Assembly (NCBI GenBank): GCA_946965045.2
Contig: OX337233.1
Location: 186,001-250,000, forward strand
Direction of reading: 5' to 3'
DNA length: 64,000 nucleotides
From: Epithemia pelagica
Taxonomy: Eukaryota; Protista; Bacillariophyta
Numbering within the stretch: position 1 is the stretch's first letter; every line of letters begins with the position of its first letter. The notes below the pieces were generated by a model. It saw only the letters and a program-made list of their open reading frames with translations, made no database searches and was not told the origin of the DNA. This document shows, in pieces, positions 1-64,000 of this stretch. Both the position numbers and the translations under genes were made by a program.

Positions 1-174
1 TCTCTTGTGGTTGCTATCCTCGTCCGTATCGGGATGTCCAATTACGACCGAAGCATGATAGTCTCGCGCTCCTCCCATAAGAGCAGGCCAATCGTTTTCA
101 TTCCATTCAGGTGACTCGTCTAACAAAACAAGTTCCGACTGCCATGCTTGTTCTTTCAGTGTTGTTGTGGTCAT
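1..174 (-). CDS. Kelch-repeat protein K0, N-terminal part (cut by window edge)
   Basis: Manual translation from the ATG at 174 gives MTTTLKEQAWQSELVLLDESPEWNENDWPALMGGARDYHASVVIGHPDTDEDSNHKR, homologous to the N-termini of all other Kelch copies in the window. Confidence 0.85.
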   Translation of the reverse strand, partial: MTTTTLKEQAWQSELVLLDESPEWNENDWPALMGGARDYHASVVIGHPDTDEDSNHKR

Positions 175-270
175 GGTTGCAAAGGTTCCAACTGCAGAAC
201 TTATGAGGATCGAGACACTGTCTTGTAAGAGGCACGTGTAGGTTTGCTCTGTTGTTGTGATGCCGATGCT

Positions 271-298
271 GATGGGTGCGGACTGGAAGCACGACTGA
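271..298 (-). promoter_or_regulatory. Class A conserved upstream motif of Kelch genes
   Basis: GATGGGTGCGGACTGGAAGCACGACTGA (plus strand) recurs about 90-100 bp upstream of the ATG of K0, K2 (22433-22460), K4 (36032-36060), K6 (48112-48140) and K9 (61437-61464), and at an orphan site (10529-10556). Regulatory role is inferred from positional conservation. Confidence 0.5.
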
Positions 299-1663
299 GT
301 GCATGAAATCGATGGACCAAAGAGTGGGGTAGGAGTTTTCGTCACGAGACAAATCGTGACAGTTGCTTCGGCCGGTTGTTGTTGGCACTGCTCTTGTTGT
401 TCCATCCTGCTAGTACTGCTGGTTAATGGTCAGAGGCCAGCATGGCGGGTGCCCTGTCGTTGTCGTGGTACTGGCAAAGGTCAGTTTCGTCGCCATGTAT
501 AATTTTGGGATGCGTCGTCGTAGTAGTACAGTGTGTCGTGGTGCCTCTCGCAAAGAACCCCAGCAATACGTCTCTCTTGTCCGAGCCCTGCCAAACGTCG
601 TTGGGAACTAGCATATCACAATATAGGGCATGTGCTCCTCCGTCATCCTCTCGACTTGCAGAACACCAATGGCTGGATGCGCAGTGCCTGCAACCAAGAT
701 TGGTTTCCAATCCCCTCTAGTATAGTGTATAGTAGAACAACAATTTGTTGGTGGGTGCCAGCAAGAAGAGGTGGCCACCATGTGGCTTTGATGACCAAGT
801 GGAACAATTCTGGTCGAGACAAGTCTAGAGTCCTTTTAGTATTCGTTTCCAAGAAGAGGAAGAAACTTGACAAAACAGGAAAATCCAGTTGCTGCCGGCC
901 TTGAAGCGTAAGCGCAGAATGCCCGTAACAGTGATGAAGGTGATGTTTGTTGTTGTTGTTGGAATATCCAACAATACAATGAATGCTCCACAGTCTGTCT
1001 GGTTGTTGGTTCCTTACGCATACCGCGTCGACGAGAAGCAACGACACTGCCCACATGCTGAGGACGGAGACATGTGTAGCTTGCGAATCCTCTGGGAAGG
1101 TAGTTCGTCGACCGAGCTGTTGTTGACTGTTGACACTTGGCAACCTCGTTCGGCGTCTTTTACGAAAAGCACCGGCAGGTTGAGACGGACAAGCATTAAA
1201 AGTCGAAAGTCATCTGGAATTCATAATGCGGCGGTACGATTGCTGTAAAGCTGCGCAGTGCATGTTCTGATGATGGTGGGTTGTAATATATGGCCGTCCA
1301 CGTTCCACATCGTCCATTGTCGTCGACCCGTTTAGTTCGCCACGCAACAGTCCTAGCGTTTCTAATATCTTTTACTGTCCTAAAGATTTTGTTTAAGTTC
1401 AGGCTTTTTGGTGCACATCCATTATTAGTTCCCAGCGGGAGTGAGTCATGAGGATTAGTGAATGAGTCGTTTGAACAGCAAAAGCACGCGGCCCACCCCC
1501 AAGCATGGGGCGACTGGTCAGTCGCACTTTTCAAGTGCATTCCCTTAGTCACCCCCACGGCTCGAGGGCCCCAAATCGCCAATTTCTCGACTCTGATACA
1601 AACTGCATTTCACCTCCACAGAGCCACCACGGAGGCAAACTAGTGAGGACGATTACATCCATC

Positions 1664-2560
1664 ATGGCTACCCGCACCTCCAACCCCGACCACAAGGCTC
1701 TCACCAATACTACCCACGACGGTTCTACGAAAGCGCGGGCTCTCCAAAGCCTCTCCTCATTGGAGCAAGACACTCTAAATACAAGGCTCTCCGACTGCAA
1801 CAACAACAAGACAGATGACCATGCTGCAAGGGGCCAAGATAATCCTTTTCCATCCAACCGAACGCCTCCGGTCACCCATCTTTCTACTAATAATGAATCC
1901 CATGGGCGTCCTTCCCTCGAAGGCGCCGTCAACTCCGTATTCAGAGGCTGGCATGGAAAGACGGCCCGGTCATGGCAAGTCCATGCATGTAAAGAAGTAC
2001 TTCAACGCCAATTGAGCCGCAACCCCCCTTCCCTTCTACGTCCTATTCTTCTTGTTCGTTCAACTGGTGGTGGAAAATCTGCCGTGAGAGACGTTTCCGG
2101 AATACTTTGTGGTCCAATCACGATCACAATCGTTCCCCTTTTGAGTTTGGCCGCCGATCAAACCTCCAAGTTGACGGAGCTATCGTTGTCTCGAAGGCTG
2201 TCGAATCGCCTCCATGTCTACAATCTGGATGTCATTCGGTCGAAGAACCTGAATGACCTTCTTCGGAGCCATCTTGAGGCGTTACCCAACAACAAGACCA
2301 CGAAGAAAAGAGTATTTCTGTTCACATCACCGCAGAAACTCACACGAGACCCACTCTGGCAACAAACCATATCCATTTGTTGTCGCAATGGCACTTTGCG
2401 CTCTGTTGCTATCGACGAGTGCCACCTCTACGCAAGTTTACAAAACTTGTCAATCACGTCGACTTGGATAAGGGGTGGAGGCACTTTTGGTTGCTGGGTA
2501 GCCTCTTCGACGGCCTTCTGCAGCTTCTCTTCCCATTCGAGCCTGTACTTTTCCGAATGA
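1664..2560 (+). pseudogene. RecQ-family SF2 helicase, N-terminal ATPase half only
   Basis: Motif I LVRSTGGGKS, motif Ia IVPLLSLAADQ, FTSPQKL and motif II VAIDECH are present. Homology stops right after DECHLY (~2430) and motifs III-VI are missing. The likely ATG is 1664; the track ORF starts at 1505. Confidence 0.75.
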
Positions 2561-4371
2561 ATTTTCGTTTGGAACCGAAACCAAATATGTCTCAAATCAG
2601 ACGTGGCAGAACGATCTCCATGCGTCTCTTGGACAAGACGATGGAAGAGGGTCAATCTATCGTCCCCGTCGTCTTTCAGTTGCTTGAACACGTCATTCCA
2701 GTTGCGCTCGTTGTGATAATCGGCCTGAAGAAAAATAGCCTGTGGGTACGAGAACAACTCGAACCACGACAGGTGTTGTTCAAGACACTGTTCGGGAGGA
2801 GAAATGATGCTGCATGACTTGTCTGACAAAAATATTGGAAGCTTTAGGTGTATTGAACGCCGGGTGGACTCCTTCAAGGAATGAACAATGTCTTCGTATA
2901 ATAGATATGCACCCGTTACATGCTTGGTGTCGCCATTTTGTAAAACCCAGCCACATAGTTGCTTGAATTCTTTGCCGAGGCAAAAAACCGTTGGTAAATG
3001 TAGACATTGGGAGGTGTCTCGCCACACCTTGAGCCAACGCTTGCCATACCTTGGTGGAAGAAGGTCGTCATTGAAAAATAGAACAACTGGTTTACCTTCT
3101 GGAAGCAACCAGACGTCGTCAATAAGGAGTGTCCGTAAGCCAAATGACGAGACAAATTCTAGACGACTCTGTGTTGTATTGTTGGTTGCCTGGGAAGATG
3201 AACTTGCAGAATTGGACGTTGTCGTTGAGGTTTCTGTGGAATCAGCATCTGCTTGTTTGCGTTTCTTTGTCTTGCTTTGATATCGTTGCTGTTTGTTGGT
3301 TCCATTGGTCGATCGCATTACACCGTGCGTATAGTTTCTGCTCCGTCTCATTAATTGGGAACAAAAGTTGGACGTCAGTGTCAACGGTTGTTTTGGATCA
3401 GCGGTGGGAGAAACTATGATCAATGGTGCATTCCGCGTTGGAGCATCGCCAGGATTAGCGCATGGTAAAGGGGGGTGCCGCCGAAGGTGAAGCAAGAAGG
3501 CCCCTTCGGTTACCTTTTTGACCTTGAGCTTCAAGTTGGGGAAAGCTTGAATACGCTGATGCACAGCACCATGGCGAGTCAGTTGAAAGGTTGGAGCGGG
3601 GGCATTCGGGTCAGTATCTGCTGGTGGTGGATTCGCTGTGGACGGTTCTGCGGATTGAGGGGACGCTTCGTCGGATTGAAGAATGGCAGTAGCCGTGGTA
3701 TACTGGCTTTCGCGAATGCCAGTTGTGGTACGGTCATCTGATGCTTGATCATTGGTATTCAGAAGAGCTGCCATATTGGGACAAAGGGCATCATTGGGAG
3801 ACTTGTTGAGGATCATGCTTTTCGGAGGGGACGACTGAGTACCAAATTGGACATAACCAAAAGAATCACAACGATGTAGCAAGTTGAACGATACCGAGGA
3901 TAGACCCATGGTTGTTGGACGAGGAAACGTTTCATTGGGAGTAATACCAGCATTAACAGCCGCAATGGGAAAGGCCTGGGAGAAGGTGTCAGGGGAAGGA
4001 CGTCGCACGAAGCGAGAAGAGGATGCTTCTGATGGAATGGTCGACATGGAACTTGCTGCTTCAAGGCTCAGAAATGTTGATGGTTCGGATTGCTCGGATT
4101 GCTCCGAGGATCGACTTTGAGGGGCTGGTGGATCCTTCTGCGCCAAAGGGGTTTCATAGTCTTGCGGATTGACCGTGGGAAAGGAAGCGAAACGAGGCAG
4201 AGACGGAGGATTTCTGTTGCTGGTGGATGGGGTGGTGGTTTGATTTTTGGCAATGCTTTCATCTTGGTTGTTATCAGACGCCGTCGACCTTTCGGAAACA
4301 CTGCGAGCGTCAAATAGCTCCCTTACTTCCTTCTGAGTGAGACGGTGCCGTTTGTGGGAGGAAGACGACAT
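2428..4371 (-). CDS. Unknown protein inside the TIR element (low-complexity N-terminus, globular-looking C-terminal third), probably 3'-truncated
   Basis: ORF of 647 aa from the ATG at 4371 (track ORF 659 aa). It reads inward from the right TIR and stops where the helicase homology stops. No domain recognised. Confidence 0.55.
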   Translation of the reverse strand: MSSSSHKRHRLTQKEVRELFDARSVSERSTASDNNQDESIAKNQTTTPSTSNRNPPSLPRFASFPTVNPQDYETPLAQKDPPAPQSRSSEQSEQSEPSTFLSLEAASSMSTIPSEASSSRFVRRPSPDTFSQAFPIAAVNAGITPNETFPRPTTMGLSSVSFNLLHRCDSFGYVQFGTQSSPPKSMILNKSPNDALCPNMAALLNTNDQASDDRTTTGIRESQYTTATAILQSDEASPQSAEPSTANPPPADTDPNAPAPTFQLTRHGAVHQRIQAFPNLKLKVKKVTEGAFLLHLRRHPPLPCANPGDAPTRNAPLIIVSPTADPKQPLTLTSNFCSQLMRRSRNYTHGVMRSTNGTNKQQRYQSKTKKRKQADADSTETSTTTSNSASSSSQATNNTTQSRLEFVSSFGLRTLLIDDVWLLPEGKPVVLFFNDDLLPPRYGKRWLKVWRDTSQCLHLPTVFCLGKEFKQLCGWVLQNGDTKHVTGAYLLYEDIVHSLKESTRRSIHLKLPIFLSDKSCSIISPPEQCLEQHLSWFELFSYPQAIFLQADYHNERNWNDVFKQLKDDGDDRLTLFHRLVQETHGDRSATSDLRHIWFRFQTKIHSEKYRLEWEEKLQKAVEEATQQPKVPPPLIQVDVIDKFCKLA

Positions 4372-5231
4372 TATAGAAGATGTTCTGGACCACCGCACCT
4401 CCACCACCGTGATGAATGAGGGTGTGTTGCATGTGGTTTTCGGAATTTTGTATCAGAGTCGAGAGAGACCAGGTCGAGCCGTGGGGGTGAGTAGACAAAT
4501 GCACGAAGTGCATTCAATCACGCGTGATTGGACTCACCCCATGCTTGGGGGTAGCGGCCCACATGCGTCCCGACTGTTCATCCCCGCTGGGGGAAATCCA
4601 TAATAGATGGACGAAGCGAGATGACGGCGATGAGGAGGACGGCGACGACGACTTGACCTCTCATCGAGCAATTTCACCAACATGTCTCTTCCGGAGACGA
4701 TGATAGATAACGAAAACCATGAAGTCGCCTCCTTCAATCCGTGACAATTGAATTGCGGGGCCCAGGATGAGCATGAGAGTTTGCATGAACCGGCAAGTTC
4801 GAATGCGAATCTCTCCGATCTACTGTGAGCAAAGATCCGCAAAAAGATGCGACAACTCTCGATGGGGAGTCATTCTTGTCATCAATGACCCACCATGGTG
4901 GCTGCTCCGTGCCGTTGCCGTTCTGAATTCTGGAGCCGTGGCACTGGCAATGGGCAACTCAATTTGGGCTCGTAACCTGGCAAACCGTGTGGATCTTTGT
5001 CCTTGGCTCGTCCTCTGTTGAATCGTCTTGAAACAACTCTGGAGGGGAGTTTGGTTTTGCAGACGATTCATCGACTGTTCGGAATGGCACTTGGACGGCT
5101 GGACAACCAAGGTTTGTCCTCCCGTTGGTACCAGTGCAAGGGATCTCGGTGGAACATCGTACCATGGCACCATCTCCGATTTCCATTATTGCTGGCATGT
5201 GAAAAAGACAAGTAATATACAACAACCTTGA

Positions 5232-5645
5232 CCAAGACCAAATGCCTGGTGGCTATCGGGTTCGATTGCACAAGTTCAAGGAGGTCCCTATTGGCACTTG
5301 GCTGTCATTGCCAATGTCTATAACGATGGACGGTATCTGCTCGATTGGAAACCAGAATTTAACGAACATGAAGTGGAGAGGGTGAGTCGTTTTGATCCCC
5401 CTTCTGTGATTGGCGAAACTATTCGGTACGAGTGATGGATGAAGCAATCACATGGGTGTATGAAGATTGTCCTGTGCGGTTGACTTAGTCCGACACATGG
5501 CAAATGGCGATGCCTCTTTTACAGTCGAGGCAAATGGTTGTATACGACAGAGTTTGAGGACGGTGAGATTTGTGACAAGATTGAATTTGGTGATATTCAG
5601 CACGCTGTCAGAGAAAAGAACGAGGCGCGTCCTCTACAGTCATAG
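5232..5645 (+). pseudogene. Decayed Tudor/Agenet-like domain gene (not in ORF track)
   Basis: Manual translation gives WLSGSIAQVQGGPYWHLAVIANVYNDGRYLLDWKPEF and THGKWRCLFYSRGKWLYTTEFEDGEICDKIEFGDIQHAV, separated by stops and frameshifts. The patterns resemble Tudor-type beta-barrels. Two differences from the duplicate at 55540-55953 (GCA/GCG, TTT/TTC) are synonymous in this frame. Confidence 0.35.
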
Positions 5646-5889
5646 TGATTGTAGTTTGTTACTGTTGGATTCCAGCGAAAAAAGCGACTTCTGCCAAACC
5701 ATCTCTTGAATCTGATCGGTAGAGGCTGGCAAAGCAATTCACACAGCGATAAAAACGGTCAACAAAAAGCAACGCTGTATTACATGAGTGATTATTCTAT
5801 AGTTTCGCCATTGTAGGGCATACATGCAACATGTTGTACATTTCAGGATTATCCTTCCCTTGTTCATTGCGATGCGTATTGGTCGTGCT

Positions 5890-6225
5890 TCATTTAGATT
5901 TTTTGACGTTGACATGGTACTGCTCACACAGTCGTCGAAAACACAACGAATTCTTTTCTATAAGTGGTACTGTCGCGCAGGTAGGATTCTTGTCCCCACC
6001 AATGGCGGTAATTTGATCCGCAAGAGTCACTAGAATGCAGCGTTCAAGACGATTTCCAAAGGGTGGGAGATTCCACACGCGGGTGCGGTGCGTATCCAAG
6101 GTTTCCACAGTTGAATTGCGTCGTCGTCCCGCCACGACCAGCCAGGATCCCACAACAATCATTGCACAAGAACATCGTGGAAAGGAAAGAACCAAATCAG
6201 AATAAGTGATCCATGAATGATGACT
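5890..6225 (-). pseudogene. Kelch gene C-terminal fragment
   Basis: SWITYSDLVLSFPRCSCAMIVVGSWLVVAG...VETLDTHRTRVWNLPPFGN...CFRRLCEQ matches the last blades and tail of the full Kelch copies. No upstream blades are present. Confidence 0.8.
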
Positions 6226-6471
6226 CTGTGTCCTGCAAAGTGCCATGATGCCACCACAAAGTCCCAGATTCTTGTCTCACGACCGCACGACCACGGCAGT
6301 GGCTCTTCCACATCTAGAGACAAAAATGTGGTCTTCCTTCCCCGCCTTTGACAACAAACCAGCACATTCTATCTTGCAACATAATCTTTCAACGTTTGAG
6401 TAAACCACTTACTAGGTTCTAGGATTACAATCGAACATAGAAAACAAGTCAGTGACTTGAGAACAAAACGT

Positions 6472-7698
6472 CTAGTAGGCTTCATCCATCCCTTCATCAC
6501 CACGGTGAGTATTGGACCTTGCGCGTTTAAGAGTTGATGTCGATGTAAAGAAGGGTGAGATATCTTCATCTCGGATACCGGCATTTTCAAGAGAATGATA
6601 CCATCCGTTCGATTGGTGCTCACATAGTCGACGAAAACACCACGAATTCCTATCCATTAGTGGCAATGTCGCACAGGAAGTAGTGCGCCATCCACCAATC
6701 ACGGCAACTTGATTGGCAACAGTCACCATACTGCAGCCCCAATGATCTTCTTGCAGTCCAGGGAGATTCCACACGCGCTTGCAGTGCGTATCCAAGACTT
6801 CCACGGTTCGATTGGGTCGTCCCACTACCACCAGACACGATCCCACGGCAACCACTGCACAAGGGCTTCGTGCATTGGAAAGCCTCAACTCTGAATGAGT
6901 GGTCCAGGTGGGTGAGAAAGAAATCAACGTCGAGTCAGTTTCCTTTTCTGTCTCATCACTGTCACAGGGTGTTGTGTCGTCCAAATACTCCACCGAGTCA
7001 AGATTGCCGTACCCGTTTCGGCCTCCAACGACAAAGATGCGGTGACCAACGACTGCGCTGCCAAAAAATGATCGAGGAATATTCATGCTTGGTCCCGCAG
7101 TGACAGTGTGGTTCCTTGTATCAATAATGTCCACCGACGACAAATAACCATCGTTGTAGCCACCGTTGTAGCCACCCATTACAACAATATATCGGTTGTG
7201 CACCGCAACCGCACAACATCCTCTTCGTTGCGTTGATAAGCGACATGTCAATGTCGTCTATTGGATCTCGTGTGTGCTGCTGGTTGTTAAAGATAATTGA
7301 AGTATATCCTTGGCATCGATTCGTTCCATGCAATCCAAAGATCCTATATTGAATCCTCCAATCACGTAGATGCCGCCATTGCACACAACAGCGGCATGTC
7401 CTTCACGACTCTTGTTCATGGGCGGACCCTCTCGCCATTGCATGTCTGGGTCTGCCAGATTTAATAACAGAACGGAATCGAGACTGCCTGGATCTACTTG
7501 ATATCCGCCCAACACGACGACCGTTTGTCTCTTGCTGTTGCTATCTTTGTCAGTATCGAGATGATTTAGTACGACGGATGCATGATACTCTCGCGCTCCT
7601 CCCACAAGAGGAGGCCAGTCATTTTGATTCCATTCAGCTGTCTCGTTCTTCAGGACAAGGCCCGACTGCCATGCTTGTTCTTTTAATGTCACGGACAT
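6472..7698 (-). pseudogene. Kelch-repeat gene K1 with in-frame nonsense codon
   Basis: Track ORFs 7258-7794 and 6472-7251 are in the same frame. TAG at 7258-7260 corresponds to TGG (Trp) in the duplicate K8. Family start MSVTLKEQAW is at 7698. Confidence 0.88.
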
Positions 7699-7791
7699 GG
7701 TTCTTAACGTTTTGACCGCACAATTTATGTGGAGTGCGTTTGCGGCTGTTGCGAGAGAGAATATAATAGAAGCATCAGGACTCTTAGAATA

Positions 7792-7797
7792 CACGTG
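7792..7797. promoter_or_regulatory. Class B upstream motif (CACGTG G-box/E-box in CACGTGGAAG, followed by TCGCACATAGACTTCATGAC)
   Basis: The same motif lies upstream of K3 (33049), K5 (45591) and K8 (58087), with a variant upstream of K7 (~53220-53340). Function is inferred from position only. Confidence 0.4.
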
Positions 7798-8099
7798 GAA
7801 GCTCTGGAGCCCAAATAGCGTCTGTCGTACGTACGATATCGCACATAGACTTCATGACAGCACCACCATATAAGATGTATCTTTCCGCCAAAAGATGTGC
7901 AAATCCACCCAGATCTGTTCCCAATAACAAAAACAAAACCAAACGATGGACAACATCCACAAGAACAAGGCGTCAAAGCATCCTCATGTCTTTCGTTGAC
8001 TAGCATAAGGAATTTGGGCAAAAAACATTGTTCCATCCGAAAGCCATGTTACATGTTACATCAAAACGACCGACAGCCTTATAGAGCCAAACCAGATGA

Positions 8100-9050
8100 G
8101 GAATGAGGACCCCACTGTCACGACAACAAAAAAAGAAACCAGCCTTCGGAATGAACAAGGCCAATTGTGGACGGGTGCATCTGCGGATGGGTCAGGAATG
8201 TACAGGATTGGAACAAGCCTCGAGTGTGGTCAACAGTCACTCAGCTGTGGTAGAACAACGAGTGGTACAACAACCACCACCAGTCAAGCTTTTCCCTGGC
8301 TTCATCAAGCAACCATGATGACTAGCATGATGACGACGACTGCAGCCCTGCCTCAAGACAATAGCAGCAGGACCTTGAAGACACAACAACAAAGTCTCAA
8401 CCACCCAAACCACAACAACTGGCAACCGGCAACATCCACACCACCACTCTGACACTCGCAAGTGGCACTGGTGCAGATGTCCGATTCTTGGTTGGTGTTG
8501 AATTCCACTCGCTCGGGGACATAGTGGTTGTTGAGGCAGTCCCACACAGAATGTTTCCCAGATGTTTACTTACCCACAACCCTTTTTGCCATTAACGTCC
8601 GAACCATTGACCCCTGTTCCGACCACCACTTTCTCAAGGCAAGAGAACAATCAACCGTAGCCAGAGCAAATGCTCACCGTCATTGAGGCTTGGTTAGATC
8701 AAGGTAGCTCCGAGCATAGCGCGCCTCTGTCTGTCTCCACAGTCACCAGAGTGTCTCCCTGTTATGTGGACACGGAGACGATGCATTCCAAGGATGGAAA
8801 CGGGTGGTGCGAGGGAGTATTACTTGCCACGGAGAAATACCGCAGGGACTGCCAAAGGACTCAACAATACGACAAAAATAGCACTCAACACAGCGCAAAA
8901 CTCTGCATAATCCATGACATTGTTTTCTGGTTTCGGAACAGTCGCGTTCTCCTAGACATGCCGTATAGCATCATTAATGATTTCATTTCTACTATAGGGA
9001 TTCACATCATAATTCCACAGGTAGCAGATAATAAGACAACTGTTTGAGAT
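8100..9050 (+). repeat. Duplicated spacer block (near-identical to ~45800-46735; first part also at ~58300-58590)
   Basis: Identical translated stretches (QLWTGASADGSGMYRIG..., MLTVIEAWLDQGSSEH...) occur at both loci. Confidence 0.85.
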
Positions 9051-9129
9051 CATATTGATTATTTGATAAATATAGTGATGAAGAGGTCCTTTTGAATGAT
9101 ACATTGGTCCACAGATTGGTAATTCAACA

Positions 9130-10115
9130 TCCACAGATCGACAATCCCTAATTTCCAAGTCATCTCGTCCCACGCCATTCGTGGAACACCATTCTTTCCT
9201 TGGTCCTATACAGTCTGTTCACAACGACAGCAACAACAGAGAGAGTGGTCCTCTCTTGACTCATGATCCAATGATTTGAATGCATCGGGCATATTGTGAA
9301 GGAAGCAAGGCCACGACATGATGGACCAGAAGGAACCCATTGTGACGCGCTTCCCGTGTTGCATTAACAGCAGATGCCTGCATTCGTCTTCTTTGGACCG
9401 CTTTCGAGAATGTCACGTGGCTGTGGTTGGACCGCAAAGGTTGGTCCCTTATGTCATTATTGATACCGACTCCATCAATCATCATCTTTATGGGAGAGCC
9501 AAATCCGTGTCGTGCCGTCTTCGCCGGTTGTCAGTAATGCTCGCGCATGTCGTCCAATGATTGTGGCAGACGCATATCGCACGGGCTCAAGGGCCTCCGT
9601 TCGCTAATGGTGGGTGTCAGGACCGGTGCTACATTTGTCAATGGGTGATGTTGTCATCTCGATTGAAAACCACAAGAGTTCAAGAAGCAAAAGGTGAACC
9701 AGAGGAGTCGTCGCTTCGATGCACCTGGCGTCGAGAACGTACAAGAGTTTTGTGTGTCAGGATATGTCAAATTGCCGGTGTCAAACCACTAATGACGAAA
9801 ATACACCGTTGCAACAAAAGAGGCCGTTGGAAATTGCAGGATGTGACTGACAGATTCGGGAGTTGCATTCCTGTGGGTCTATTCCAAAAACATCCAGTTC
9901 CGCAATTTCTGAAACAGAGGTGGTAGTACAACGGCAAGAACAGGAACAAGACAATCACAGAGTGGCCTTGTCCAATTCCAGTGTGTTCTGTGACATGAAA
10001 CACCGATCGCGAACATGGATATCGACTGTGAATCCAAGCCTGGTAGCAGCTGCAGCGGCGGCAACATTGCAGTTTGAGCGTGGCTCGATCGATTGTCTGG
10101 TGTTTATTGGCCTGG
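9130..10115 (+). repeat. Duplicated spacer block (paralog of ~53430-54185)
   Basis: Shared DNA such as CCAAGTCATCTCGTCCCACGCCATT ... GCAACATTGCAGTTTGAGCGTGGCTCGATCGATT at both loci. Confidence 0.8.
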
Positions 10116-11767
10116 AGCTTGGTCCATAGTTTGACAGCACCCGACAAGATCTAAGCAATCTCCTTGTCTATGCAACGACGGCAACCAGAATGCATCTCTT
10201 CAGCCAACGTGACTCAAGTGTGCTTTCAGCTTCACGATTACACCAAGCCTTGGTCCGAATCCGCGCAGTCTCTCTTGGAAACAAGTCTTACTCGTCCAAC
10301 CTTTGGGTCTCACCACTCTGTTTGCCGTCGCCTAGCAGCCATGACTGATCCACAAAATGGTCGTCTCCTGCCCACACCGTTCCGCTCTGTCCTTGACATT
10401 CGTACTGAGCGTTGTATTCCCAGTGAGAGGTGTTTAGTTCCAAATTCGAGTCATTCATGGTTGTTCCAAAATATTAACTGCAGAATTTATGAGGATCGGG
10501 ACAGGTTTTGCTTTGCTCCTGTGATTCTGATAGGTGCGGACTGGAAGCACGACTGACTTGCCGAAATCGATGGATAGAGAAATATCGTGACTGTTCTTGT
10601 CACAGATCACGCATTCTTTTCGGAGAAGTTTTTGGATACCGAAATTAACGACACAGAACCACTGGTATGTATATGGCTCCGATCTATTTCTCTCTATCCA
10701 TGTGTTTTGCATCCATAGATTCTTCGTTCTTCGTGGGCGCTCGTGACTAGAGGATCTCTTTGCAATCTTACTTGTCGAGCCTCTGCTTTCGATAACCACA
10801 ACGACTCTTCTTCCAGAGGGACCCATGGGATGGTGATGTTGTTTACAGGAAACACGAGATTCCATGTACCAATCATTGCTGATCTTTTTGAGGATGAATG
10901 CGGTAAATCAGAAGAGTACTCGATATCACCCTGTTTGCATTGGTCCATGGTGGATCGCTCGGTTTCTTTTCTTGTTGCTCATGTAGCGTTAGGATTTTGT
11001 TGCGAAGATGACAAACTGGAGGGGTCACTTGGTTGATCGAGAGAGTCTCACCAACAACGATTGTACACCACCAGCATCAATGTGGGGTCTTGGGGAGGCA
11101 GACAAGCTTGCAGAGGGAGTTTTGTGGATGAGGAATGACGCATCGTCAACGCTTCTGCATCCTCGGTGCTACCGCTTTTGTGGAATGGTCGTTGTTGTTC
11201 TCCTTTGTTCCATTTCATTCGAAGCGCCTTTATATGGTTGGTCTTTTTCCTTTCGACAATCTTCGTAGTCTTTCACCAAGAAAAGGAAGAAGAGACGTAC
11301 ATGCCTCGTCACTGGCAAAGTCTCATAAATTGCTCGTAACGAACGATTCCATGGTTTCCCATGGAATGTGGCAGTAGATTCTATTGTAGAGTGGTCGTCT
11401 TGGCGACGAGAGCAATTGTCAATTGTCCTCTCCTTTTTCGAATAGAGGAAAGAGTGGAACTGCTCGTCTCGGTCGGCGCGCCTGTGAGCACAGGACAGAA
11501 TACAATACAATAGTGTGACATGGCTGGTCTTGGTCGGCGCGCCTCTGCGAGCCATTCCTGTGTCCTCATTCCGCGACCAAGATTTTGGGGGAGGGGGACT
11601 CCACATCAGTTTGGGGGAATATCCATTGAAACAAACGACAAAAATAAAAAAAAAGGAACAATCTATTTTAACGCTGCCGCGCGTACCCGCTAGGGTATCG
11701 TCGACCGACGCGCCCGGCCTCAGAAAACTAAGGCGAGGACTAACAAATCAAGAAAAAGGTTGGAACA

Positions 11768-13825
11768 TTACGGGAAAGGGTGTGCAGACCGGAGGATGAC
11801 TGGGCGCCAAGTGTTGAGCCAGTTCCTCAGTTGGATGGACGTAGTAGAGAAGGTAAAATGGATTTCAGGAGAATCGTAGAAAAGGATGGTATCAGAGGGA
11901 TTGACTTGAGGTTTGAGGAGGTAGAGAGCTCGAACTTCGCGTTGAGCTTGAGAATATGCGGCAGCTTCAATCGTTGCAGGATTATCGCCGTGAAGATTCT
12001 GATTGCGTTGGAGCCACAGACGATACGCATGATGCCAGAGAACAGTGATGGTAGAAGACACAAGACGGACACCAGAAAATTTAGGGGAGGAGATGCCTTG
12101 GGAGCGAAGAAACTGATCTTGTAAGCGAGACCATTGAGAAGAGAATCGGCCCATGAAGAGCTGATCGATGCCGATGGTAATTTGCGACAAAAGAGCGCGT
12201 TGATAGACGGAAGGAACAAGGGAGATGGAAGGGGACGTATCTTGAAGCCACGAGCGAAGACATTCGGAGAGAAGTAGGGTGATAGTCGGATCAGCATGAA
12301 GGGAATTCCACAATTTATCCAGATCAGAAAACAAGGGGACAGACCATTGTCGATGTGGACAACGAAGAAAATGTGACCACGTTTCAAGTGTTGTGGGACA
12401 TAACGGACATGAGTCTTGATAAAAGGAAGCGTATCGTGAGCGCAGATGTCCGAGTGGTAGCCAATCGTGAATGTACTTGATAATGAAATGACGGTGTGGG
12501 AAGTTGGCGTTAATGGCTCGTCCATGTGCTACCCAATCAACCGAATTAAAAGTATCGTTAGACCAGTTGAATTTGTTGCATAGGTAGTGAGAAGAACGTT
12601 CAAATGTAGACAATCGACGTAATATCGAGCGGTACTTTGACGTGATCGTGCCGTCTTGGCAATGAAGGATTGCTCTGCTACCAGTAACCAGAGGAGCCAG
12701 CGTAGAGGACACATTAGACGGATAAGTATACGAAGAAGCCAGACCATCAGTGTCAATATTCAGTTGAGATGGCAACGGAAGCGTTGTGTAAGCATGAGCA
12801 TCATCCTGGTGCCCTTTAACATGTTGAATATGAGGCATACGGTCAAAGAGTCGTAGAGATGATGAAATCGACTGTTGTAGATCCCAATCAGCCGACATAG
12901 TGGAATATGGAAATTCCACTAGCCACTCTAACCGTTTGTGAATTGTAGTGATCAAGCTTTCCGAGTCTGTATAAAGCCGTAGGTCACGAGGCAGTGGGAT
13001 CTCAGAGAATGAGCAGAAGTGAACCAAGAATCGGAGTAAAGCTAGGAAACCGTAGCTTTCAGCTCTAAACGAAGAAGTACGGTAACCTGGTGCGGGCCCG
13101 TGAATCATAAACAATCGCTGACCAGAGTCAGTTGCACACGTACACCCGAAAGTGCCTTGAAATTGCACTGCAGATCCGTCGCTGCAAAGAAGCAGAGGAC
13201 AAGATGGTCGCGTCAGATAATCGATCAGTTCCACGTCGGTACACACTAGCGTGTGTAGATCCAATAGTAGTTTCTCCCAGGAGGGCAATCGTCTAACATA
13301 AGCATCAAAAGTGTTCAGTGGAGGAGTCGGTTGAGTTGCGACAACGGAACGCGAAGGAAGAACCATTCTCGCAGGTCCGGTGTTGGCGGTAGCCACTGGG
13401 CAGGCAGTTGAGGGGACATCGCCGCGGATAGTATTAGTTGCAATAAACACTGGACCAGTACAGCGAAATTCCTGCCATTGGTTTGCTGCGACATGAACAA
13501 ACAGAGTGGAACGATCTTGAGAAAGATAGGAGAACCATTGTCGTATTGTTGTAGTACCTCCAAATAACCATCGACACAAAGGAGAGGCAAGTCGACGAGC
13601 AGAGTGCGGAGCCAAGAAGGATTGAAGGAACCGTCGCCATGTGCTCCAGGCCCGAGGTCCAGGACGGGACTGGTATGGCGTCAGATAAGTGCAACTTGAT
13701 TTGTTGTCGATACGGCCGTCGATTGCCGCAAGAGTCAATGTACTACCATCTGGAGTGACAAGATCGCTGAGCATTATAACTTGGAGATACAGACGGCACG
13801 CGTTGATCAATTTGAGCTCGGTCGA
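11768..13825 (-). CDS. LINE ORF2 C-terminal part: RNase H domain and Cys/His motif
   Basis: LLCSDGS...SSFRAESYG...YTDSESL...HVKGHQD...LNIDTD (RNase H) and CPLCPTTLETWSHFLRCPH (zinc knuckle-like). Separated from upstream ORF2 by a frameshift. Confidence 0.85.
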   Translation of the reverse strand, partial: STELKLINACRLYLQVIMLSDLVTPDGSTLTLAAIDGRIDNKSSCTYLTPYQSRPGPRAWSTWRRFLQSFLAPHSARRLASPLCRWLFGGTTTIRQWFSYLSQDRSTLFVHVAANQWQEFRCTGPVFIATNTIRGDVPSTACPVATANTGPARMVLPSRSVVATQPTPPLNTFDAYVRRLPSWEKLLLDLHTLVCTDVELIDYLTRPSCPLLLCSDGSAVQFQGTFGCTCATDSGQRLFMIHGPAPGYRTSSFRAESYGFLALLRFLVHFCSFSEIPLPRDLRLYTDSESLITTIHKRLEWLVEFPYSTMSADWDLQQSISSSLRLFDRMPHIQHVKGHQDDAHAYTTLPLPSQLNIDTDGLASSYTYPSNVSSTLAPLVTGSRAILHCQDGTITSKYRSILRRLSTFERSSHYLCNKFNWSNDTFNSVDWVAHGRAINANFPHRHFIIKYIHDWLPLGHLRSRYASFYQDSCPLCPTTLETWSHFLRCPHRQWSVPLFSDLDKLWNSLHADPTITLLLSECLRSWLQDTSPSISLVPSVYQRALLSQITIGIDQLFMGRFSSQWSRLQDQFLRSQGISSPKFSGVRLVSSTITVLWHHAYRLWLQRNQNLHGDNPATIEAAAYSQAQREVRALYLLKPQVNPSDTILFYDSPEIHFTFSTTSIQLRNWLNTWRPVILRSAHPFP

Positions 13826-13860
13826 AGACGGCACGCGTTGATCAATTTGAGCTCGGTCGA
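13791..13860. repeat. Perfect 35-bp tandem duplication that frameshifts LINE ORF2
   Basis: AGACGGCACGCGTTGATCAATTTGAGCTCGGTCGA occurs twice (13791-13825, 13826-13860). Both ORF2 halves contain SSTELKLINACRL. Confidence 0.95.
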
Positions 13861-16800
13861 TGAGGCAGTAAATTCCAGTGCGCTATCCATTAAGAACACA
13901 TCGTTCTCGCGTTGCAGTTTTGGAACAAAGGTTTCTTCTAATTCCACACGGCAATCAACCTCGGACAAGAATTTACGTAGTTGTGGAACCCATTGCATGG
14001 GGGACAAGTGCGGAAGAGGAGTATGAACATCCTCCAAAATAGGTACGCCTGTTCCAGCAAGAAACTGACCCCAAGACATCATGATCGATGCGAGTTTATA
14101 CGGTACTCCAGTTGACCGAATACATGCGAGAAGAAGATACAGCTGTGCAATCCCTCTCTCGATAGATAATGTGCGTAGACCGAGACCACCATAATCAGAG
14201 GAACCATACACCACAGCGTTGGGCATATTTCTGTTGAATCCATACTTTGGTAAGAATGCGCGTTTGAACTGACGTTGTAAAGCGTTGCAATACCCGGTGG
14301 AAAGTGTCGACGATGGAAATGGGTAGCAAATACTCGGAAGATAAATGGCATGATAGTACGACCATGCTTCCGTACGGGTGAAGGGACTTCTTGCCATAAC
14401 ACGGCTGTGCGCGAGATTCCGTTTTGATAGAGCAGTGAACAGCCCGGTGTTAGTAGCATGGGGCGATTTCTGCACTCCGAGTGTTTTGTGACTCTTAAAC
14501 GAGGATAGTTGCTTCAAAGGGACACTAGGATTCCCGTCCTTGAAAGAGATTGTGATTGTTGGGCCAAAGCTGCCATCTTTTAAAAGGGGTAACCCGTCGA
14601 CAGAGAAAGTGTAGTAAAGAAAATGGTATGAGCACTTGAGAGGGTTCAGAGCTCCTCCAGAGAGATCCAGTAGGTCATTCCAACGTTGGGCATCTGACTG
14701 GGCTTTTGCAAGATAATGTTCTGGACAAGCCGCTTGCGGTAATGTAAAGTCGTTCACACTACCGCTAGTGTCGTCGACGAATCCAATCATATATACCGAA
14801 GTGTGTACCGATCCGTCAGGAGAGACAAACGTTGCTCCATTGGCTTTCGCTTCATATGTTTCGAACAGGATGCTAGAAACAACACACCAAATGCCAGGAG
14901 AATTTCCAGCACCCTGGCCAGAACCGTAGATTGGATATATCGTGCAGTGTTTGTAAGATTGTTCAGATACTCCCAATTGCGTTTTGAGAAAGTATTTTGC
15001 CTCTGCCAAAGTTGTTGCATTGATAAACACGATTGACCGATTTTGCCCGTAGCTGCGAGACGCGAGACTGCCGAAAGAGAGAATAATCCTGTCGTAGCAG
15101 GCTGTTGCGTCGTAGTCGAGGTGTACCAAAGGGCGCTTGCTGGCCCGAGAAATTTCATACTGAAATTCTTCACACAACGTTGGAATCACGGCGTCTCGTC
15201 CTGGAACGCCACCAAACTGGGTAGGATGCAAAACTTGTTGGTTTGTTGCGAGCTGAATCATATGGCGCCACTTTAGAGCCAGGACTAAGTTATAGTCCTG
15301 TTCGTAAAGATGTATGACTCGAAGACGATGGATGCGCAAGTCGTCTGGTTCTTTCAAAATCATGACGTTCACAATGTGTTTCCATCTAGCAAACGAGTAG
15401 CGGTTCTCCAATGCACAATTCAGTAGACCGATGTGCCAATCAATCAAGTCATTCCTTTGTTGTTCTAGAACTTGCCCTTCTTCTGTACTTGGATCGATAT
15501 CGTGTTCAGCAATAAGAGCTTTGCTGTGTCCTAAATGAAAGCCGGATGGCGACGTTGTAGTAGACTCTGGCCAGGAACGCATCTTCCCAATCCAATCTTC
15601 TTTGCTAATTGCACACGGAATGGCATCAATAGCCACTCTCGACTTCATATGGTCCAGTAGGCTTTGTTGCATTTCGTCTAATTCATCTGATTGCCATTCT
15701 CCCTCTAAGATCAATTCCGCTGTGTGCGTTGAGGCACCCCAATCGCACCATTCCGAGAACGGTGGTTTCGTAGGAAAAGTTCCATCCGCTTGGCCAAAGT
15801 GGCGTCTGTTTCGTTGAAGTAGGCGTTCTTCAATCTCTGCTGGCGTATCTATGGTAATCCAGCTTGAGCAGTTGTTGTAATCGGTTGTCGTAGGATCTGC
15901 TGGAACGTCTAGGCGCGTAATCCCTGATTTCTTACTCCCCCGATACTGACGAAGCTTCGCATACATTGCTTTTGTCCTTTCTGCTGCGATTCGATGCTTT
16001 AAAGTTTTTGATTGTTGTTTATCGCCTCGATCTATAGCATCTTGAAGTGCAAGTTGGAGTTCATTTTGACGCCTGAATACAGCCTGTTTCGTCATGCTCT
16101 TAATCTTTTGTTGTGTTAGCCGAAGTTCAGTACGGCATGCAGAAAGTGTTGATGGAAATCCCCCGACATGTCCTTGATTTGTGATGTGTGCAATTCCGTC
16201 ATCGAAAGATCGTTTCAGGCGGGTAGCAGAGATCAATTTCTGTAGTAAGTTCTTGCGTTGTCGAAGTTCAGCTAACTCAGTGACGTAAGGTACGTCGCGA
16301 GGTTTCTTTGCACACTGTTTAGCAGCATGCTCGCCTGCACGCTGGAAGTCTTGATCTAACCGTTCTGCCAACTCAGGATCCCATGATGTTTTTAGACGCT
16401 CCAGTCTTTGTTGAAAGTTGTGATCCCGGCAGTACTTGTGTTTAGCTGAGAGATATACGCGGTTTGAAGCCTTATCCTTGCTTGTGAAATCTCGACTGGA
16501 AATAGGGCCCAATTCTTGTGTTTTATTGCCGAATAGTCGTTCCACATTGAAGTCGATGAAAATGTTTCGGTGATCACCACGAGACCGTTGTCCAAAAGGC
16601 TCGTAACATCCGTCTTCAACAGCTTCAGCTACCCAATCGGATGCTAAAACATAATCAATTCGCTCTCTTCCTCGCACATGTGTTGCAAATTCCGCTGTCC
16701 CGAGGATTTGATACATTACATCGCATAAATCAAGTTCGGTACATAGTTGCGACATCCCTCTGTTCTCATCATTCAGAGGCTCGTTAAAATCTCCCATCAG

Positions 16801-17652
16801 GAGAATGCCAGATTGTCCTGCCTGTTTATCTTTGATGAAGGTAGATAAATCGGTAACAAATGCTTCACGGGGGCTACAATTTCGTCGTGCTTGCCGTAGC
16901 ATTGAAGTTTGTTGTGCGGATGCAGATAAGGACCGGATCTGACCAGTTGTTCCATCGACGATTGTTTGTTTACATACTTGATAGGCGGTAATGATCGTTA
17001 GCGATTTGTGTCCGCGGCACGAGAATGTTTGATAAGCCCAGCGTCCGAGAGGATCTCGACCCTGGGCGGTAACTCTACCAGTTGAGCGTCCTTGTGTCAC
17101 TTGTAATACGCCGCCTGGTTTGTAGTCACGGCATCTTGGTGATGGAATTGCACTGCTGGCAACTGTTAGTCTTGAATGGTCAGTCTGTCTTCTCAATGTC
17201 GTCTCGAGCCGATTTCTCACTCCGTGTTGCATAGTATCTAAATTGATCTCGTATAAGCCCCATGTGTCCACTTGGAGATTCGTCATTTCCAGGCATAATT
17301 CTGCAAACTCTCCTCCATCATGACCGATTTTTAAACCGTTCGGATTACATCCGAATACCCGGAAGATCCCGTCTTCTTTCCTTGGATTCCGAGGCTGTCC
17401 AATGAACCCGTTGGTTGCATAGTTTTCTTGTCCTTCCAATGTTGTTTCTTCTGGTGCTTGATAGTAAAAATTGTCCTCGTGATTTGAATGATAGTTGTTG
17501 ATATTGTTATTGATATGAGAAGGCGATGTACTGATGTTGATGTTGTTGTGGTGGTAAGATGTTGTCTGCGATGATGATTGATAGGAATCTTGCAATTGTG
17601 ATTCTTGTTGATCTACGTAGGAGTTAACTGTGCTATTACGATCGTGACTCAT
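13807..17652 (-). CDS. LINE ORF2 N-terminal part: AP endonuclease and reverse transcriptase
   Basis: APE motifs NPNG, GLYEIN, LMGDFNE, RIDYVL and DHR; RT motifs QFGGVPGR, LDYDATACYDRI, GSGQGAGNSP and GFVDD. The ATG at 17652 overlaps the end of ORF1. Confidence 0.92.
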   Translation of the reverse strand: MSHDRNSTVNSYVDQQESQLQDSYQSSSQTTSYHHNNINISTSPSHINNNINNYHSNHEDNFYYQAPEETTLEGQENYATNGFIGQPRNPRKEDGIFRVFGCNPNGLKIGHDGGEFAELCLEMTNLQVDTWGLYEINLDTMQHGVRNRLETTLRRQTDHSRLTVASSAIPSPRCRDYKPGGVLQVTQGRSTGRVTAQGRDPLGRWAYQTFSCRGHKSLTIITAYQVCKQTIVDGTTGQIRSLSASAQQTSMLRQARRNCSPREAFVTDLSTFIKDKQAGQSGILLMGDFNEPLNDENRGMSQLCTELDLCDVMYQILGTAEFATHVRGRERIDYVLASDWVAEAVEDGCYEPFGQRSRGDHRNIFIDFNVERLFGNKTQELGPISSRDFTSKDKASNRVYLSAKHKYCRDHNFQQRLERLKTSWDPELAERLDQDFQRAGEHAAKQCAKKPRDVPYVTELAELRQRKNLLQKLISATRLKRSFDDGIAHITNQGHVGGFPSTLSACRTELRLTQQKIKSMTKQAVFRRQNELQLALQDAIDRGDKQQSKTLKHRIAAERTKAMYAKLRQYRGSKKSGITRLDVPADPTTTDYNNCSSWITIDTPAEIEERLLQRNRRHFGQADGTFPTKPPFSEWCDWGASTHTAELILEGEWQSDELDEMQQSLLDHMKSRVAIDAIPCAISKEDWIGKMRSWPESTTTSPSGFHLGHSKALIAEHDIDPSTEEGQVLEQQRNDLIDWHIGLLNCALENRYSFARWKHIVNVMILKEPDDLRIHRLRVIHLYEQDYNLVLALKWRHMIQLATNQQVLHPTQFGGVPGRDAVIPTLCEEFQYEISRASKRPLVHLDYDATACYDRIILSFGSLASRSYGQNRSIVFINATTLAEAKYFLKTQLGVSEQSYKHCTIYPIYGSGQGAGNSPGIWCVVSSILFETYEAKANGATFVSPDGSVHTSVYMIGFVDDTSGSVNDFTLPQAACPEHYLAKAQSDAQRWNDLLDLSGGALNPLKCSYHFLYYTFSVDGLPLLKDGSFGPTITISFKDGNPSVPLKQLSSFKSHKTLGVQKSPHATNTGLFTALSKRNLAHSRVMARSPFTRTEAWSYYHAIYLPSICYPFPSSTLSTGYCNALQRQFKRAFLPKYGFNRNMPNAVVYGSSDYGGLGLRTLSIERGIAQLYLLLACIRSTGVPYKLASIMMSWGQFLAGTGVPILEDVHTPLPHLSPMQWVPQLRKFLSEVDCRVELEETFVPKLQRENDVFLMDSALEFTASSTELKLINACRLRPSSN

Positions 17653-19753
17653 GACTAAACACGCTGGTGTTGGCCATGGACTCGTCCGCTGCACTGGTTG
17701 AGTTGCCATGTTCCATGCTCACATCAAGGGATGTGGCCGGCTGCTTTGAGTCGCCATAGGAGGTCACATTGCCGTCCTGACTCATTTCGTTGGGTTTCCG
17801 TTTGTTGGCTTGGTTTGGTGTTTGTGGCATGTTCAGTTGGGAGGGAGAAATCTGTTCCACTTGGTTCGAGGCGTGTGGGGTTTGTCCTTGATGAGGAGCC
17901 GGTCCTTGATGATACTGAGGATGACCTGGAGTGTATCCTTGTTGCTGTACTGTCGGATGTCCATGGATTTGAGACTGAGGGTACATAGCTTGATTCGGTG
18001 GATGGAACGGTGGTTGTCCTTGTGGTAGGAAAGGAGGTTGTCCTTGGGGATAGTACGGGGGAGGCAGTGGCATTTGGTTCTGTTGGAATGATATCATTTG
18101 TTGCTGCATAGCCATCATAATCGTATCCACTAATTCTTTCTTGTCTCGTTCTTGTTGTTCTTTTTGATCGTGAATATACTGTTGGAATCGTTCATCAAGC
18201 TCATCGAATCTTGTTTGAAGTTTGTCCCTCTCATCTTTCATCTTGTCATAATCTTCTTGGCTCACCTGGCTTGATTCCATGTCCGAAGAGCGTCCTTGCA
18301 TTATTACCGTTTTAATTGGGACTGCGCTCGTCCAAGCTTGTGTACTCGGGCCAGATGCATGAGGTGGAGCAACGTATTTATCATGTTTGAGGCCACTTTC
18401 AACTTTGCCATACGCCTTGTCAAGAGCTGTCATATAGGTTGCATATGAGCCTGCGTGGGAGGCTGATGCCGAGGAGTCTTCGTCTTCATCTTGATCAGAA
18501 TAAATGTTGCGCTTGAAGGCAACTCTAGGTGGTTGGTCGAATGGAGTCGGTGTCAGGTTTCGGAGACGCATTTCTTGTTTCGTGAGAGATTCGATGTTCA
18601 TTCTCAAGAAGCCTTTGATCGCATCAAAATGTTCTCTGGTTGTATGAACGTTGTAGCGCCCAATTTGATCGCTGTCCTTGTGTTTGGTGACTCGTTGCAC
18701 TCCCTCCATGGAGCAAATCTTAGGACTGAGATACCACATTACAGATGAATGAATACCAGCCACTGGAACGATTTGACATTCGCCCAGATATCGATTCTGT
18801 TCTATCATGGCATTGATATATTTTTGTTTGCTTGACGTATGGCGTAGCCGGTGGAAGAGAAATTCGGGATTGTCTTCATAGGTTGTATGGAGTAGCTGGA
18901 GAAGGCTCTTTGCATCTTGTTGTCGGCACTGTAAGTCGAAGGCTTTTGTAGAAAATGGCTGACGACCAGGTTCAAAAAGCATGGGCGACGAATAGTTGCA
19001 GCAGAACTTAGGAATTTTCTTTTCCGGAGTGCGTGTCTTTCTCGAAATCTCTTTCAATACAATTTCTACCATTTCTTCCGGTAGAATATTACTTGGGTCA
19101 TACCCAACAAAAAACCCCAAGTTGGAAATCCGAATCTCATCTTCCTTCCACATATGTTTTGTCATCTTAGCGTTCGAGTGCTTGAGTTTCTCATCAACCG
19201 AAAAATGGCGGCGAATTTCGCTTAGGGGAATACGCGAGAGCACACGATGTACGACCATATATATTGGTGTCCTGTTCTTGTTCTTGTTGCCTTTTGAATA
19301 GTGTAGGTCGTAGTGTCGGAGGTACGCTGAATAGGTTTCAAGAGAATCGATCTTGCGTCGGTTTAACTTCGTGCCTCTGTTGTCAAAAATTTTTACTTCG
19401 GGATACACTTTTGCAATAGTTTGTAGGATAGCAAAATGATATCGTGCAACCTCCGTGCTCTGTTTGTCATCTTTCGGACGGAACATGAATTTGATTGTAT
19501 ATTGTTGTTCTTCACCTTCATATGCGATAGGTTGGTTAGTTGTTGTTGCTGTAGCGGCACTGGCAGCGTCATCGTCGTTGGCATGGTTGTTATTGTTATT
19601 GTTATCGTTGTTGGAGTTGTTATCTGTTGCTGCACTTGTGCTAGTCGAAGTCCTTTGTTCTACAGGGGTATTCGAAGGGTTGTTGTTGTCTTGCATGTTC
19701 TCGTCGTTCCTGACAGCCGTAGGATTATCGTCGTTGCGGTCCGCCATGGTCAT
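17636..19753 (-). CDS. LINE ORF1 protein
   Basis: About 705-aa ORF directly upstream of ORF2, with an N/T-rich N-terminus, a central globular region, a coiled coil (DERDKLQTRFDELDERF) and a Q/P-rich tail. Confidence 0.8.
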   Translation of the reverse strand: MTMADRNDDNPTAVRNDENMQDNNNPSNTPVEQRTSTSTSAATDNNSNNDNNNNNNHANDDDAASAATATTTNQPIAYEGEEQQYTIKFMFRPKDDKQSTEVARYHFAILQTIAKVYPEVKIFDNRGTKLNRRKIDSLETYSAYLRHYDLHYSKGNKNKNRTPIYMVVHRVLSRIPLSEIRRHFSVDEKLKHSNAKMTKHMWKEDEIRISNLGFFVGYDPSNILPEEMVEIVLKEISRKTRTPEKKIPKFCCNYSSPMLFEPGRQPFSTKAFDLQCRQQDAKSLLQLLHTTYEDNPEFLFHRLRHTSSKQKYINAMIEQNRYLGECQIVPVAGIHSSVMWYLSPKICSMEGVQRVTKHKDSDQIGRYNVHTTREHFDAIKGFLRMNIESLTKQEMRLRNLTPTPFDQPPRVAFKRNIYSDQDEDEDSSASASHAGSYATYMTALDKAYGKVESGLKHDKYVAPPHASGPSTQAWTSAVPIKTVIMQGRSSDMESSQVSQEDYDKMKDERDKLQTRFDELDERFQQYIHDQKEQQERDKKELVDTIMMAMQQQMISFQQNQMPLPPPYYPQGQPPFLPQGQPPFHPPNQAMYPQSQIHGHPTVQQQGYTPGHPQYHQGPAPHQGQTPHASNQVEQISPSQLNMPQTPNQANKRKPNEMSQDGNVTSYGDSKQPATSLDVSMEHGNSTSAADESMANTSVFSHESRS

Positions 19754-20559
19754 CCAGAAACCAGAAACAACCACTACACTTTCTGGTGTAGGGTGTGGTA
19801 GTAAAGCTACGTTAAGGGCCAGAAACTATAGGTAAAGCTGTGTCAACGTCACTTTCAATTTCGCCTTCCACGAAATTATAAAACGACAAAAATAAAAGAT
19901 ACCATCAGCACCACAATGTGTCTGTCGCCGTCGTCGCCGTCTTTGGTTTCGGAGATTGACCTTTTCGCGCCTTCTGGCCGCGTTTTCTGCTGTGACTTGC
20001 TGTCATGTCTCTCCTGTGGAGGAAGACTCCAAAGAAGACTCTAGCAAGATGAACATCCTCAACGACAACTTTCATCGCAACAAGCTAGAAATCGTACCTT
20101 GGCTTTCGATTCACAACAGGAGGTCTAGTGCAGCAAAGAACAGAACAACAAAAAGAAGAGCACTAGGGCGATGGTATGCTTCCTCATCCACATATCTTTT
20201 ATGGAACGAGAATCAACAGCAAGACCAGGCCAATCTCTTTGTGTTGGGGCACCGCATGGCAGTCTGGTCGCCAATTTTCGAGGACCCTTTCTCGACACGA
20301 CACCATGAGGACCTGCTGGATCGATCACAAAGTCGCCCCATTGGAGGTAGTTGCGCCGGTGACGAGAAGCGCAGTACTATGGATTGAAGTATGGAACGCA
20401 ATTTAACTCCCTCCTGATGCGTCCGATTGGAGTAGTGAAGAACTGATCATGGGAAAGGGTCGCATCGCCCCTTCAAGTCTAATACATACGAAGATTCAAG
20501 CTGGGTGTCGGTGTGGAACGACAAGGCAGCAACGCTAACCAGAATCCAACGAAGAAGAA

Positions 20560-21050
20560 GAAGAAGAACAACAAAACAAGTTCTATTAGACGACAGACAA
20601 GACATGATCGACGCCGTTCGTGGTCGTGGTTTTGTGGTTAGTACTGCAGAGATTGCTGGATCGACGCAATCAATTTGCCGACCTCATGATAAAGTATAGT
20701 TGCTGTATTGGAGGAACTATCGAACACTTCGGTGGCAAAAATTCCCAAGGATTCGCAAATGTCCTGTCACCCAAAACCACCACGAGCATCGAGAGACGGT
20801 GTACTGTCCTCTCACGTAGTAGGCATGGGCCATAGAGGGACCGGACCTCACAGTTTAACGCATGGTCGACCGTCCAAACGAGTCGCTGCGCCAAGTGTTT
20901 CAGGCACGAAACCATAATCTTCCACAGCATGATTTCTCGACCCCATCAACAGCGGAGAGGCATGGTCCCATGGACATCTACCCAAGGACTGGCTCCACTA
21001 TGGTGTAACTTTACAACGGAGTACATGATATCTCAATAATAGTTCGCAAT
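20560..21050. repeat. Recurrent spacer module downstream of Kelch genes (family member)
   Basis: Shared blocks (CATGGTACCATGGACATCTACCCGAGG, CGACCGTCCAAACGAGTCGCTGCGCC, GACATGATCGGCG..TTCGTGGTCGTGG) recur wholly or partly at ~30540-31530, 34030-34640, 42960-43560, 51110-51870, 59050-59560 and 63300-64000. Confidence 0.75.
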
Positions 21051-21163
21051 GTCATGAAGAAAACAATACAACTACGATTTGAGAACGAAATGATAATGCT
21101 TTAGTTCTGCCAATGTCAGGACATACATGCAATACGTAGCAGATTTCAAGTTTCATTCTCTCC

Positions 21164-22348
21164 TTAATCACCGAGGTGAGTATTAGGCCTTTTTCGTTTA
21201 CAAGCTAATGTCGGTGTGGAGAAGGGTGAGATATCAGCATCTCGGATACCCATACCTTCAAGAGAATGATACCATCCGTTCGATTGCTGCTCACAGAGTC
21301 GACGAAAACACCACGAATTCCTATCCATTAGTGGTAATGTCGTACACGAAGGATTGCCCCATCCACCAATCACGGCAATTCGATTGGCAGCAGTCACTAG
21401 ACTGCAGCCATTGCGGTGATTTCCCAACAGCGGGAGATTCCACACACGGTTGCGGCGCGTATCCAGAACTTCCACGGTTGAATTGACCCATGCTCCTTCC
21501 GCCACAACCAGACAAGATCCCACGGCAACCACTGCACAAGATCTTCGTGCATTGGAAAGCCTCAACTCCAAATGAGTGGTCCAGGTGGGTGAGAAAGAAA
21601 TAAACATCGAGCCAGTTTCCTTTTCTGTCTCATCATTGTCAAAGGGTGTTGCATAGTCCAAATACTCCACCGAGTCAAGATATTCATTACCGTTCCAACC
21701 TCCAACGACAAAGATGCGGTGGCCAATAACCGCACTGGCACACCAATGTCTTGGAACAGTCATGGATGGTCCCGCAGTGACTATGTGGTTGTTTGTATCT
21801 ATAATATCCACCGACGACAAATTACGATCGCTGTAGCCACCCATTACAACGATGTATCTGTTGTGAACCGCGACTGCACCACATCCCCATCGTGGCGTTG
21901 ATAAGCGACAATTCAATGTTGTCCAATGGCTCGCACGTGTGCTACTTGATGTCGAAGAAGATCGCAGCAAATAATTGGCATCAATGCGTTCGATACAATC
22001 CAAAGTTGCTGTATTGCGACCTCCCATCACGTAGATGCTTCCGTTGCACACAACAGCGGCATGTCCTCGACGAATCTTGTTCATTGGTGGCCCCTCTCGC
22101 CACTGCTTGTCTGGGTCTGCCAAATTTAATACAAGAATGGAATTGACCTCGCCATAACCTGTTCGATATCCGCCCAACACGACGACGGTTTGTTCCGTCT
22201 TGTTATCGGGATGATCGAGAACGACCGAAGCATGATAGTAACGCCATCCACCCTCAAGAGGAGGCCAGTCCTCGAAATTCCATTCAGGTGGCTCGTCCGA
22301 TAAGACAAGGCCCGACTGTCGTGCTTGTTCTTTCAGTGTCGTGGTCAT
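21164..22348 (-). CDS. Kelch-repeat protein K2 (394 aa, intact)
   Basis: Repeated Kelch signature (H..V..NG.IYVMGG, VHNRYIVVMGG, IGHRIFVVGG, W.....M..PR) in an uninterrupted ORF from MTTTLKEQ. No BTB or F-box domain is visible. Confidence 0.92.
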   Translation of the reverse strand: MTTTLKEQARQSGLVLSDEPPEWNFEDWPPLEGGWRYYHASVVLDHPDNKTEQTVVVLGGYRTGYGEVNSILVLNLADPDKQWREGPPMNKIRRGHAAVVCNGSIYVMGGRNTATLDCIERIDANYLLRSSSTSSSTRASHWTTLNCRLSTPRWGCGAVAVHNRYIVVMGGYSDRNLSSVDIIDTNNHIVTAGPSMTVPRHWCASAVIGHRIFVVGGWNGNEYLDSVEYLDYATPFDNDETEKETGSMFISFSPTWTTHLELRLSNARRSCAVVAVGSCLVVAEGAWVNSTVEVLDTRRNRVWNLPLLGNHRNGCSLVTAANRIAVIGGWGNPSCTTLPLMDRNSWCFRRLCEQQSNGWYHSLEGMGIRDADISPFSTPTLACKRKRPNTHLGD

Positions 22349-22958
22349 GGTTTCACACAATGACTGCAGAATTTACGGGGATCGAGACACTGTCTTGTAA
22401 GGCACGTATGTTTGCTCTGCTCCTTTCATTATGATGGGTGTGGACTGGAAGCACGACGACTGACTTGACGAAATGGATGGGTTACGAGACAAATCGTGAC
22501 CGTAGCAACGCGATGAAGAAGACCACGCATCCTTCTTGGGAGTATCGTGGGCATTTTTGGATACCCCGAAAAAGATCTCTCGGAATCGTCGAAAGGAAAG
22601 GAAACAACGACGTGAACTACAACCTGGACGACCCAAACACCATCCAAGCCAACGGAGGGAGTCCACGACGTATCTGAGTGCCCGCGTCCGATGGTCACGC
22701 CTAGGGGGCGAAACGCGGACCCGCCATGGGCTTTTTTGGCTGCAAACCGAACTCCCATGGTCCACCCACGACCGAAATGCCGATCCGGCGCAACCGCACC
22801 CCCGCCAATCGGGACAAACCACATGAATCGCATGGCGAACCAACCTATGACCATGCAAAACGCTCCATGGTCTGCGGAAATCCAAACCAAACGACCACAA
22901 CGGCATCCTGGTCCACCATGGTGCCCAAAAGGCCCAAAAGGCCCAAAGAGAAACCCCG

Positions 22959-25900
22959 GTGGCCAACACCAACGGTCATCCGATCCCCACTCCAGCGACA
23001 CGCCACAGCCAAACCGACACTCACACGAGACAGGAGGAAAACAACCAACCAGGACCCCCCTCCAGGCCAGCCCACCAACCAACAAACCATCCCCAACCAC
23101 CAACAAACCAAACCGGCACCAAACGACCGATGAACAGGAGAAGACACGACACTACAGCCGTCCACCCACTCCCCGGCCAACTTCAACACACGGACAACAC
23201 CACGGCACCAAGAGCCACAACAAGAACCACCGCCACCCAGACCGACACACCGCCACCTGACGGCATCCAAGAACAATTCCCAGATGGAACGAACCGAGAA
23301 ACCAACAAGGGAAGACAACCGGCCAGTCATTTGCGAGCAATGAACGGTCATAGTCATAATGCTAAGTCATTGAAAGAAACGAACAACGAAACCATCCCCA
23401 CACAAAGTACGAAAACCAAGAGTTTTCCCCAGGTTCAAACACCACAACCACCCAGCAGCATCAACGCCGACAACAACCCACCAGCATCAACCATGCAAGT
23501 TCACTCCAAGCCCTCCTCCGGCCGCCGTCCGTCACGTGCCAAACCACAAGGACCAGCCAAACCCTTCGCGTACAACGACACCACCACCACTACCGCCATC
23601 ACCCCCGAACGCCGCTCCCTCATCAAGAAAACCAAAACCATAGCCCAAGAAAACCACAAACAAAAAGAAACAATGACCTCACCCGAAAACCATAAAAACA
23701 AAACCCAGAAAAATGCAGTCACCACCATGAACATCGATCCAAACCACCAACAACACGAAGAAGACGAGAACCACGACGACACCGAAGCCAGCCCAGACAC
23801 CGGCATGGAGCAGGACAACGACAACAACCACGTCCATGAACACAACGGCGCCAGCCAGGAAAACGAAAACGGAAGCGAAACATGCCTTCACGACAACCAA
23901 GGAGACCCGGACGGCCAAGCCCACAACGATGACCCCAACGACGCCGACCCGGCAAACAATGAGACGAAGGAAGAAGAAGCGAACGAAGACGCTCAAACCA
24001 ACACGGCAGACAGCCCCTCCAACCCTTACCGCAACCTCAAGCAACCCAAAAAGCGCGCCCCTTCCCCAGAACCGGCGATGCTTATCCACCTACACGTCAT
24101 GATCAACCACAATCCGAACCCGCAAGCGGAATCGGCTCTGCCCCGTCTTACCGAACAAGCGGTCAAAGACCACTTGAACCAGGTATTTTTCCACCACAGC
24201 AAGCGCGAAGAGCCCATGTGGCTTCAAGTGCACAAAGCTGAATTCATTGAAACAAAACAAGCTGGACGCCCGAGCTTCCGCCAAAACGACCACCAGCGTC
24301 AACGCAACAACAACGGACATGTATCATCCTTCCATGTCACCCTGTCCCCCGCCCCCGCCAACGACGCCTTCGACACAGAAGTTTTCCGCGAACAAGGCCT
24401 TCGGTGTGTGTTACAGATGTGGCACCGTCACAAGAACGACGACTTCACCCACGACGATTTCGGCGACCTCAGCATTCTGCGGCACGGAACGCCACAATCC
24501 AACCCAACCACCAACCCGCGCTGGGACCAATACAACGTGTACCTCCCAGCAAACAACAACAGGACCAGCGACACCTTCGGGATGGTTGTTGGGATTCCAG
24601 CACAAGCCATCAAACACCGTCGGGCGGCACAGGACTTGACGGCAGCAATTCAGCACTCCCTCCGAGCCCATCTTCCACGCAAGCTGGACTGGACGGCTTT
24701 CTTCGACCACATCGGGTGCCGATCCGGAACCTTTAGTGGGGAACTCAAAAGCAAACAAAGAGGACAGGTCCCCGTCGTCTACATCACGGCCTCGTCTCGG
24801 GCCAACTTCGAACTGCTATTGCGCAGTTACAATGTATTCACAGCAGCCAACAGGGACACTGACATCATGTGGCAAGACAACAAGATCCAACTTATTCCGA
24901 TGCCCAAAACCCAAACGAATCGAACAACGACGTTGGAAACAATTAAAGACATTGACCAATTCTTTGGTTCAAGCGTCAAGATCCGCCTCCGTCCGATCAA
25001 CACAGAAGCAACGGACGGCGATTGGAAACAACTCAAAACAATGGACGAGTACATTGCCGTATTCCCCGAATACGACAATGAAGATCCAGACCCCATCTAC
25101 TACACATTGATCATGCGAAAGACACCGGACACACACCACTTGACCACCAATACAATCCGCACGCATCCAGGATTCCCGACTAATATCCTGCTGCCCACTC
25201 TGGCCGCCGTGGCGGCAACCCCTCCGCGGCAACCAAGCACCAACCAGGACACACCGACTTCCTCCACCCACACCAACAGGCTCATCGCCTTCGCAGACCG
25301 ACTACTGCGACGAAAGACCAACTCGGCAGAGGACCACAACCACCAAACAACAACATCAACCAGAGCTCGCAACACTCCACCAGGCACACTGCCTCCGACA
25401 AAAAGAACCGCCACCCACTTTTCAGACGACGGCAATGACGACGAAGAAGATCCCTACAACGACGGCACAGACTGGACACAGGTCGCGACAAACATGGACC
25501 ACAGCCACCAATACAATCGGCTCGCACACAAACCTGTGCAAAACGACGACCGCAAACCACCGGCACAACAAAACAGCTTTTCTGCCCTCGCAGAAGATGA
25601 ACACTCCCACAACAACAAACGCCACCACGACGAGGACGACGTGGACAGAATGGAGACAGAAGAAGACAACGACGAAGCACACTCCCAGTCTCTTATCCCC
25701 CCGGACGATCTCGACGACAACGAGGCCCATCCGCAATACTCCGCACCAACAGGACACGAAATAGCACTGATCATGCAGTACGTCCGAAACAACAAACCGT
25801 CCCGCACCGCAGAGATGCGAAAATACCTGCAACAAACGAAATCATTCGCGAATGATACCGACGCGGAAGACGCCTGGCGCTATGCTCAGTCTCTGGTTCA

Positions 25901-25982
25901 GACTAGCAGCTCCAGCGTCGCCGGCTCCCGCACCGGCCATGTGGTCCCGCATGCAACATGGGCCAAAGAGCAAAATGAGTAA
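22959..25982 (+). CDS. CRE-like element ORF1 (1007 aa)
   Basis: Long ORF upstream of the RT ORF with low-complexity termini and an ordered-looking central region. No domain recognised. Confidence 0.75.
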   Translation: MANTNGHPIPTPATRHSQTDTHTRQEENNQPGPPSRPAHQPTNHPQPPTNQTGTKRPMNRRRHDTTAVHPLPGQLQHTDNTTAPRATTRTTATQTDTPPPDGIQEQFPDGTNRETNKGRQPASHLRAMNGHSHNAKSLKETNNETIPTQSTKTKSFPQVQTPQPPSSINADNNPPASTMQVHSKPSSGRRPSRAKPQGPAKPFAYNDTTTTTAITPERRSLIKKTKTIAQENHKQKETMTSPENHKNKTQKNAVTTMNIDPNHQQHEEDENHDDTEASPDTGMEQDNDNNHVHEHNGASQENENGSETCLHDNQGDPDGQAHNDDPNDADPANNETKEEEANEDAQTNTADSPSNPYRNLKQPKKRAPSPEPAMLIHLHVMINHNPNPQAESALPRLTEQAVKDHLNQVFFHHSKREEPMWLQVHKAEFIETKQAGRPSFRQNDHQRQRNNNGHVSSFHVTLSPAPANDAFDTEVFREQGLRCVLQMWHRHKNDDFTHDDFGDLSILRHGTPQSNPTTNPRWDQYNVYLPANNNRTSDTFGMVVGIPAQAIKHRRAAQDLTAAIQHSLRAHLPRKLDWTAFFDHIGCRSGTFSGELKSKQRGQVPVVYITASSRANFELLLRSYNVFTAANRDTDIMWQDNKIQLIPMPKTQTNRTTTLETIKDIDQFFGSSVKIRLRPINTEATDGDWKQLKTMDEYIAVFPEYDNEDPDPIYYTLIMRKTPDTHHLTTNTIRTHPGFPTNILLPTLAAVAATPPRQPSTNQDTPTSSTHTNRLIAFADRLLRRKTNSAEDHNHQTTTSTRARNTPPGTLPPTKRTATHFSDDGNDDEEDPYNDGTDWTQVATNMDHSHQYNRLAHKPVQNDDRKPPAQQNSFSALAEDEHSHNNKRHHDEDDVDRMETEEDNDEAHSQSLIPPDDLDDNEAHPQYSAPTGHEIALIMQYVRNNKPSRTAEMRKYLQQTKSFANDTDAEDAWRYAQSLVQTSSSSVAGSRTGHVVPHATWAKEQNE

Positions 25983-28900
25983 CCAAGAAATCCTTCCTCC
26001 GAGACACTGCCCGGTGCCCGACTGCCCATGGCAAGTGCCTCCACAATCCAACAAACCACATGCGTCCCTCAAGGAGCATCTCATCACCACCCACGGGGAA
26101 ACAAACCCCTCCGACTACATGACCACCAAATACTGCAGCCAACATGGGTTCCACTTGTGTCAAGAATGCGACACACCGACGACAATATTCACAACACAAG
26201 GACACCTAAGAACACACATAACAAAAAAACATACTAGAAGTAAAACAAACATGCAACTAGTCCTTACAACCTACCGGAATACAACGCCAGAGATCGAAAA
26301 CAACTGGAAGCAAAGCCTTGCCTTCCTGAACCAACTTCGCCCAAGCCCGCCCCCGTTCAGACGGTCCATATGGCACAAGACCAAACCTCCACTCAGGTCA
26401 GAATTCTATGTCACGTATAACAACGTGATAAAATGGGTCCTCGAATCAACACCGACGTTGGCCCCAGCAATCCTCCGTGATCACACACTACCCAAACACG
26501 ACACCGACTCCAGCCCCTTCTGGAAGCTATTGCTCCTCCTGGAACCATTACTGTTGGCCCCCATCCAAAACACCGTCCACGTGACATACTCCAACGCTTT
26601 CCGGGCCAGACTTTCCCTGCTCAAAACAGGAAGAATCGAGGAACTATACAACACAATTTGGCACCCAACACCACTGCCGCTCCAACCACAAAACAGACAA
26701 CACAAGAAAAAACGACAACAGAAACAACGACTGAACACCCACAGCGACGGTCCAAACCTCCCACAGTGGAGACTCACCGCGGCCCAACACACCGCCGACC
26801 TGGGAAACTACCGAGCAGCACTCAAAAGACTGACGACGAATACTCCAACAGCAACCTTAACCCCACCAAGAATTGCAAGATGTCAGACAGAACTTTTCCC
26901 AAAACGACGACAACCACCACCTGGCACACGAGCACAAGGCCACACCAACTTACCGCCACCAACAAACCAATACCTGAAGCTAGAAGACAACATGACCGAA
27001 CTAGCACTCCGACAAATGAAACCCGGAACGGCATCGGGACCGTTCGCCACATGCACGGACATACTAGCCGCAATGGCATTACACCGAACAACACGAGCGA
27101 AAGACGCCACCAAGCCATACTTCGGAAACATAAAAGCTCTCCTCCAACTAGTGGTGACCGCTCAGGTACCTCCACCGATTCAAACAATACTTGCCAGCAA
27201 TTATTTCTTGGCGCTGCACAAAGACATCACCAACCCAGAAAAATTACGACCGATCGGAATTGGAACGGCGATTCGAAGAGTTGCCGCCAAAACAGCTCTA
27301 GTCCATATGACGGACGACATCACGCCACTTCTCCTCAAGGGCGGACAATATGGGATTCAAATCCCAGGCGGGGTCGACTTTGTCGCCCAGACAACCGCCA
27401 TGGCGGTCCGGGAATATATCGACAAACACACAGACAACCAAAAAACACCAACCGACGAACACAATGACGACCAAAACAAAACAAAAACAGCAACAAACTC
27501 CCCAAGCCGAGCTCTGATTTTGCTTGACTTGACTAACATGTTCAATAATGTGTCGCGCACCGAAGCACGACGAATTCTCTTGTCAGAGGAAGCGACTTGG
27601 CCCCTAGTCCCGATCTTTGACCTTCTCACCAACCATCCCTGCGACTCGTGGTACTTCAACGAAAACCACGAACCACATACACTGCAACAAGAAGAGGGAT
27701 TCCCACAAGGGTGCCCACTTAGCCCACTGTTCTCGTGCTTAGTCCTTCTAGCACTCACGAACCAGTTAAACAAAGAACAAGCAAAACGTGCATCAACAAG
27801 AAAACAGTCAGGAGACATCGGAGACGACAACAAAGGTGGTGTCGCTCATACGGCCTCGATAATGGACGACACGTCCGTTTGTCTACCTCATTGTGACCTA
27901 CCATGGTTCCTCTCCCGCTTCCAAGAGCTTGGAGCACCGCTCGGGATCATCCTCAATCACTCCAAAACAAAAATATTAACAACAACCACCGGCAACACGG
28001 CCTGCGACACATTGCCCCGCCGAGCACAACAAAAAGTACAGGAAGCACTATCCTTCCTCTGCCCCGATGAACCAGAACGGGCCGAAATCACCACAGGAGT
28101 CCGTTTCCTCGGACAGCCCATCGGCTCCCAGGTATTTGCCAAACAATACATCAGAGAACGGTTAGACAAAATGGTCGACACAATGGATTGCATCAGCCAA
28201 CTCCAAAACTTACAGACGCAACACACGCTGTACAAATTCTCTTTGGTTGCATCAATCATGCATTTGCTCCCATCCGACATCACCCTTGCCAATCCCGCAG
28301 GAGACCAACGATCAACAATGTGGGACAGCGACACCACGAGACGAACCGACAAACTGACAGCACGCTTCCTCGCCCGTCTCACCTCCACCAGAGACACGGA
28401 CGTCAACGAAACAGCGATAATTATTGCGTCACTCCCTCAACGCCTAGGAGGCCTTGGTTACCAGATGGCCTCCTCCGCAGCGTACCCGCGATTTCTCACT
28501 CAGACCGTGCGAGCAATCAAACTTGCGTCGTCCACAGACACACCAATTCCAAACGTCCACAGCCGGCCCTTCCTCAACTGGGAAGACTCCACCACATCAA
28601 CCATGACCAAATTCCGTAAAGGCCTCTCGCTTTTTGCCCACGAACTGGCAGACAAAGCCCTCTATACCCCATCTCGGTATGACAAACACACACACAACAG
28701 CATGATGAACCACATCATGAGAGAACACGCAATCGAAAGACTGTTCACGATAACAGACGCCAACCAACGCATCTTCTTACCTTCACTGCTTTCCCCACTC
28801 ACAAGCATGGCCTTTTCTCTGCCGCTGACAGCCTCCGAATTCCGACTTGGGAACGCGGTCTTCAAAACGGCAATGAGGAGAAAATTACGTCTACCAGTTT

Positions 28901-29889
28901 TCTCCCAAGACCCCAACCAACTGGCTCCACAATCTTGCAAATGTGCCAAGAAAACCATACTAGACGCACAAGGGGACCACTTGTTTTCGTGCAGCGCCGC
29001 CTCAAAGACTCCCCTATCGAACGCGATCAGAGACACCCTTTTTGATGTCCTGCGCCAAATAGCACCAGCAGCAAAAGAAGTGGACACAAGTCTGGATGTC
29101 CATATAGAACCGCCTGGCCTGGCTCCTCAACACAACCGAAACATCCGACCAGCGGACGTCGGCATGCTCCTTAAACAACCACACCGAAACCAGCACTTTC
29201 GATACACCGCTATCGATATCACAGTCCCCCCTCCACAGAAACCACTGCCCATCCTGGACCCGTCTGACCACGAAAACATTGCCTGTATGGCCTCCAAGAC
29301 GCACCAGGACGCAGCACGTGACAAATTCTGCCGAGACCCCACCACTGCACAACACCTCTACGACAACGGGGTATACCTCCTCCCCTTTACGGTCGATCAC
29401 CTCGGAGGCTTAGGTTCTTTCGCTGAACACCTGCTTTTCCCCAGTGAACACCAACCACACCTCTTTCATCCGGGCAAACCGCCAACGTGGGACGACCCAC
29501 ACTTCGGAAAAAACAGTCTTCGCAGCAGTGCACACCCACAAGCCTTCGCACTCTTTCAGGAAACCACTCACGCCCCGACCAATCTTCTCACAGCAGCCAA
29601 CAAAGAGACAAAAAAATTTTGCTACCCAGAAGCCCATATATACTCGATGGGACACTTTGCCAAGGCATCCCTCAGCCACGCCATCGTCACAAGCTTAGCA
29701 ATCCATGTCAACAACCACATGACAGCCATCCACCAATATCACACCACCCGACAGAAACGAACGACCCAATTGCAAAATCTTTCACGGCCACTTTTTGCAC
29801 CTATAACTCCAATATACTCCCCGGCCAGCATGGAACACTACCTGCCCACCGCGGCAACCGCCCCACTTCTCTGCGAACTCGCCGCTTAG
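25975..29889 (+). CDS. CRE-like element ORF2: zinc fingers, reverse transcriptase, RLE endonuclease
   Basis: N-terminal CPVPDC...HLITTH and CQEC...HITKKH fingers; RT motifs KLRPIGIG, LDLTNMFN, GFPQGCPLSP and IMDD; RLE motifs CKC...DHLFSC, RPAD and AIDITV. The ATG at 25975 overlaps the ORF1 stop. Confidence 0.92.
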   Translation: MSNQEILPPRHCPVPDCPWQVPPQSNKPHASLKEHLITTHGETNPSDYMTTKYCSQHGFHLCQECDTPTTIFTTQGHLRTHITKKHTRSKTNMQLVLTTYRNTTPEIENNWKQSLAFLNQLRPSPPPFRRSIWHKTKPPLRSEFYVTYNNVIKWVLESTPTLAPAILRDHTLPKHDTDSSPFWKLLLLLEPLLLAPIQNTVHVTYSNAFRARLSLLKTGRIEELYNTIWHPTPLPLQPQNRQHKKKRQQKQRLNTHSDGPNLPQWRLTAAQHTADLGNYRAALKRLTTNTPTATLTPPRIARCQTELFPKRRQPPPGTRAQGHTNLPPPTNQYLKLEDNMTELALRQMKPGTASGPFATCTDILAAMALHRTTRAKDATKPYFGNIKALLQLVVTAQVPPPIQTILASNYFLALHKDITNPEKLRPIGIGTAIRRVAAKTALVHMTDDITPLLLKGGQYGIQIPGGVDFVAQTTAMAVREYIDKHTDNQKTPTDEHNDDQNKTKTATNSPSRALILLDLTNMFNNVSRTEARRILLSEEATWPLVPIFDLLTNHPCDSWYFNENHEPHTLQQEEGFPQGCPLSPLFSCLVLLALTNQLNKEQAKRASTRKQSGDIGDDNKGGVAHTASIMDDTSVCLPHCDLPWFLSRFQELGAPLGIILNHSKTKILTTTTGNTACDTLPRRAQQKVQEALSFLCPDEPERAEITTGVRFLGQPIGSQVFAKQYIRERLDKMVDTMDCISQLQNLQTQHTLYKFSLVASIMHLLPSDITLANPAGDQRSTMWDSDTTRRTDKLTARFLARLTSTRDTDVNETAIIIASLPQRLGGLGYQMASSAAYPRFLTQTVRAIKLASSTDTPIPNVHSRPFLNWEDSTTSTMTKFRKGLSLFAHELADKALYTPSRYDKHTHNSMMNHIMREHAIERLFTITDANQRIFLPSLLSPLTSMAFSLPLTASEFRLGNAVFKTAMRRKLRLPVFSQDPNQLAPQSCKCAKKTILDAQGDHLFSCSAASKTPLSNAIRDTLFDVLRQIAPAAKEVDTSLDVHIEPPGLAPQHNRNIRPADVGMLLKQPHRNQHFRYTAIDITVPPPQKPLPILDPSDHENIACMASKTHQDAARDKFCRDPTTAQHLYDNGVYLLPFTVDHLGGLGSFAEHLLFPSEHQPHLFHPGKPPTWDDPHFGKNSLRSSAHPQAFALFQETTHAPTNLLTAANKETKKFCYPEAHIYSMGHFAKASLSHAIVTSLAIHVNNHMTAIHQYHTTRQKRTTQLQNLSRPLFAPITPIYSPASMEHYLPTAATAPLLCELAA

Positions 29890-30629
29890 AAGTTCCCCAA
29901 AACACTAGAGCGTAAAATAATCAAAAAAAAATAAACCTGTGATTGCTAATGGGTTCGGACTTATCCCCAGCGGTGAAGATCCAGGGTTCAGTTGTGAGCA
30001 CTCACCAAAAAAGTTACTCTTCCGAATCTCTACCTAGCCTTTCCCAACCAGTCACGGACGGGTGATCTTATGAAATCTCAGTCATCTTCCCCCACTCCCC
30101 ACCAGTCATTGAAACAGGCAATTGCAAGGGCAATAGCAAAAAATATTTTTGAGGATGTGACGCAGTGTCGTCTCGTTGGGCTAACCACGAACCAACAACC
30201 AGAAATCAAACAACACCCTGTCTGGAGTCTGGAATGAAATGGAACCAAACGATGCAGCCAAACACCACTGTCTGGTATCATCGTCATTATCTTCATCATT
30301 GTCTTGTTGCTGTTGTTTGCAATTCACTGTGGGGTTGTCGTGGTCGGAGCGGTAATTCAGTGGTGACCTCTCAAGCTACCCTTGCTCGTTGGACGGGCGT
30401 GACCTTGGTTCTTCTTTGTCGGTATCTCTTTCAACCATTGATCGTGTCTTCCAAGACGACGCTGCATGTTTGGATGCATATGGTGCTCGCCGCTTCCACA
30501 AGCAGACACACGAATTTCGCCATTTCGACACCGACGAGCAAAACCATTCGACCACAACCGCCTCGGGCGACTCGTGTGCGAACATCCATTCCTACGGTGT
30601 GGGTGACAAGGCTTCCATAATGGCCAAGA

Positions 30630-31330
30630 CATGATCGGCGGCGTTCGTTGTCGTGGTTGTGTTGTTGGTGCTGCTGCTGCTGAGTTCGGTACGAGGCTCA
30701 AATGCGGTAGTGATCGAAGTCCAACACTGCTGCTCGACAGTGTTATAATCGTGCAACAAGGTTTGGTGGAACTGTCATTGAGGGGCAAGACATCGAGATG
30801 GGGAGCAGCTTGTTTCCAGGCATTAGCATTCGAACGAGCAATAGTGCGACAGGGAATAGCGGTGGTGGAGGTTTCCTCATTCGTTGTCGTTGTCGTCGCC
30901 GCCGTCAATGCTCCGACTTCCAAGATAGAATTGAACACAGACGGTTCCACGGCAATAGCGCCGTCAGCAGTTTCGTCCAATTTAGGTACTTCTTCATTTG
31001 TGGCTGCGTTCGTAGTTCGGAAGGTTATGGTGTGGCAACGACGAGACTCGATCCGTGTTGTCGTTCTGGTCCATTGCGAGCAAATTACCGACCTCATGAT
31101 ATAGAATAGTTGCTGTATTGGAGGAAATATCGAACACGTCGGTGCGAAAAATTCCAAAGGATTCGCAATTGTCCTGTCACCCAAAACCGCCACGAGCATC
31201 GAAAGACGGGGCACTGCCCTCTTACGCAGGCATTAGCCATAGAAGGACCGGACTCCACACAATTAAACGCATGGTCGGAACGAAGGTGACCGTCCAAATA
31301 AGTCGCTGCGCCATGTTGTTTCGGGCACGT
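30630..31330 (+). repeat. Duplicated spacer block (near-identical to ~63320-64000)
   Basis: Nearly identical translations in several frames (e.g. MLVAVLGDRTIANPLEFFAPTCSIFPP) at both loci. Confidence 0.85.
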
Positions 31331-31587
31331 AGCCATATAATCTTCCACAGCATGATAACTTGACCCATTCAACAGCAGAGAGGCATGGTACCATGAACAT
31401 CTACCCGAGGCCTGGCTCCACTCCTGTTTGCGGTTTGCCGGATGGTGTAACTTTCATTTTCTACTAGTACAACGGTGTACATGATATCTCTATAGTTCGC
31501 AATGCCATAAAGAAAACAATCCAACTACTGTTTGAGTGCTATATAGTTCCGCTAATGTTAGGACATACATGCAGTACGTTGCAAATT

Positions 31588-32810
31588 TCAAGTTCCATCC
31601 TTCCCTTCATCACCACGGTGCGTGTGGGGCCTTGCTCGTTTACGATCTGATGTCCAGGTGGGGAAAGGCGAGTTATCAGCATGTTGGATATTCCTTCCTT
31701 CCCGAAATAGACACCATATGTTGAACTGCTGGTCAAAGAGTCGTTGAAAACACCACGTATGCTTGTCCAGAATTGGTAATGTCGCACAGGTAGGACTTCC
31801 CCAGCCACTTATCACGGCAACTTGATTGGCAACAGTCACCGTACTGCAGTCGTCGCGGTGATTATCCAATGGTGGGAGATTCCAAACGCGGTTGCGGCGC
31901 GTATCCAAGACTTCCACGGTTGAATGGCCTTGTCCACCCGCCACCACCAGACAAGATCCAACGGCAACCATTGCACAAGAACTTTGTGCATTGGAAAGCC
32001 TCAACTCCGAATGAGTGATCCAAGTGGTCGAGAAGGAAATGAATGTCGAACCAGTTTCCTTTTTTGTCTCATGATTGTCACACGGTCTGGCATAGTCCAA
32101 ATACTCCACAGTGTCAAGAAAACCATGCTCGCCATGGCCTCCAACGACAAAGATGCGGTGGCCAATGACCGCACTGGCACACCATTGTCGTGGAACAGTC
32201 ATGCTTGGTCCTGCAGTGACAGTGTCATTGCTGGTATCTATAATATCCACCGACGGCAAATAACGATCGCTGTAGCCACCCACTACAACGATATATCGGT
32301 TTTGGACCACAACAGCACAACATCCACATCGGCCCGTTGATAAATGACATGTCAATGTTTTCCAATGGCTTTCATGTGTGATGCTGTTAAAGATGATTGT
32401 AATAGATCGTTGGCATCAATTTGTTCCATGCAGTCCAAATTTGCTCCATCACGGTATCCTCCTGTGCGACCTCCCATGGCGTAGACGGCTCCGTTGCACA
32501 CAACAGCGCCATGTCCAGCACGTTTCTGGTTCATGGGTGGCCCTTCTCGCCACTGCTTGTTTGGGTCTGCCAGATTCAATAAAAGAATAGAATTCACATA
32601 GCCTCGGCGTTGTTGAATTCCTCCCAACACGACAACAGTTTGTGCCTTGTTGTTGTCGTTGTGGAGTTCCTTGTCGAGATGATCGAGTACGACCGTAGCA
32701 TGAAGATAACGCCATCCACCCTGAAGAGGAGGCCAATCGTTTTCATTCCATTCTGCTGTCTCGTCTGAAAGGAAAAGGTCCGACTGCCATGCTTGTTCTT
32801 TCAGAGTCAT
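31588..32810 (-). pseudogene. Kelch-repeat gene K3 with frameshift
   Basis: Track ORFs 32352-32855 and 31588-32355 are in different frames. The shift is near 32380 in the Ser/Thr linker before HWKTLTC. Confidence 0.88.
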
Positions 32811-34734
32811 GCTCAGTCTTCCTTTTGTTGACCGCAGCGCATTTATGAGGATCAAAGGAGCACACTGATGACTGTGTAATAGATTGCAGTGGGCTGCGTG
32901 ACTGGAAAAAGAAGAGTATATACTGTAATCCCCAGCGGGGGAATCATGAGGACTAGTGACTCAGTGGTTAAAAAACAGAAAGGACGACACAAACGACGCG
33001 ACCCATCCTTACATTCTTGTGCGATCGGACGTAGGCTTATGAGTACTACACGTGGAAGCCTTCGAGCCAGTGCTTTTGTCGGGTACGTACATAACACCAC
33101 ACACACATCTTTTGCCCAAATAGAAACAAAACATCATGGATTGGATTCCAACTATGGGTACATCCGGACTGTTGACGAATGTGAATTGCATTGTCTCGTG
33201 CCTGACGTCTCAATTCACATCAGAGAATGCTGATGGACTGGTTTCAGCTTCGACATGCGGCAGATCGCACCAGCAGCAAGTTTAATGGAACCGCTGTCGA
33301 CCCAGTTGCGTCAGTCCCAGAGACTTCTTCCTTCCCCTTGATGGTTCCATTCCATCTTTGCTCGATCAACACTGCTTCGTTCTTCACAAGACGACGGACG
33401 AGGAACGTAGAGATGCAGCAACCAACCATGCTCGATTTCCAAAATGAACCATCAGCGAAGCGGACAACAGGGTCCACAAGGTTTTTGGCTTGTCGTGCTT
33501 TTCGTCCTATTACTGCTCCTCTCATCATCGGACATTTGAATCCACCCGTTTCGTCCTTTTGTTGGATTCATCGACCACGAGACCATGAACCAAGCCACAC
33601 AAGGATCAGGATCAAGAGATGCCTAAACTCGTGGTTCGTGGCGGGAAAGCAGCAATGGTAACACAGTCATTCGATTGTGCTACGATGATGCCGACAACAC
33701 AAAAACAACTACAACCAGTTACACCCAAACATCAACAAGAACTACCGTCCTGCTTGTTCGTTGAGGAGCACGACAAGAAGAGAAAAATCAGGATTTCCGA
33801 TCCACATATAGAGGACCCGAACAACAAGAACAACAACAATTGTCGCATGCACAGCAGGCATCCAGGGTTTTGTCCTCCTTCGCGTAATTGCCTATAGTAA
33901 CGAATGAATGGTTTCGATCGAAGCATTGACGATTGGTGGTTCAGGACAAAATAAGACCAGTTGGTTATATTTTTGAACACGGCCCACCAGCACCACAATG
34001 ATAAACCACCAACACGGGGGTCGTCACGAAGGTCGTGGTTTTGTTGGTGCTGTACGAGGCACAGAGATTGTAGTGGTTGATGTCCAACAGTGCTGTTTGA
34101 CAGTGCTGTAGTCGTGCAACAAGGTTTCGGCGGAACTGGCATTGAGATTGTTCTTGTTGATACCAATGGACCGATACCCATGGGCTGTCAACGAGCCACT
34201 ACGGAGAGACTGATTGCTGGATCGACGCAAGCAAATTGCTGACCTCATCATAAAGACTTCACAAAGACTAGTTGCTGTAGTGGAGGAAATATCGAACACT
34301 TCGGTGGCAAAAATTCCAAAGGGTTCTGTCACCCGAAACCACAAGCATCGAGAGACGGGGTACTGTCCTCTCACGTAGGCGTTAGCCATAGAAAGCCCGG
34401 ACTCCACAATTGAACGCATGGTCGACCGTCCAAACGAGTCGCTGCGCCAAGTGTTGCAGGCACGCAACCATAATTTTCCACAGCATGATAAGTCGACCCA
34501 TTCAACAGCAGAGAGGCATGGTACCATGGACATCTACCCGAGGCCTGGTTCCACTCCTGTTTGCGGTGTCATGCCGGATGGTGTAACCTTCGTTTTCTAC
34601 TAGTACAAAGGTGTATGTGATATCTCTAGAGGTCGCAATGCCATGAAGAATACAGTACACCAACTGTTTGAGAGTAAAATGATAATGCTACAGTTCCGCT
34701 ATTGTTAGGACATACATGCAATACGTTGCAAATT

Positions 34735-35937
34735 TCAAGTTTCAGCCTTTCCTTCATCACCACGGCGTGTATCGGGCCTTGCTCGTTTATGAGCTGATGT
34801 CGAGGTGGAGAAGCGTGAAATATCAGCATGTTGGATATTCCTTCCTTCCCCCAAAAGACACCATCTGTTGGGCTGCTGCTCACAGAGTCGTTGAAAACAC
34901 CACGTATGCTTGTCCAGTAGTGGTAATGTCGCACAGGCAGAACTGCCAAAACCACTTATCACGGCAACATGATTGGCAACAATCGCCATACTGAAGTGAT
35001 CGCGGCGATTTCCGAATGGTGGGAGATTCCACACGCGGTTGCGGTGCGTATCCAAGACTTCCACAGTTGAATTGCGCCATCCACCCGCCACCACCAGACA
35101 AGATCCCACGGTAACCACTGCACAAGAACTTCGTGCATTGGAAAGCACCATATTAGAATGAGCGGTCCAGTTCGACGAGAAAGAAATGAACGTCGAGCCA
35201 GTTTCCTTTTTTGTCTCATCACTGTCACATGGCCTTTCGAAGTCCACGTACTCCACCGAGTCAAGATGATGGCCATGCTCTGTTTCGCCTCCAACGACAT
35301 AGATGCAGTGGCCAATGACCGCACTGGTACAAAATTGTCGAGGAATAGTCATGCTTGGTCCCGCAGTGACAGTATGGTTGCTAGTGTCAATAATATCCAC
35401 CGAAGACAAATAACGACCGTTGTAGCCGCCCATTACAACGATGTATCGGTTGTGAACCGCGACAGCACAACATCCAAACCGTCGCGTTGATAATCGACAT
35501 GTCAATGTCGTCCAATTACTCGTATGTGTGGTGCTTGCTGTTAAAAATGGTTGTAGTATATCGTTCGCATCAATGCGTTCGATACAATCCAAAGTTGCTG
35601 TATTGCGACCTCCCATCACGTAGACGCCGCCATTGCACAAAACAGCGGCATGTCCTCGACGACTCTTGTTCATTGGTGGCCCCTCTCGCCACTGCTTGTC
35701 TGGGTCTGCCAAATTTAATACAAGAATGGAATTGACCTCGCCATAACCTGTTCGATATCCGCCCAACACGACGACGGTTTGTTCCGTCTTGTTATCGGGA
35801 TGATCGAGAACGACCGAAGCATGATAGTAACGCCATCCACCCTCAAGAGGAGGCCAGTCCTCGAAATTCCATTCAGGTGTCTCGTCTAACAGGACAAGGC
35901 CCGACTGCCATGCTTTTTCTTTCATCGTCGTGGCCAT
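34735..35937 (-). CDS. Kelch-repeat protein K4 (400 aa, intact)
   Basis: Uninterrupted Kelch ORF from MATTMKEKAW; ends HKRARPDTRRGDEGKAET. Confidence 0.92.
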   Translation of the reverse strand: MATTMKEKAWQSGLVLLDETPEWNFEDWPPLEGGWRYYHASVVLDHPDNKTEQTVVVLGGYRTGYGEVNSILVLNLADPDKQWREGPPMNKSRRGHAAVLCNGGVYVMGGRNTATLDCIERIDANDILQPFLTASTTHTSNWTTLTCRLSTRRFGCCAVAVHNRYIVVMGGYNGRYLSSVDIIDTSNHTVTAGPSMTIPRQFCTSAVIGHCIYVVGGETEHGHHLDSVEYVDFERPCDSDETKKETGSTFISFSSNWTAHSNMVLSNARSSCAVVTVGSCLVVAGGWRNSTVEVLDTHRNRVWNLPPFGNRRDHFSMAIVANHVAVISGFGSSACATLPLLDKHTWCFQRLCEQQPNRWCLLGEGRNIQHADISRFSTSTSAHKRARPDTRRGDEGKAET

Positions 35938-36391
35938 GGTTTCACAAAATGACTGCAGCAAATTTATGGGGATCGAGACACTGTCTTGTAAGAGGCACGT
36001 AGGTTTGCTCTTTCGTTGCGATGCTGATGCTGACGGGTGCGGACTGGAAGCACGACTGACTTGACGAAAAGGATGGACCGAAGATGAGTCGCTTTCGTCA
36101 CAAGACAAATCGTGACCGTAGCCACGCAATGAAGAAGATCACGCACTCTTGTTCGGAGTACCGTAGAAGTTTTATTGGATACCGGAATAAACTAGCATCC
36201 CAAATTTCAAATTTGAATCGTGACGCCAACCACCAACTGTCATTTCGACGCCGGCCCTTCCAATGGAAGGATTACTTAGACGCGTGGCAGGTGAGACGGG
36301 CGGTAGACTTCACACAGTAGAGTTAAGGTTTAGTCTGTCTGCTGTCCTTGTTTCTGCGGACCTCTAATGGCGAATTTGTTCCATCCTGCTA

Positions 36392-38095
36392 CGAGCTCCA
36401 TCAATCGATATGGGTAACCGTAGTGGCCCGTGCTTCACGTTTCCGATACTCGGTTGAACTTCCGGCCCTACGAGATTCACTACACCATACATTTTCCTAG
36501 AGTAAAATGAATTGCCCTCATGCTCTTGCACATTTTGTTGCGAGATTCTTCTCACCAACTGCACCCACACCATCACCATGGTGAGGCGGCGCTAGCACAA
36601 TAATCAACCCGCCTCCTCTACGAGTATGCATATAAACAGCTACTAGTACAGAACATCTATCTAGCTTAGTACATGCTTCTCTGTGTCGTAGGTCGTACAA
36701 TAGGCAATCGTTTCGGTGTTGAGTATGGTGCTGTTGCCGTGCCGTGGTCGCCGAATGTTTTGCCGTTTGGCCGAAACGAGCAGTTGATTGTTGAGTATGT
36801 CATTGTCGTCGGATGTCGCTGTCGTCGCTTGTCGTTGTCGCCGCTTGTCGTTGTTGCCGCTTGCTGTCTTGTCGCATGCCGTTGTCGTCGCTTGTCGTTG
36901 TCACCGCTTGCTGTTGTTGAAGGGCACAGTCTCGGGCAGAGGGTTCGGTGACAGCGAAAAGTTGATTGTTGCGTGGGGGTTGTTGTTGTTGCCGAGTGTT
37001 GTTTTTGTTGTTGTTTGTTCATTCGTTCGTTCGTTCGATCAGTGGCGGTGAGTAGTTGATTGTTGTGTTTGGATTTTTGTTGTCGCCGAGTGTTGTTGTT
37101 GTCGTTCATTCGTTCTTTCGTTCTTTCGTTCATTCGATCGATCAGCTGTGACATCGTCGCCGATTGTTTCGCCATTTGTAGTTGAGCCGCTTGTGGTTGT
37201 CGTTGTCGTCGCTTGTTACCACCAGTGGACGAGGCTTCGATTTGTTGGGTGAGGGCAACGAAAAGACGAGGAGTTGATTGTTTCGTCGCAAGGTAGAAGA
37301 AGGAGGACGACCACACCATCTTGTCGCCGAGTCTTGCCGCCGAGTGTCGTTGTCGAGTGTTGTTGCCGAGTGTTGTTGTTGTTCGTTCGGTGGCAGCGAG
37401 GAGTGAGTAGTTGATTGTTGTGTGTTTGGGTTTTGGGTTGTTGTTGTTGTTGCCGAGTGTTGTCGACTCGCAAGGCTCTTCGACCACCGCCCATCAGCTT
37501 CACGGCATCCCCTCCTTCTTCCACTCAAATTGTGCTGTGGGAATCAGCCGCACCACCGGCACCACCATCGTCTGTCGCAGTAGAAGCAGTCCTTCCACCC
37601 ACGGTTCACGTTTGTTTTGTCTGGACAAATCAGCTTTTGTTGCGTTTGAGCCACCAACGGTCGAGGCTTTCCAATGTTGTGCTCGGTCTATAAAGTAACG
37701 AGGAGTTGATTGCTGCATGCGGACGTATGATCGGTGACTTGCTGGATGCATTCTATCGGTTGTCGTCGTCTTCTTCTCAAGGTCACTTCCTCTGTTTCGG
37801 ATGCCAAATAAGGAAGACTTCAAAACCTTGCCGTCGGTCCATAAAAAAAAGCCAACTCATCCCTGCCCGCCCATTCCCTCACGGTACACTTGATTCTTAG
37901 GCATCCTTGATGGTCGCAAGAGAGCTGGCACCTTTCGTTGGAGGTGCACACCGGCTTGAGTGTGTCATGGTGGTGTTACGCAGTGCAAAATGACCGTAGT
38001 GGTGTCCCTACGAAGTTAGAATCACTGTAGAAAAAACAGTGGGGGTATGAAAAGCACGGGCCACTACGGTTACCCATATCGATTGATGGAGCTCG
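36392..38095. mobile_element. Non-autonomous TIR element with TA target duplication (Tc1/mariner-like)
   Basis: Perfect inverted repeat: TA-CGAGCTCCATCAATCGATATGGGTAACCGTAGTGGCCCGTGCTT (36390-36435) and its reverse complement at 38052-38097. The left flank TTGTTCCATCCTGCTA matches uninterrupted paralogous sites near 400 and 49450. No transposase ORF is seen. Confidence 0.82.
36780..37460. repeat. Degenerate (TTG/TCG)-rich minisatellite inside the TA element
   Basis: Recurring AGTTGATTGTTG and GTTGTTGCCGAGTGTTG units. The overlapping T/Q/R-rich ORFs are compositional artefacts. Confidence 0.75.
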
Positions 38096-38774
38096 TATTC
38101 CAGGCTCAGGTCAGTTTCGTCGCCATTTAATTTCGGGATGCGTCGTCCTAGTCGTAGAGTGTGTCGTGGTGAAAAACACAAGCAATATAAAGGGCCAAGG
38201 TCATTCGCTGCTGACATGGCTTGGTACGGTGCAGGCAAACGGTGAACCTCGTTCGGCGTCTTCTACGAAAAGCACCGACAAAAGTAAAGACGAACGAGCA
38301 TGTCGGTAAGGACACCGGACCGATTGCTGTATAGGTACGCAATTCGTTGAAAAGCTTCCAGCCGTGGAACACACCGACAGTCGGTCCATCTCGTCCATTG
38401 TCGTCGACCACACATACTTCGTCTGGCCGTCGAACAGTAACGATGGTTCGTCTTTCGTCTTCTCTCTATCTCCTTTTCTGTCTCGTGTTGTGTCACATGT
38501 AAGGATCACTCTATGCCGATGCTGTAGATGACGACACAGAACTGACATTGTCTGTCTGAGAATCCGAACCCCCTCACAACAGGAGGTTGCGAGGAGGTTG
38601 CGACTTTTGCTGCGACCCATGAAGGATTCCTCGCGCTTCGCATACTCATCAGAATAGAGAAGATTGTACGCATTCACATGTTCCCCGCCGAGGTGCTGGA
38701 ATGGCATCACGAACACAAGATCTTTTTGGCCTCTCTGTGCATGATATTATAGGAATCATATATCTATTAAAACG

Positions 38775-40064
38775 ATGACAACAACGACTTTCGACCTCAA
38801 CGAGCCAATGGACCGCACCATGCCTCTTCCAGAAACGACAATGGACGTAAACAACCCTGAAATGAACGAATGCGATCCATATCAATTGCGACGTACCCGG
38901 ATCAGCCCCAAGATGAAACAACGAATGGTGGAGCACTTTGGGAAAGAACCGTTTTTGCCAAGATTGACCAACACCAAAGCCACTGACCGCACTGCACAAG
39001 CCATTCTCGATTTTGATAGAGACGTCAGGGGCAGAGGACGTGCTAATGTGGATTGGTCCAAGCTGTCGCTCCGCCATTCGGATATCGGTGACGTGGGCAT
39101 TGAAGCGCTCGCCCGTGTTTTTGTTAAAACGACAACAAACCGAGATCCTGAGCTGAGATTGTATTTCGTAAAAGCCCTGGACGACGAAATGGCGGTTCGG
39201 TTGGCGAATGCTATGGATCAAAATCCGTCCTGGGAGAAGTTGTCTATTCAGCACTGCAATTTTGGATCGCGTGGATGGAAAGCACTGGTTGGTGCTTTGG
39301 GCAACAATCACGTTTGGCAGGAGTTGGAGCTTGTTAGTACGAACCTTGAAGATGAAGGAGTTGAAGCACTGGCAAAAGCACTGCAACAAAATACCCAATG
39401 GACCAACTTCGAGCTCTGGGACATACAGTTTTCTTCTGTGAATGGAGTCAAAGCCTTGGTTGAAGCCTTGAGTGTCAACAAAACATGGAAATCTTTCCAA
39501 CTTGAGGTACGATTTGGTACACGGGTTCCGAGGATCCGCGACTGTGAAATGGAAGCATTGTCACATGCCTTGCGTTGCAATCAATGCTGGGAAACGTTTA
39601 GCTATACATTTCCCTCTGATTTTGATGGAGGACTGGGATCCGTTACCAGAACACTGCATGGCAACTCAGTCTGGCGAGTGTTTGATATGGATTTAGAAAA
39701 GGCAACACATGTCGACATACTAGCCGAGGCTCTCCGTCGACAAACCTCTTGGAAATATTTTGCTTTGAGTCTCCCTTATGGCACTCCCGACCAAGGGGTG
39801 GAAATGTTGGCCAATCTACTAAAAACGTCACCAAGCTGGGAACGGTTTGTTTTACATGTGCGAGGTCAAGAAGTTTGGTCATGGCTCAAGGTTGGTCCAG
39901 CCATTCTCCAACGGTTGGAGAAAAACTGGAACTCATTGGTGCTTTGGTTTCCATACTCGAACAACAACCCCATTCAGCACCTGCCCTTTCTGCTAGAGAA
40001 CCATCCCGACGAAATTGGAGTGACGGCAGAAACCATTTCAAAATTTATTCCTGACCCGTCATGA
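38775..40064 (+). CDS. RNI-like leucine-rich-repeat protein (probably the 5' part of the LRR-TIR gene)
   Basis: About 28-aa repeats: LSLRHSDIGDVGIEALARVF, LSIQHCNFGSRGWKALVGAL, LELVSTNLEDEGVEALAKAL, FELWDIQFSSVNGVKALVEAL. AT-rich sequence lies upstream of the ATG. Confidence 0.85.
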   Translation: MTTTTFDLNEPMDRTMPLPETTMDVNNPEMNECDPYQLRRTRISPKMKQRMVEHFGKEPFLPRLTNTKATDRTAQAILDFDRDVRGRGRANVDWSKLSLRHSDIGDVGIEALARVFVKTTTNRDPELRLYFVKALDDEMAVRLANAMDQNPSWEKLSIQHCNFGSRGWKALVGALGNNHVWQELELVSTNLEDEGVEALAKALQQNTQWTNFELWDIQFSSVNGVKALVEALSVNKTWKSFQLEVRFGTRVPRIRDCEMEALSHALRCNQCWETFSYTFPSDFDGGLGSVTRTLHGNSVWRVFDMDLEKATHVDILAEALRRQTSWKYFALSLPYGTPDQGVEMLANLLKTSPSWERFVLHVRGQEVWSWLKVGPAILQRLEKNWNSLVLWFPYSNNNPIQHLPFLLENHPDEIGVTAETISKFIPDPS

Positions 40065-40086
40065 CAAAGCAACCGATGCCCTGGAA

Positions 40087-41991
40087 ATGGCAGAGTATTT
40101 GGGACACTGCTGGCAATCCATGGATTTGTGCATGCTGGCTTCAAATCGGGCACTCCGTGTCGGTCGACGGTTTACCATTCCTCGAACCATTTCACTTCAC
40201 CACACGCCACGGTTGACCTTTCCAGCAGCCCTTGGATTGATCCAGTCAATTCAAGGTGATGGTGCAACGGCAGAGAACATTGACAGCACCAGTGCTTCCA
40301 GGGCTTCTATACCATCAACCGCTCTTGCATCTAGACCACAAAGCAATGTCCATTGGACTCGTTTGTCGTTGAGTCATCTGGACATTAGGGAGGACGGAGC
40401 CAAAGCCATTGCGGACCTGTTACAAAACAGTCATCAATGGAAAATTTTGGATCTAGCACATACGCCTCTTGATGATACTGGGATCAAGGCGCTGGTTGAG
40501 GGTATGAAGAGCAATCGTGATTGGCGTTGTATCAATTTATCCCATACCAAAATTGGCCAACGGGGAGCACGGTACCTCCGTTATTTTTTGGACGGTAACA
40601 CCACATGGTCCTGGTTCTGGATCTCCAACTTGGACATCAACGATCAAGCACTTCGGAGGTTGTTTCTTTCCATTGATGATCGTCCGTGGCATACCATTCA
40701 TGTCGGAACAAATCAAGCAAATGCTCTTTCTTCCTCTATTCATCGACCCAACGTTCCGTTGTTAACAACCGGTCGTTATCAGGCCACGAGCAACGAAATA
40801 ACTCAAGAATGCAGTCTCATTACCAAGTCCAAAAGTGATTCGCTGTTGGGAGAAAATTTCAATTTACTTGGGCTGATTATTGCGCGAATAAGTGAAGACG
40901 TGGAATGTTTGGATACATCTCTTGATCTTACCTTTCTAATTGGGCATGCTCTGATTTCCAAGTTAGATTCGATGCAGTCATGGAGCTTTGTCGAACTCGG
41001 CGAACGACTTTTGGAAGTATCAGCGGTACTTGCAAAAATCAATAAGATACGACTTAAGATGGCAGGAACAGAGGCACTGAAACAGTTGTCTGAACATCAC
41101 AAAGAGAAACTTCAAGAAATTTTGAGACTTGGAATCGAGATGGCAAAGATGATGCTTGGCAAGCTTCCTTCTGAAAACCAGAAACCGGAACACGACATTT
41201 TCATTTCTTTTGCTGGGGAAGTTTGGAAAGAACGTGAGTTTGACTATGTAACCAGGTTGGAGCATGAGTTGCAAAACGCGGCTGGTGGCGGCAACGCACT
41301 CAATATTTTTGTGGCAGAGAAGACCATGAAGCCCGGACAACAGCCAGATCCGGAAGTGACCATGTTGACGCATGTACTAACAGCACGAGTGGTTGTGTGT
41401 GTGACGACTACACATTATGTCCAAAAGAAATGGCCGATTGCTGAACTTCTCTGTGCATTAGCTCGGAATGAGATGGCTTGCCCACATTCGATGCTCAGTC
41501 CAGTGGTAGTGGACGCCTTCCCTGGATGCCAATGGGTTCTTCCACCTTGTCGCTCTACAATGAGTGCGTCGACACCGGCAATTTGTACTCGGGATGCGAG
41601 CGAATGGATCAATGATTTCATTGGTTTGTTTCCAACTAAGCTACCGCCCATACATAGGTGTACCATTGATGGCGAAAATGTCTATGGTAAGTGTTTCCGG
41701 AAAAGTACCGGTAGGAAAAATTCATGTGTGACTTTTTGAACTGGACCTAAGCGGTTGCCTGGTTGTTGTTGCTATGTGGACTTGAACGGAACAGATTCCA
41801 GATACAAACAGTTGGTTGGTCACATGGAAGAGGTCGCAAAAGAGGTGATCTCTTGTTTAAAAATCCATCAGGAACGCGCCCTCGCCCTGTCAAATAGACG
41901 AGAGCGCCGGTGCAACGAAGATGATACTACCTCGCACCAAGATCCTTCGCCTAGGGAGAGGAAACGACGCAAACCTTCCAATAATGACTGA
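40087..41991 (+). CDS. LRR - helical region - TIR domain protein (probable intron 41687-41794)
   Basis: LRRs LSLSHLDIREDGAKAIADLL, LDLAHTPLDDTGIKALVEGM, INLSHTKIGQRGARYL. TIR from 41191: HDIFISFAG...IFVAEK...VVVCVTTTHYVQKKWPIAEL. A GTAAGT donor at 41687 and AG at 41793-41794 join in frame to DSRYKQLVGHMEEVAKEV...RKRRKPSNND (stop 41991). Confidence 0.8.
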
Positions 41992-44262
41992 CCATTTGGT
42001 ATTCATGCAATAACAGTAACCAAGGCTTTGTCATTTGTCATGCTTTGTATAATAAATTAGCGTCTACTCCTAGGAGTAGGTAGGAAACTCACGCCACATA
42101 GCCAAAAGGTAGCACGGGTAGAGCAGAGACCACCATCGTGGGAAATCCCGCGCCATCCGGGACCCGCACGTTCGAATCTCTCAAAGAAAACAGAAGGCAG
42201 AGATCATCAAAGATACGATAGCGCTCGCTGGGGATTCGTTCCCCAAACGCACAAAAATGGCCATGGAGGTGGCCGCTGTCTGGAGCCGTCGCTCCAATCG
42301 TCGAGAATCAAGCGATCCAGTACAATTTTCAACGGAAACGATGACCCGTTCTTCTCAAGAGGATGAGGATGAGGAAAGTGGAACAGGATCAACACTCTGC
42401 TGTGCTTGTGATTGTGTCCTTGTAGTGACACATGTCGGACAGCAAAATCCTCCTCCACCACCAAGTGGACCTTTTCGAGACAACCAGAAGGAGGAACCAA
42501 TAATGACAACGACAAGAACAACAGGTCAGGGACTGGCGATGGATCCTTTTTACGGGTGCTACGTTTGTCGTCTCCATTGGCAACAACAAGATTTCCATCA
42601 ACAGGAAAAGTAGACCAGATGATTCGTCGCTTGGATCCATCTGTTTCCCTGCCTGCTTGCTTGGCACGCAACCATTCCGATGCGAGGGGATGAGGACGGA
42701 AATCAAGAAGGGGGCGGCAACCGTTTCCTCCAAATGTCGTTGTCATTTTGGGAATTCCGGTCGACTTGGTCGGATCGTAACCCACGCTGGTTGTACAAGG
42801 CATGAGAGTTTCCTCCAGTTCCTGTCCAGGTATATTTGATAGGCTGGGACGACCACAGAAAAGCGATACATTACAGCATAGGTCGAAGCGACCCACACGC
42901 CACCCGATCAGTGTGATAAGCGAGCCAGACGGTCGGGCGATTTCACGATAAACAAGAAACAGATACACGAATTGCGCCATTCCGACTGCGACGAGCAAAA
43001 CCATTCGACCACAACCGCCTCGGGCGACTCGTGTTCCAACACGACCATCCATTTATACGGTGTGGGTGGCAAGGCTTCCATGATGGCCAAGACGTGACCG
43101 GCGGCGTTCGTTGTCGTGGTTGTGTTGTTGGTGCTGCTGCTCAGTTCGGTACGAGGCACAGACGATGTAGTGGTCGAGGTCCAACACTGGACAGTGTTGT
43201 TGTCGTGCAACAAGGTTTCGGCGGATCTGGCATTGAGGGGCACGACATCGCGATGAGGAGGAGCTTGTTTCCAGGCATGATCGATCGAACGAGCAATGCT
43301 GCGACAGGAAATAGTAATGGTGGAGGTTTACTGACTCGTCGTCGTCAATGGCACGAAAGTGCCCACAAAGTCCAACTTCCAAGACGGAGTTCAACACAGT
43401 TGGTTCCACGACAATGATACCATCAGTTTCGTTCAATTGGAGGAAGAATAATGAGGGTCTTCTTCTTTGTCGCTGCGTTGGTAGTTCGGGAGGTTGTGGT
43501 GTGTCAACGATAAGGCTCGATTCCTTGTTGTCGTGCTGGTCCATTGCGACAACTGGCAATTGGTGGGTTCCTCTTGGACTTGTTCTGGAGGGACTTCACT
43601 GTCCCTGTTGCATCTGTCCTCCTGACGAGACGAAATTCCATTCGCAGGAGACAACGTGGGCTGTTCGATCGTAGCCAAGAGGGTCTTGCAAAAAGTGTTG
43701 CGGTATGCGTCTCTGGACGTAGGGTTCCGCCGTTCTACCATGGGAGCAGGAAACTTAATGGTTAAGAATCGAACACATTCGGTCGCATGGTGACTGCTCC
43801 AAAAGGGACACAGTTCATGGTCATCGTGTCGGGATTGGACATGACACGGTCCTCCGTCCTTACTTCCATCCAAAAGTTGAACCATCAGAAGCGGACCACA
43901 TCTGGTCCAACATTTTTTTGCCTTGTCGTGCTTCTGCACCTTATCCTCTCATCATCGGACCTTTGGATCCACCCGTTTCATCCTTTTGTCGGATTCATCA
44001 AACTCGAGACAATAAACCAAAGCCAAATCGAGAACTTTTTTGGAATGCACCACAGTCGGTTCTTGCCCTAGCTACCACAGCTACCAATCCATGGACGACG
44101 ACTTTGTGTCGTGTAAAGTGCCATGATGCCACAACAAGGACAAAAAATTTGGTCGTTCCTTCCCCGCCTTAGACAACAAACTTTCTACTTTTGAAACCAC
44201 TAACTAGGTTCTAGGATTGCAATCGAACATAGAAAACAAGTCAATGACTTATAACAAAACGT

Positions 44263-45465
44263 CTAGGTTTCATCCGTCCCTTCATCATAACGGTGAGTAT
44301 CGGACCTTGAACGTTTACAAGCTAATGTCGATGTGAAGAAGGGTGAGATATCATCATCTCGGATACCCACACCTTCAAGAGAATGATACCATCCGTTGGG
44401 CTGCTGCTCACAGAGTCGGCGAAAACACCACGAATTCCTATCCAGTAGTGGTAATGTCGCACAGGAAGGATTGCGGAGTCCACCAATCACGGCAACTTGA
44501 TTGGCAACAGTCACCATAGTACAGTCCTCGCGGTGATTTACGAGTGGTGGGAGATTCCAAACGCGGTCGTGGTGCGTATCCAAGACTTCGACGGTTTGAC
44601 GGCTTCCTCCGCCCACAATAAGACAGGATCCCACGGCTACCATTGCAAAATAAGCTCGAGGGATGGGAAGCACCAAATCAGAATGAGTGATCCAACTGGA
44701 CGAGAAGGAAATGACTGTAGACAAAGAGTCGTCTTTTCTCTCCTCTGCAAAGTTCAAATACTCCACCGAGTCAAGTTGGCCGTTCTCGTTACGGCCTCCA
44801 ACGACAAAGATGCGGTGGCCAATAATGGCACTGGCACACCATTGTCGTGGAGCAGTCATTGATGGTCCCGCAATGACAGCGTCATTGCTGGTATCGATAA
44901 TATCCACCGACGACAAAGAACGATCGTTGTAGCCACCTATTATAACGATGTATCGGTTGTGAACTGGAACAGCACTACATCCTCTTCGTTCTGTTGATAA
45001 TCGACATGTCAATGTCGTCCAAGGGCTCTCCTGTGTGGTGCTGGATGTCGAAGATGATCGCAGCAAATCCTTTACGTCAATTCTTTCGATACAATCTAAA
45101 TATAATCTTCCATTGTATCCTCCTATCACATAGACGCCTCCGTTGCACCCAACAGCGGCATGTCCTCGACGACTCTTGTTCATTGATGGCCCTTCTCGCC
45201 ACTGTTTGTTTGGGTTTGCCAAGTTCAATACAAGAACGGAATTGGTGACAAATTTGCCTTGTTGACGTCCTCCCATCACGACGACCGTTTGTCTCTTCGG
45301 GTTGTTGTCGTTGCCGTCCGTATCGGGATGATCTAGTACAACCGTAGCATGACGATAACGCCATCCACCCGCAAGAGGAGGCCAGTCATTTTGATTCCAC
45401 TCAGCTGTCTCTTCCAAAAGGACAAGGCCCGACTGCCATGCTTGTTCTTTCAATGTCATGGGCAT
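44263..45465 (-). CDS. Kelch-repeat protein K5 (400 aa, intact)
   Basis: Uninterrupted Kelch ORF from MPMTLKEQAW. Confidence 0.92.
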   Translation of the reverse strand: MPMTLKEQAWQSGLVLLEETAEWNQNDWPPLAGGWRYRHATVVLDHPDTDGNDNNPKRQTVVVMGGRQQGKFVTNSVLVLNLANPNKQWREGPSMNKSRRGHAAVGCNGGVYVIGGYNGRLYLDCIERIDVKDLLRSSSTSSTTQESPWTTLTCRLSTERRGCSAVPVHNRYIVIIGGYNDRSLSSVDIIDTSNDAVIAGPSMTAPRQWCASAIIGHRIFVVGGRNENGQLDSVEYLNFAEERKDDSLSTVISFSSSWITHSDLVLPIPRAYFAMVAVGSCLIVGGGSRQTVEVLDTHHDRVWNLPPLVNHREDCTMVTVANQVAVIGGLRNPSCATLPLLDRNSWCFRRLCEQQPNGWYHSLEGVGIRDDDISPFFTSTLACKRSRSDTHRYDEGTDET

Positions 45466-46811
45466 GCTTCCAAACGTTTTGACTGCAGAATTTATGTGGA
45501 TCACAGAAGAGTGCTTTTGCGGCTGTTGTGAGTTGTTTTGGTATTACATGGATCGATGGATGGAAGCGAGAGGACTCTTACAGTACAATACACGTGGAAG
45601 CTTTGGAGCCCAGAGAGCGTCTGTCGTACGTACGATATCGCACATAGACTTCATGACAGGACCACAGCAAGCACAGCGTATCTTTCCCCAAAAGATGCGC
45701 GTCTGTTCCTAAAACCAAACGATGGACAACATCCACAAGAACAAGGCGTCGAAGCATCCTCATGTCAAAACGATCCACAGCCTTTTATAGAGCCAAACCA
45801 GATGAGGACCCCACTGTCACGACAACAAAAAAAGAAACCAGCCTTCGGAATGAACAAGGCCAATTGTGGACGGGTGCATCTGCGGATGGGTCAGGAATGT
45901 ACAGGATTGGAACAAGCCTCGAGTGTGGTCAACAGTCACTCAGCTGTGGTAGAACAACGAGTGGTACAACAACCACCACCAGTCAAGCTTTTCCCTGGCT
46001 TCATCAAGCAACCATGATGACTAGCATGATGACGACGACTGCAGCCCTGCCTCAAGACAATAGCAGCAGGACCTTGAAGACAAAACGACAAAGTCTCAAC
46101 CACCCAAACCACAACAACTGGCAACCGGCAACATCCACACCACCACTCTGACACTCGCAAGTGGCACTGGTGCAGATGTCCGATTCTTGGTTGTTGTTGA
46201 ATTCCACTCGCTCGGGGACATAGTGGTTGTTGAGGCAGTCCCACACACAACGTTTCCCAGATGTTTACTTACCCACAACCCTTTTTGCCATTAACGTCCG
46301 AACCATTGACCCCTGTTCAGACCACCACTTTCTCAAGGCAAGAGAACAATCAACCGTAGCCAGAGCAAATGCTCACCGTCATTGAGGCTTGGTTAGATCA
46401 AGGTAGCTCCGAGCATAGCGCGCCTCTGTCTGTCTCCACAGTCACCAGAGTGTCTCCCTGTTATGTGGACACGGAGACGATGCATTCCAAGGATGGAAAC
46501 GGGTGGTGCGAGGGAGTATTACTTGCCACGGAGAAATACCGCAGGGACTGCCAAAGGACTCAACAATACGACAAAAATAGCACTCAACACAGCGCAAAAC
46601 TCTGCATAATCCATGACATTGTTTTGTCGTTTTGGAACAGTCGCGTTCTCCTAGACATGCCGTATAGCATCATTAATGATTTCATTTCTACTACAGGGAT
46701 TCACATCATAATTCCACAGGTAGCAGACAATAAATAAATATGTTTGAGATCAAAATGATTATTTGATAATTTCACCATTGTAGGTGACATTAATGCAACG
46801 TGATGCCCACT

Positions 46812-48026
46812 TCAAGTTTCATCCTTGCCTTCATCACCATGGCGTGTATCGGGCCTTGCTCGTTTATTAGCTGATGTTGAGGTGGAGAAGGGTGAAATAT
46901 GAACATGTCGGAAATCCATTCCATCCCGGAACTGGCACCATGCGTTAAGCTGCTGATCACGGAGACGACGAAAACACCACGTATTCTTGTCCATTAATGG
47001 GAATGTCGCACAGGAAGGATTGCACCATCCACCAATGACGGCAACTCGATTGGCAACAGCCACCATACTGCAGCCACTGCGGTAATCCACGAATGGTGGA
47101 AGATTCCACACGCGGTTGTGGTGCGTATCCAAGACTTCCACAGTTGAGGTGTGTTCTCCCGCCACCACCAGACAAGATCCCACGGCTACCATTGCGCAAT
47201 AAGCTCGACGGCTGGAAAGCACCAATTCAGAGTGAGTGGTCCAAGCCGACAAGAAGGAAATGACTGTCGTCAAAGAGTCGTCTCTTCTCTCCTCTGCAAA
47301 GTCCAAATACTCCACCGAGTCAAGATTATCGTCCTCGTTTTGGCCTCCAACGACAAAGATGCGGTGTCCAATAACCGCACCGGTACACCCTTGTCGTGGA
47401 ACAGTCATGTTTGGTCCCGCAACGAGAGTGTGGTTGTTTGTATCTATAATTTCCACCGACGACAAATAATGATCGTTGTTGCCACCCATTACGACGATGC
47501 ATCGGTTGTTAACCGCAAGAGCACAACATCCACGTCGGCCTGTTGATAAACGACAGTTTTATGTCGTCCAATGGCTCTCATGTGTGCTGCTTGGTGTTAA
47601 GGATGCCTTCAGCAAATCACTGACATCGATTCGTTCCATGCAATCTAAATATGCTCGATTGTATCCTCTCATCATGTATCCTCCCATCACGTAGACCCCT
47701 CCATTGCACACAACCGCGGCATGTCCAGAACGTACCTTGTTTATGGATGGCCCTTCTCGCCACTGATTGTTTGATTCTGCTAAATTTAATACAAAAACGG
47801 AACTGACATCATTTTGGCCTTGTTGCCATCCACCCAACACGATGACCGTTTGTCGCCTGTTGTTGTTGTTGTCGTCGTTCTTATCGGGATGATGGAGTAC
47901 AACCGTAGCATGAAGCGAACGCCATCCACCCTCGAGGTGAGGCCAGTTGTTTTCATTCCATTCTGCTGTCTCGTCCGAAAGGACAAGACCCGACTGCCAT
48001 GCTTGTTCTTTCAGTGTTGTGGTCAT
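46812..48026 (-). pseudogene. Kelch-repeat gene K6 with in-frame nonsense codon
   Basis: ORFs 47559-48026 and 46812-47489 are in the same frame. TAA at 47559-47561 replaces the conserved Leu of HWTTLTCRLS. Confidence 0.88.
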
Positions 48027-51000
48027 GGTTGCAAATGTTTCAACTGCAGAAATTATGGGGACCGAGACACTGTCTTATAAGAGGCACGTAGGTTTGCTCT
48101 GTTGTGATTTTGATGGGTGCGGACTGGAAGCACGACTGACTGCACGAAATGGATGGACCAAAGAGGGGTAGGAGCTTTCGTCACGAGACATCAAATCGTG
48201 ACAATATCCACGTAGTGAAAAAGATCACGTTTGGAGCTCCATGAAAGGTTTTGGATATCGAAATAAACCTCATGGCGAGACAGATGGTTCCTATCCATTT
48301 CTCTGTCTCCTTGTGTTGCATCCATAGGTTCTCCGTGGGCGCTCATGACTAGAGGATTTTTTTGCAATCCAAGTCTCTGCTTTCGATAACCACGACTACT
48401 CTTCTTACAGAAGGACCCACGGGATGATGATGTACACTTACAAGAAACAAGAGATTTCTCGTACCCATAATTACGTAACTTTCCTCATGTTGAAGACGAA
48501 TGCGGTAAATCAGACGAGGATTCGCTCCCAGTTCTTGTTGCTCATCTATTAGCGCTAGGCTGTTTTTGGGAAGACGACCAACTGCTGGGACCACTTGGTC
48601 GGTCGAGAGAGACTCATCACAACCAATGATTGCGCACGGGCACTGTGGGGTCGTTGGGCAGACCATCTCGAGGGAGTTTGGTGGGTAAAGAATGACCGAT
48701 TTTCAACGTTTCTGCATCCTCGGTGCTGCCGCTGCTACACTCATTACTGTACTGCACTGATTGTGCACATGTTCGTCATTCCGTCGTCTCTAGTTTCCGC
48801 CATTGTTCGAGCTTTGCCAAACGCCCTTGGGAACCATCAGTATACCGATTGGGCATGTGCTCCTCCGTCCTCCCCTCGACTCGCACCACAAGAATGGTAG
48901 AATGCTCATTGCCGGCAACCAAGGCTTGTTTCCAATCCCCTCTAGTAGCAGAATAACAATTTGTTGGTGGGTCCCAACAAGAAAAGGTCGACATTGGGAA
49001 TTGAGTGGATCATTTCTGGTGGCGACAAGAAGAGTCCCTTTAGTGCCGAACAAGAAGAAAGTTATAGCTGCAGGCCATGAAGCGTCAACGGAGAATGCCC
49101 GTAACAGCCATGAAGGTCGTGTGGATTCGTGTCAGATCTTTTGTGGTTGTTGCGGATGTCACTTGCAATGGGTGGTGGAGTACAGTATGGTCGGGTTTTG
49201 TTTGGCATTTCCATACATCCCAATCACAATGCCATGGAATACCCAACAATGCAATGAAGGCTTCACAGTCTGTCTGGTTGTTGGTTCCCATCAACGAATA
49301 CCCAGTCGACCGAGAAGCAACGACACTGCGCACAGGCCGTGGATGGAGACCTGGGCAGTGATGCGAGTCGTCTGGGAAGGAACTTGGTTCGACCGAGCTG
49401 TTGTTGTTTCGTCGACCGAGCTGTTGTTGTTGGCACTGCTCTTGTTGTTCCATCCTGCTACTTCTTCTGCTGCTGGTCGATGGTCATGACGGGTACCGGT
49501 CGTTGTCATGGTACTGGCTCAGGTCAGTTTCGTCATCCTGCAATTTTTGCCATGGGTCGTGGTGTCTCTCGCGAAGAACCCCAGTAATACAACGGATCAA
49601 AAGGCCAAGGCCACTTGCTGCTGACATGGCATGGTACGGTGTTTGTAAACTGTTGACCTTGGCAACCTGGCTAGGCGTCTTTTACAAAAAGCACCGGCAG
49701 GTTATGCAATGCATGTTATGGGTCCATCTGTTGCGTGTGGTTGGAGGTTCCCCAAGGAATACCTGCCATGAGTTTAGACTGCCAATTGGGATGATCATTC
49801 TTTGGCCGCCATGGCCGTGGATCGAACGCCGTTGCCGTTGGGATGATACCGTAGATGCTAGATGCCTTGTTTCCCATTGAGTGTAGCAGTAGATTCTAAT
49901 AGAGTGGTCGTCTTTTGGCGACGACATCAATCGATATTTTAGAGTGAAAGGGCTCGTCTCGGTCGGCGCGCCTGCGAGCCATTCCTGTCCTCATTCCGCG
50001 ACCAAGATTTGGAAGGGACTCAGACTTTGGGGGAGGGGGACTCCACATCACAGTTTGGGGGAAGATCTATTATAACGACAAAAAAAAGGGAATAGTCTAT
50101 TCTTCCAGCTGCCGCACGCGCGCCGCTACTGAAACGACAAAAAAAGATCAGCACGGCCATTCTTGTGTCCTCCTCCACTGGACTTCAACAGTGGAGGACC
50201 AAAGTGTTATACTCATGTATGCACTACAAGTGCTGTCATTTAGAATCCAGATGTTTGCCGTTTGTTTGCTCGCATGGACAATCCAGCAAGCCATACTTGG
50301 ACACGAGGTGGTGGGTGGGGATACCGCAGCACTGCCATGGTCTTTTTTTCCTTCCTCCGTGATAGTGCCATGGGAAAGTGGCTATACTTTGTACTCTGCA
50401 AACTGCTATTGTGGATCTCCATGGACCGATCTGACGACGGTGTGAAGACATGTCTCTCTTTTGGCGTTGGACTTGTATGTGGGAAGTGCTCCTACAGCCC
50501 AGTGTCGCCGCAACAGCGCAAGCCAGGAAAGAAACCACGATGGAATCCCATAGCAAAAGTACAACAACCAAACCGCATTTGTCGTTGTCACACTGGACGA
50601 AAAAAGAACACCATACTACAAGACCACGCAAATCTCTTTGTGTTGTGGCACCGCATGGCAGTCTGGTCGACAATTATATGTGGACTCTTTCTCGACATGA
50701 CACCATAAGGACCTGTGCTGAATCGATAACAAAGTCGCCCCATTGGAAGTACATAAAAATGTGGAGGCTCGAAAAAAGTACGGAGCTTTACAGCAACTGG
50801 TATAAAACTTATGACGACAGCTCTGAATGGAAACGTCGTATGTTTGCAACGAATGCTCAAAGTCGGACCACCGTGACGAGGAGTGCAGTACTACGGATTG
50901 AAGGATGGACCCTTATTCAACTCCTCCCGATGCGTCCGATTGGAGTAGTGGAGAACTGGTTATGGAAAGGATCGCATCGCCCTTTCAAGTCTAATACGTA

Positions 51001-51970
51001 CGAAGATTCAAGCTTGGTGTTGGTGCGGAACGACAAGGCAGCAACACCAATTAGAATCCAACGAAGAAGAAGAAAAACAACAACAACAACAACCACAAAT
51101 TCTAGTAGACTACAGCCAAGACATGATCGGCGGCATTCGTGGTCGTGGTTTTGTTGTTGGTACCGCTGAGTTCGGTACGAGGCTCAAATGTGGTAGTGAT
51201 CGAGGTCCAACACTGCTGTGAGACGATAGGCATGACATGATCGGCGCGGGTCGTGGTTGTGTGGGTGTTGTACGAGGCACAAACGATGTACTGGTCAATG
51301 TCCAACACTGCTGTTCGACAGTGTTGTAATCGTGCAACAAGGTTTCGGCGGAACTGGCATTGAGGGGCAAGACATAACTTTGCACACTACGATTGTTCTT
51401 GTGGATCCCCATGGACCGATACCCATGGACTGTCAACGAGCCACTACGGAGAGACTGATTGCTGGATCGACGCAAGCAAATTGCCGAATTGGAGAAAATA
51501 TCGAACACACGACGGTGTCACAAAATCCAAAGGAATCGTAAATGTCCTGTCACCCGAAACCACAAGCACCAAGAGACGGGGTACTGTCCTCTCACGCAGG
51601 CGTTCGCCATAGAAGGACCGGACCCCACAATTGAACGCATGGTCGGAACGAAGACGACCGTCCAAAACGAGTCACTGCGCCCAAGTGTTTCAGGCACGCA
51701 ACCATAATCTTCCACAGCAAGATAACTCGACTCATTCACCAGCAGAGAGGCATGGTACCATGGGCATCTATATCCAAGGCCTGCCTCCACTCCTGTTTGC
51801 GGTGTAATGCAGGATAGTGTAACTTTCGTTTTCTACTAGTACAACAGTGTTCATTATATCTCTATAGGTCGCAATGTCATAACGAACACAATCCAACTAC
51901 TGTTTGAGAGTAAAATGATAATGCTAAAGTTCCGCTATTGTTAGGACATACATGCAATACGTTGCAGATT

Positions 51971-53158
51971 TCAAGTTCCATCCTTCCCTTCATCACCACG
52001 GCGTGTATTGGGCCTTGCGCGTTTATGAGCTGATGTCGAGGTGGAGAAGGGTGAAATATCAGCATGTTGGATATTCCTTCCTTCCCCAAAAAGAAACCAT
52101 CTGTTGGGCTGCTGCTCACAGAGTCGTTGAAAACACCACGTATGCTTGTCCAGTAGTGGTAATGTCGCACAGGTAGGACTGCCAAAACCACTTATCACGG
52201 CAACTTGATTGGCAACAGTCACCATACTGAAGTCATCGCGGCGATTTCCGCATGGTAGGAGATTCCACACACGGTTGCGGTTCGTATCCAATACTTCCAT
52301 ACTAACATTGCCTCGTCCTCCCGCCACAACCAGACAGGATCCCACGGCAACCACTGCACAAGAAGTTCGTGGGTTGGAGAGCACCATTTCAGAGTGAGTG
52401 TTCCAAGCGGACGAGAAGGAAATGACTGTAGACAAAGTGTCGTCTTTTCTCTCCTGCGTAAATTCCAAATACTCCACCGAGTCAAGATGGCCATTGTCGT
52501 TATGACCTCCAACGACAAAGATGCGGTGGCCAATCACCGCACTGCCACAAAGTTGTCGTGGAACAGTCATGGATGGTCCCGCAGTGACAGTGTGGTTGTT
52601 TGTATCTATAATATCCACCGACGACAAATAACGATCGTTGTAATAGCCACCCATTACAACGATGTATCGGTTGTGAACCGCAGCAGCACAACATCCATGT
52701 CGTTCCTTTGACAACCGACATGTCAATGTCGTCCAATGACTGTCCTGCGTGGTGATGGTTGTCAAAGATGATTGCAGAAAATAATTGGCATCAATTCGTT
52801 CAATACAAGCCAAAAGTCCTCGACTGTATCCTCCCATCACGTACACGCCGCCATTGCAAACAACAGCGGCATGTCCATAACATCTCTTGTTCATGGGCGG
52901 CCCTTCTCGCCAGTGCCTGTCTGGGTCTGACAGATTCAATGCAAGAATGGAGTTGACATAGCCTTGGCCTTGTTTGAATCCTCCCAACACGACGACGGTT
53001 TGCTCCTCGTTGTTATCGGTAGGATTCAGTACGACGGAAGCATGATAGTAACGCCATCCACCCTCAAGAGGAGGCCAGTCCTCGAAATTCCATTCAGGTG
53101 TCTCTTCCAAAAGTACAAGGCCCGACTGCCATGCTTGGTCTTTCAGTGTCGTTGTCAT
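51971..53158 (-). CDS. Kelch-repeat protein K7 (395 aa, intact)
   Basis: Uninterrupted Kelch ORF from MTTTLKDQAW. The longer 502-aa track ORF includes non-homologous upstream sequence. Confidence 0.92.
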   Translation of the reverse strand: MTTTLKDQAWQSGLVLLEETPEWNFEDWPPLEGGWRYYHASVVLNPTDNNEEQTVVVLGGFKQGQGYVNSILALNLSDPDRHWREGPPMNKRCYGHAAVVCNGGVYVMGGYSRGLLACIERIDANYFLQSSLTTITTQDSHWTTLTCRLSKERHGCCAAAVHNRYIVVMGGYYNDRYLSSVDIIDTNNHTVTAGPSMTVPRQLCGSAVIGHRIFVVGGHNDNGHLDSVEYLEFTQERKDDTLSTVISFSSAWNTHSEMVLSNPRTSCAVVAVGSCLVVAGGRGNVSMEVLDTNRNRVWNLLPCGNRRDDFSMVTVANQVAVISGFGSPTCATLPLLDKHTWCFQRLCEQQPNRWFLFGEGRNIQHADISPFSTSTSAHKRARPNTRRGDEGKDGT

Positions 53159-54805
53159 GATCCCAATGTCGACAAGAAATGGCAGCACGAGAGCGGGTCT
53201 ATTTGTATAATAGAGCAACGCGTGGAAGTGGAAGCTTTGCTTTTTTGCGTGGAGACCGGCGCGCGTGGAGACAGAAAAGGTGTGCCTGTCCTGCGTACGA
53301 TGGTGAAGGGCAGTCAATCGCACATAGATTTCATGACAAGCCCCCAAAAGTATCTTTTGCTGTAAAAGATACGACGACGAGGGAGAGAGAGAGAGCGACA
53401 TTTGTGATGAAGAGTCCTTCTGTATGATGAATAGGTCCACAGATTGACAATCCCTTATTTCCAAGTCATCTCGTCCCACGCCATTTATGGAGCAACACCA
53501 TTCTTCCCTTGGTCCTATACAGTCTGTTCACAACGACAACAACAACAGAGAGAATGGTCTTGTTGACTTCTTGATCCAATGATTCGAATGTGCACCGCTC
53601 ATTGGGTTGTTTTCGAGAATGTCACGTGGATTTGGTTGGACCGCAAAGGTTGGTCCTGTGGCAGACGCGTATTGCACTGGTTCAAGGGCCTCCATTCGCC
53701 AAGGTGGGTGTCAGGACCGGTGCTACATTTGCCAATGGGTGATGGTGTTGTCTCGATTGAAAACCACAAGAGTTCAAGAAGGAAAAACTAGACCGGATGA
53801 GTCGTCGCTTGGATGCACCTGGCGTCGAGAACGTACAAGAGTTTTGTGAGTCAGGCTATGTCAAATTGCCGGTGTCAAACCACTAATGACGAAAATACAC
53901 CGTTGCAACAATAGAGGCCCTGGAAATTGCAGGATGAAACTGACAGATTCGAGAGTTGCATTCTTGTGGGTCCTTTCCAAAAACATCCAGTTCCGGGATT
54001 TCTGAAACAGAGGTGGTAGTACAACGGCAAGAACATGAACAAGACAATGACAGAGTGGCCTTGTCCAATGCTTGTGTGTTCTCTGACATCAAACACCGAT
54101 CGCGAACATGGATACTGACTGTGAATCCAAGCCTGGTAGTAGCTGCAGCGGCGGCAACATTGCAGTTTGAGCGTGGCTCGATCGATTCTAGGACCAAGTG
54201 GAACAATTCTGGTCGAGACAAGTCTAGAGTCCTTTGAGTATTCGTTTCCAAGAAGAGGAAGAAACTTGACAAAACAGGAAAATCCAGTTGCTGCCGGCCT
54301 TGAAGCGTAAGCGCAGAATGCCCGTAACAGTGATGAAGGTGATGTTTGTTGTTGTTGTTGGAATATCCAACAATACAATGAATGCTCCACAGTCTGTCTG
54401 GTTGTTGGTTCCTTTCGCATACCGCGTCGACGAGAAGCAACGACACTGCCCACATGCTGAGGACGGAGACATGGGTAGCTTGCGAATCCTCTGGGAAGGT
54501 AGTTCGTCGACCGAGCTGTTGTTGACTGTTGACACTTGGCAACCTCGTTCGGCGTCTTTTACGAAAAGCACCGGCAGGTTGAGACGGACAAGCATTAAAA
54601 GTCGAAAGTCATCTGGAATTCATAATGCGGCGGTACGATTGCTGTAAAGCTGCGCAATGCATGTTCTGATGATGGTGGGTTGTAAGATATGGCCGTCCAC
54701 GTTCCACATCGTCCATTGTCGTCGACCCGTTGTTCGCCACGCAACAGTCCTAGCGTTTCTAATATCTTTTACTGTCCTAAAGATAGGCTTTTTTCCATTA
54801 TTAGT

Positions 54806-54902
54806 TCCCAGCGGGAGTGAGTCATGAGGATTAGTGAATGAGTCGTTTGAACAGCAAAAGCACGGCCCACATGCGACCCGACTGTTCATCCCCGCTGGGG
54901 GA
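54806..54902. mobile_element. ~100-bp MITE-like element with CCCAGCGGG / CCCGCTGGG inverted ends
   Basis: Inverted repeats at 54807-54815 and 54891-54899. The same unit is split by the RecQ element in copy A (1431-4591). Related ends occur at ~32930 (TCCCCAGCGGGGG) and ~62667 (CCCCCGCTGGGGG). No clear TSD. Confidence 0.5.
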
Positions 54903-55539
54903 AATCCATAATAGATGGACGAAGCGAGATGACGGCGATGAGGAGGACGGCGACGACGACTTGACCTCTCATCGAGCAATTTCACCAACATGTCTCTTCC
55001 GGAGACGATGATAGATAACGAAAACCATGAAGTCGCCTCCTTCAATCCGTGACAATTGAATTGCGGGGCCCAGGATGAGCATGAGAGTTTGCATGAACCG
55101 GCAAGTTCGAATGCGAATCTCTCCGATCTACTGTGAGCAAAGATCCGCAAAAAGATGCGACAACTCTCGATGGGGAGTCATTCTTGTCATCAATGACCCA
55201 CCATGGTGGCTGCTCCGTGCCGTTGCCGTTCTGAATTCTGGAGCCGTGGCACTGGCAATGGGCAACTCAATTTGGGCTCGTAACCTGGCAAACCGTGTGG
55301 ATCTTTGTCCTTGGCTCGTCCTCTGTTGAATCGTCTTGAAACAACTCTGGAGGGGAGTTTGGTTTTGCAGACGATTCATCGACTGTTCGGAATGGCACTT
55401 GGACGGCTGGACAACCAAGGTTTGTCCTCCCGTTGGTACCAGTGCAAGGGATCTCGGTGGAACATCGTACCATGGCACCATCTCCGATTTCCATTATTGC
55501 TGGCATGTGAAATAGACAAGTAATATACAACAACCTTGA

Positions 55540-55953
55540 CCAAGACCAAATGCCTGGTGGCTATCGGGTTCGATTGCGCAAGTTCAAGGAGGTCCCTATT
55601 GGCACTTGGCTGTCATTGCCAATGTCTATAACGATGGACGGTATCTGCTCGATTGGAAACCAGAATTCAACGAACATGAAGTGGAGAGGGTGAGTCGTTT
55701 TGATCCCCCTTCTGTGATTGGCGAAACTATTCGGTACGAGTGATGGATGAAGCAATCACATGGGTGTATAAAGATTGTCCTGTACGGTTGACTTAGTCCG
55801 ACACATGGCAAATGGCGATGCCTCTTTTACAGTCGAGGCAAATGGTTGTATACGACAGAGTTTGAGGACGGTGAGATTTGGGACAAGATTGAATTTGGTG
55901 ATATTCAGCACGCTGTCAGAGAAAAGAACGAGGCGCGTCCTCTACAGTCATAG
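55540..55953 (+). pseudogene. Second copy of the decayed Tudor/Agenet-like gene
   Basis: Duplicate of 5232-5645 at offset 50308, with the same disruptions. Confidence 0.33.
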
Positions 55954-56198
55954 TGATTGTAGTTTGTTACTGTTGGATTCCAGCCAAAAAAAGCGAATTC
56001 TGCAAAACCATCTCTTGAATCTGATCGGTAGAGGCTGGCAAAGCAATTCACACAGCGATAAAAACGGTCAACAAAAAGCAACGCTGTATTACATGAGTGA
56101 TTATTCTATAGTTTCGCCATTGTAGGGAATACATGCAACATGTTGTACATTTCAGGCTTATCCTTCCCTTGTTCATTGCGATGCGTATTGGTCGTGCT

Positions 56199-56530
56199 TC
56201 ATTTAGATTTTTTGACGTTGACGTGGTACTGCTCACACAGTCGTCGAAAACACAACGAATTCTTTTCTATAAGTGGTACTGTCGCGCAGGTAGGATTCTT
56301 GTACCCACCAATGGCGGTAATTTGATCCGCAAGAGTCACTAGAATGCAGCGTTCAAGACGATTTCCAAAGGGTGGGAGATTCCACACGCGGGTGCGGTGC
56401 GTATCCAAGGTTTCCACAGTTGAATTGCGTCGTCGTCCCGCCACGACCAGCCAGGATCCCACAACAATCATAGCACAAGAACATCGTGGATAGGAAAGAA
56501 CCAAATCAGAATAAGTGATCCATGGATGAT
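56199..56530 (-). pseudogene. Kelch gene C-terminal fragment (duplicate of 5890-6225)
   Basis: Near-identical translation PWITYSDLVLSYPRCSCAMIVVGSW...CFRRLCEQ. Confidence 0.8.
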
Positions 56531-56780
56531 GACTCTGTGTCCTGCAAAGTGCCATGATGCCACCACAAAGTCCCAGATTCTTGTCTCACGACCGCACGAC
56601 CACGGCAGTGGCTCTTCCACATGTAGAGACAAAAATGTGGTCTTCCTTCCCCGCCTTTGACAACAAACCAGCACATTCTATCTTGCAACATAATCTTTCA
56701 ACTTTTGAGTAAACCACTTACTAGGTTCTAGGATTACAATCGAACATAGAAAACAAGTCAGTGACTTGAGAACAAAACGT

Positions 56781-57993
56781 CTAGTAGGCTTCATCCATCC
56801 CTTCATCACCACGGTGAGTATTGGACCTTGCGCGTTTAAGGGTTGATGTCGATGTAAAGAAGGGTGAGATATCTTCATCTCGGATACCGGCATTTTCAAG
56901 AGAATGATACCATCCGTTCGATTGGTGCTCACATAGTCGACGAAAGCACCATGTATTCTTGTCGATTAGTGGCAATGTCGCACAGGAAGTAGTGCGCCAT
57001 CCACCAATCACGGCAACTTGATTGGCAACAGTCACCATACTGCAGCCCCAACGATCTTCTTGCAGTCCAGGGAGATTCCACACGCGCTTGTAGTGCGTAT
57101 CCAAGACTTCCACGGTTCGACTGGGTCGTCCCACTACCACCAGACACGATCCCACGGCAACCACTGCACAAGGGCTTCGTGCATTGGAAAGCCTCAACTC
57201 TAAATGAGTGGTCCAGGTGGGTGAGAAAGAAATCAACGTCGAGTCAGTTTCCTTTTCTGTCTCATCACTGTCACAGGGTGTTGTGTCGTCCAAATACTCC
57301 ACCGAGTCAAGATTGCCGTACCCGTTTCGGCCTCCAACGACAAAGATGCGGTGACCAACGACTGCGCTGCCAAAAAATGATCGAGGAATATTCATGCTTG
57401 GTCCCGCAGTGACGGTGTGGTTCCTGGTATCAATAACATCCACCGACGACAAATAGCGAACGTTGAAGCCACCTATTACAACAATATATCGGTTGTGCAC
57501 CGCAACCGCACAACATCCTCTTCGTTGCGTTGATAAGCGACATGTCAATGTCGTCCATTGGATCTCGTGTGTGCTGCTGGTTGTTAAAGATAATTGAAGT
57601 ATATCCTTGGCATCGATTCGTTCCATGCAATCCAAAGATCCTATATTGAATCCTCCAATCACGTAGATGCCGCCATTGCACACAACAGCGGCATGTCCTT
57701 CACGACTCTTGTTCATGGGCGGACCCTCTCGCCATTGCATGTCTGGGTCTGCCAGATTTAATAACAGAACGGAATCGAGACTGCCTGGATCTGCTTGATA
57801 TCCGCCCAACACGACGACCGTTTGTCTCTTGCTGTTGCTATCTTTGTCAGTATCGGGATGATTTAGTACGACGGATGTTTGATACTCTCGCGCTCCTCCC
57901 ACAAGAGGCGGCCAGTTTTTCATCCCATTCAGGTGTCTCGTCCAAAAGGACAAGGCCCGACTGCCATGCTTGTTCTTTTAATGTCACGGACAT
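56781..57993 (-). pseudogene. Kelch-repeat gene K8 with N-terminal frameshift
   Basis: MSVTLKEQAW...EWDEK (ATG 57993) and WPPLVGGAREY... are in different frames. The shift is at the T5 run 57916-57920, so a homopolymer sequencing error cannot be excluded. Confidence 0.8.
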
Positions 57994-60148
57994 GGTTCTT
58001 AACGTTTTGACCGCAGAATTTATGTGGAGTGCGTTTGCGGCTGTTGCGAGAGAGAATATAATAGAAGCATCAGGATTCTTAGAATACACGTGGAAGCTCT
58101 GGAGCCCAAATAGCGTCTGTCGTACGTACGATATCGCACATTGAACAAACGATGGACAACATCCGAAAGAACAAGGCGTCAAAGCATCCTCATGTCTTTC
58201 GTTGACTAGCATAAGGAATTTGGGCAAAAGACATTGTTCCATCCGAAAGCCATGTTACATGTTACATCAAAACGACCGACAGCCTTTTATAGAGCCAAAC
58301 CAGATGAGGACCCCACTGTCACGACAACAAAAAAAGAAACCAGCCTTCGGAATGAACAAGGCCAATTGTGGACGGGTGCATCTGCGGATGGGTCAGGAAT
58401 GTACAGGATTGGAACAAGCCTCGAGTGTGGTCAACAGTCACTCAGCTGTGGTAGAACAACGAGTGGTACAACAACCACCACCAGTCAAGCTTTTCCCTGG
58501 CTTCATCAAGCAACCATGATGACTAGCATGATGACGACGACTGCAGCCCTGCCTCAAGACAATAGCAGCAGGACCTTGAAGAGACAATGACAAAGTCTCA
58601 ACGTCCCACATTGTGGCACGATTGAATGCCACTCAAGACCTTGCGACAGTTGGGAATTGGGATGCTACGCCGCTTGGCCAATATCTCACATTGCGTAGTC
58701 GAATTGGTCAGGTTCCACCGCGCGGTTTGGTGTTCTGACGGACAATCATCACTTGACCTTTGAGTTTGCCGTGTTCCAGGTAAAACGTCTCGCTGACCTG
58801 ACGTCCGATTTGGCCGTGGTGCACATGTCCGATTCTTGGTGGGTGTTGAATTCCACATACTGGTTGTTCAGGCAGTCTCACACCACAAGGTTTCCCAGAC
58901 TTTTACTTACCCACAACCCTTTTTGCCATTGACGTCCGAACCATCGAGCCCTGTTCCGACCACATTCTCCTCAAGGCAAGAAAACAATCAACCGTTGCCA
59001 CAGCAAACGCTCACCGTCATGGATACTTGGTTCGATCAGGTATAGCTCCGGGCATGTACACGAATTTCGCCATTCCGACTGCGACGAGCAAAACCATTCG
59101 ACCACAACCGCCTCGGGCGACTCGTGTTCCAACACCAACAACCATTCATACGGTGTGGGTGGCAAGGCTTCCATAATGGCCAAGACATGATCGGCGGCAT
59201 TCGTTGTCGTGGTTGTGTTGTTGGTGCTGCTGCTGAGTTCGGTACGAGGCACAAAGGATGTAGTGATCAAGGTCCAACACTGCTGTTCGACAGCGTTGTT
59301 GTCGTGCAACAAGGTTTCGGTGGAACTGGCATTGAGGGGCAAGACATCGCGATGGGGAGCGGCATGTTTCCAGGCATGAGCAATTGAACGAGCAATGCTG
59401 CGACAGAAAGTAGTGGTGGGGGGAGGTGTCCTGTCTGTCTCGTCGCAACGTCGAGACTCGATTCCTTGTTGTCGTTCTGGTCCATTGCGACAATTGGGAC
59501 GACCCTCGATCTGATTTGGTGGGTTCCTCTTGGACTCGTCATCTTCATTGGGCCATTCCGGCTTGACATCACATGACAAGTGCAGCAACGTATTGCGATT
59601 CACATGCAACAGCAACTAGAAGAAGGCATTGCGATTGGAGCGGTGACTCCTCCGAAAGGGACAACCTGCTCTTGACCAAAATGTCGGAATTGGATATGAG
59701 ATGGTCCTCCCTCCTTACTTCCATCCAAAGTCGACCCATTGTCATCTTTCGAGGAAGAACCATTCGAAGCGGACAACATCAGGTCCAACAAGGTTTCGCC
59801 TTGGTGTGCTTCTGTTCCTGCTCCTCTCATTGGTTGTTCCACAGCTACCATTCCATGGACCACGCTGTGTTATGTAGAGTGCCATGATGCCACCAAGAAG
59901 TACCCGATTCTAGTCTCACGACTACACAGCCACGGTGGTGGCACTGTCCCACAACTGACAGGAAACAGGTAATGGCCGAAGCGCAGTACCACTTTTAGAG
60001 ATATAAAAGTGGGATCGATCCTTCCATAACAAACAAGCACCTTCTTTCTTGCAACATGTTCTTTCTACTTTTGAGTAAACACTTAATACTAGGTTCTAGT
60101 ATTGCAATCGAATGTAGAAAACAAGTCAACCACCAGAGAAATAAACGG

Positions 60149-61348
60149 CTAGGCTTCATCCGCCCCTTCATCACCACTTTGAGTATTCGACCTTGCGCAT
60201 TGACGTGCTGATGCCAATGTCAAGATATCAGCATCTCGGATACCTATACCTTCAAGAGAATGATACCATCCGTTCGATTGTTGCTCACAGAGTCGACGAA
60301 AACACCACGTATTCTTGTCCAGTAGTGGTAATGTTGCACAGGTAGGATTGCGCCATCCACCAATCACGGCAATTTGATTGGCAGCGGTCCCCATAGTACA
60401 ACCATTGTGGTAGTTAGTGAATGGTCGGAGATTCCACACACGGTTGCGGCGCGTATCCAACACTTCCACAGATGATTCGAATCCTCCCGTCACAACCAGA
60501 CAGGATCCCATCGCAACCATTGCACAAGATCTTCGTGCATTGGAAAGCCTCAACTCCGAATGATTGGTCCAGGTGGGTGAGAAAGAAATGAACGTCAAGC
60601 CAGTTTCCTTTTTTGTCTCAACACTGTCACAGGGTGTTGTGTCGTCCAAATACTCCACCGAGTCAAGATTGCCATGCTCATTACGGCCTCCAACGACAAA
60701 GATACGGTGCCCAATGACCGCACTGGAACAGCATGCTCGTGGAAGATTCATGGATGGTCCAGCAGCGACAATGTGATTGTTGGTATCAATAATATCCACT
60801 GACGACAAATAGCAATCGTTGTAATAGCCACCCATTACAACGATGTATCGGTTGTGAACCGCAACAGCACAACATCCTGATCGTCTCGTTGATAAGCGAC
60901 ATGTCAATGTTGTCCAATGGCTCTTCTTCGAGCTGCTTGATGTCGAAGATGGTTGGAGCAAATCGGTGGCATTAATTTGTTCGATACAATCCAAACTTGA
61001 ATATCTATTAGTGTATCCTCCCATCACGTAGACCCCTCTATTGCACACAACAGCAGCATGTTTATAACGACTCTTGTTCATGGATGGCCCTTCTCGCCAG
61101 TTCTTGTCCGGCGTTGCTAAATTGAGTACAAGAACTGAATCGAGCTCGCCTTGACCTGCTCGGTATCCACCCAACACGACGACGGTTTGTCTGTTGTTGT
61201 CCGCACCGAGATGATTTAGCACGACCGATGTATGATACTCTCGCAATCCACCCTCAAGCGGAGGCAAGTCCTCGAAATTCCACTCGGGTGTCTTGTCGGA
61301 AAGGACAAGGCCTGACAGCCATGCTCGTTCTTTCAGTGTTGTGGTCAT
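60149..61348 (-). CDS. Kelch-repeat protein K9 (399 aa, intact)
   Basis: Uninterrupted Kelch ORF from MTTTLKERAW. Confidence 0.92.
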   Translation of the reverse strand: MTTTLKERAWLSGLVLSDKTPEWNFEDLPPLEGGLREYHTSVVLNHLGADNNRQTVVVLGGYRAGQGELDSVLVLNLATPDKNWREGPSMNKSRYKHAAVVCNRGVYVMGGYTNRYSSLDCIEQINATDLLQPSSTSSSSKKSHWTTLTCRLSTRRSGCCAVAVHNRYIVVMGGYYNDCYLSSVDIIDTNNHIVAAGPSMNLPRACCSSAVIGHRIFVVGGRNEHGNLDSVEYLDDTTPCDSVETKKETGLTFISFSPTWTNHSELRLSNARRSCAMVAMGSCLVVTGGFESSVEVLDTRRNRVWNLRPFTNYHNGCTMGTAANQIAVIGGWRNPTCATLPLLDKNTWCFRRLCEQQSNGWYHSLEGIGIRDADILTLASARQCARSNTQSGDEGADEA

Positions 61349-64000
61349 GGTTGCAAACGTTTCGACTACAGAATTTATGATGATCGAGACACTGTCTTGT
61401 AAGAGGCAGGTAGGTTTGCTCTGCTGTTGTGATTGTGATGGGTGCGGACTGGAAGCACGACTGACTTGACGAAATGGATGGACAGGAGCTTTCGGCACGA
61501 GACAAATCGTGACCGTAGCCACGCAATGAAGAAGATCACCCATTCCTGTTCTGAGTACCGTGGAAGTGTTGGAATGCGTCGTCCGAGTAGTTCACAGTGC
61601 ATCGTGGTGCCTCTCGCAAAGAATCCCAGCAATACGTCTCTCGTTTCCGTCATTGTCGGAGCTTTGCCAAACGCCCTTGGGAACTAGCATATTACAACAG
61701 TAGGGCATGTGCGTGCTCCTCCATCATCCTTTCGACTTGCAGAACCCAATGGCTGGATGGACAGTGCCTGCACCAAGGTTTGTTTCCAATCTCCTCTAGT
61801 AGTAGAACTGCAATTTGTTGGCGGGTGCCAACAAGAAGAGGTGGCCACCATGTGGCTTTGCGGACCAAGTGGAACGTTTCTGTAGTATTCTTTTCCAAGA
61901 ACAAGAAGAAACATGACGAAAAAGGGACAATCCAGTTGCTGCAGGCCTTGAAGCGTAAGCGGAGAATGCCCCGTAACAGTGATGAAGGTGATGTTTTGTT
62001 GTTGTTTGTTGAATGCTCCTCAGTCTGTCTGGTTGTTGGTTCCTTACGCATACCGAGTCGATGAGAAGTAACGACATTGCCCACAGGCCGTGGATCTTAT
62101 CGACACGTTCAAAGTCGTGCAAGGCACACTGTCGCAATGCCCCCAACGGATTCAGGGTGCCGGTTGTCGTGGTTTTGGGTGTTTTCTGGTCGACCCGCTG
62201 TAAGGGCCGCATCGACGTTGAATGGATTCCTCGTTGCCGTCTGGGTTTTCTTGCTGTGGAGGTACAAGGACTCAAAGGGTGTTTTCCACACCAACGTGGT
62301 GGCATAGCCCTGGAACTCGACCTCATTGTTGTCTGTCACAGGTTCCAATTCGGCGTCATCCTACAAGACTTGATTGATGTGACGATGCAATTGTCGGGCC
62401 AGACCGGCCAGCGTGTCGTTCGAAAAGGCCGATCGGTCGGCAAATCGATCCCAGGATGCTGTCGTTGTTGTAAAGCGTCGACCGTGTGCAGCGTGCAGGT
62501 GCAGCGGTCGACCGTGTGTTGTTGTTATTAGTTCTCCACGCTGTAAAATGCCTAGCGGTTTGAATACCTTTTACTCTGCAAAAGATTGTAGGTACAGGAC
62601 CTCGATATCTAGTGATTGAGTAGTTAGATGACCAAAAGCACGACACATATGCGACCCGACTCCTCACCCCCGCTGGGGACTACTCCGTCGCATCGACCAC
62701 GATGACGGCGAAGATGAGGACGGCGACGACTTGACCTTATCAATCAATTTCACCAACATGTCTCTTCAAGAAGCGATGATTGAGGACAACAACCATGAAG
62801 TGGCCTTCTTCAATCCGTGACAATTGAATTGCGAGGCCCAGGATCAGTCCCAACATTGGGAAACAATGGCGGTTGCCAACATAGATCGAGGAGCGCAGGA
62901 GAGTTTGCATGGACCCTCAAGTTCGAATCGCTCCAATCTACGGACAGCAAATCTTCGCAAAAAGATGCGACAACTCTCGATGGATCGTCATTCTTGCCAA
63001 ATGACACCCAATGGTGGCTGCTCCGTGGCACTGCGATTACCTTGGTGGTCTATGTGGCCTTTTACTCGGCTCGATCAAATGTTTGAAGCTATGTGGGCAT
63101 TGTCGAGGATTTCATGTACAAGGGTCATTGGTGCAATCGTCATTTGAATCGACACGGTTACGTCATGCATCCGACACGGGAGAATCAACAGGTGAAGAAT
63201 CGATTATGGGAAAGGGTCCCATCGCCCTTCCACATCGACCAGACGAAGATTCGCAACACCAAGAACCAGAATCCAACGAAGAAGAACAAGAACAAGTTCT
63301 ATTAGACGACAGCCAAGACATGATCGGCGCCATTCGTGGTCGTGGTTTTGTTGTTGATACTGCTGAGTTCGGTACGATGCTTAAATGCGGTAGTGATCGA
63401 AGTCCAACACTGCTGCTCGACAGTGTTATAATCTTGCAACAAGGTTTGGCGGAACTGTCATTGAGGGGCAAGACATCGCGATGGGGAGCAGCTTGTTTCC
63501 AGGCATTAGCATTCGAACGAGCAATAGTGCGACAGGGAATAGCGGTGGTGGAGGTTTCCTGATTCGTTGTCGTTGTCGTCGCCGCCGTCAATGCTCCGAC
63601 TTCCAAGATGGAATTGAACACAGCCGGTTCCACGGCAATGGTGCCGTCAGCAGTTTCGTCCAATTGAGGTACTTCTTCATTTGTGGCTGCGTTCGTAGTT
63701 CGGAAGGTTGTGGTGTGGCAACGACGAGACTCGATTCCGTGTTGCCGTTCGGTCCATTGCGAGCAAATTACCGACCTCATGATATAGAATAGTTGCTGTA
63801 TTGGAGGAAATATCGAACACGTCGGTGCGAAAAATTCCAAAGGATTCGCAATTGTCCTGTCACCCAAAACCGCCACGAGCATCGAAAGACGGGGTACTGC
63901 CCTCTTACGCAGGCATTAGCCATAGAAGGACAATCCCCACACAATTAAACGCATGGTCGGAACGAAGATGACCGTCCAAATAAGTCGCTGCGCCATGTTG

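Follow-up and report, generated by a model that had tools for sequence, protein, structure and literature searches.

Does a gene that joins LRRs to a TIR domain work together with the Kelch genes that surround it, or do the two families only share a piece of unstable DNA? The question is raised by a stretch of 64,000 nucleotides (hereafter, the window), for which the preliminary description proposed a sensor or decoy repertoire of Kelch proteins coupled to a TIR effector. To our knowledge, innate immunity in diatoms and other microalgae is nearly uncharted, and no published description of a Kelch/LRR-TIR pairing was found.

The Kelch array and its turnover

All Kelch copies detected in the window (tblastn and Pfam) lie on the minus strand; nine are of complete length, a tenth is truncated at the window start, and two short fragments are present as well:

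1-366, minus strand: N-terminal part of a Kelch gene, truncated at the window edge (tblastn, aa 9-117 of K60)
5851-6216, minus strand: C-terminal Kelch fragment of ~120 aa (aa ~270-411; tblastn)
6478-7737, minus strand: K06, one in-frame stop (codon 7258-7260)
21146-22360, minus strand: K21, intact (ORF bounds)
31588-32855, minus strand: K31, frameshift near 32380 (tblastn)
34735-35937, minus strand: K34, intact, head-to-head with the LRR-TIR gene
44263-45465, minus strand: K44, intact, tail-to-tail with the LRR-TIR gene
46812-48060, minus strand: K46, in-frame stop (tblastn)
51971-53173, minus strand: K51, intact
56157-56522, minus strand: C-terminal Kelch fragment, duplicate of 5851-6216 (tblastn, self-blastn)
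56787-58032, minus strand: K56, frameshift near 57920 (tblastn, self-blastn)
60149-61543, minus strand: K60, intact (ORF bounds; conserved start ~190 nt inside)

The ten co-oriented, Kelch-only genes of ~400 aa described previously are confirmed with respect to strand, length and the lack of an extra domain, but only five copies (K21, K34, K44, K51 and K60) are intact. Likewise, the arrangement of five Kelch genes on each side of the LRR-TIR gene is correct as a count within the window, but it is set by the window boundaries, since the array runs past them.

The Kelch proteins measure ~400 aa if counted from the conserved ATG, with ~35 residues ahead of blade 1; the longer upstream ORF extensions are non-coding, since K21 and K46 carry stops there. 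Matches to Kelch_1 are strong (E 1e-27 to 1e-32), propeller-level models (PF24681) match as well, and six hydrophobic-GG blade signatures in the alignment predict a six-blade propeller, while BTB, BACK, F-box or any other extra domain was not matched by Pfam in the window Kelch proteins. The family is large: at least 609 relatives were found at E<=1e-10, and the best 120 of these come from one ENA source and ~21 contigs, with 17 of the 120 residing on the window's own 1.05-Mb contig. The nearest natural solved propeller sequences belong to BTB-Kelch and F-box-Kelch adaptors, e.g., KLHL12 (E 1.5e-17) and KEAP1 (E ~1e-13; KLHL20 is of the same type). Unlike these adaptors, the window Kelch proteins lack BTB, BACK and F-box, and the family counts hundreds of tandem copies in this one genome.

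The array is interspersed with duplicated and mobile DNA:

793-8407: counterpart of 54192-58608 through a recent segmental duplication (96-98% identity), holding a Kelch fragment and a Kelch copy (self-blastn)
1496-4555: 3-kb insertion breaking this duplicated segment (self-blastn)
1505-2560, plus strand: ORF inside the 3-kb insertion, weak DEAD-helicase match
2428-4407, minus strand: ORF inside the 3-kb insertion, no family matched
11768-19774, minus strand: large element, probably a retroelement, with three long ORFs (712, 1300 and 688 aa) and a weak endonuclease/exonuclease/phosphatase match
22959-29889, plus strand: retrotransposon with RVT_1
36390-38097: non-autonomous DNA-transposon-like insertion of 1.7 kb; its terminal inverted repeats (46 nt) match perfectly, and short repeats occur inside

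Birth-and-death turnover, as claimed earlier, is evident from the segmental duplicate, the disabled copies (4/9 complete ones), the two fragments and the four mobile-element insertions. K56 is a 98% duplicate of K06, yet its lesion differs; K31 has a Kelch counterpart with ~98% identity on a different contig (L004 15986-17260; L001 and the like denote LRR-TIR loci outside the window). A copy of the retrotransposon at 22959-29889 (93-98% aa-identical) is inserted beside the LRR-TIR gene of L005. The insertion at 36390-38097, multi-copy in the reads (joint 36193>38131; 7-20x depth), widens the spacer between K34 and the LRR-TIR gene to 2.6 kb, compared with about 0.7 kb without it.

Sequence variation among the Kelch copies is distributed unevenly. 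The gene-wide median of pN/pS is 0.52; for the seven codons that follow each GG doublet the ratio reaches 1.02, vs. 0.53 elsewhere (permutation p=0.002). The variable residues cluster in the loops with which KEAP1/KLHL propellers bind their substrates.

The LRR-TIR gene and its predicted activity

The gene spans 38775-41991 on the plus strand and comprises the following features:

38775-41686, plus strand: exon 1
38775-40064, plus strand: ORF1, RI-type LRRs
40036-40039, plus strand: run of A with one extra base (comparison with seven paralogs)
40087-41739, plus strand: ORF2, with LRRs, a three-helix bundle and the TIR domain, in a frame other than that of ORF1
41443-41445, plus strand: codon of the invariant glutamate (E453 of ORF2, motif W-P-x-A-E-L)
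41687-41794, plus strand: predicted intron of 108 nt (GTAAGT...CAG), donor and acceptor kept in seven paralogs
41795-41991, plus strand: exon 2, basic C-terminal tail, paralog indels in multiples of 3

Indels within the predicted intron are not multiples of 3 among the paralogs. The single plus-strand LRR/helical/TIR locus noted previously is thus real, with its domains in place, but in the assembly the single extra base, which is missing from the seven paralogs, divides it between two frames (stop at 40062-40064); the evidence for this frameshift comes from the assembly. Most likely, the window copy is a recently inactivated member of its family. Lesions are also present in L002, L003, L004, L005, L006 and L007, and about half of the LRR-TIR copies, the window copy included, are broken.

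N-terminal LRRs (~20 repeats of the RI/NLRP type) are followed by the three-helix bundle and the C-terminal TIR domain. Neither NB-ARC nor NACHT was matched by Pfam in ORF1, ORF2 or the precomputed domains of the paralogs. Neither a signal peptide nor a membrane span separating the LRRs from the TIR was seen with a hydropathy heuristic (as distinct from a dedicated predictor): over 19-residue stretches, hydropathy peaks at 0.77 for ORF1 and at 1.43 for ORF2, the latter peak being a TIR beta-strand. By the same heuristic, no stretch with the hydrophobicity expected of a membrane helix was found in either the Kelch or the LRR-TIR family, and both proteins are predicted to be soluble. Toll-like receptors also carry LRRs N-terminal to a TIR, but their LRRs are of the extracellular type, whereas here they are of the ribonuclease-inhibitor/NLRP type, and the helical bundle replaces the transmembrane helix. 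LRR variation resides on the face formed by the strand and the ascending loop, with an entropy of 1.02 bits at the strand x positions vs. 0.76 in the remaining repeat (one-sided p=0.04).

The TIR assignment is based on Pfam TIR_2 (PF13676, 29.4 bits, above the cutoff of 28), with TIR (PF01582) slightly under its cutoff (20.1 vs. 21.3), and on the AF2 model of residues 270-550 (pLDDT 76.6), the top 25 fold matches of which are TIR domains without exception. Its best fold matches include AbTir (7uxu) and SPARTA TIR-APAZ (8spo), with Z 10.9 (VIA), rmsd 2.7-3.1 A (2.7 A for AbTir) and 120 residues aligned, as well as PdTIR (3h16). The latter is the sole sequence match among solved structures (E 8e-4). 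The conserved glutamate pointed out in the preliminary description is aligned with the PdTIR Glu in the motif W-P-x-x-E-L and remains unchanged in 26/26 family sequences; this position is catalytic in NAD-cleaving TIRs. The TIR evolves under purifying selection (dN/dS 0.24-0.34), and we infer from this and from the retained catalytic-type glutamate that it may cleave NAD+. Unlike in prokaryotic defence systems, the predicted NADase-type TIR here comes after ~20 RI-type LRRs and a three-helix bundle in the protein, which is encoded by an intron-bearing eukaryotic gene.

Homologs of the same LRR-helical-TIR build (~1000-1200 aa, full-length identity 30-36%) exist in Epithemia clementina, e.g., KAL7561740.1, KAL7558674.1 and KAL7575651.1, and carry the same invariant TIR motif. 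Unlike the window gene, they have ordinary neighbours (EDR2_C, Fcf1, His_Phos_1), and the surrounding 10 kb are free of family Kelch genes at the three loci inspected in this sole other species examined. Such surroundings would suit the reading in which neither family is immune and their adjacency is meaningless, the Kelch proteins being, e.g., substrate adaptors or enzyme partners expanded for another reason, and the LRR-TIR a protein of signalling or NAD metabolism that ended up in a region rich in transposons and prone to duplication. The heavy load of pseudogenes and transposons agrees with it, as does the Kelch dN/dS (~0.5 gene-wide and ~1 in the loops, i.e., not clearly >1), which fits relaxed constraint. 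At the same time, the variation is centred on the loops that bind ligand in KEAP1/KLHL propellers, with the scaffold conserved, the TIR is closest to NAD-cleaving defence TIRs (AbTir, SPARTA) with the Glu kept, the LRRs are of the type present in intracellular immune receptors, and haptophyte cells resistant to a virus induce TIR genes (PMC12489294). We consider this non-immune reading improbable.

Recurrence of the Kelch/LRR-TIR adjacency

The preliminary description proposed to test whether LRR-TIR homologs occur near Kelch arrays elsewhere. In the part of assembly ERZ21939226 that was read they do: 11/11 LRR-TIR loci have a family Kelch no farther than 10 kb away, often head-to-head. The Kelch-adjacent loci include the window, L001-L007, L010 and L012, with head-to-head pairs in the window, L001, L002, L004 and L012, a retrotransposon between the two genes at L005, and co-oriented genes at L010. 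Further full-length LRR-TIR members are located on the three other Kelch-richest contigs, and each contig with at least 8 of the 120 best Kelch relatives also carries an LRR-TIR member. At the Epithemia clementina loci inspected the linkage is not seen (0/3), and the linked copies of this genome share one ancestor: they are monophyletic with respect to the Epithemia clementina homologs (support 100/100). Moreover, collinear DNA in L001, L005, L007 and L012 begins ~600 bp ahead of the LRR-TIR start and extends across the downstream Kelch, and K44 falls into one clade with the downstream Kelch neighbours at L012 and L007. The single clade together with the collinear flanks points to approximately one ancestral linkage event followed by co-duplication.

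The most economical account of these findings is that the Kelch birth-and-death array and the LRR-TIR gene were joined once and have been copied together since, with two immune-like families, both evolving fast, now sharing one cluster, much as in mixed resistance-gene clusters or defence islands; we assign this explanation a probability of roughly 55%. The window would then represent part of a lineage-specific, very large array in which stand-alone six-blade Kelch genes are arranged in tandem in a diatom-like genome, evolving by segmental duplication, inter-copy recombination, pseudogenisation and transposon insertion. An LRR/three-helix/TIR gene may have entered the array once in the lineage, and the copied block would consist of a minus-strand Kelch, a spacer of ~0.7-0.9 kb, the plus-strand LRR-TIR, ~2.3 kb of DNA and another minus-strand Kelch. 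Every LRR-TIR copy would be found amid Kelch genes due to shared ancestry, not repeated independent recruitment. Members of both families resemble soluble proteins of intracellular recognition or signalling. Gene structure, recurrent linkage, common descent, lesions and selection pattern are established from the sequences; NADase activity, an immune role and any cross-talk between the families are putative.

Inertia of one block does not sit easily with two observations. The linkage is kept at L010, the deepest LRR-TIR paralog (~40% aa identity), and the short-spacer head-to-head arrangement recurs, which could reflect selection for co-regulation. In addition, mobile elements aside, LRR-TIR is the only recognisable gene family other than Kelch inside the arrays examined.

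In a developed form of the coupling proposed initially, the diversified Kelch proteins would serve as sensors or decoys of pathogen molecules, and one LRR-TIR, shared by many of them, would act as an NAD+-cleaving executor when a Kelch partner is perturbed. Such a two-component module would gain from the linkage without exception at the loci read and on the Kelch-rich contigs, from the ancestral head-to-head spacer being compatible with a bidirectional promoter, from the hypervariable Kelch loops, from the constrained TIR with its catalytic-type Glu and from the predicted solubility of both proteins. The common ancestor of the LRR-TIR copies reduces this linkage, however, to about one independent event, and the Epithemia clementina loci do without a family Kelch. 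Conservation of the upstream DNA barely differs from that of neutral sites (71-76% identity vs. dS 0.24-0.44), about half of the LRR-TIR genes, the window copy among them, are broken, and the LRR domain has a variable face of its own, so the protein is not obviously in need of a separate sensor. The upstream Kelch genes at L001, L002, L004 and L012 are compatible with one clade (AU p=0.14), but the addition of the window's K34 to it is rejected (AU p=0.008; in both tests the groups were chosen post-tree), which tentatively argues against a fixed partner pair in the window. Overall, the module is conceivable but doubtful. Its fullest form, an undescribed intracellular immune system in diatoms of this lineage, with hundreds of Kelch recognisers or decoys and embedded LRR-TIR NAD+ executors, maintained in linkage and co-regulated from short divergent spacers, would, judging from sequence features, be rather unlikely.

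Comparison with plant resistance clusters and implications

Plant genomes harbor mixed resistance-gene clusters and head-to-head NLR pairs, e.g., of the RRS1/RPS4 type. The arrays described here resemble them in the fast-evolving, tandem birth-and-death organization of recognition-type genes, recombining paralogs, numerous pseudogenes and transposons, and in the placement of a TIR-bearing gene head-to-head with a partner gene. Unlike in plant NLR pairs, NB-ARC/NACHT is missing, the partner is a stand-alone Kelch propeller instead of an NLR, ~10 or more Kelch genes accompany each LRR-TIR gene, and for the window the data do not support any particular lineage as a co-evolving partner.

A caution of wider relevance is that repeated adjacency inside one genome can represent a single evolutionary event. 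The locus nevertheless yields candidates: an NB-less LRR-helical-TIR family with an NADase-type TIR and a huge Kelch family varying at positions that bind ligand in related propellers. Cooperation between the Kelch and LRR-TIR proteins would make for a new receptor-executor architecture; even without it, the locus clearly exemplifies the co-amplification of two recognition-type families in one birth-and-death compartment.

Kelch copies and turnover of the array

The window sequence is eukaryotic and diatom-like and belongs to a 1,051,330-bp contig of the ENA assembly ERZ21939226. Pfam scans and tblastn revealed one family of Kelch-only proteins of ~400 aa recurring across the window, on the minus strand throughout; five of the nine complete-length copies (K21, K34, K44, K51, and K60) are intact.

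Features of the window: coordinates, strand where assigned, description

1-366, minus: Kelch copy truncated by the window start
5851-6216, minus: Kelch C-terminal fragment, ~120 aa
6478-7737, minus: K06, complete-length Kelch, in-frame stop
11768-19774, minus: large element with three long ORFs (712, 1300, and 688 aa), weak endonuclease/exonuclease/phosphatase match only
21146-22360, minus: K21, complete-length Kelch, intact
22959-29889: two-ORF retrotransposon (1007 + 1345 aa), RVT_1
31588-32855, minus: K31, complete-length Kelch, frameshift
34735-35937, minus: K34, complete-length Kelch, intact
36390-38097: 1.7-kb element bounded by perfect 46-nt terminal inverted repeats, separating K34 from the LRR-TIR gene
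38775-40064, plus: LRR-TIR ORF1, RI-type LRRs
40087-41739, plus: LRR-TIR ORF2, further LRRs, helical region, TIR domain
44263-45465, minus: K44, complete-length Kelch, intact
46812-48060, minus: K46, complete-length Kelch, in-frame stop
51971-53173, minus: K51, complete-length Kelch, intact
56157-56522, minus: Kelch C-terminal fragment, ~120 aa
56787-58032, minus: K56, complete-length Kelch, frameshift
60149-61543, minus: K60, complete-length Kelch, intact

The count of five Kelch genes to either side of the plus-strand locus, made in the preliminary description, is numerically correct, but the array is not bounded by the window edges: 17 of the best 120 relatives of K44 reside on the same contig. 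An ATG just 5' of a T-L-K-E motif is conserved across all Kelch copies. A hidden N-terminal domain in the upstream extensions of the Kelch ORFs was ruled out, since stops in K21 and K46 mark these longer ORFs as non-coding. Pfam detected no BTB, F-box, or further domain in the window Kelch proteins and no family in 20 other ORFs of the window.

The birth-and-death turnover initially ascribed to the array is borne out by several features. The segment 793-8407, broken up by a 3-kb insertion (1496-4555), duplicates 54192-58608 with 96–98% identity; the Kelch genes of the duplicate pair, K06 and K56, carry different lesions, and both the large element and the retrotransposon are placed between Kelch copies. 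No copy of the large element was found at the other LRR-TIR loci of the assembly (designated L below). The retrotransposon has a near-identical copy (93–98% at the amino acid level) at L005 (1333-8257), again between a Kelch and the LRR-TIR gene; therefore, this element has been recently active, inserting repeatedly in these arrays. The 1.7-kb element has internal 16-nt and 8-nt repeats and is multi-copy in the reads, where its depth is 7–20x that of the gene next to it; a non-autonomous DNA transposon is its probable identity. The reads also contain a joint bypassing 36194-38130, and the element is possibly missing from another allele or paralog.

In the tree, the window Kelch copies interleave with those from other contigs, one cross-contig pair being ~98% identical. 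A Kelch copy with ~750 bp of its flank (31588-34031) is 97–98% identical to L004 15986-18121, even though the LRR-TIR proteins encoded at these loci are only ~60% identical; this likeness points to a recent transfer or conversion between arrays. Dispersed repeats of 0.7–1 kb, 95–97% identical, also occur between Kelch genes (8061-9069/45765-46769 and 30623-31318/63312-64000). Additional pieces of LRR-TIR genes lie dispersed between Kelch genes at L012 (2533-3714) and L010 (1620-2056 and 6154-7343), so the LRR-TIR family, as Kelch does, leaves remnants in the arrays.

The median pairwise dN/dS of the nine window Kelch copies is 0.52. In the seven codons 3' of each GG doublet, pN/pS reaches 1.02 vs. 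0.53 elsewhere (permutation p=0.002), although a value of ~1 from nine copies does not, alone, prove positive selection; other high-entropy positions fall in the loop preceding strand A of each blade. Among natural proteins of solved structure, the KEAP1/KLHL propellers are the nearest relatives, and the atlas look-alikes of the Kelch protein comprise generic KLHL-type clusters only. In the KEAP1/KLHL propellers, the corresponding loops are the substrate-binding B-C and D-A loops, and the variation seen here fits a diversifying binding face.

Structure and domains of the LRR-TIR gene

The intact members of the LRR-TIR family (proteins P0012, P0284, P0285, P0286, and P0013) are encoded by single ORFs of ~1000–1150 aa. 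As judged by three-frame translation and DNA alignment with seven paralogs, the window gene has one extra base in an A run at ~40036-40039, which moves the frame so that a stop is reached at 40062-40064; as assembled, this copy is frameshifted. Downstream, a predicted 108-nt intron (41687-41794) precedes a 197-nt last exon. The intron is supported by the conserved GTAAGT donor and CAG acceptor and by its indels being out of frame, whereas those of the last exon are multiples of three. Four sequencing runs, none of which is listed as RNA, yielded no splice joint within the gene and no entry at the position of the extra base. A frameshift or tiny intron common to L002, L003, and L004 at LRR residues ~316–351 was ruled out, as the three differ in their indels and sites.

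The presence of a TIR domain with the conserved glutamate is supported by several lines of evidence. The domain matches Pfam TIR_2 over the cutoff; its only sequence match among solved structures is PdTIR (3h16), with the glutamate aligned, and E453 of ORF2 (codon 41443-41445) does not vary across 26 sequences. The helical-TIR part was refolded alone, the fold search with the whole of ORF2 being swamped by LRRs; the model of residues 270–550 (pLDDT 76.6) retrieved AbTir and the SPARTA TIR at Z 10.9, and all of the top 25 hits were TIRs. The three-helix bundle gave generic helical matches only, and the LRRs are similar to those of NLRP1 and ribonuclease inhibitor; no NB-ARC, NACHT, or membrane-like segment was found in the window gene. 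Five short proteins (P0073, P0092, P0119, P0157, and P0158; 258–330 aa) harbor the three-helix-plus-TIR module, apparently without LRRs, and keep the same invariant Q-K-K-W-P-x-x-E motif. Judging from these sequences, the helical-TIR unit may represent a conserved core onto which LRRs were added.

Relative to the intact paralogs, dN/dS is 0.24–0.34 in the TIR and 0.5–0.9 in the LRR parts. The LRR variation, obtained from a W-anchored parse of nine repeats (the first automatic parse gave just three), peaks at the x positions of the beta-strand and the next loop (1.02 vs. 0.76 bits, p=0.04). Synonymous divergence from L001 and L012 over 40894-41736 is mosaic, ~0.10 in the TIR vs. 0.45–0.53 in the adjacent helical part, which suggests an exchange between paralogs, e.g., gene conversion of the TIR region.

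Recurrence and origin of the Kelch–LRR-TIR linkage

Family Kelch genes were found within 10 kb at all 10 further LRR-TIR loci read in ERZ21939226 (L001–L007, L010, and L012 among them), a very strong association among the loci read. The three extra full-length LRR-TIR members are placed on the three other Kelch-richest contigs; among metagenome contigs, a search for more loci returned two contigs of 2.3–2.8 kb, too short to display neighbours. The layout of a minus-strand Kelch, a short spacer, a plus-strand LRR-TIR gene, ~2.3 kb, and another minus-strand Kelch is common to L001, L002, L004, L012, and the window, where the spacer is ~0.7 kb without the inserted element. At L003 (3625-7827) and L006 (4324-8526), a minus-strand ORF of 1400 aa with no Pfam family separates a divergent Kelch gene from the LRR-TIR gene; both loci are array edges adjoined by ordinary genes, L003 by those for AdoMet decarboxylase and spermine synthase and L006 by a rhomboid gene.

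The expectation that LRR-TIR genes elsewhere would lie near Kelch genes held at every locus read in this assembly but at none of three loci of Epithemia clementina (0/3 within 10 kb), the sole other species reached with assembled homologs. Nor are the loci independent: the DNA is collinear at several of them from ~600 bp 5' of the LRR-TIR start to the downstream Kelch inclusive, the Kelch genes downstream of LRR-TIR in the window, at L012, and at L007 group together as a clade, and on a protein tree the nine LRR-TIR copies of this genome form a single clade vs. the three E. clementina homologs (100/100). Some loci may be alleles or very young duplicates of each other; L007 and L012, for instance, have near-identical Kelch copies in common.

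The functional coupling put forward earlier, with Kelch proteins as sensors or decoys and the LRR-TIR protein as the executor, has a probability of roughly one in four. It is kept viable by the L010 paralog, still Kelch-linked at ~40% identity, by the repeated head-to-head layout, and by the LRR-TIR family being, mobile elements aside, the sole other gene family seen within the arrays. Against a fixed functional pair stands the rejected grouping of K34 with its upstream counterparts at four further loci (AU p=0.008, for groups picked after tree inspection), as well as the breakage of about half of the LRR-TIR copies by differing lesions, a fraction similar to that of Kelch. The DNA upstream of the LRR-TIR genes, which also counts against such a pair, is conserved no better than neutral sites (71–76% identity at dS 0.24–0.44), lending a specially conserved divergent promoter no support either way. 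A single upstream or downstream partner-Kelch clade was not found, and the literature search returned no description of a Kelch and TIR pairing in diatoms, nor anything relevant to it.

The simplest history would be one ancestral block of Kelch and LRR-TIR genes, later amplified. Overall, the Kelch and LRR-TIR parts are real and immune-like, and their linkage is real as well; common descent with co-duplication accounts for this linkage, which therefore amounts to roughly one event.

Follow-up and report, generated by a model that had tools for sequence, protein, structure and literature searches.

The window analyzed here, a stretch of 64,000 nt of diatom DNA, carries nine tandem minus-strand paralogs of a stand-alone six-blade Kelch propeller of about 394 amino acids, as seen in the translated ORFs, and most of the differences among these copies fall at some two dozen positions of the face with which Kelch propellers bind ligands. 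It is probable, in our judgment, that the subtelomeric family to which they belong, with its diversified ligand face, serves as an intracellular binding repertoire. Positions are given within the window, and residues are numbered according to K2, the reference copy.

Positions 6472-61348, bounded by the K1 stop codon and the K9 ATG, take in the nine copies, K1 to K9. K2 (21164-22348, ATG at 22348) encodes an intact 394-aa solo Kelch protein, and K4 (34735-35937), K5 (44263-45465), K7 (51971-53158), and K9 (60149-61348, ATG at 61348) are also intact. K1 (6472-7794) is interrupted by a premature TAG at about 7255-7257, where K2 has Trp142, and K6 (46812-48026) by a premature TAA in the codon that aligns with K2 position 145. 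K3 (31588-32810) is split into two ORFs in the assembly and becomes a single uninterrupted ORF once 7 bases are added behind position 32384, as found in the contigs of three read sets. The sequence-only reading, made before this analysis from the letters and ORFs of the window, had listed one copy too few. The ninth, K8 (56781-57953), is a duplicate of K1, with 98% identity across 3.3 kb; its propeller is intact, and its conserved N-terminal 25 codons lie in another frame (57847-58242). The duplicated K1/K8 block also contains a truncated Kelch remnant on the minus strand, consisting of blades 5-6 and the tail (118 aa), which is found downstream of K1 (5890-6246) and in a second copy downstream of K8 (56199-56555). 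Retroelements are interspersed in the arrays, for example an RVT_1 ORF at 25852-29889. An LRR-TIR gene at 40087-41739 also lies inside the array, and its link to the Kelch genes is one of position only.

The fold assignment was supported by sequence profiles and by structure prediction. Six copies matched Pfam Kelch_1 (PF01344, clan CL0186) with E-values of 1e-27 to 1e-32 and 3-4 separately scored repeats, and the Kelch motif (a tandem repeat of about 50 residues in which GG follows four hydrophobic residues, with conserved Tyr, Trp, and Arg) could be seen in all six blades. The AlphaFold model has six blades, within the range of five to seven four-stranded blades that make up closed Kelch propellers, with pLDDT above 85 in blades 1-4 and lower values in blades 5-6. 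Foldseek matched it to six-blade Kelch domains, including KLHL12, KLHL20, Keap1, and designed proteins, with target-normalised TM scores of 0.72-0.80. Sequence matches in the PDB had E-values of 1e-11 to 1e-36, the best five being designed proteins, and the ESM Atlas returned generic Kelch clusters only. The propeller is preceded by a conserved 22-residue N-terminus, and some 55 residues of conserved tail follow it at the C-terminus. By inspection only, the N-terminus is hydrophilic, and neither a signal peptide nor a membrane segment is apparent in the proteins. Most copies have a basic K-R-x-R-P cluster in the tail that looks like a nuclear import signal, and the proteins may therefore be nuclear. 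Pfam found no BTB, BACK, or F-box domain in full-length copies, nor in the N-terminal 40 residues or the upstream in-frame extensions at E-values up to 10. A scan of the 60-residue tail against a Pfam set that holds no BC-box profile gave nothing relevant, and by eye the tail, with its invariant Trp346, Cys347, and Leu351, does not fit the consensus [STP]-L-x3-C-x3-hydrophobic of the BC box, which together with a Cul2 box follows the Kelch domain in CRL2 substrate receptors of the KLHDC2/3/10 type.

Searches of the diatom's own 60.5-Mb genome place the size of the family at no fewer than about 170 loci. This number is the union of several searches, in each of which only 101-121 candidates were scored out of some 900-950 first-look ones; virtually all of those scored matched the family. 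The same genome has at least 11 silicon transporter genes, as expected of a diatom. On at least seven chromosomes (C6, C9, C10, C11, C13, C17, and C18), the Kelch arrays lie within the terminal 20-390 kb, and near-identical copies are present on C6 and C13, where the adjoining partial gene differs by one residue. ORF maintenance was estimated from an unbiased sample of 39 copies, made up of L001-L030 and the nine window copies; loci L032-L071 had been picked for lacking internal stops and were left out. Apart from the K3 frameshift, only K1 and K6 in this sample have a stop inside the propeller. Most other stops are a single recurrent TGA at tail codon 381. The idea that about one quarter of the copies are pseudogenes was rejected, since most of the internal stops are this recurrent TGA, which marks a short-tail subfamily. 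The locus is not contained in any run recorded as RNA. A small run of undefined kind (X4) covers the Kelch ORFs and omits the 470-bp spacer at 32913-33383, which is at most a hint of transcription because contigs cannot show it.

The loops on which the sequence-only reading was based are all present in the minus-strand ORFs. In the first blade, these are YQVDPGSL (K1), YRTGYGEV (K2 and K4), IQQRRGYV (K3), RQQGKFVT (K5), WQQGQNDV (K6), FKQGQGYV (K7), and YRAGQGEL (K9). The second-blade loops, which vary in length from 6 to 11 residues, are FNIGSL, RNTATL, RTGGYRDGANL, YNGRLYL, YMMRGYNRAYL, YSRGLL, and YTNRYSSL. The neighboring strands (QWREGP.MN, HAAVVCNGG, HNRYIVV.GG, and GHRIFVVGG) barely change, as had been described, and are near-invariant. 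Across 62 intact paralogs, column entropy is highest exactly at the loops that follow the GG motif and at the residues next to a conserved Arg, which places the variability beyond chance, and each blade has peaks at GG+1 to GG+6 and at Arg-1, Arg+1, and Arg+2. In the topology of the AlphaFold model, the loops that follow GG correspond to the B-C loops. It is these and the D-A loops that make up the top face, on which Kelch propellers bind their substrates (PMC10087726), so the structural premise of the earlier reading holds. Its restriction of the variation to the post-GG loops does not, since the 1-3 residues flanking the conserved Arg in the D-A loops, which it missed, vary as much. The top face thus comprises twelve short segments, namely six B-C loops and six D-A tips around the conserved Arg.

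The copies are mosaics. A PHI-type recombination test gave z = -34.7, site compatibility falls off within about 100 nt, trees built from different segments are almost wholly discordant (RF 90-106 of 118), and the block-wise best matches of a copy sit on other chromosomes. These patterns in the alignment indicate that gene conversion among the copies is pervasive. Within the window, K4 is 98.7% identical to K2 in codons 51-100, compared to 76-84% elsewhere, and 94-96% identical to K7 in codons 301-394. The conversion tract over codons 51-100 accounts for the loops that K2 and K4 have in common. Since the segment trees are discordant and the PHI-type test shows recombination, whole-gene trees were not used as primary evidence for selection.

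Averaged over regions, the frame is clearly constrained. Among the six window copies aligned as intact (K2, K4, K5, K7, K8, and K9), dN/dS was 2.33 in the loops quoted above and 0.16 in the quoted frame strings. Family-wide, the frame has a dN/dS of 0.29; over all the comparisons made it lies at 0.16-0.4, at a dS of about 0.33, and 104 sites were found to be under purifying selection in a FUBAR-like run on a forest of sequence pairs. An omega above 1 in the loops is borne out at the level of sites and among the window copies, where whole-loop values are 1.3-2.3, but not by family-wide whole-loop averages, which are 0.95 for the B-C loops and 0.84 for the D-A loops. For the 48 positions defined by their offset from the motifs, dN/dS was 1.07-1.10, compared to 0.38-0.44 for the remainder, 1.21 (p 0.006) with parsimony counts on block trees, and 1.44 among the window copies.

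Site models, which the earlier reading had proposed as a check, were fitted with our own implementations rather than with codeml or HyPhy. M2a was favored over M1a on four segment trees (LRT 106-141, omega2 2.9-6.6) and in a tree-free forest of disjoint nearest pairs (LRT 187, omega2 3.9). With double and triple hits allowed, the LRT in the forest was 130. The models assign an omega of about 3-6 to 9-25 sites, and FUBAR-like runs with site-specific synonymous rates called 28 sites when trees were used and 9 when the forest was used. When the called sites were mapped onto the structure, 23/25, 13/13, and 8/9 of them lay in top-face loops, either B-C or D-A (Fisher p 2e-11 to 4e-4); sites 113-115 adjoin indel columns. 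Both the site models and the face mapping thus support the earlier claim of selection for variation, with the specificity of binding as its presumed object.

The most serious alternative, which we nevertheless regard as unlikely, is that unconstrained top-face loops simply drift with an omega of about 1, while purifying selection preserves the fold and frequent short-tract conversion moves diverged cassettes between copies, which codon models misread as bursts of amino acid change. The family-wide loop averages and the pervasive recombination are what it would lead one to expect. With single-nucleotide changes only, the omega of the 48 top positions is 1.11 and not significant (p 0.21). Multi-nucleotide changes make up 41% of all changes at the top positions and 13.5% elsewhere, suggesting that loop-cassette import by conversion inflates part of the signal. 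In offset-pooled tests with local synonymous counts on the pair forest, no offset was significant, the best being R+2 (1.66, p 0.08) and GG+3 (1.48, p 0.14). However, the tree-free LRT of 130 was obtained under global multi-hit rates, and null simulations, which included patchy, conversion-like divergence, gave LRTs of only 0, 25, and 4.7, with an omega2 of about 1.0-1.3; the value of 25 was an optimiser artefact with omega2 = 1. Among nearest pairs, nonsynonymous differences at R+1 (pN 0.256) are about 2.1-fold more frequent than synonymous differences propeller-wide (pS 0.121), and when only single-nucleotide changes are counted, GG+3 keeps an omega of 2.9 (p 0.008). Residue use is also far from neutral. 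Each selected site holds 7-13 different residues, with Trp at 3.8 times, Tyr at 2 times, and Arg at 1.6 times the neutral expectation and Leu, Ile, Val, and Met at 0.1-0.3 times, a 4-10 fold depletion of aliphatics that argues against simple relaxation. An average omega of about 1 in spite of such filtering of residues implies that the allowed changes were accepted faster than neutral ones.

Two observations could be taken to suggest instead that a local mutational process acts on the loops with no selection involved, whether targeted hypermutation, multi-nucleotide mutation, or templated micro-conversion: the excess of multi-nucleotide codon changes at the top positions and the synonymous counts at R+1, GG+1, GG+2, and GG+4, which, with multi-step paths counted, are 1.3-2.3 times the background. 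At these top codons, synonymous changes of a single nucleotide are not raised, being 0.66 of the background, which also counts against drifting loops. The hypervariable codons lie one codon from the conserved Arg and GG, which have an omega of 0.1-0.3, so a hot spot would need single-codon precision twelve times per gene, and no repeat or motif able to template such a process was seen. We therefore consider a purely mutational origin very improbable. Least credible of all is that the genes are decaying repeat cargo of subtelomeric duplications with no present function, for although the arrays are mixed with retroelements, stops, the K8 frameshift, and two truncated remnants occur in the window, and RNA runs do not hold the locus, the frame shows purifying selection at many sites, propeller stops are confined to two copies of the unbiased sample, and contigs built from reads lack the K3 frameshift.

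Next, the family was compared to known systems. BTB-Kelch adaptors such as Keap1, KLHL12, and KLHL20 have the same fold and motif, with six blades, the hhhhGG signature, and the conserved Arg, Trp, and Tyr. In Keap1, long D-A and B-C loops build the substrate pocket on the top face (PMC10087726). The hypervariable positions of the diatom family sit in exactly these loops. The adaptors carry BTB and BACK domains and are single conserved orthologs, whereas the diatom proteins are solo 394-aa propellers with conserved terminal extensions of their own, encoded in a single genome by no fewer than about 170 genes. The variable offsets GG+1, GG+3, Arg+1, and Arg+2 may match the residues of Keap1 that contact Nrf2.

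Rapidly evolving ubiquitin-ligase adapters, such as nematode MATH-BTB and F-box proteins and plant F-box-Kelch proteins, likewise show lineage-specific birth-and-death expansion on a conserved scaffold, and their positively selected sites also concentrate on the substrate-binding surface. The combination typical of the nematode adapters, a large expansion with surface-clustered sites of omega above 1, is seen in the diatom family as well, subject to the nonsignificant offset-pooled and single-nucleotide tests. Foreign proteins that evolve quickly have been proposed as the targets of such adapter families, a proposal cited in PMC4091423 and PMC8120010. The diatom family differs from them in that its solo propellers show no ligase-docking domain, its host is a diatom, and its genes lie in subtelomeric arrays with intense short-tract conversion.

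Plasmodium var and trypanosome VSG genes are also located at chromosome ends in hundreds of copies, with ectopic exchange, mosaics, and birth-and-death turnover, and the diatom Kelch genes share with these contingency families the chromosome-end location and the ectopic recombination that makes mosaics. The var and VSG products, however, are secreted or surface antigens by which parasites evade host immunity, while in the diatom proteins, by inspection, neither a signal peptide nor a membrane segment is apparent and most carry the nuclear-import-like motif. They look more like receptors than antigens. In lamprey VLRs and the LRR domains of plant NLRs, an invariant repeat frame likewise bears exposed hypervariable positions at fixed offsets in each repeat, and diversity is built by copying segments between gene copies. 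The Kelch beta-propeller, in contrast, is not an LRR solenoid and has no signalling domain, its diversification is germline rather than somatic as far as is visible, and any immune role is hypothetical. In our literature searches, we found no account of such a diatom family or of subtelomeric hypervariable Kelch genes.

The window belongs to a subtelomeric array of solo Kelch genes, whose family is very large and whose members are mostly intact. Purifying selection holds the propeller strands and bottom loops, and we propose that diversifying selection drives about 10-25 positions on the top face. The loop segments are reshuffled by short-tract conversion among paralogs, both within one chromosome end and from one end to another. 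The outcome would be a repertoire of intracellular binding proteins that share one scaffold and each have a different ligand pocket, with the conserved termini presumably supplying one common output. The variable face probably binds ligands, and the output may run through an effector, for example a ubiquitin ligase. The targets may be fast-evolving, e.g., proteins of viruses, transposons, or parasites, or cues that tell self from non-self. More tentatively, the family could be a germline-encoded, combinatorially diversified repertoire of intracellular Kelch receptors by which diatoms recognise viruses, transposon proteins, or parasites, a possibility that we hold with considerable doubt.

If this is true, an innate-immune-like system would have been built on a scaffold for which no such role was known before. 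Viruses, parasites, and mobile elements control bloom dynamics, yet little is known of the ways in which diatoms recognise them, and hundreds of intact genes with selected diversity confined to the ligand face are a concrete, testable candidate for a recognition repertoire. The family would add Kelch to the folds recruited for hypervariable binding, such as immunoglobulin and LRR, and would parallel in nature the Kelch and propeller binders that have been engineered. The arrays also offer a clean system in which subtelomeric conversion and selection may jointly maintain diversity in a free-living eukaryote.

Nine Kelch paralogs, K1 to K9, are present in the window, every one on the minus strand. 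Five are intact: K2 (21164-22348; 394 aa, the reference for residue and codon numbering), K4 (34735-35937), K5 (44263-45465), K7 (51971-53158) and K9 (60149-61348). K8 (56781-57953) has an intact propeller with its N-terminal 25 codons out of frame. K1 (6472-7794) carries a TAG at the codon of Trp142 (about 7255-7257), K6 (46812-48026) carries a TAA at codon 145 (near 47556), and the assembled K3 (31588-32810) appears frameshifted. In contigs from three read sets, 7 extra bases (TGGTTGT, plus strand) follow 32384 at full depth, and with them K3 is a single open frame of 424 codons; the frameshift reflects an assembly indel or else a polymorphism. These two stops and the 7-base indel all fall within codons 138-145, where the Ser/Thr-rich C-D loop of blade 2 ends, and the other 69 sampled copies are all uninterrupted at this place. 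The true start is the conserved Met of M-T-T-T-L-K-E-Q-A-W-Q-S-G-L-V-L and, therefore, the proteins have about 394 residues and are intronless. Upstream of this Met, K4 (35938-36129) and K9 (61349-61543) share a minus-strand stretch that is conserved and open in frame (V-H-P-F-R-Q-V-S-R-A-S-S-P-H-P-S ... S-K-P-T-C-L-L-Q-D-S-V-S-I). It had no Pfam match; a conserved 5' leader is one possibility, a longer, alternative N-terminus another. One small sequencing run from 2024 covered the K3 and K4 open reading frames within 31500-36200; its depth was zero in the spacer at 32913-33383 and low up to 34011, and three other runs covered this spacer. The run may be RNA, as seen through contigs, which cannot prove transcription.

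Two truncated Kelch remnants lie downstream of K1 (5890-6246) and K8 (56199-56555). Blocks around K1 (4555-7846) and K8 (54863-58141) share 98% identity over 3.3 kb, remnant included, and a second pair (8061-9069 and 45765-46769) is 97% identical over 1 kb; both pairs are recent segmental duplications within the array. Between the Kelch genes are two large plus-strand ORFs, 22959-25982 and 25852-29889, the latter with a reverse-transcriptase domain (RVT_1). Composition on the plus strand of 22000-30000 is very skewed (GC skew -0.23 to -0.31, AT skew +0.22 to +0.41), leaving the coding strand rich in A and C. The two ORFs are a retroelement. Large minus-strand ORFs at 11768-19774 gave no Pfam matches. 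An LRR gene (LRR_6; 38775-40064) and an LRR-TIR gene (TIR_2, E 1e-6; 40087-41739) sit mid-array on the plus strand.

The fold is an ordinary Kelch propeller. In six copies, Kelch_1 (E 1e-27 to 1e-32) was the only domain type that Pfam detected. AlphaFold, run with a 72-sequence alignment, predicted six four-stranded blades with a mean pLDDT of 71.7; values exceeded 85 throughout blades 1-4 and were low for residues 1-22, the two long C-D loops and the tail (341-394). Foldseek matched the model to the six-blade Kelch domains of KLHL12, KLHL20 and Keap1 and to the designed SAKe6 proteins (target-normalised TM 0.72-0.80). BTB and F-box domains were tested for and not found; since these are the defining domains, the family is not one of BTB-Kelch or F-box-Kelch adaptors. 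The N-terminal 22 residues and the C-terminal tail are conserved, with Trp346, Cys347 and Leu351 invariant and K384, R385 and R387 kept in at least 90% of copies. No known domain was detected in either terminus, and a shared role of both in localisation or docking is probable.

Column entropy across 62 intact paralogs is strongly periodic. One set of peaks falls in the six B-C loops, which follow the GG doublets (61-68, 111-116, 172-177, 218-223, 286-290 and 330-335). The other falls in every D-A loop, at the 1-3 residues (37, 38, 92, 94, 152, 154, 201, 202, 269, 309, 311 and 313) beside a conserved Arg (R36, R93, R153, R200, R268 and R312). Strand topology places both loop types on the same face. 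In Keap1, long D-A and B-C loops form the top-face substrate pocket, and the A-B and C-D loops lie on the bottom (PMC10087726). The bottom-face C-D loops at 124-141 and 234-256 are long, moderately variable, low in complexity and modelled with low confidence. The sequence-only reading had quoted hypervariable loops and near-constant strands; every quoted string was found in the window, confirming that observation. Its placing of the variability after the GG motifs was right, but it had missed the second variable set flanking the D-A Arg.

Nei-Gojobori dN/dS, calculated by region over all pairs, was 0.29 in strands, 0.28 in A-B loops, 0.42 in C-D loops, 0.37 in the N-terminus, 0.60 in the tail, 0.84 in D-A loops and 0.95 in B-C loops. 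As synonymous divergence is about 0.33-0.5, the low values in the frame mean that purifying selection, and not homogenisation alone, keeps it. A set of 48 top positions was defined by motif offset alone (GG+1 to +5; Arg-1, +1 and +2). Their dN/dS was 1.07-1.10 across divergence classes, compared to 0.38-0.44 in the rest of the propeller, and 1.44 in the six window copies aligned as intact (K2, K4, K5, K7, K8 and K9). In these six, the two loops singled out by the sequence-only reading reached 2.33, compared to 0.16 for its frame strings.

Whole-gene tree methods are unsafe for this family. Trees of four gene segments were nearly fully discordant (Robinson-Foulds 90-106, maximum 118), a PHI-type incompatibility test gave z = -34.7 (1000 permutations), and the genes are mosaics. 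Site compatibility is lost within about 100 nt, and the closest match of a 50-codon block is often on another chromosome. Identity between K2 and K4 is 98.7% in codons 51-100, which explains the loops they share, and 76-84% elsewhere; between K4 and K7 it is 94-96% in codons 301-394. Full-length genes at two chromosome ends (L022, C6:326.7-330.9 kb; L023, C13:3.130-3.135 Mb) are identical and their adjoining partial genes differ by one residue, suggesting recent inter-chromosomal subtelomeric exchange.

Site models were fitted with our own MG94-type codon code. M2a was preferred over M1a on all four segment-specific trees (LRT 106-141, omega2 2.9-6.6, p2 2.5-12%), and B-C or D-A loops contained 23 of the 25 sites with posterior >0.95. 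With synonymous rates free to differ between sites, a FUBAR-like grid called 28 sites; beta was at least 2.5 in 11, all in these loops. Because gene trees are unreliable under recombination, a tree-free forest was built from disjoint, locally nearest pairs in eight 50-codon blocks (221 pair-blocks), with omega classes shared across pairs. It again preferred M2a (LRT 187, omega2 3.9, p2 4.1%), and all 13 sites called at posterior 0.9 (37, 38, 94, 113, 114, 115, 152, 154, 201, 202, 218, 313 and 331) were on the top face. Adding global double-hit and triple-hit rates lowered the LRT to 130.5 and left the 13 sites unchanged. A FUBAR-like run on the forest called nine sites, eight on the top face and one at the first residue of an A strand. 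Three replicates simulated under M1a gave LRTs of 0.0 (uniform null) and of 4.7 and 25 (conversion-like high-divergence patches); the value of 25 is an optimiser artefact, since omega2 was 1 and p2 was 0. In each analysis the called sites were significantly concentrated on the top face (Fisher p 2e-11 to 5.5e-4), and in top compared to bottom loops (p 7e-6 to 0.02). Sites with omega >1 thus cluster on one face, as selection for varied binding specificity had been proposed to produce.

A purely neutral origin of the top-face diversity gains some ground when local synonymous counts alone are used. Pooled by offset, the forest gave 1.66 at Arg+2 (p 0.08), 1.48 at GG+3 (p 0.14) and 1.29 at Arg+1 (p 0.2). 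Parsimony counts on block trees gave 1.21 for the 48 top positions (p 0.006), 2.0 at GG+3 (p 0.004) and 2.05 at Arg+2 (p 0.002); with single-nucleotide changes only, the 48 positions fell to 1.11 (p 0.21) and GG+3 was 2.9 (p 0.008). Codon changes of two or three bases on one branch made up 41% at top positions compared to 13.5% elsewhere, so part of the model-based signal comes from multi-nucleotide replacements, plausibly imported loop cassettes. Against neutrality, the nonsynonymous rate at Arg+1 in nearest pairs exceeds the synonymous rate of the whole propeller by a factor of about 2.1, and synonymous single-nucleotide changes are not raised at top codons. Residue use at called sites, each of which holds 7-13 different residues, is also far from neutral: Trp (3.8 times expectation), Tyr (2 times), Arg (1.6 times), Gly, Glu, Gln, Asp and His are enriched, and Leu, Ile, Val and Met are at 0.1-0.3 times. 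Such a composition is typical of exposed binding surfaces. Since it also reflects the filtering out of many mutations, tolerated changes must be accepted faster than under neutrality to give an average omega near 1.

The genome (60.5 Mb, 23 contigs), which encodes at least 11 silicon transporters, in keeping with a diatom, was searched with three different paralogs, each search scoring only 101-121 of about 900-950 first-look candidates. Nearly every scored candidate matched, full-length matches at E <1e-100, and their union held at least roughly 170 distinct loci by manual tally. From these partly scored lists, the family probably has several hundred members. Arrays sit terminally on the contigs, in the first 17-390 kb of C6, which includes the window, and in the last 20-270 kb of C9, C10, C11, C13, C17 and C18. 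Single copies occur close to the opposite ends of C6 and C17 and at a few internal sites. Among 834 database relatives from a protein word search, the best 120 are all unnamed ENA predictions with 67-91% identity.

Integrity was judged from 39 copies sampled without bias (the first 30 loci and the nine of the window); 40 further loci, selected for having no internal stop, carry no weight here. The K3 frameshift aside, only K1 and K6 of the 39 have in-propeller stops. Seven of 13 distinct internal-stop sequences (L007, L009, L014, L017, L019, L023 and L025) share a TGA at tail codon 381, which immediately precedes the basic K-R-x-R-P cluster, and remain homologous downstream of this stop. These look like a short-tail subfamily without the nuclear-import-like motif; readthrough of the TGA is an alternative. 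The recurrence of this stop speaks against decay of most apparent pseudogenes.

No description of a Kelch family of this kind emerged from a literature search. The family behaves similarly to substrate-adapter families that evolve adaptively in nematodes and plants, and in its genomic dynamics it is similar to subtelomeric contingency families. An immune-like role may be hypothesized, its support being analogy and the LRR-TIR gene inside the array. We consider it likely that the family is an intracellular binding-protein repertoire, in which one conserved Kelch scaffold would carry varied putative binding faces, diversifying selection would act on roughly 10-25 top-face positions, and short-tract conversion would recombine loop segments.

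Follow-up and report, generated by a model that had tools for sequence, protein, structure and literature searches.

What kind of protein joins leucine-rich repeats (LRRs) to a TIR domain with an intact glutamate, when no nucleotide-binding domain is seen between them? This question is raised by a locus of the diatom Epithemia pelagica, which was analysed within a stretch of 64,000 nucleotides, referred to here as the window (contig OX337233.1, positions 186,001 to 250,000). TIR NADases (SARM1, plant TNLs, AbTir and ThsB of the Thoeris system) need this glutamate together with oligomerisation, and TIRs that carry it, whether bacterial, plant or animal, are linked overwhelmingly to immunity or cell death. 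Diatoms rank among the major primary producers, and very little is known of their means of sensing viruses, bacteria and parasites. In a 2010 survey, diatom LRR receptors were found to carry no effector domain (PMC2939053). According to a 2025 study of a coccolithophore, TIR-based antiviral systems had been undescribed in microalgae until that work, and its TIR genes are without LRR or NBS domains (PMC12489294). A literature search on diatom LRR-TIR proteins returned nothing specific.

Extent of the gene and state of this copy

The features of the locus and its surroundings are collected in Table 1. In the preliminary description, the gene was thought to start at 40087, and the open reading frame (ORF) beginning there was taken as the whole gene. 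Neither view holds, as the ancestral gene was longer and the ORF is only a fragment of it, separated by a frameshift from an N-terminal LRR block. In the intact paralogue P0003 (930 aa), the upstream ORF (38775–40064, with its TGA stop at 40062–40064) and the ORF at 40087–41739 form a single reading frame, and P0003 reads through from the upstream part with approximately ten more LRRs. In the alignment, Met 40087 falls on an internal residue of the paralogues. Residues 1–382 of P0003 match 38913–40046 in frame 1 (tblastn), and DNA homology to the paralogues sets in near 38885. The start codon of the locus is probably 38913, the same as that of P0003.

Table 1. Features of the locus and its neighbours, in positions of the window
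Feature	Position	Strand	Basis or remark
Kelch-propeller gene, flanking	34735..36129	-	Kelch_1 E 6e-32
RNI-type LRR block at the N-terminus (approximately ten repeats), an ORF of its own in this copy	38913..40064	+	Pfam LRR_6, tblastn, repeats
A-run one base longer than in the intact paralogue, +1 frameshift	40040..40043	+	DNA alignment
ORF first described	40087..41739	+	open reading frame present
Spacer between the two LRR blocks, conserved	40087..40341	+	ORF aa 1–85; paralogue alignment
Second LRR block, five RNI-type repeats of 27–28 residues	40342..40731	+	ORF aa 86–215
Five-helix domain	40846..41163	+	ORF aa 254–359; AlphaFold model
TIR domain, βA to βE, up to the splice donor	41182..41686	+	ORF aa 366–533
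Codon of Glu453, putative catalytic glutamate	41443..41445	+	profile alignment
Intron, 108 nt, GT..AG, phase 1	41687..41794	+	read from sequence; kept in paralogues
Exon 2	41795..41991	+	peptide conserved in L001 and L002; its start in L003
Kelch-propeller gene, flanking	44263..45504	-	Kelch_1 E 1e-30
Further kelch genes	51971–53479 and 60149–61543		

The lesion is visible in the DNA alignment, where the window reads CATTTCAAAATTTATT and the paralogous locus L001 reads CATTAC-GAATTTATT, leaving an extra A in the window. The paralogue proteins are continuous across this site (...ETITNLFLTNHEKATDALEMAEYLG...), and the tblastn match of P0003 switches from frame 1 to frame 2 at the lesion. As a result of the 1-nt insertion, the ORF at 40087–41739 covers the last two-thirds of the ancestral gene, on its 3′ side, and, with the N-terminal LRR block cut off, the copy may be a pseudogene. 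An intron that bypasses the frameshift was considered and rejected, since the flanking codons are conserved as coding in the paralogues and no plausible splice sites span the lesion. The same block is disrupted in two other copies, by an in-frame stop in L002 and by a frameshift in L003, so that either decay may extend to much of the family or the 3′ part may function on its own.

Alternatively, the frameshift could be an assembly error in a short homopolymer, in which case the locus would be an intact gene, coding for approximately 1000 residues with both LRR blocks, the helical domain and the TIR. In favour of this, the lesion is one extra A in a run of four, contig names ending in 'l' suggest a long-read assembler, and both halves have long open frames with dN/dS below 1 (0.59 upstream and 0.42–0.46 downstream). 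Against this, four A's make a short run for accurate long reads to miscount, the lesions of the other copies are different ones, and that of L002, an in-frame stop, is not an indel; such differences fit real decay in a birth-and-death family. Sequencing reads from four runs of one study, none recorded as RNA, cover the locus as short Logan contigs in which paralogues are mixed, and no indel is listed at the site in these fragmentary contigs, where coverage of the site is not clearly shown. We regard an assembly error as possible but doubtful; at this locus, the window probably carries a pseudogene or a truncated allele.

At its 3′ end, the ORF runs into an intron that connects exon 1 in frame to exon 2. 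L001, L002 and L003 all retain the donor, which follows GENVY-G, and the acceptor, ACAG followed by A(T/A)TCC, and the differences in intron length are not multiples of three. The last TIR element within exon 1 is βE, and SRYKQLVGHMEEVAKEVISCL in exon 2 is conserved in the paralogues. This segment probably encodes the last TIR helix (αE), a role assigned by the way in which secondary-structure elements follow one another in the model described below. Exon 2 has no Pfam match and ends in a charged tail, with a basic motif, RKRRK (41959–41973), and the stop codon at 41989–41991.

Domains of the protein

The domain order given at the outset, which is LRRs followed by a helical region and then the TIR, is retained. 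The LRRs had been described as being of the RNI/NLR type, and the repeat spacing of 27–28 residues, matches in the PDB and the upstream block all agree with this. Here, W-x2-L-x-L units are found 28 residues apart at ORF aa 90, 118, 146, 174 and 201, and aa 87–200 match RNI-like LRR proteins in the PDB with E 8e-12 to 1e-7 (phmmer). The Pfam model LRR_6 gives 21.7 bits with the ORF at 40087–41739, which is just below the cut-off of 23.4, and 35.9 bits with the upstream ORF, where W-x2-L-x-L repeats are also present. A first AlphaFold run used the 533-aa exon-1 protein and eight paralogues only; it was poor (pLDDT 42.9) and was set aside except for the second LRR block, the sole part with pLDDT >70. 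In a small sample of four to five repeats and ten sequences, variability of the LRRs among paralogues showed no concentration on concave strand positions.

Modeling of the helical region plus TIR with 31 relatives gave a pLDDT of 78.8 and a pTM of 0.79. Where the preliminary description had proposed a coiled-coil linker, the model has no long coiled coil, and instead contains a compact, five-helix globular domain at model residues 33–138 (helices 33–47, 51–69, 73–77, 80–105 and 115–138; pLDDT mostly 87–97). The domain is conserved together with the TIR, and most of the 31 relatives align over it. No Pfam family matches it in any of the 31 members, and the search for a known fold gave structural matches that are weak and unspecific (Z 5.5). 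A weak row in the ESM Atlas points to bacterial TIR/EAD2 proteins (TM 0.46) and is a lead only.

The C-terminal part of exon 1 is a TIR domain. Pfam TIR_2 matches with E 1.2e-6 and 29.4 bits when the whole ORF is used, and with 30.4 bits for the segment, relative to a cut-off of 28; it also matches 28 of the 31 family members, the best with E 6e-11. An AlphaFold check of the TIR fold had been asked for in advance, and solved TIR domains make up the 14 best VIA-align matches to the model (Z 9.8–7.8, rmsd 2.6–3.5 Å over 109–126 residues). In a Foldseek search of the PDB, no match reached E <= 0.001 and nearly all of the top rows are TIRs, while the ESM Atlas neighbours of the model are TIR clusters. 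At the sequence level, the family profile matches the TIRs of Roq1 (E 9e-10), AT1G72930 (1.5e-8) and RPV1 (5e-8), as well as L6, PdTIR, AbTIR and, with E 0.003, the SARM1 TIR. Membership in a bacterial defence system was considered separately and rejected, as NCBIfam and PADLOC gave weak TIR-level matches only (retron TIR, E 0.002; PDC-S66, E 1e-7).

Within the TIR, βA contains DIFISFAGE and αC contains VQKKWPIAEL. In the profile alignment, Glu453 falls opposite the second Glu of the Roq1 motif WCLEEL and opposite its counterparts in AT1G72930 and RPV1, so the glutamate does occupy the conserved αC position to which it had been assigned. We take the aligned residue to be the catalytic Glu in Roq1, RUN1 and SARM1. 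Trp449 precedes Glu453 by four residues (WPIAE), and no columns other than those of this W and E are invariant among the 31 relatives, whose strongest motif is VQKKWPxAELLCGLARN. The window TIR has an Ala (SFAGE) where plants have the Arg of the 'FRG' motif, which lines the NAD pocket of RUN1 (PMC7075850). According to the same source, the Glu is also frequent in certain TIR groups for which no enzyme activity has been reported.

No nucleotide-binding domain accompanies the TIR. The absence of NB-ARC, NACHT and ROC, claimed initially for the ORF first described, applies to both window ORFs and also to the intact relatives of 930–1271 aa, in which Pfam shows LRR_6 and TIR only. No NB-ARC or NACHT hit was obtained in the window ORFs at E up to 1, and none in these relatives at E up to 0.01–0.1 (Pfam). 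A Walker A motif is absent from both window ORFs and from P0003, P0012, P0014, P0041 and P0016; P0015 has one chance match to the regular expression, inside its TIR. The protein is predicted to be located away from the membrane. Simple hydropathy, used in place of a trained predictor, agrees with the earlier claim that there is no TM segment or signal peptide: the highest Kyte–Doolittle 19-mer average is 0.77 in the upstream ORF and 1.43 in the main ORF, the latter in the TIR core strand βC, and the N-termini of both ORFs are hydrophilic.

Family, selection and proposed function

The domain combination had been called unusual and is so: an exhaustive HMM search of 1.84 billion representative proteins with the helical plus TIR module gave only 31 relatives. 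Those with names all belong to the diatom Epithemia clementina, where they are annotated as hypothetical (KAL7561740.1 and KAL7558674.1), with approximately 40% identity in the module. We consider it fairly likely that the locus at 38913–41991 is one copy of a lineage-restricted, diatom multigene family of soluble LRR-helical-TIR proteins of approximately 930–1270 residues. Comparison of copies shows purifying selection, strongest on the TIR, where the estimated dN/dS is 0.24–0.32, relative to 0.32–0.77 in the LRRs and 0.31–0.50 in the spacer (40087–40341). In the spacer, dS against L003 is unusually low (0.16 versus 0.77–1.08 elsewhere) and DNA identity to L003 is 95% over 40133–40282. The copies are mosaics of one another, in a gene-conversion-like pattern.

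In addition to flanking this locus, kelch genes are neighbours of the paralogues in L001, L002, L003 and L005. Five loci of the genome have such neighbours, including the divergent, 1160-aa paralogue P0014. At the single locus examined in Epithemia clementina, no kelch neighbours are present. In another organism, short genes with the helical region and TIR stand in tandem.

Together, the LRRs, the helical domain and a TIR with its glutamate, in the absence of an ATPase switch, look like an algal innate-immune sensor. On the sequences, the family most likely comprises NTPase-less LRR sensors with a TIR NADase effector, whose enzyme activity is putative. Intact family members would act as innate-immune-like sensors, in which the LRRs keep the protein inactive until ligand is bound. 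The helical domain would then gather the TIRs, taking the place of the NB-ARC in plant TNLs or of the SAM domains in SARM1, and the assembled TIRs would cleave NAD+ or produce a nucleotide signal, resulting in cell arrest or death. Counting against this reading are the N-terminal lesions of three copies, the Ala in place of the FRG Arg, the frequency of the Glu in TIR groups not reported as enzymes and the lack of kelch neighbours at the Epithemia clementina locus. A more far-reaching and tentative proposal, which we hold to be rather doubtful as a whole, is that of a diatom immune receptor class in which the five-helix domain replaces the STAND NTPase, couples LRR sensing to assembly of the TIR NADase and cooperates with the clustered kelch propellers. 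If true, this would be a third eukaryotic way to switch on enzymatic TIRs, beside NB-ARC resistosomes and the SAM ring of SARM1.

The TIR could also be a non-enzymatic scaffold, as in TLR, MyD88 and MAL, that recruits proteins with TIR or helical domains. By Z, the model is matched best by TIRs of animal adaptors and receptors (IL-1RAcPb, TIRAP/MAL, Hydra TRR-2 and MyD88), but Z differences among TIR classes lie within approximately 2 units, and the best profile matches are Roq1, RUN1/RPV1 and AbTIR, the last with the entry name 'NAD(+) hydrolase'. These TIRs are NADase-proficient. Furthermore, the sole invariant residues in 31 divergent relatives are the W and E, as expected of a catalytic centre, although the presence of the Glu is not a consistent sign of enzyme activity (PMC7075850), and the tandem short genes of the other organism could be adaptors. 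On these grounds, we think a scaffold unlikely. Lower still in probability is a role of the family and the kelch arrays in self/non-self or mating-type recognition, or in other developmental signalling, rather than in pathogen defence. The family is multi-copy, mosaic and of fast turnover, and it adjoins diversified kelch genes, in all of which it is like allorecognition loci; papers on diatom mating also mention LRR proteins. The general link of catalytic-Glu TIRs to immunity or cell death speaks against such a role, and a sensor with a TIR NADase effector remains the preferred reading.

With the window copy probably defective, it is not this locus but the family with its intact members (P0003, P0014 and the Epithemia proteins) that is of value. 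The family is a concrete, testable candidate for an algal, cell-autonomous immune sensor, with LRRs joined to a catalytic-type TIR by way of the conserved helical domain and without an NTPase. It also offers a compact natural test of the minimal needs for TIR enzyme activation.

Comparison with known systems

A 2026 atlas of eukaryotic TIRs contains many eukaryote-only clades without a studied member, a description that the window family fits; the words 'diatom', 'stramenopile' and 'helical' are absent from its text (PMC13142454). The closest named proteins, KAL7561740.1 (1073 aa) and KAL7558674.1/KAL7560427.1 (997 aa) of Epithemia clementina, have the same layout of LRR_6, helical region and TIR with a WPMAEL motif, and are true family members. 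KAL7558674.1 has a hydrophobic, C-terminal tail (KD 2.43), which is absent from the subfamily of the window.

Among characterised proteins, the best TIR sequence-profile matches are the plant TNLs (Roq1, RUN1/RPV1, L6 and RPS4) and the TIR-only protein AT1G72930. As in plant TIRs, βA has the motif DVF(I/L)SF.GE and αC has W-x3-E; as in TNLs, the protein would be cytosolic, with LRRs as the likely sensor. Unlike TNLs, it has no NB-ARC or other P-loop domain, the TIR-NB-LRR order is reversed to LRR then TIR, its LRRs are of the RNI type, the TIR follows a novel five-helix domain and an Ala replaces the plant FRG Arg. With Toll-like receptors, it shares N-terminal LRRs and a C-terminal TIR, and its fold matches TLR1, TLR10 and the IL-1R family. 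In contrast to these receptors, there is neither a signal peptide nor a TM helix between LRR and TIR, the LRRs are of the cytosolic RNI/NLR type instead of the ectodomain type, and the context of the Glu resembles that of enzymatic TIRs. SARM1 has the W-x3-E of its TIR in common with the window protein (structural Z 8.7), and differs in having ARM repeats and tandem SAM domains where the window has LRRs and an unrelated five-helix domain. In SARM1, the TIR NADase depends on a non-NTPase oligomerisation domain directly before the TIR, and it is this position that the helical domain occupies in the window, with a similar, putative role.

The TIR domain and its glutamate

The TIR domain of the LRR-TIR ORF is recognized by Pfam TIR_2 at residues 371–477 (E 1.2e-6, 29.4 bits against a cut-off of 28), and a PDB sequence search gives a weak match to bacterial PdTIR. 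An exhaustive HMM search of 1.84 billion representative proteins with a linker and TIR profile returned only 31 proteins at E <= 0.001. In the family alignment of 31 sequences, which include six close paralogues, just two columns are invariant: the Trp and Glu of VQKKW-P-x-A-E-LLCGLARN, that is, W449 and E453. The latter is the glutamate (codon 41443–41445) that the preliminary description had aligned to the WCxxEL motif, and it is under strong constraint in the family. Among solved TIRs, the family profile best matches plant Roq1 (E 9e-10), AT1G72930, RPV1/RUN1 and L6, followed by PdTIR and AbTIR and, more weakly, TLR1 and SARM1. In the profile alignments, E453 coincides with the second Glu of Roq1 WCLEEL and with the equivalent Glu in AT1G72930 and RPV1, which we take to be the catalytic residue of those TIRs.

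AlphaFold, supplied with the 31-sequence alignment, produced a confident model (mean pLDDT 78.8, pTM 0.79). Compared with 48,161 PDB representatives, the model matches TIR domains in every one of the top 14 structural hits (Z 9.8–7.8, rmsd 2.6–3.5 Å, 109–126 residues), and Foldseek and the ESM Atlas concur. The TIR, for which the preliminary description had asked for a fold match, is therefore real. Exon 1 stops after strand βE, and the last TIR helix is probably supplied by the conserved start of exon 2.

The helical domain, the LRRs and their combinations

The model also contains a compact domain of five helices (model residues 33–138, corresponding to amino acids 254–359), mostly at pLDDT 87–97. 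The linker of about 100 residues, previously described as helical or coiled coil, is thus helical but modelled as a compact domain and not as a long coiled coil. Most of the 31 relatives conserve it jointly with the TIR; it has no Pfam match in any of them, and a PDB structure search found no convincing neighbour.

The LRRs of this ORF match Pfam LRR_6 below threshold. Residues 87–200 match ribonuclease-inhibitor-like LRR proteins in the PDB, including NOD2- and NLRP-type LRRs (E 8e-12 to 1e-7), in keeping with the RNI/NLR-type first assigned, and W-x2-L-x-L units at intervals of 27–28 residues, from residue 90 to 201, give five repeats. A small test for variability on the LRR binding face among paralogues had no clear outcome either way. 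The reported lack of a P-loop, signal peptide and TM segment held as well: no Walker A motif is present in the window ORFs, the N-termini are hydrophilic and the most hydrophobic 19-mer (1.43) is a TIR core strand. The family consists of soluble LRR, helical, TIR proteins without an NTPase.

The helical and TIR module sits behind LRR_6 repeats in relatives such as the paralogues P0012, P0014 and P0041, which where sampled belong to this genome, and Epithemia clementina KAL7561740.1 and KAL7558674.1. It lies behind ankyrin repeats in relative P0023 and before LRRs in P0032. Many short forms come from small contigs and a prokaryotic gene finder, so that their full architecture is uncertain. On a metagenome contig from another organism (ENA ERZ26692762), two short same-strand genes are adjacent; that at 4562–5434 (P0031) is a helical and TIR family match, that at 3533–4435 has a TIR_2 match below cut-off (E 4e-5), and an LRR was detected in neither. 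Two Epithemia clementina relatives, P0016/P0042 (KAL7558674.1/KAL7560427.1), have a strongly hydrophobic end at residues 956–974 (Kyte-Doolittle 2.43, FVVCSVGLLFSLLLCLSSL). This may be a tail anchor, in which case some family members would be membrane-attached, unlike the window's subfamily.

A longer ancestral gene and a split copy

The gene was searched piecewise, as upstream ORF, exon 1 and exon 2 ORF, and no result rests on repaired or spliced sequence. The frame, as read from the sequence, is kept across the intron into exon 2. The donor, the acceptor ACAG|A(T/A)TCC and the exon 2 start [D/E]SRY[K/P]QLV are identical at three paralogous loci, and intron lengths among these differ by numbers not divisible by three, as an intron's should. 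With its conserved splice sites and exon 2 start, 40087–41991 is reasonable as a two-exon model of the gene's 3' part; as the whole gene this span falls short, since the paralogues extend upstream. Near the C-terminus, the basic RKRRK motif, conserved as PRQRKRRKP in paralogous loci L001 and L002, resembles a nuclear localisation signal of the monopartite type.

Features of the window and their positions
Feature	Position	Strand	Details
Three consecutive long ORFs	11768–19774	-	688, 1300, 712 aa
Two long ORFs	22959–29889	+	1007 + 1345 aa; second with RVT_1 reverse-transcriptase domain, E 2.8e-9
Kelch-propeller genes	34735–36129, 44263–45504, 51971–53479, 60149–61543		
Upstream ORF	38775–40064		429 aa; LRR_6 at 35.9 bits
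A-run	40040–40043		
LRR-TIR ORF	40087–41739	+	550 aa, present
Spacer between LRR blocks	40087–40341		
Intron	41687–41794	+	108 nt, phase 1; GT at 41687 after ...GENVY-G, AG ending at 41794
Exon 2	41795–41991		
RKRRK motif	41959–41973		in exon 2

A word-based protein search gave no more than ten relatives. Close paralogues account for nine of these (ENA assembly ERZ21939226 for the loci fetched), spread over at least seven contigs besides that of the window; the remaining one matches weakly and in LRRs only (E 9e-5). Four of the paralogues (P0002, P0003, P0005 and P0007) read without interruption through ...ETITNLFLTNHEKATDALEMAEYLGQCW..., which bridges the end of the upstream ORF and the start of the LRR-TIR ORF. 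Copies are homologous in DNA between about 38885 and about 42014, with the paralogue start Met corresponding to 38913. The A-run has one base more than the intact paralogue (P0003, 930 aa; L001 6001–8793), and a tblastn alignment of P0003 passes from frame 1 into frame 2 at this run. Read runs that contain the locus represent it as short contigs in which paralogues are mixed, and no RNA run is among them. The comparisons of copies indicate a longer ancestral gene, in which about ten LRRs are followed by a conserved spacer, a further five LRRs and then the helical domain and the TIR; in the window copy, the extra A divides it into two.

The frameshift could instead be an assembly error. However, two other copies are disrupted in the first, N-terminal LRR block, each differently: L002 has an in-frame stop at 4821–4823 and L003 a frameshift at about 4990–5043, and in both the reading frame remains open through the 3' LRRs, the helical part and the TIR. 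These separate lesions make real decay likelier than an assembly error, without proving it, and the window copy appears broken. The broken 5' ends may reflect either decay that starts 5' or use of the 3' part alone. If the frameshift is real, the window copy would yield at most an LRR-only product, and a TIR product only with an internal transcript start.

Pairwise dN/dS of the window copy against three paralogues is 0.24–0.32 for the TIR, 0.40–0.48 for the linker and helical part, 0.32–0.77 for the LRRs and 0.59–0.60 for the upstream piece. Identity along the gene is a mosaic: 38885–39034, 39548–39838 and 40133–40282 are closest to L003, and from 40433 onwards the window is far closer to L001 and L002, which suggests exchange between copies. 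Apart from the TIR, the spacer is the most conserved part. Its dS against the divergent L003 is 0.16, compared with 0.77–1.08 for other domains, with 95% DNA identity at 40133–40282, which points to a gene-conversion tract or to nucleotide-level constraint, such as an internal start or regulatory element.

In this genome, kelch-propeller genes surround not only the window copy but also the copies in L001–L003 and the divergent P0014 locus; they are absent at the one Epithemia clementina locus examined. On an Epithemia clementina contig (JBGMNV010000247.1, 4630–8027), a gene with an EDR2_C domain, named after a plant disease-resistance regulator, lies just upstream of the LRR-TIR gene, which may be coincidence. 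Elsewhere in the window, the pair of ORFs with the RVT_1 domain shows strong strand skew (GC about -0.25 to -0.31, AT +0.22 to +0.41) and is probably a retrotransposon. The three minus-strand ORFs have no Pfam match, and AT skew is -0.21 across 16–20 kb.

Proposed action and relation to known systems

Intact family members would be sensors: once the LRRs bind a ligand, the helical domain would gather TIR domains into a composite active site of the kind known from SARM1, plant TNL resistosomes and bacterial TIR effectors, and this site would cleave NAD+ or produce a signal. Alternatively, the TIR may be a scaffold only, or the family may act in recognition other than immunity.

No diatom LRR-TIR family is described in the literature that could be searched, and the Epithemia genome paper makes no mention of TIR, LRR or kelch. 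A 2026 atlas of eukaryotic TIRs contains many uncharacterised eukaryote-only clades (PMC13142454). Since tests revealed no NTPase, the family does not belong to the NLRs; nor does it belong to the TLRs, as it has neither signal peptide nor TM helix and carries LRRs of the RNI type. In sequence, its TIR is nearest to those of plant TNLs. The closest parallel in logic is SARM1, where an assembly domain that is not an NTPase likewise precedes an enzymatic TIR; the helical domain would play that role here.
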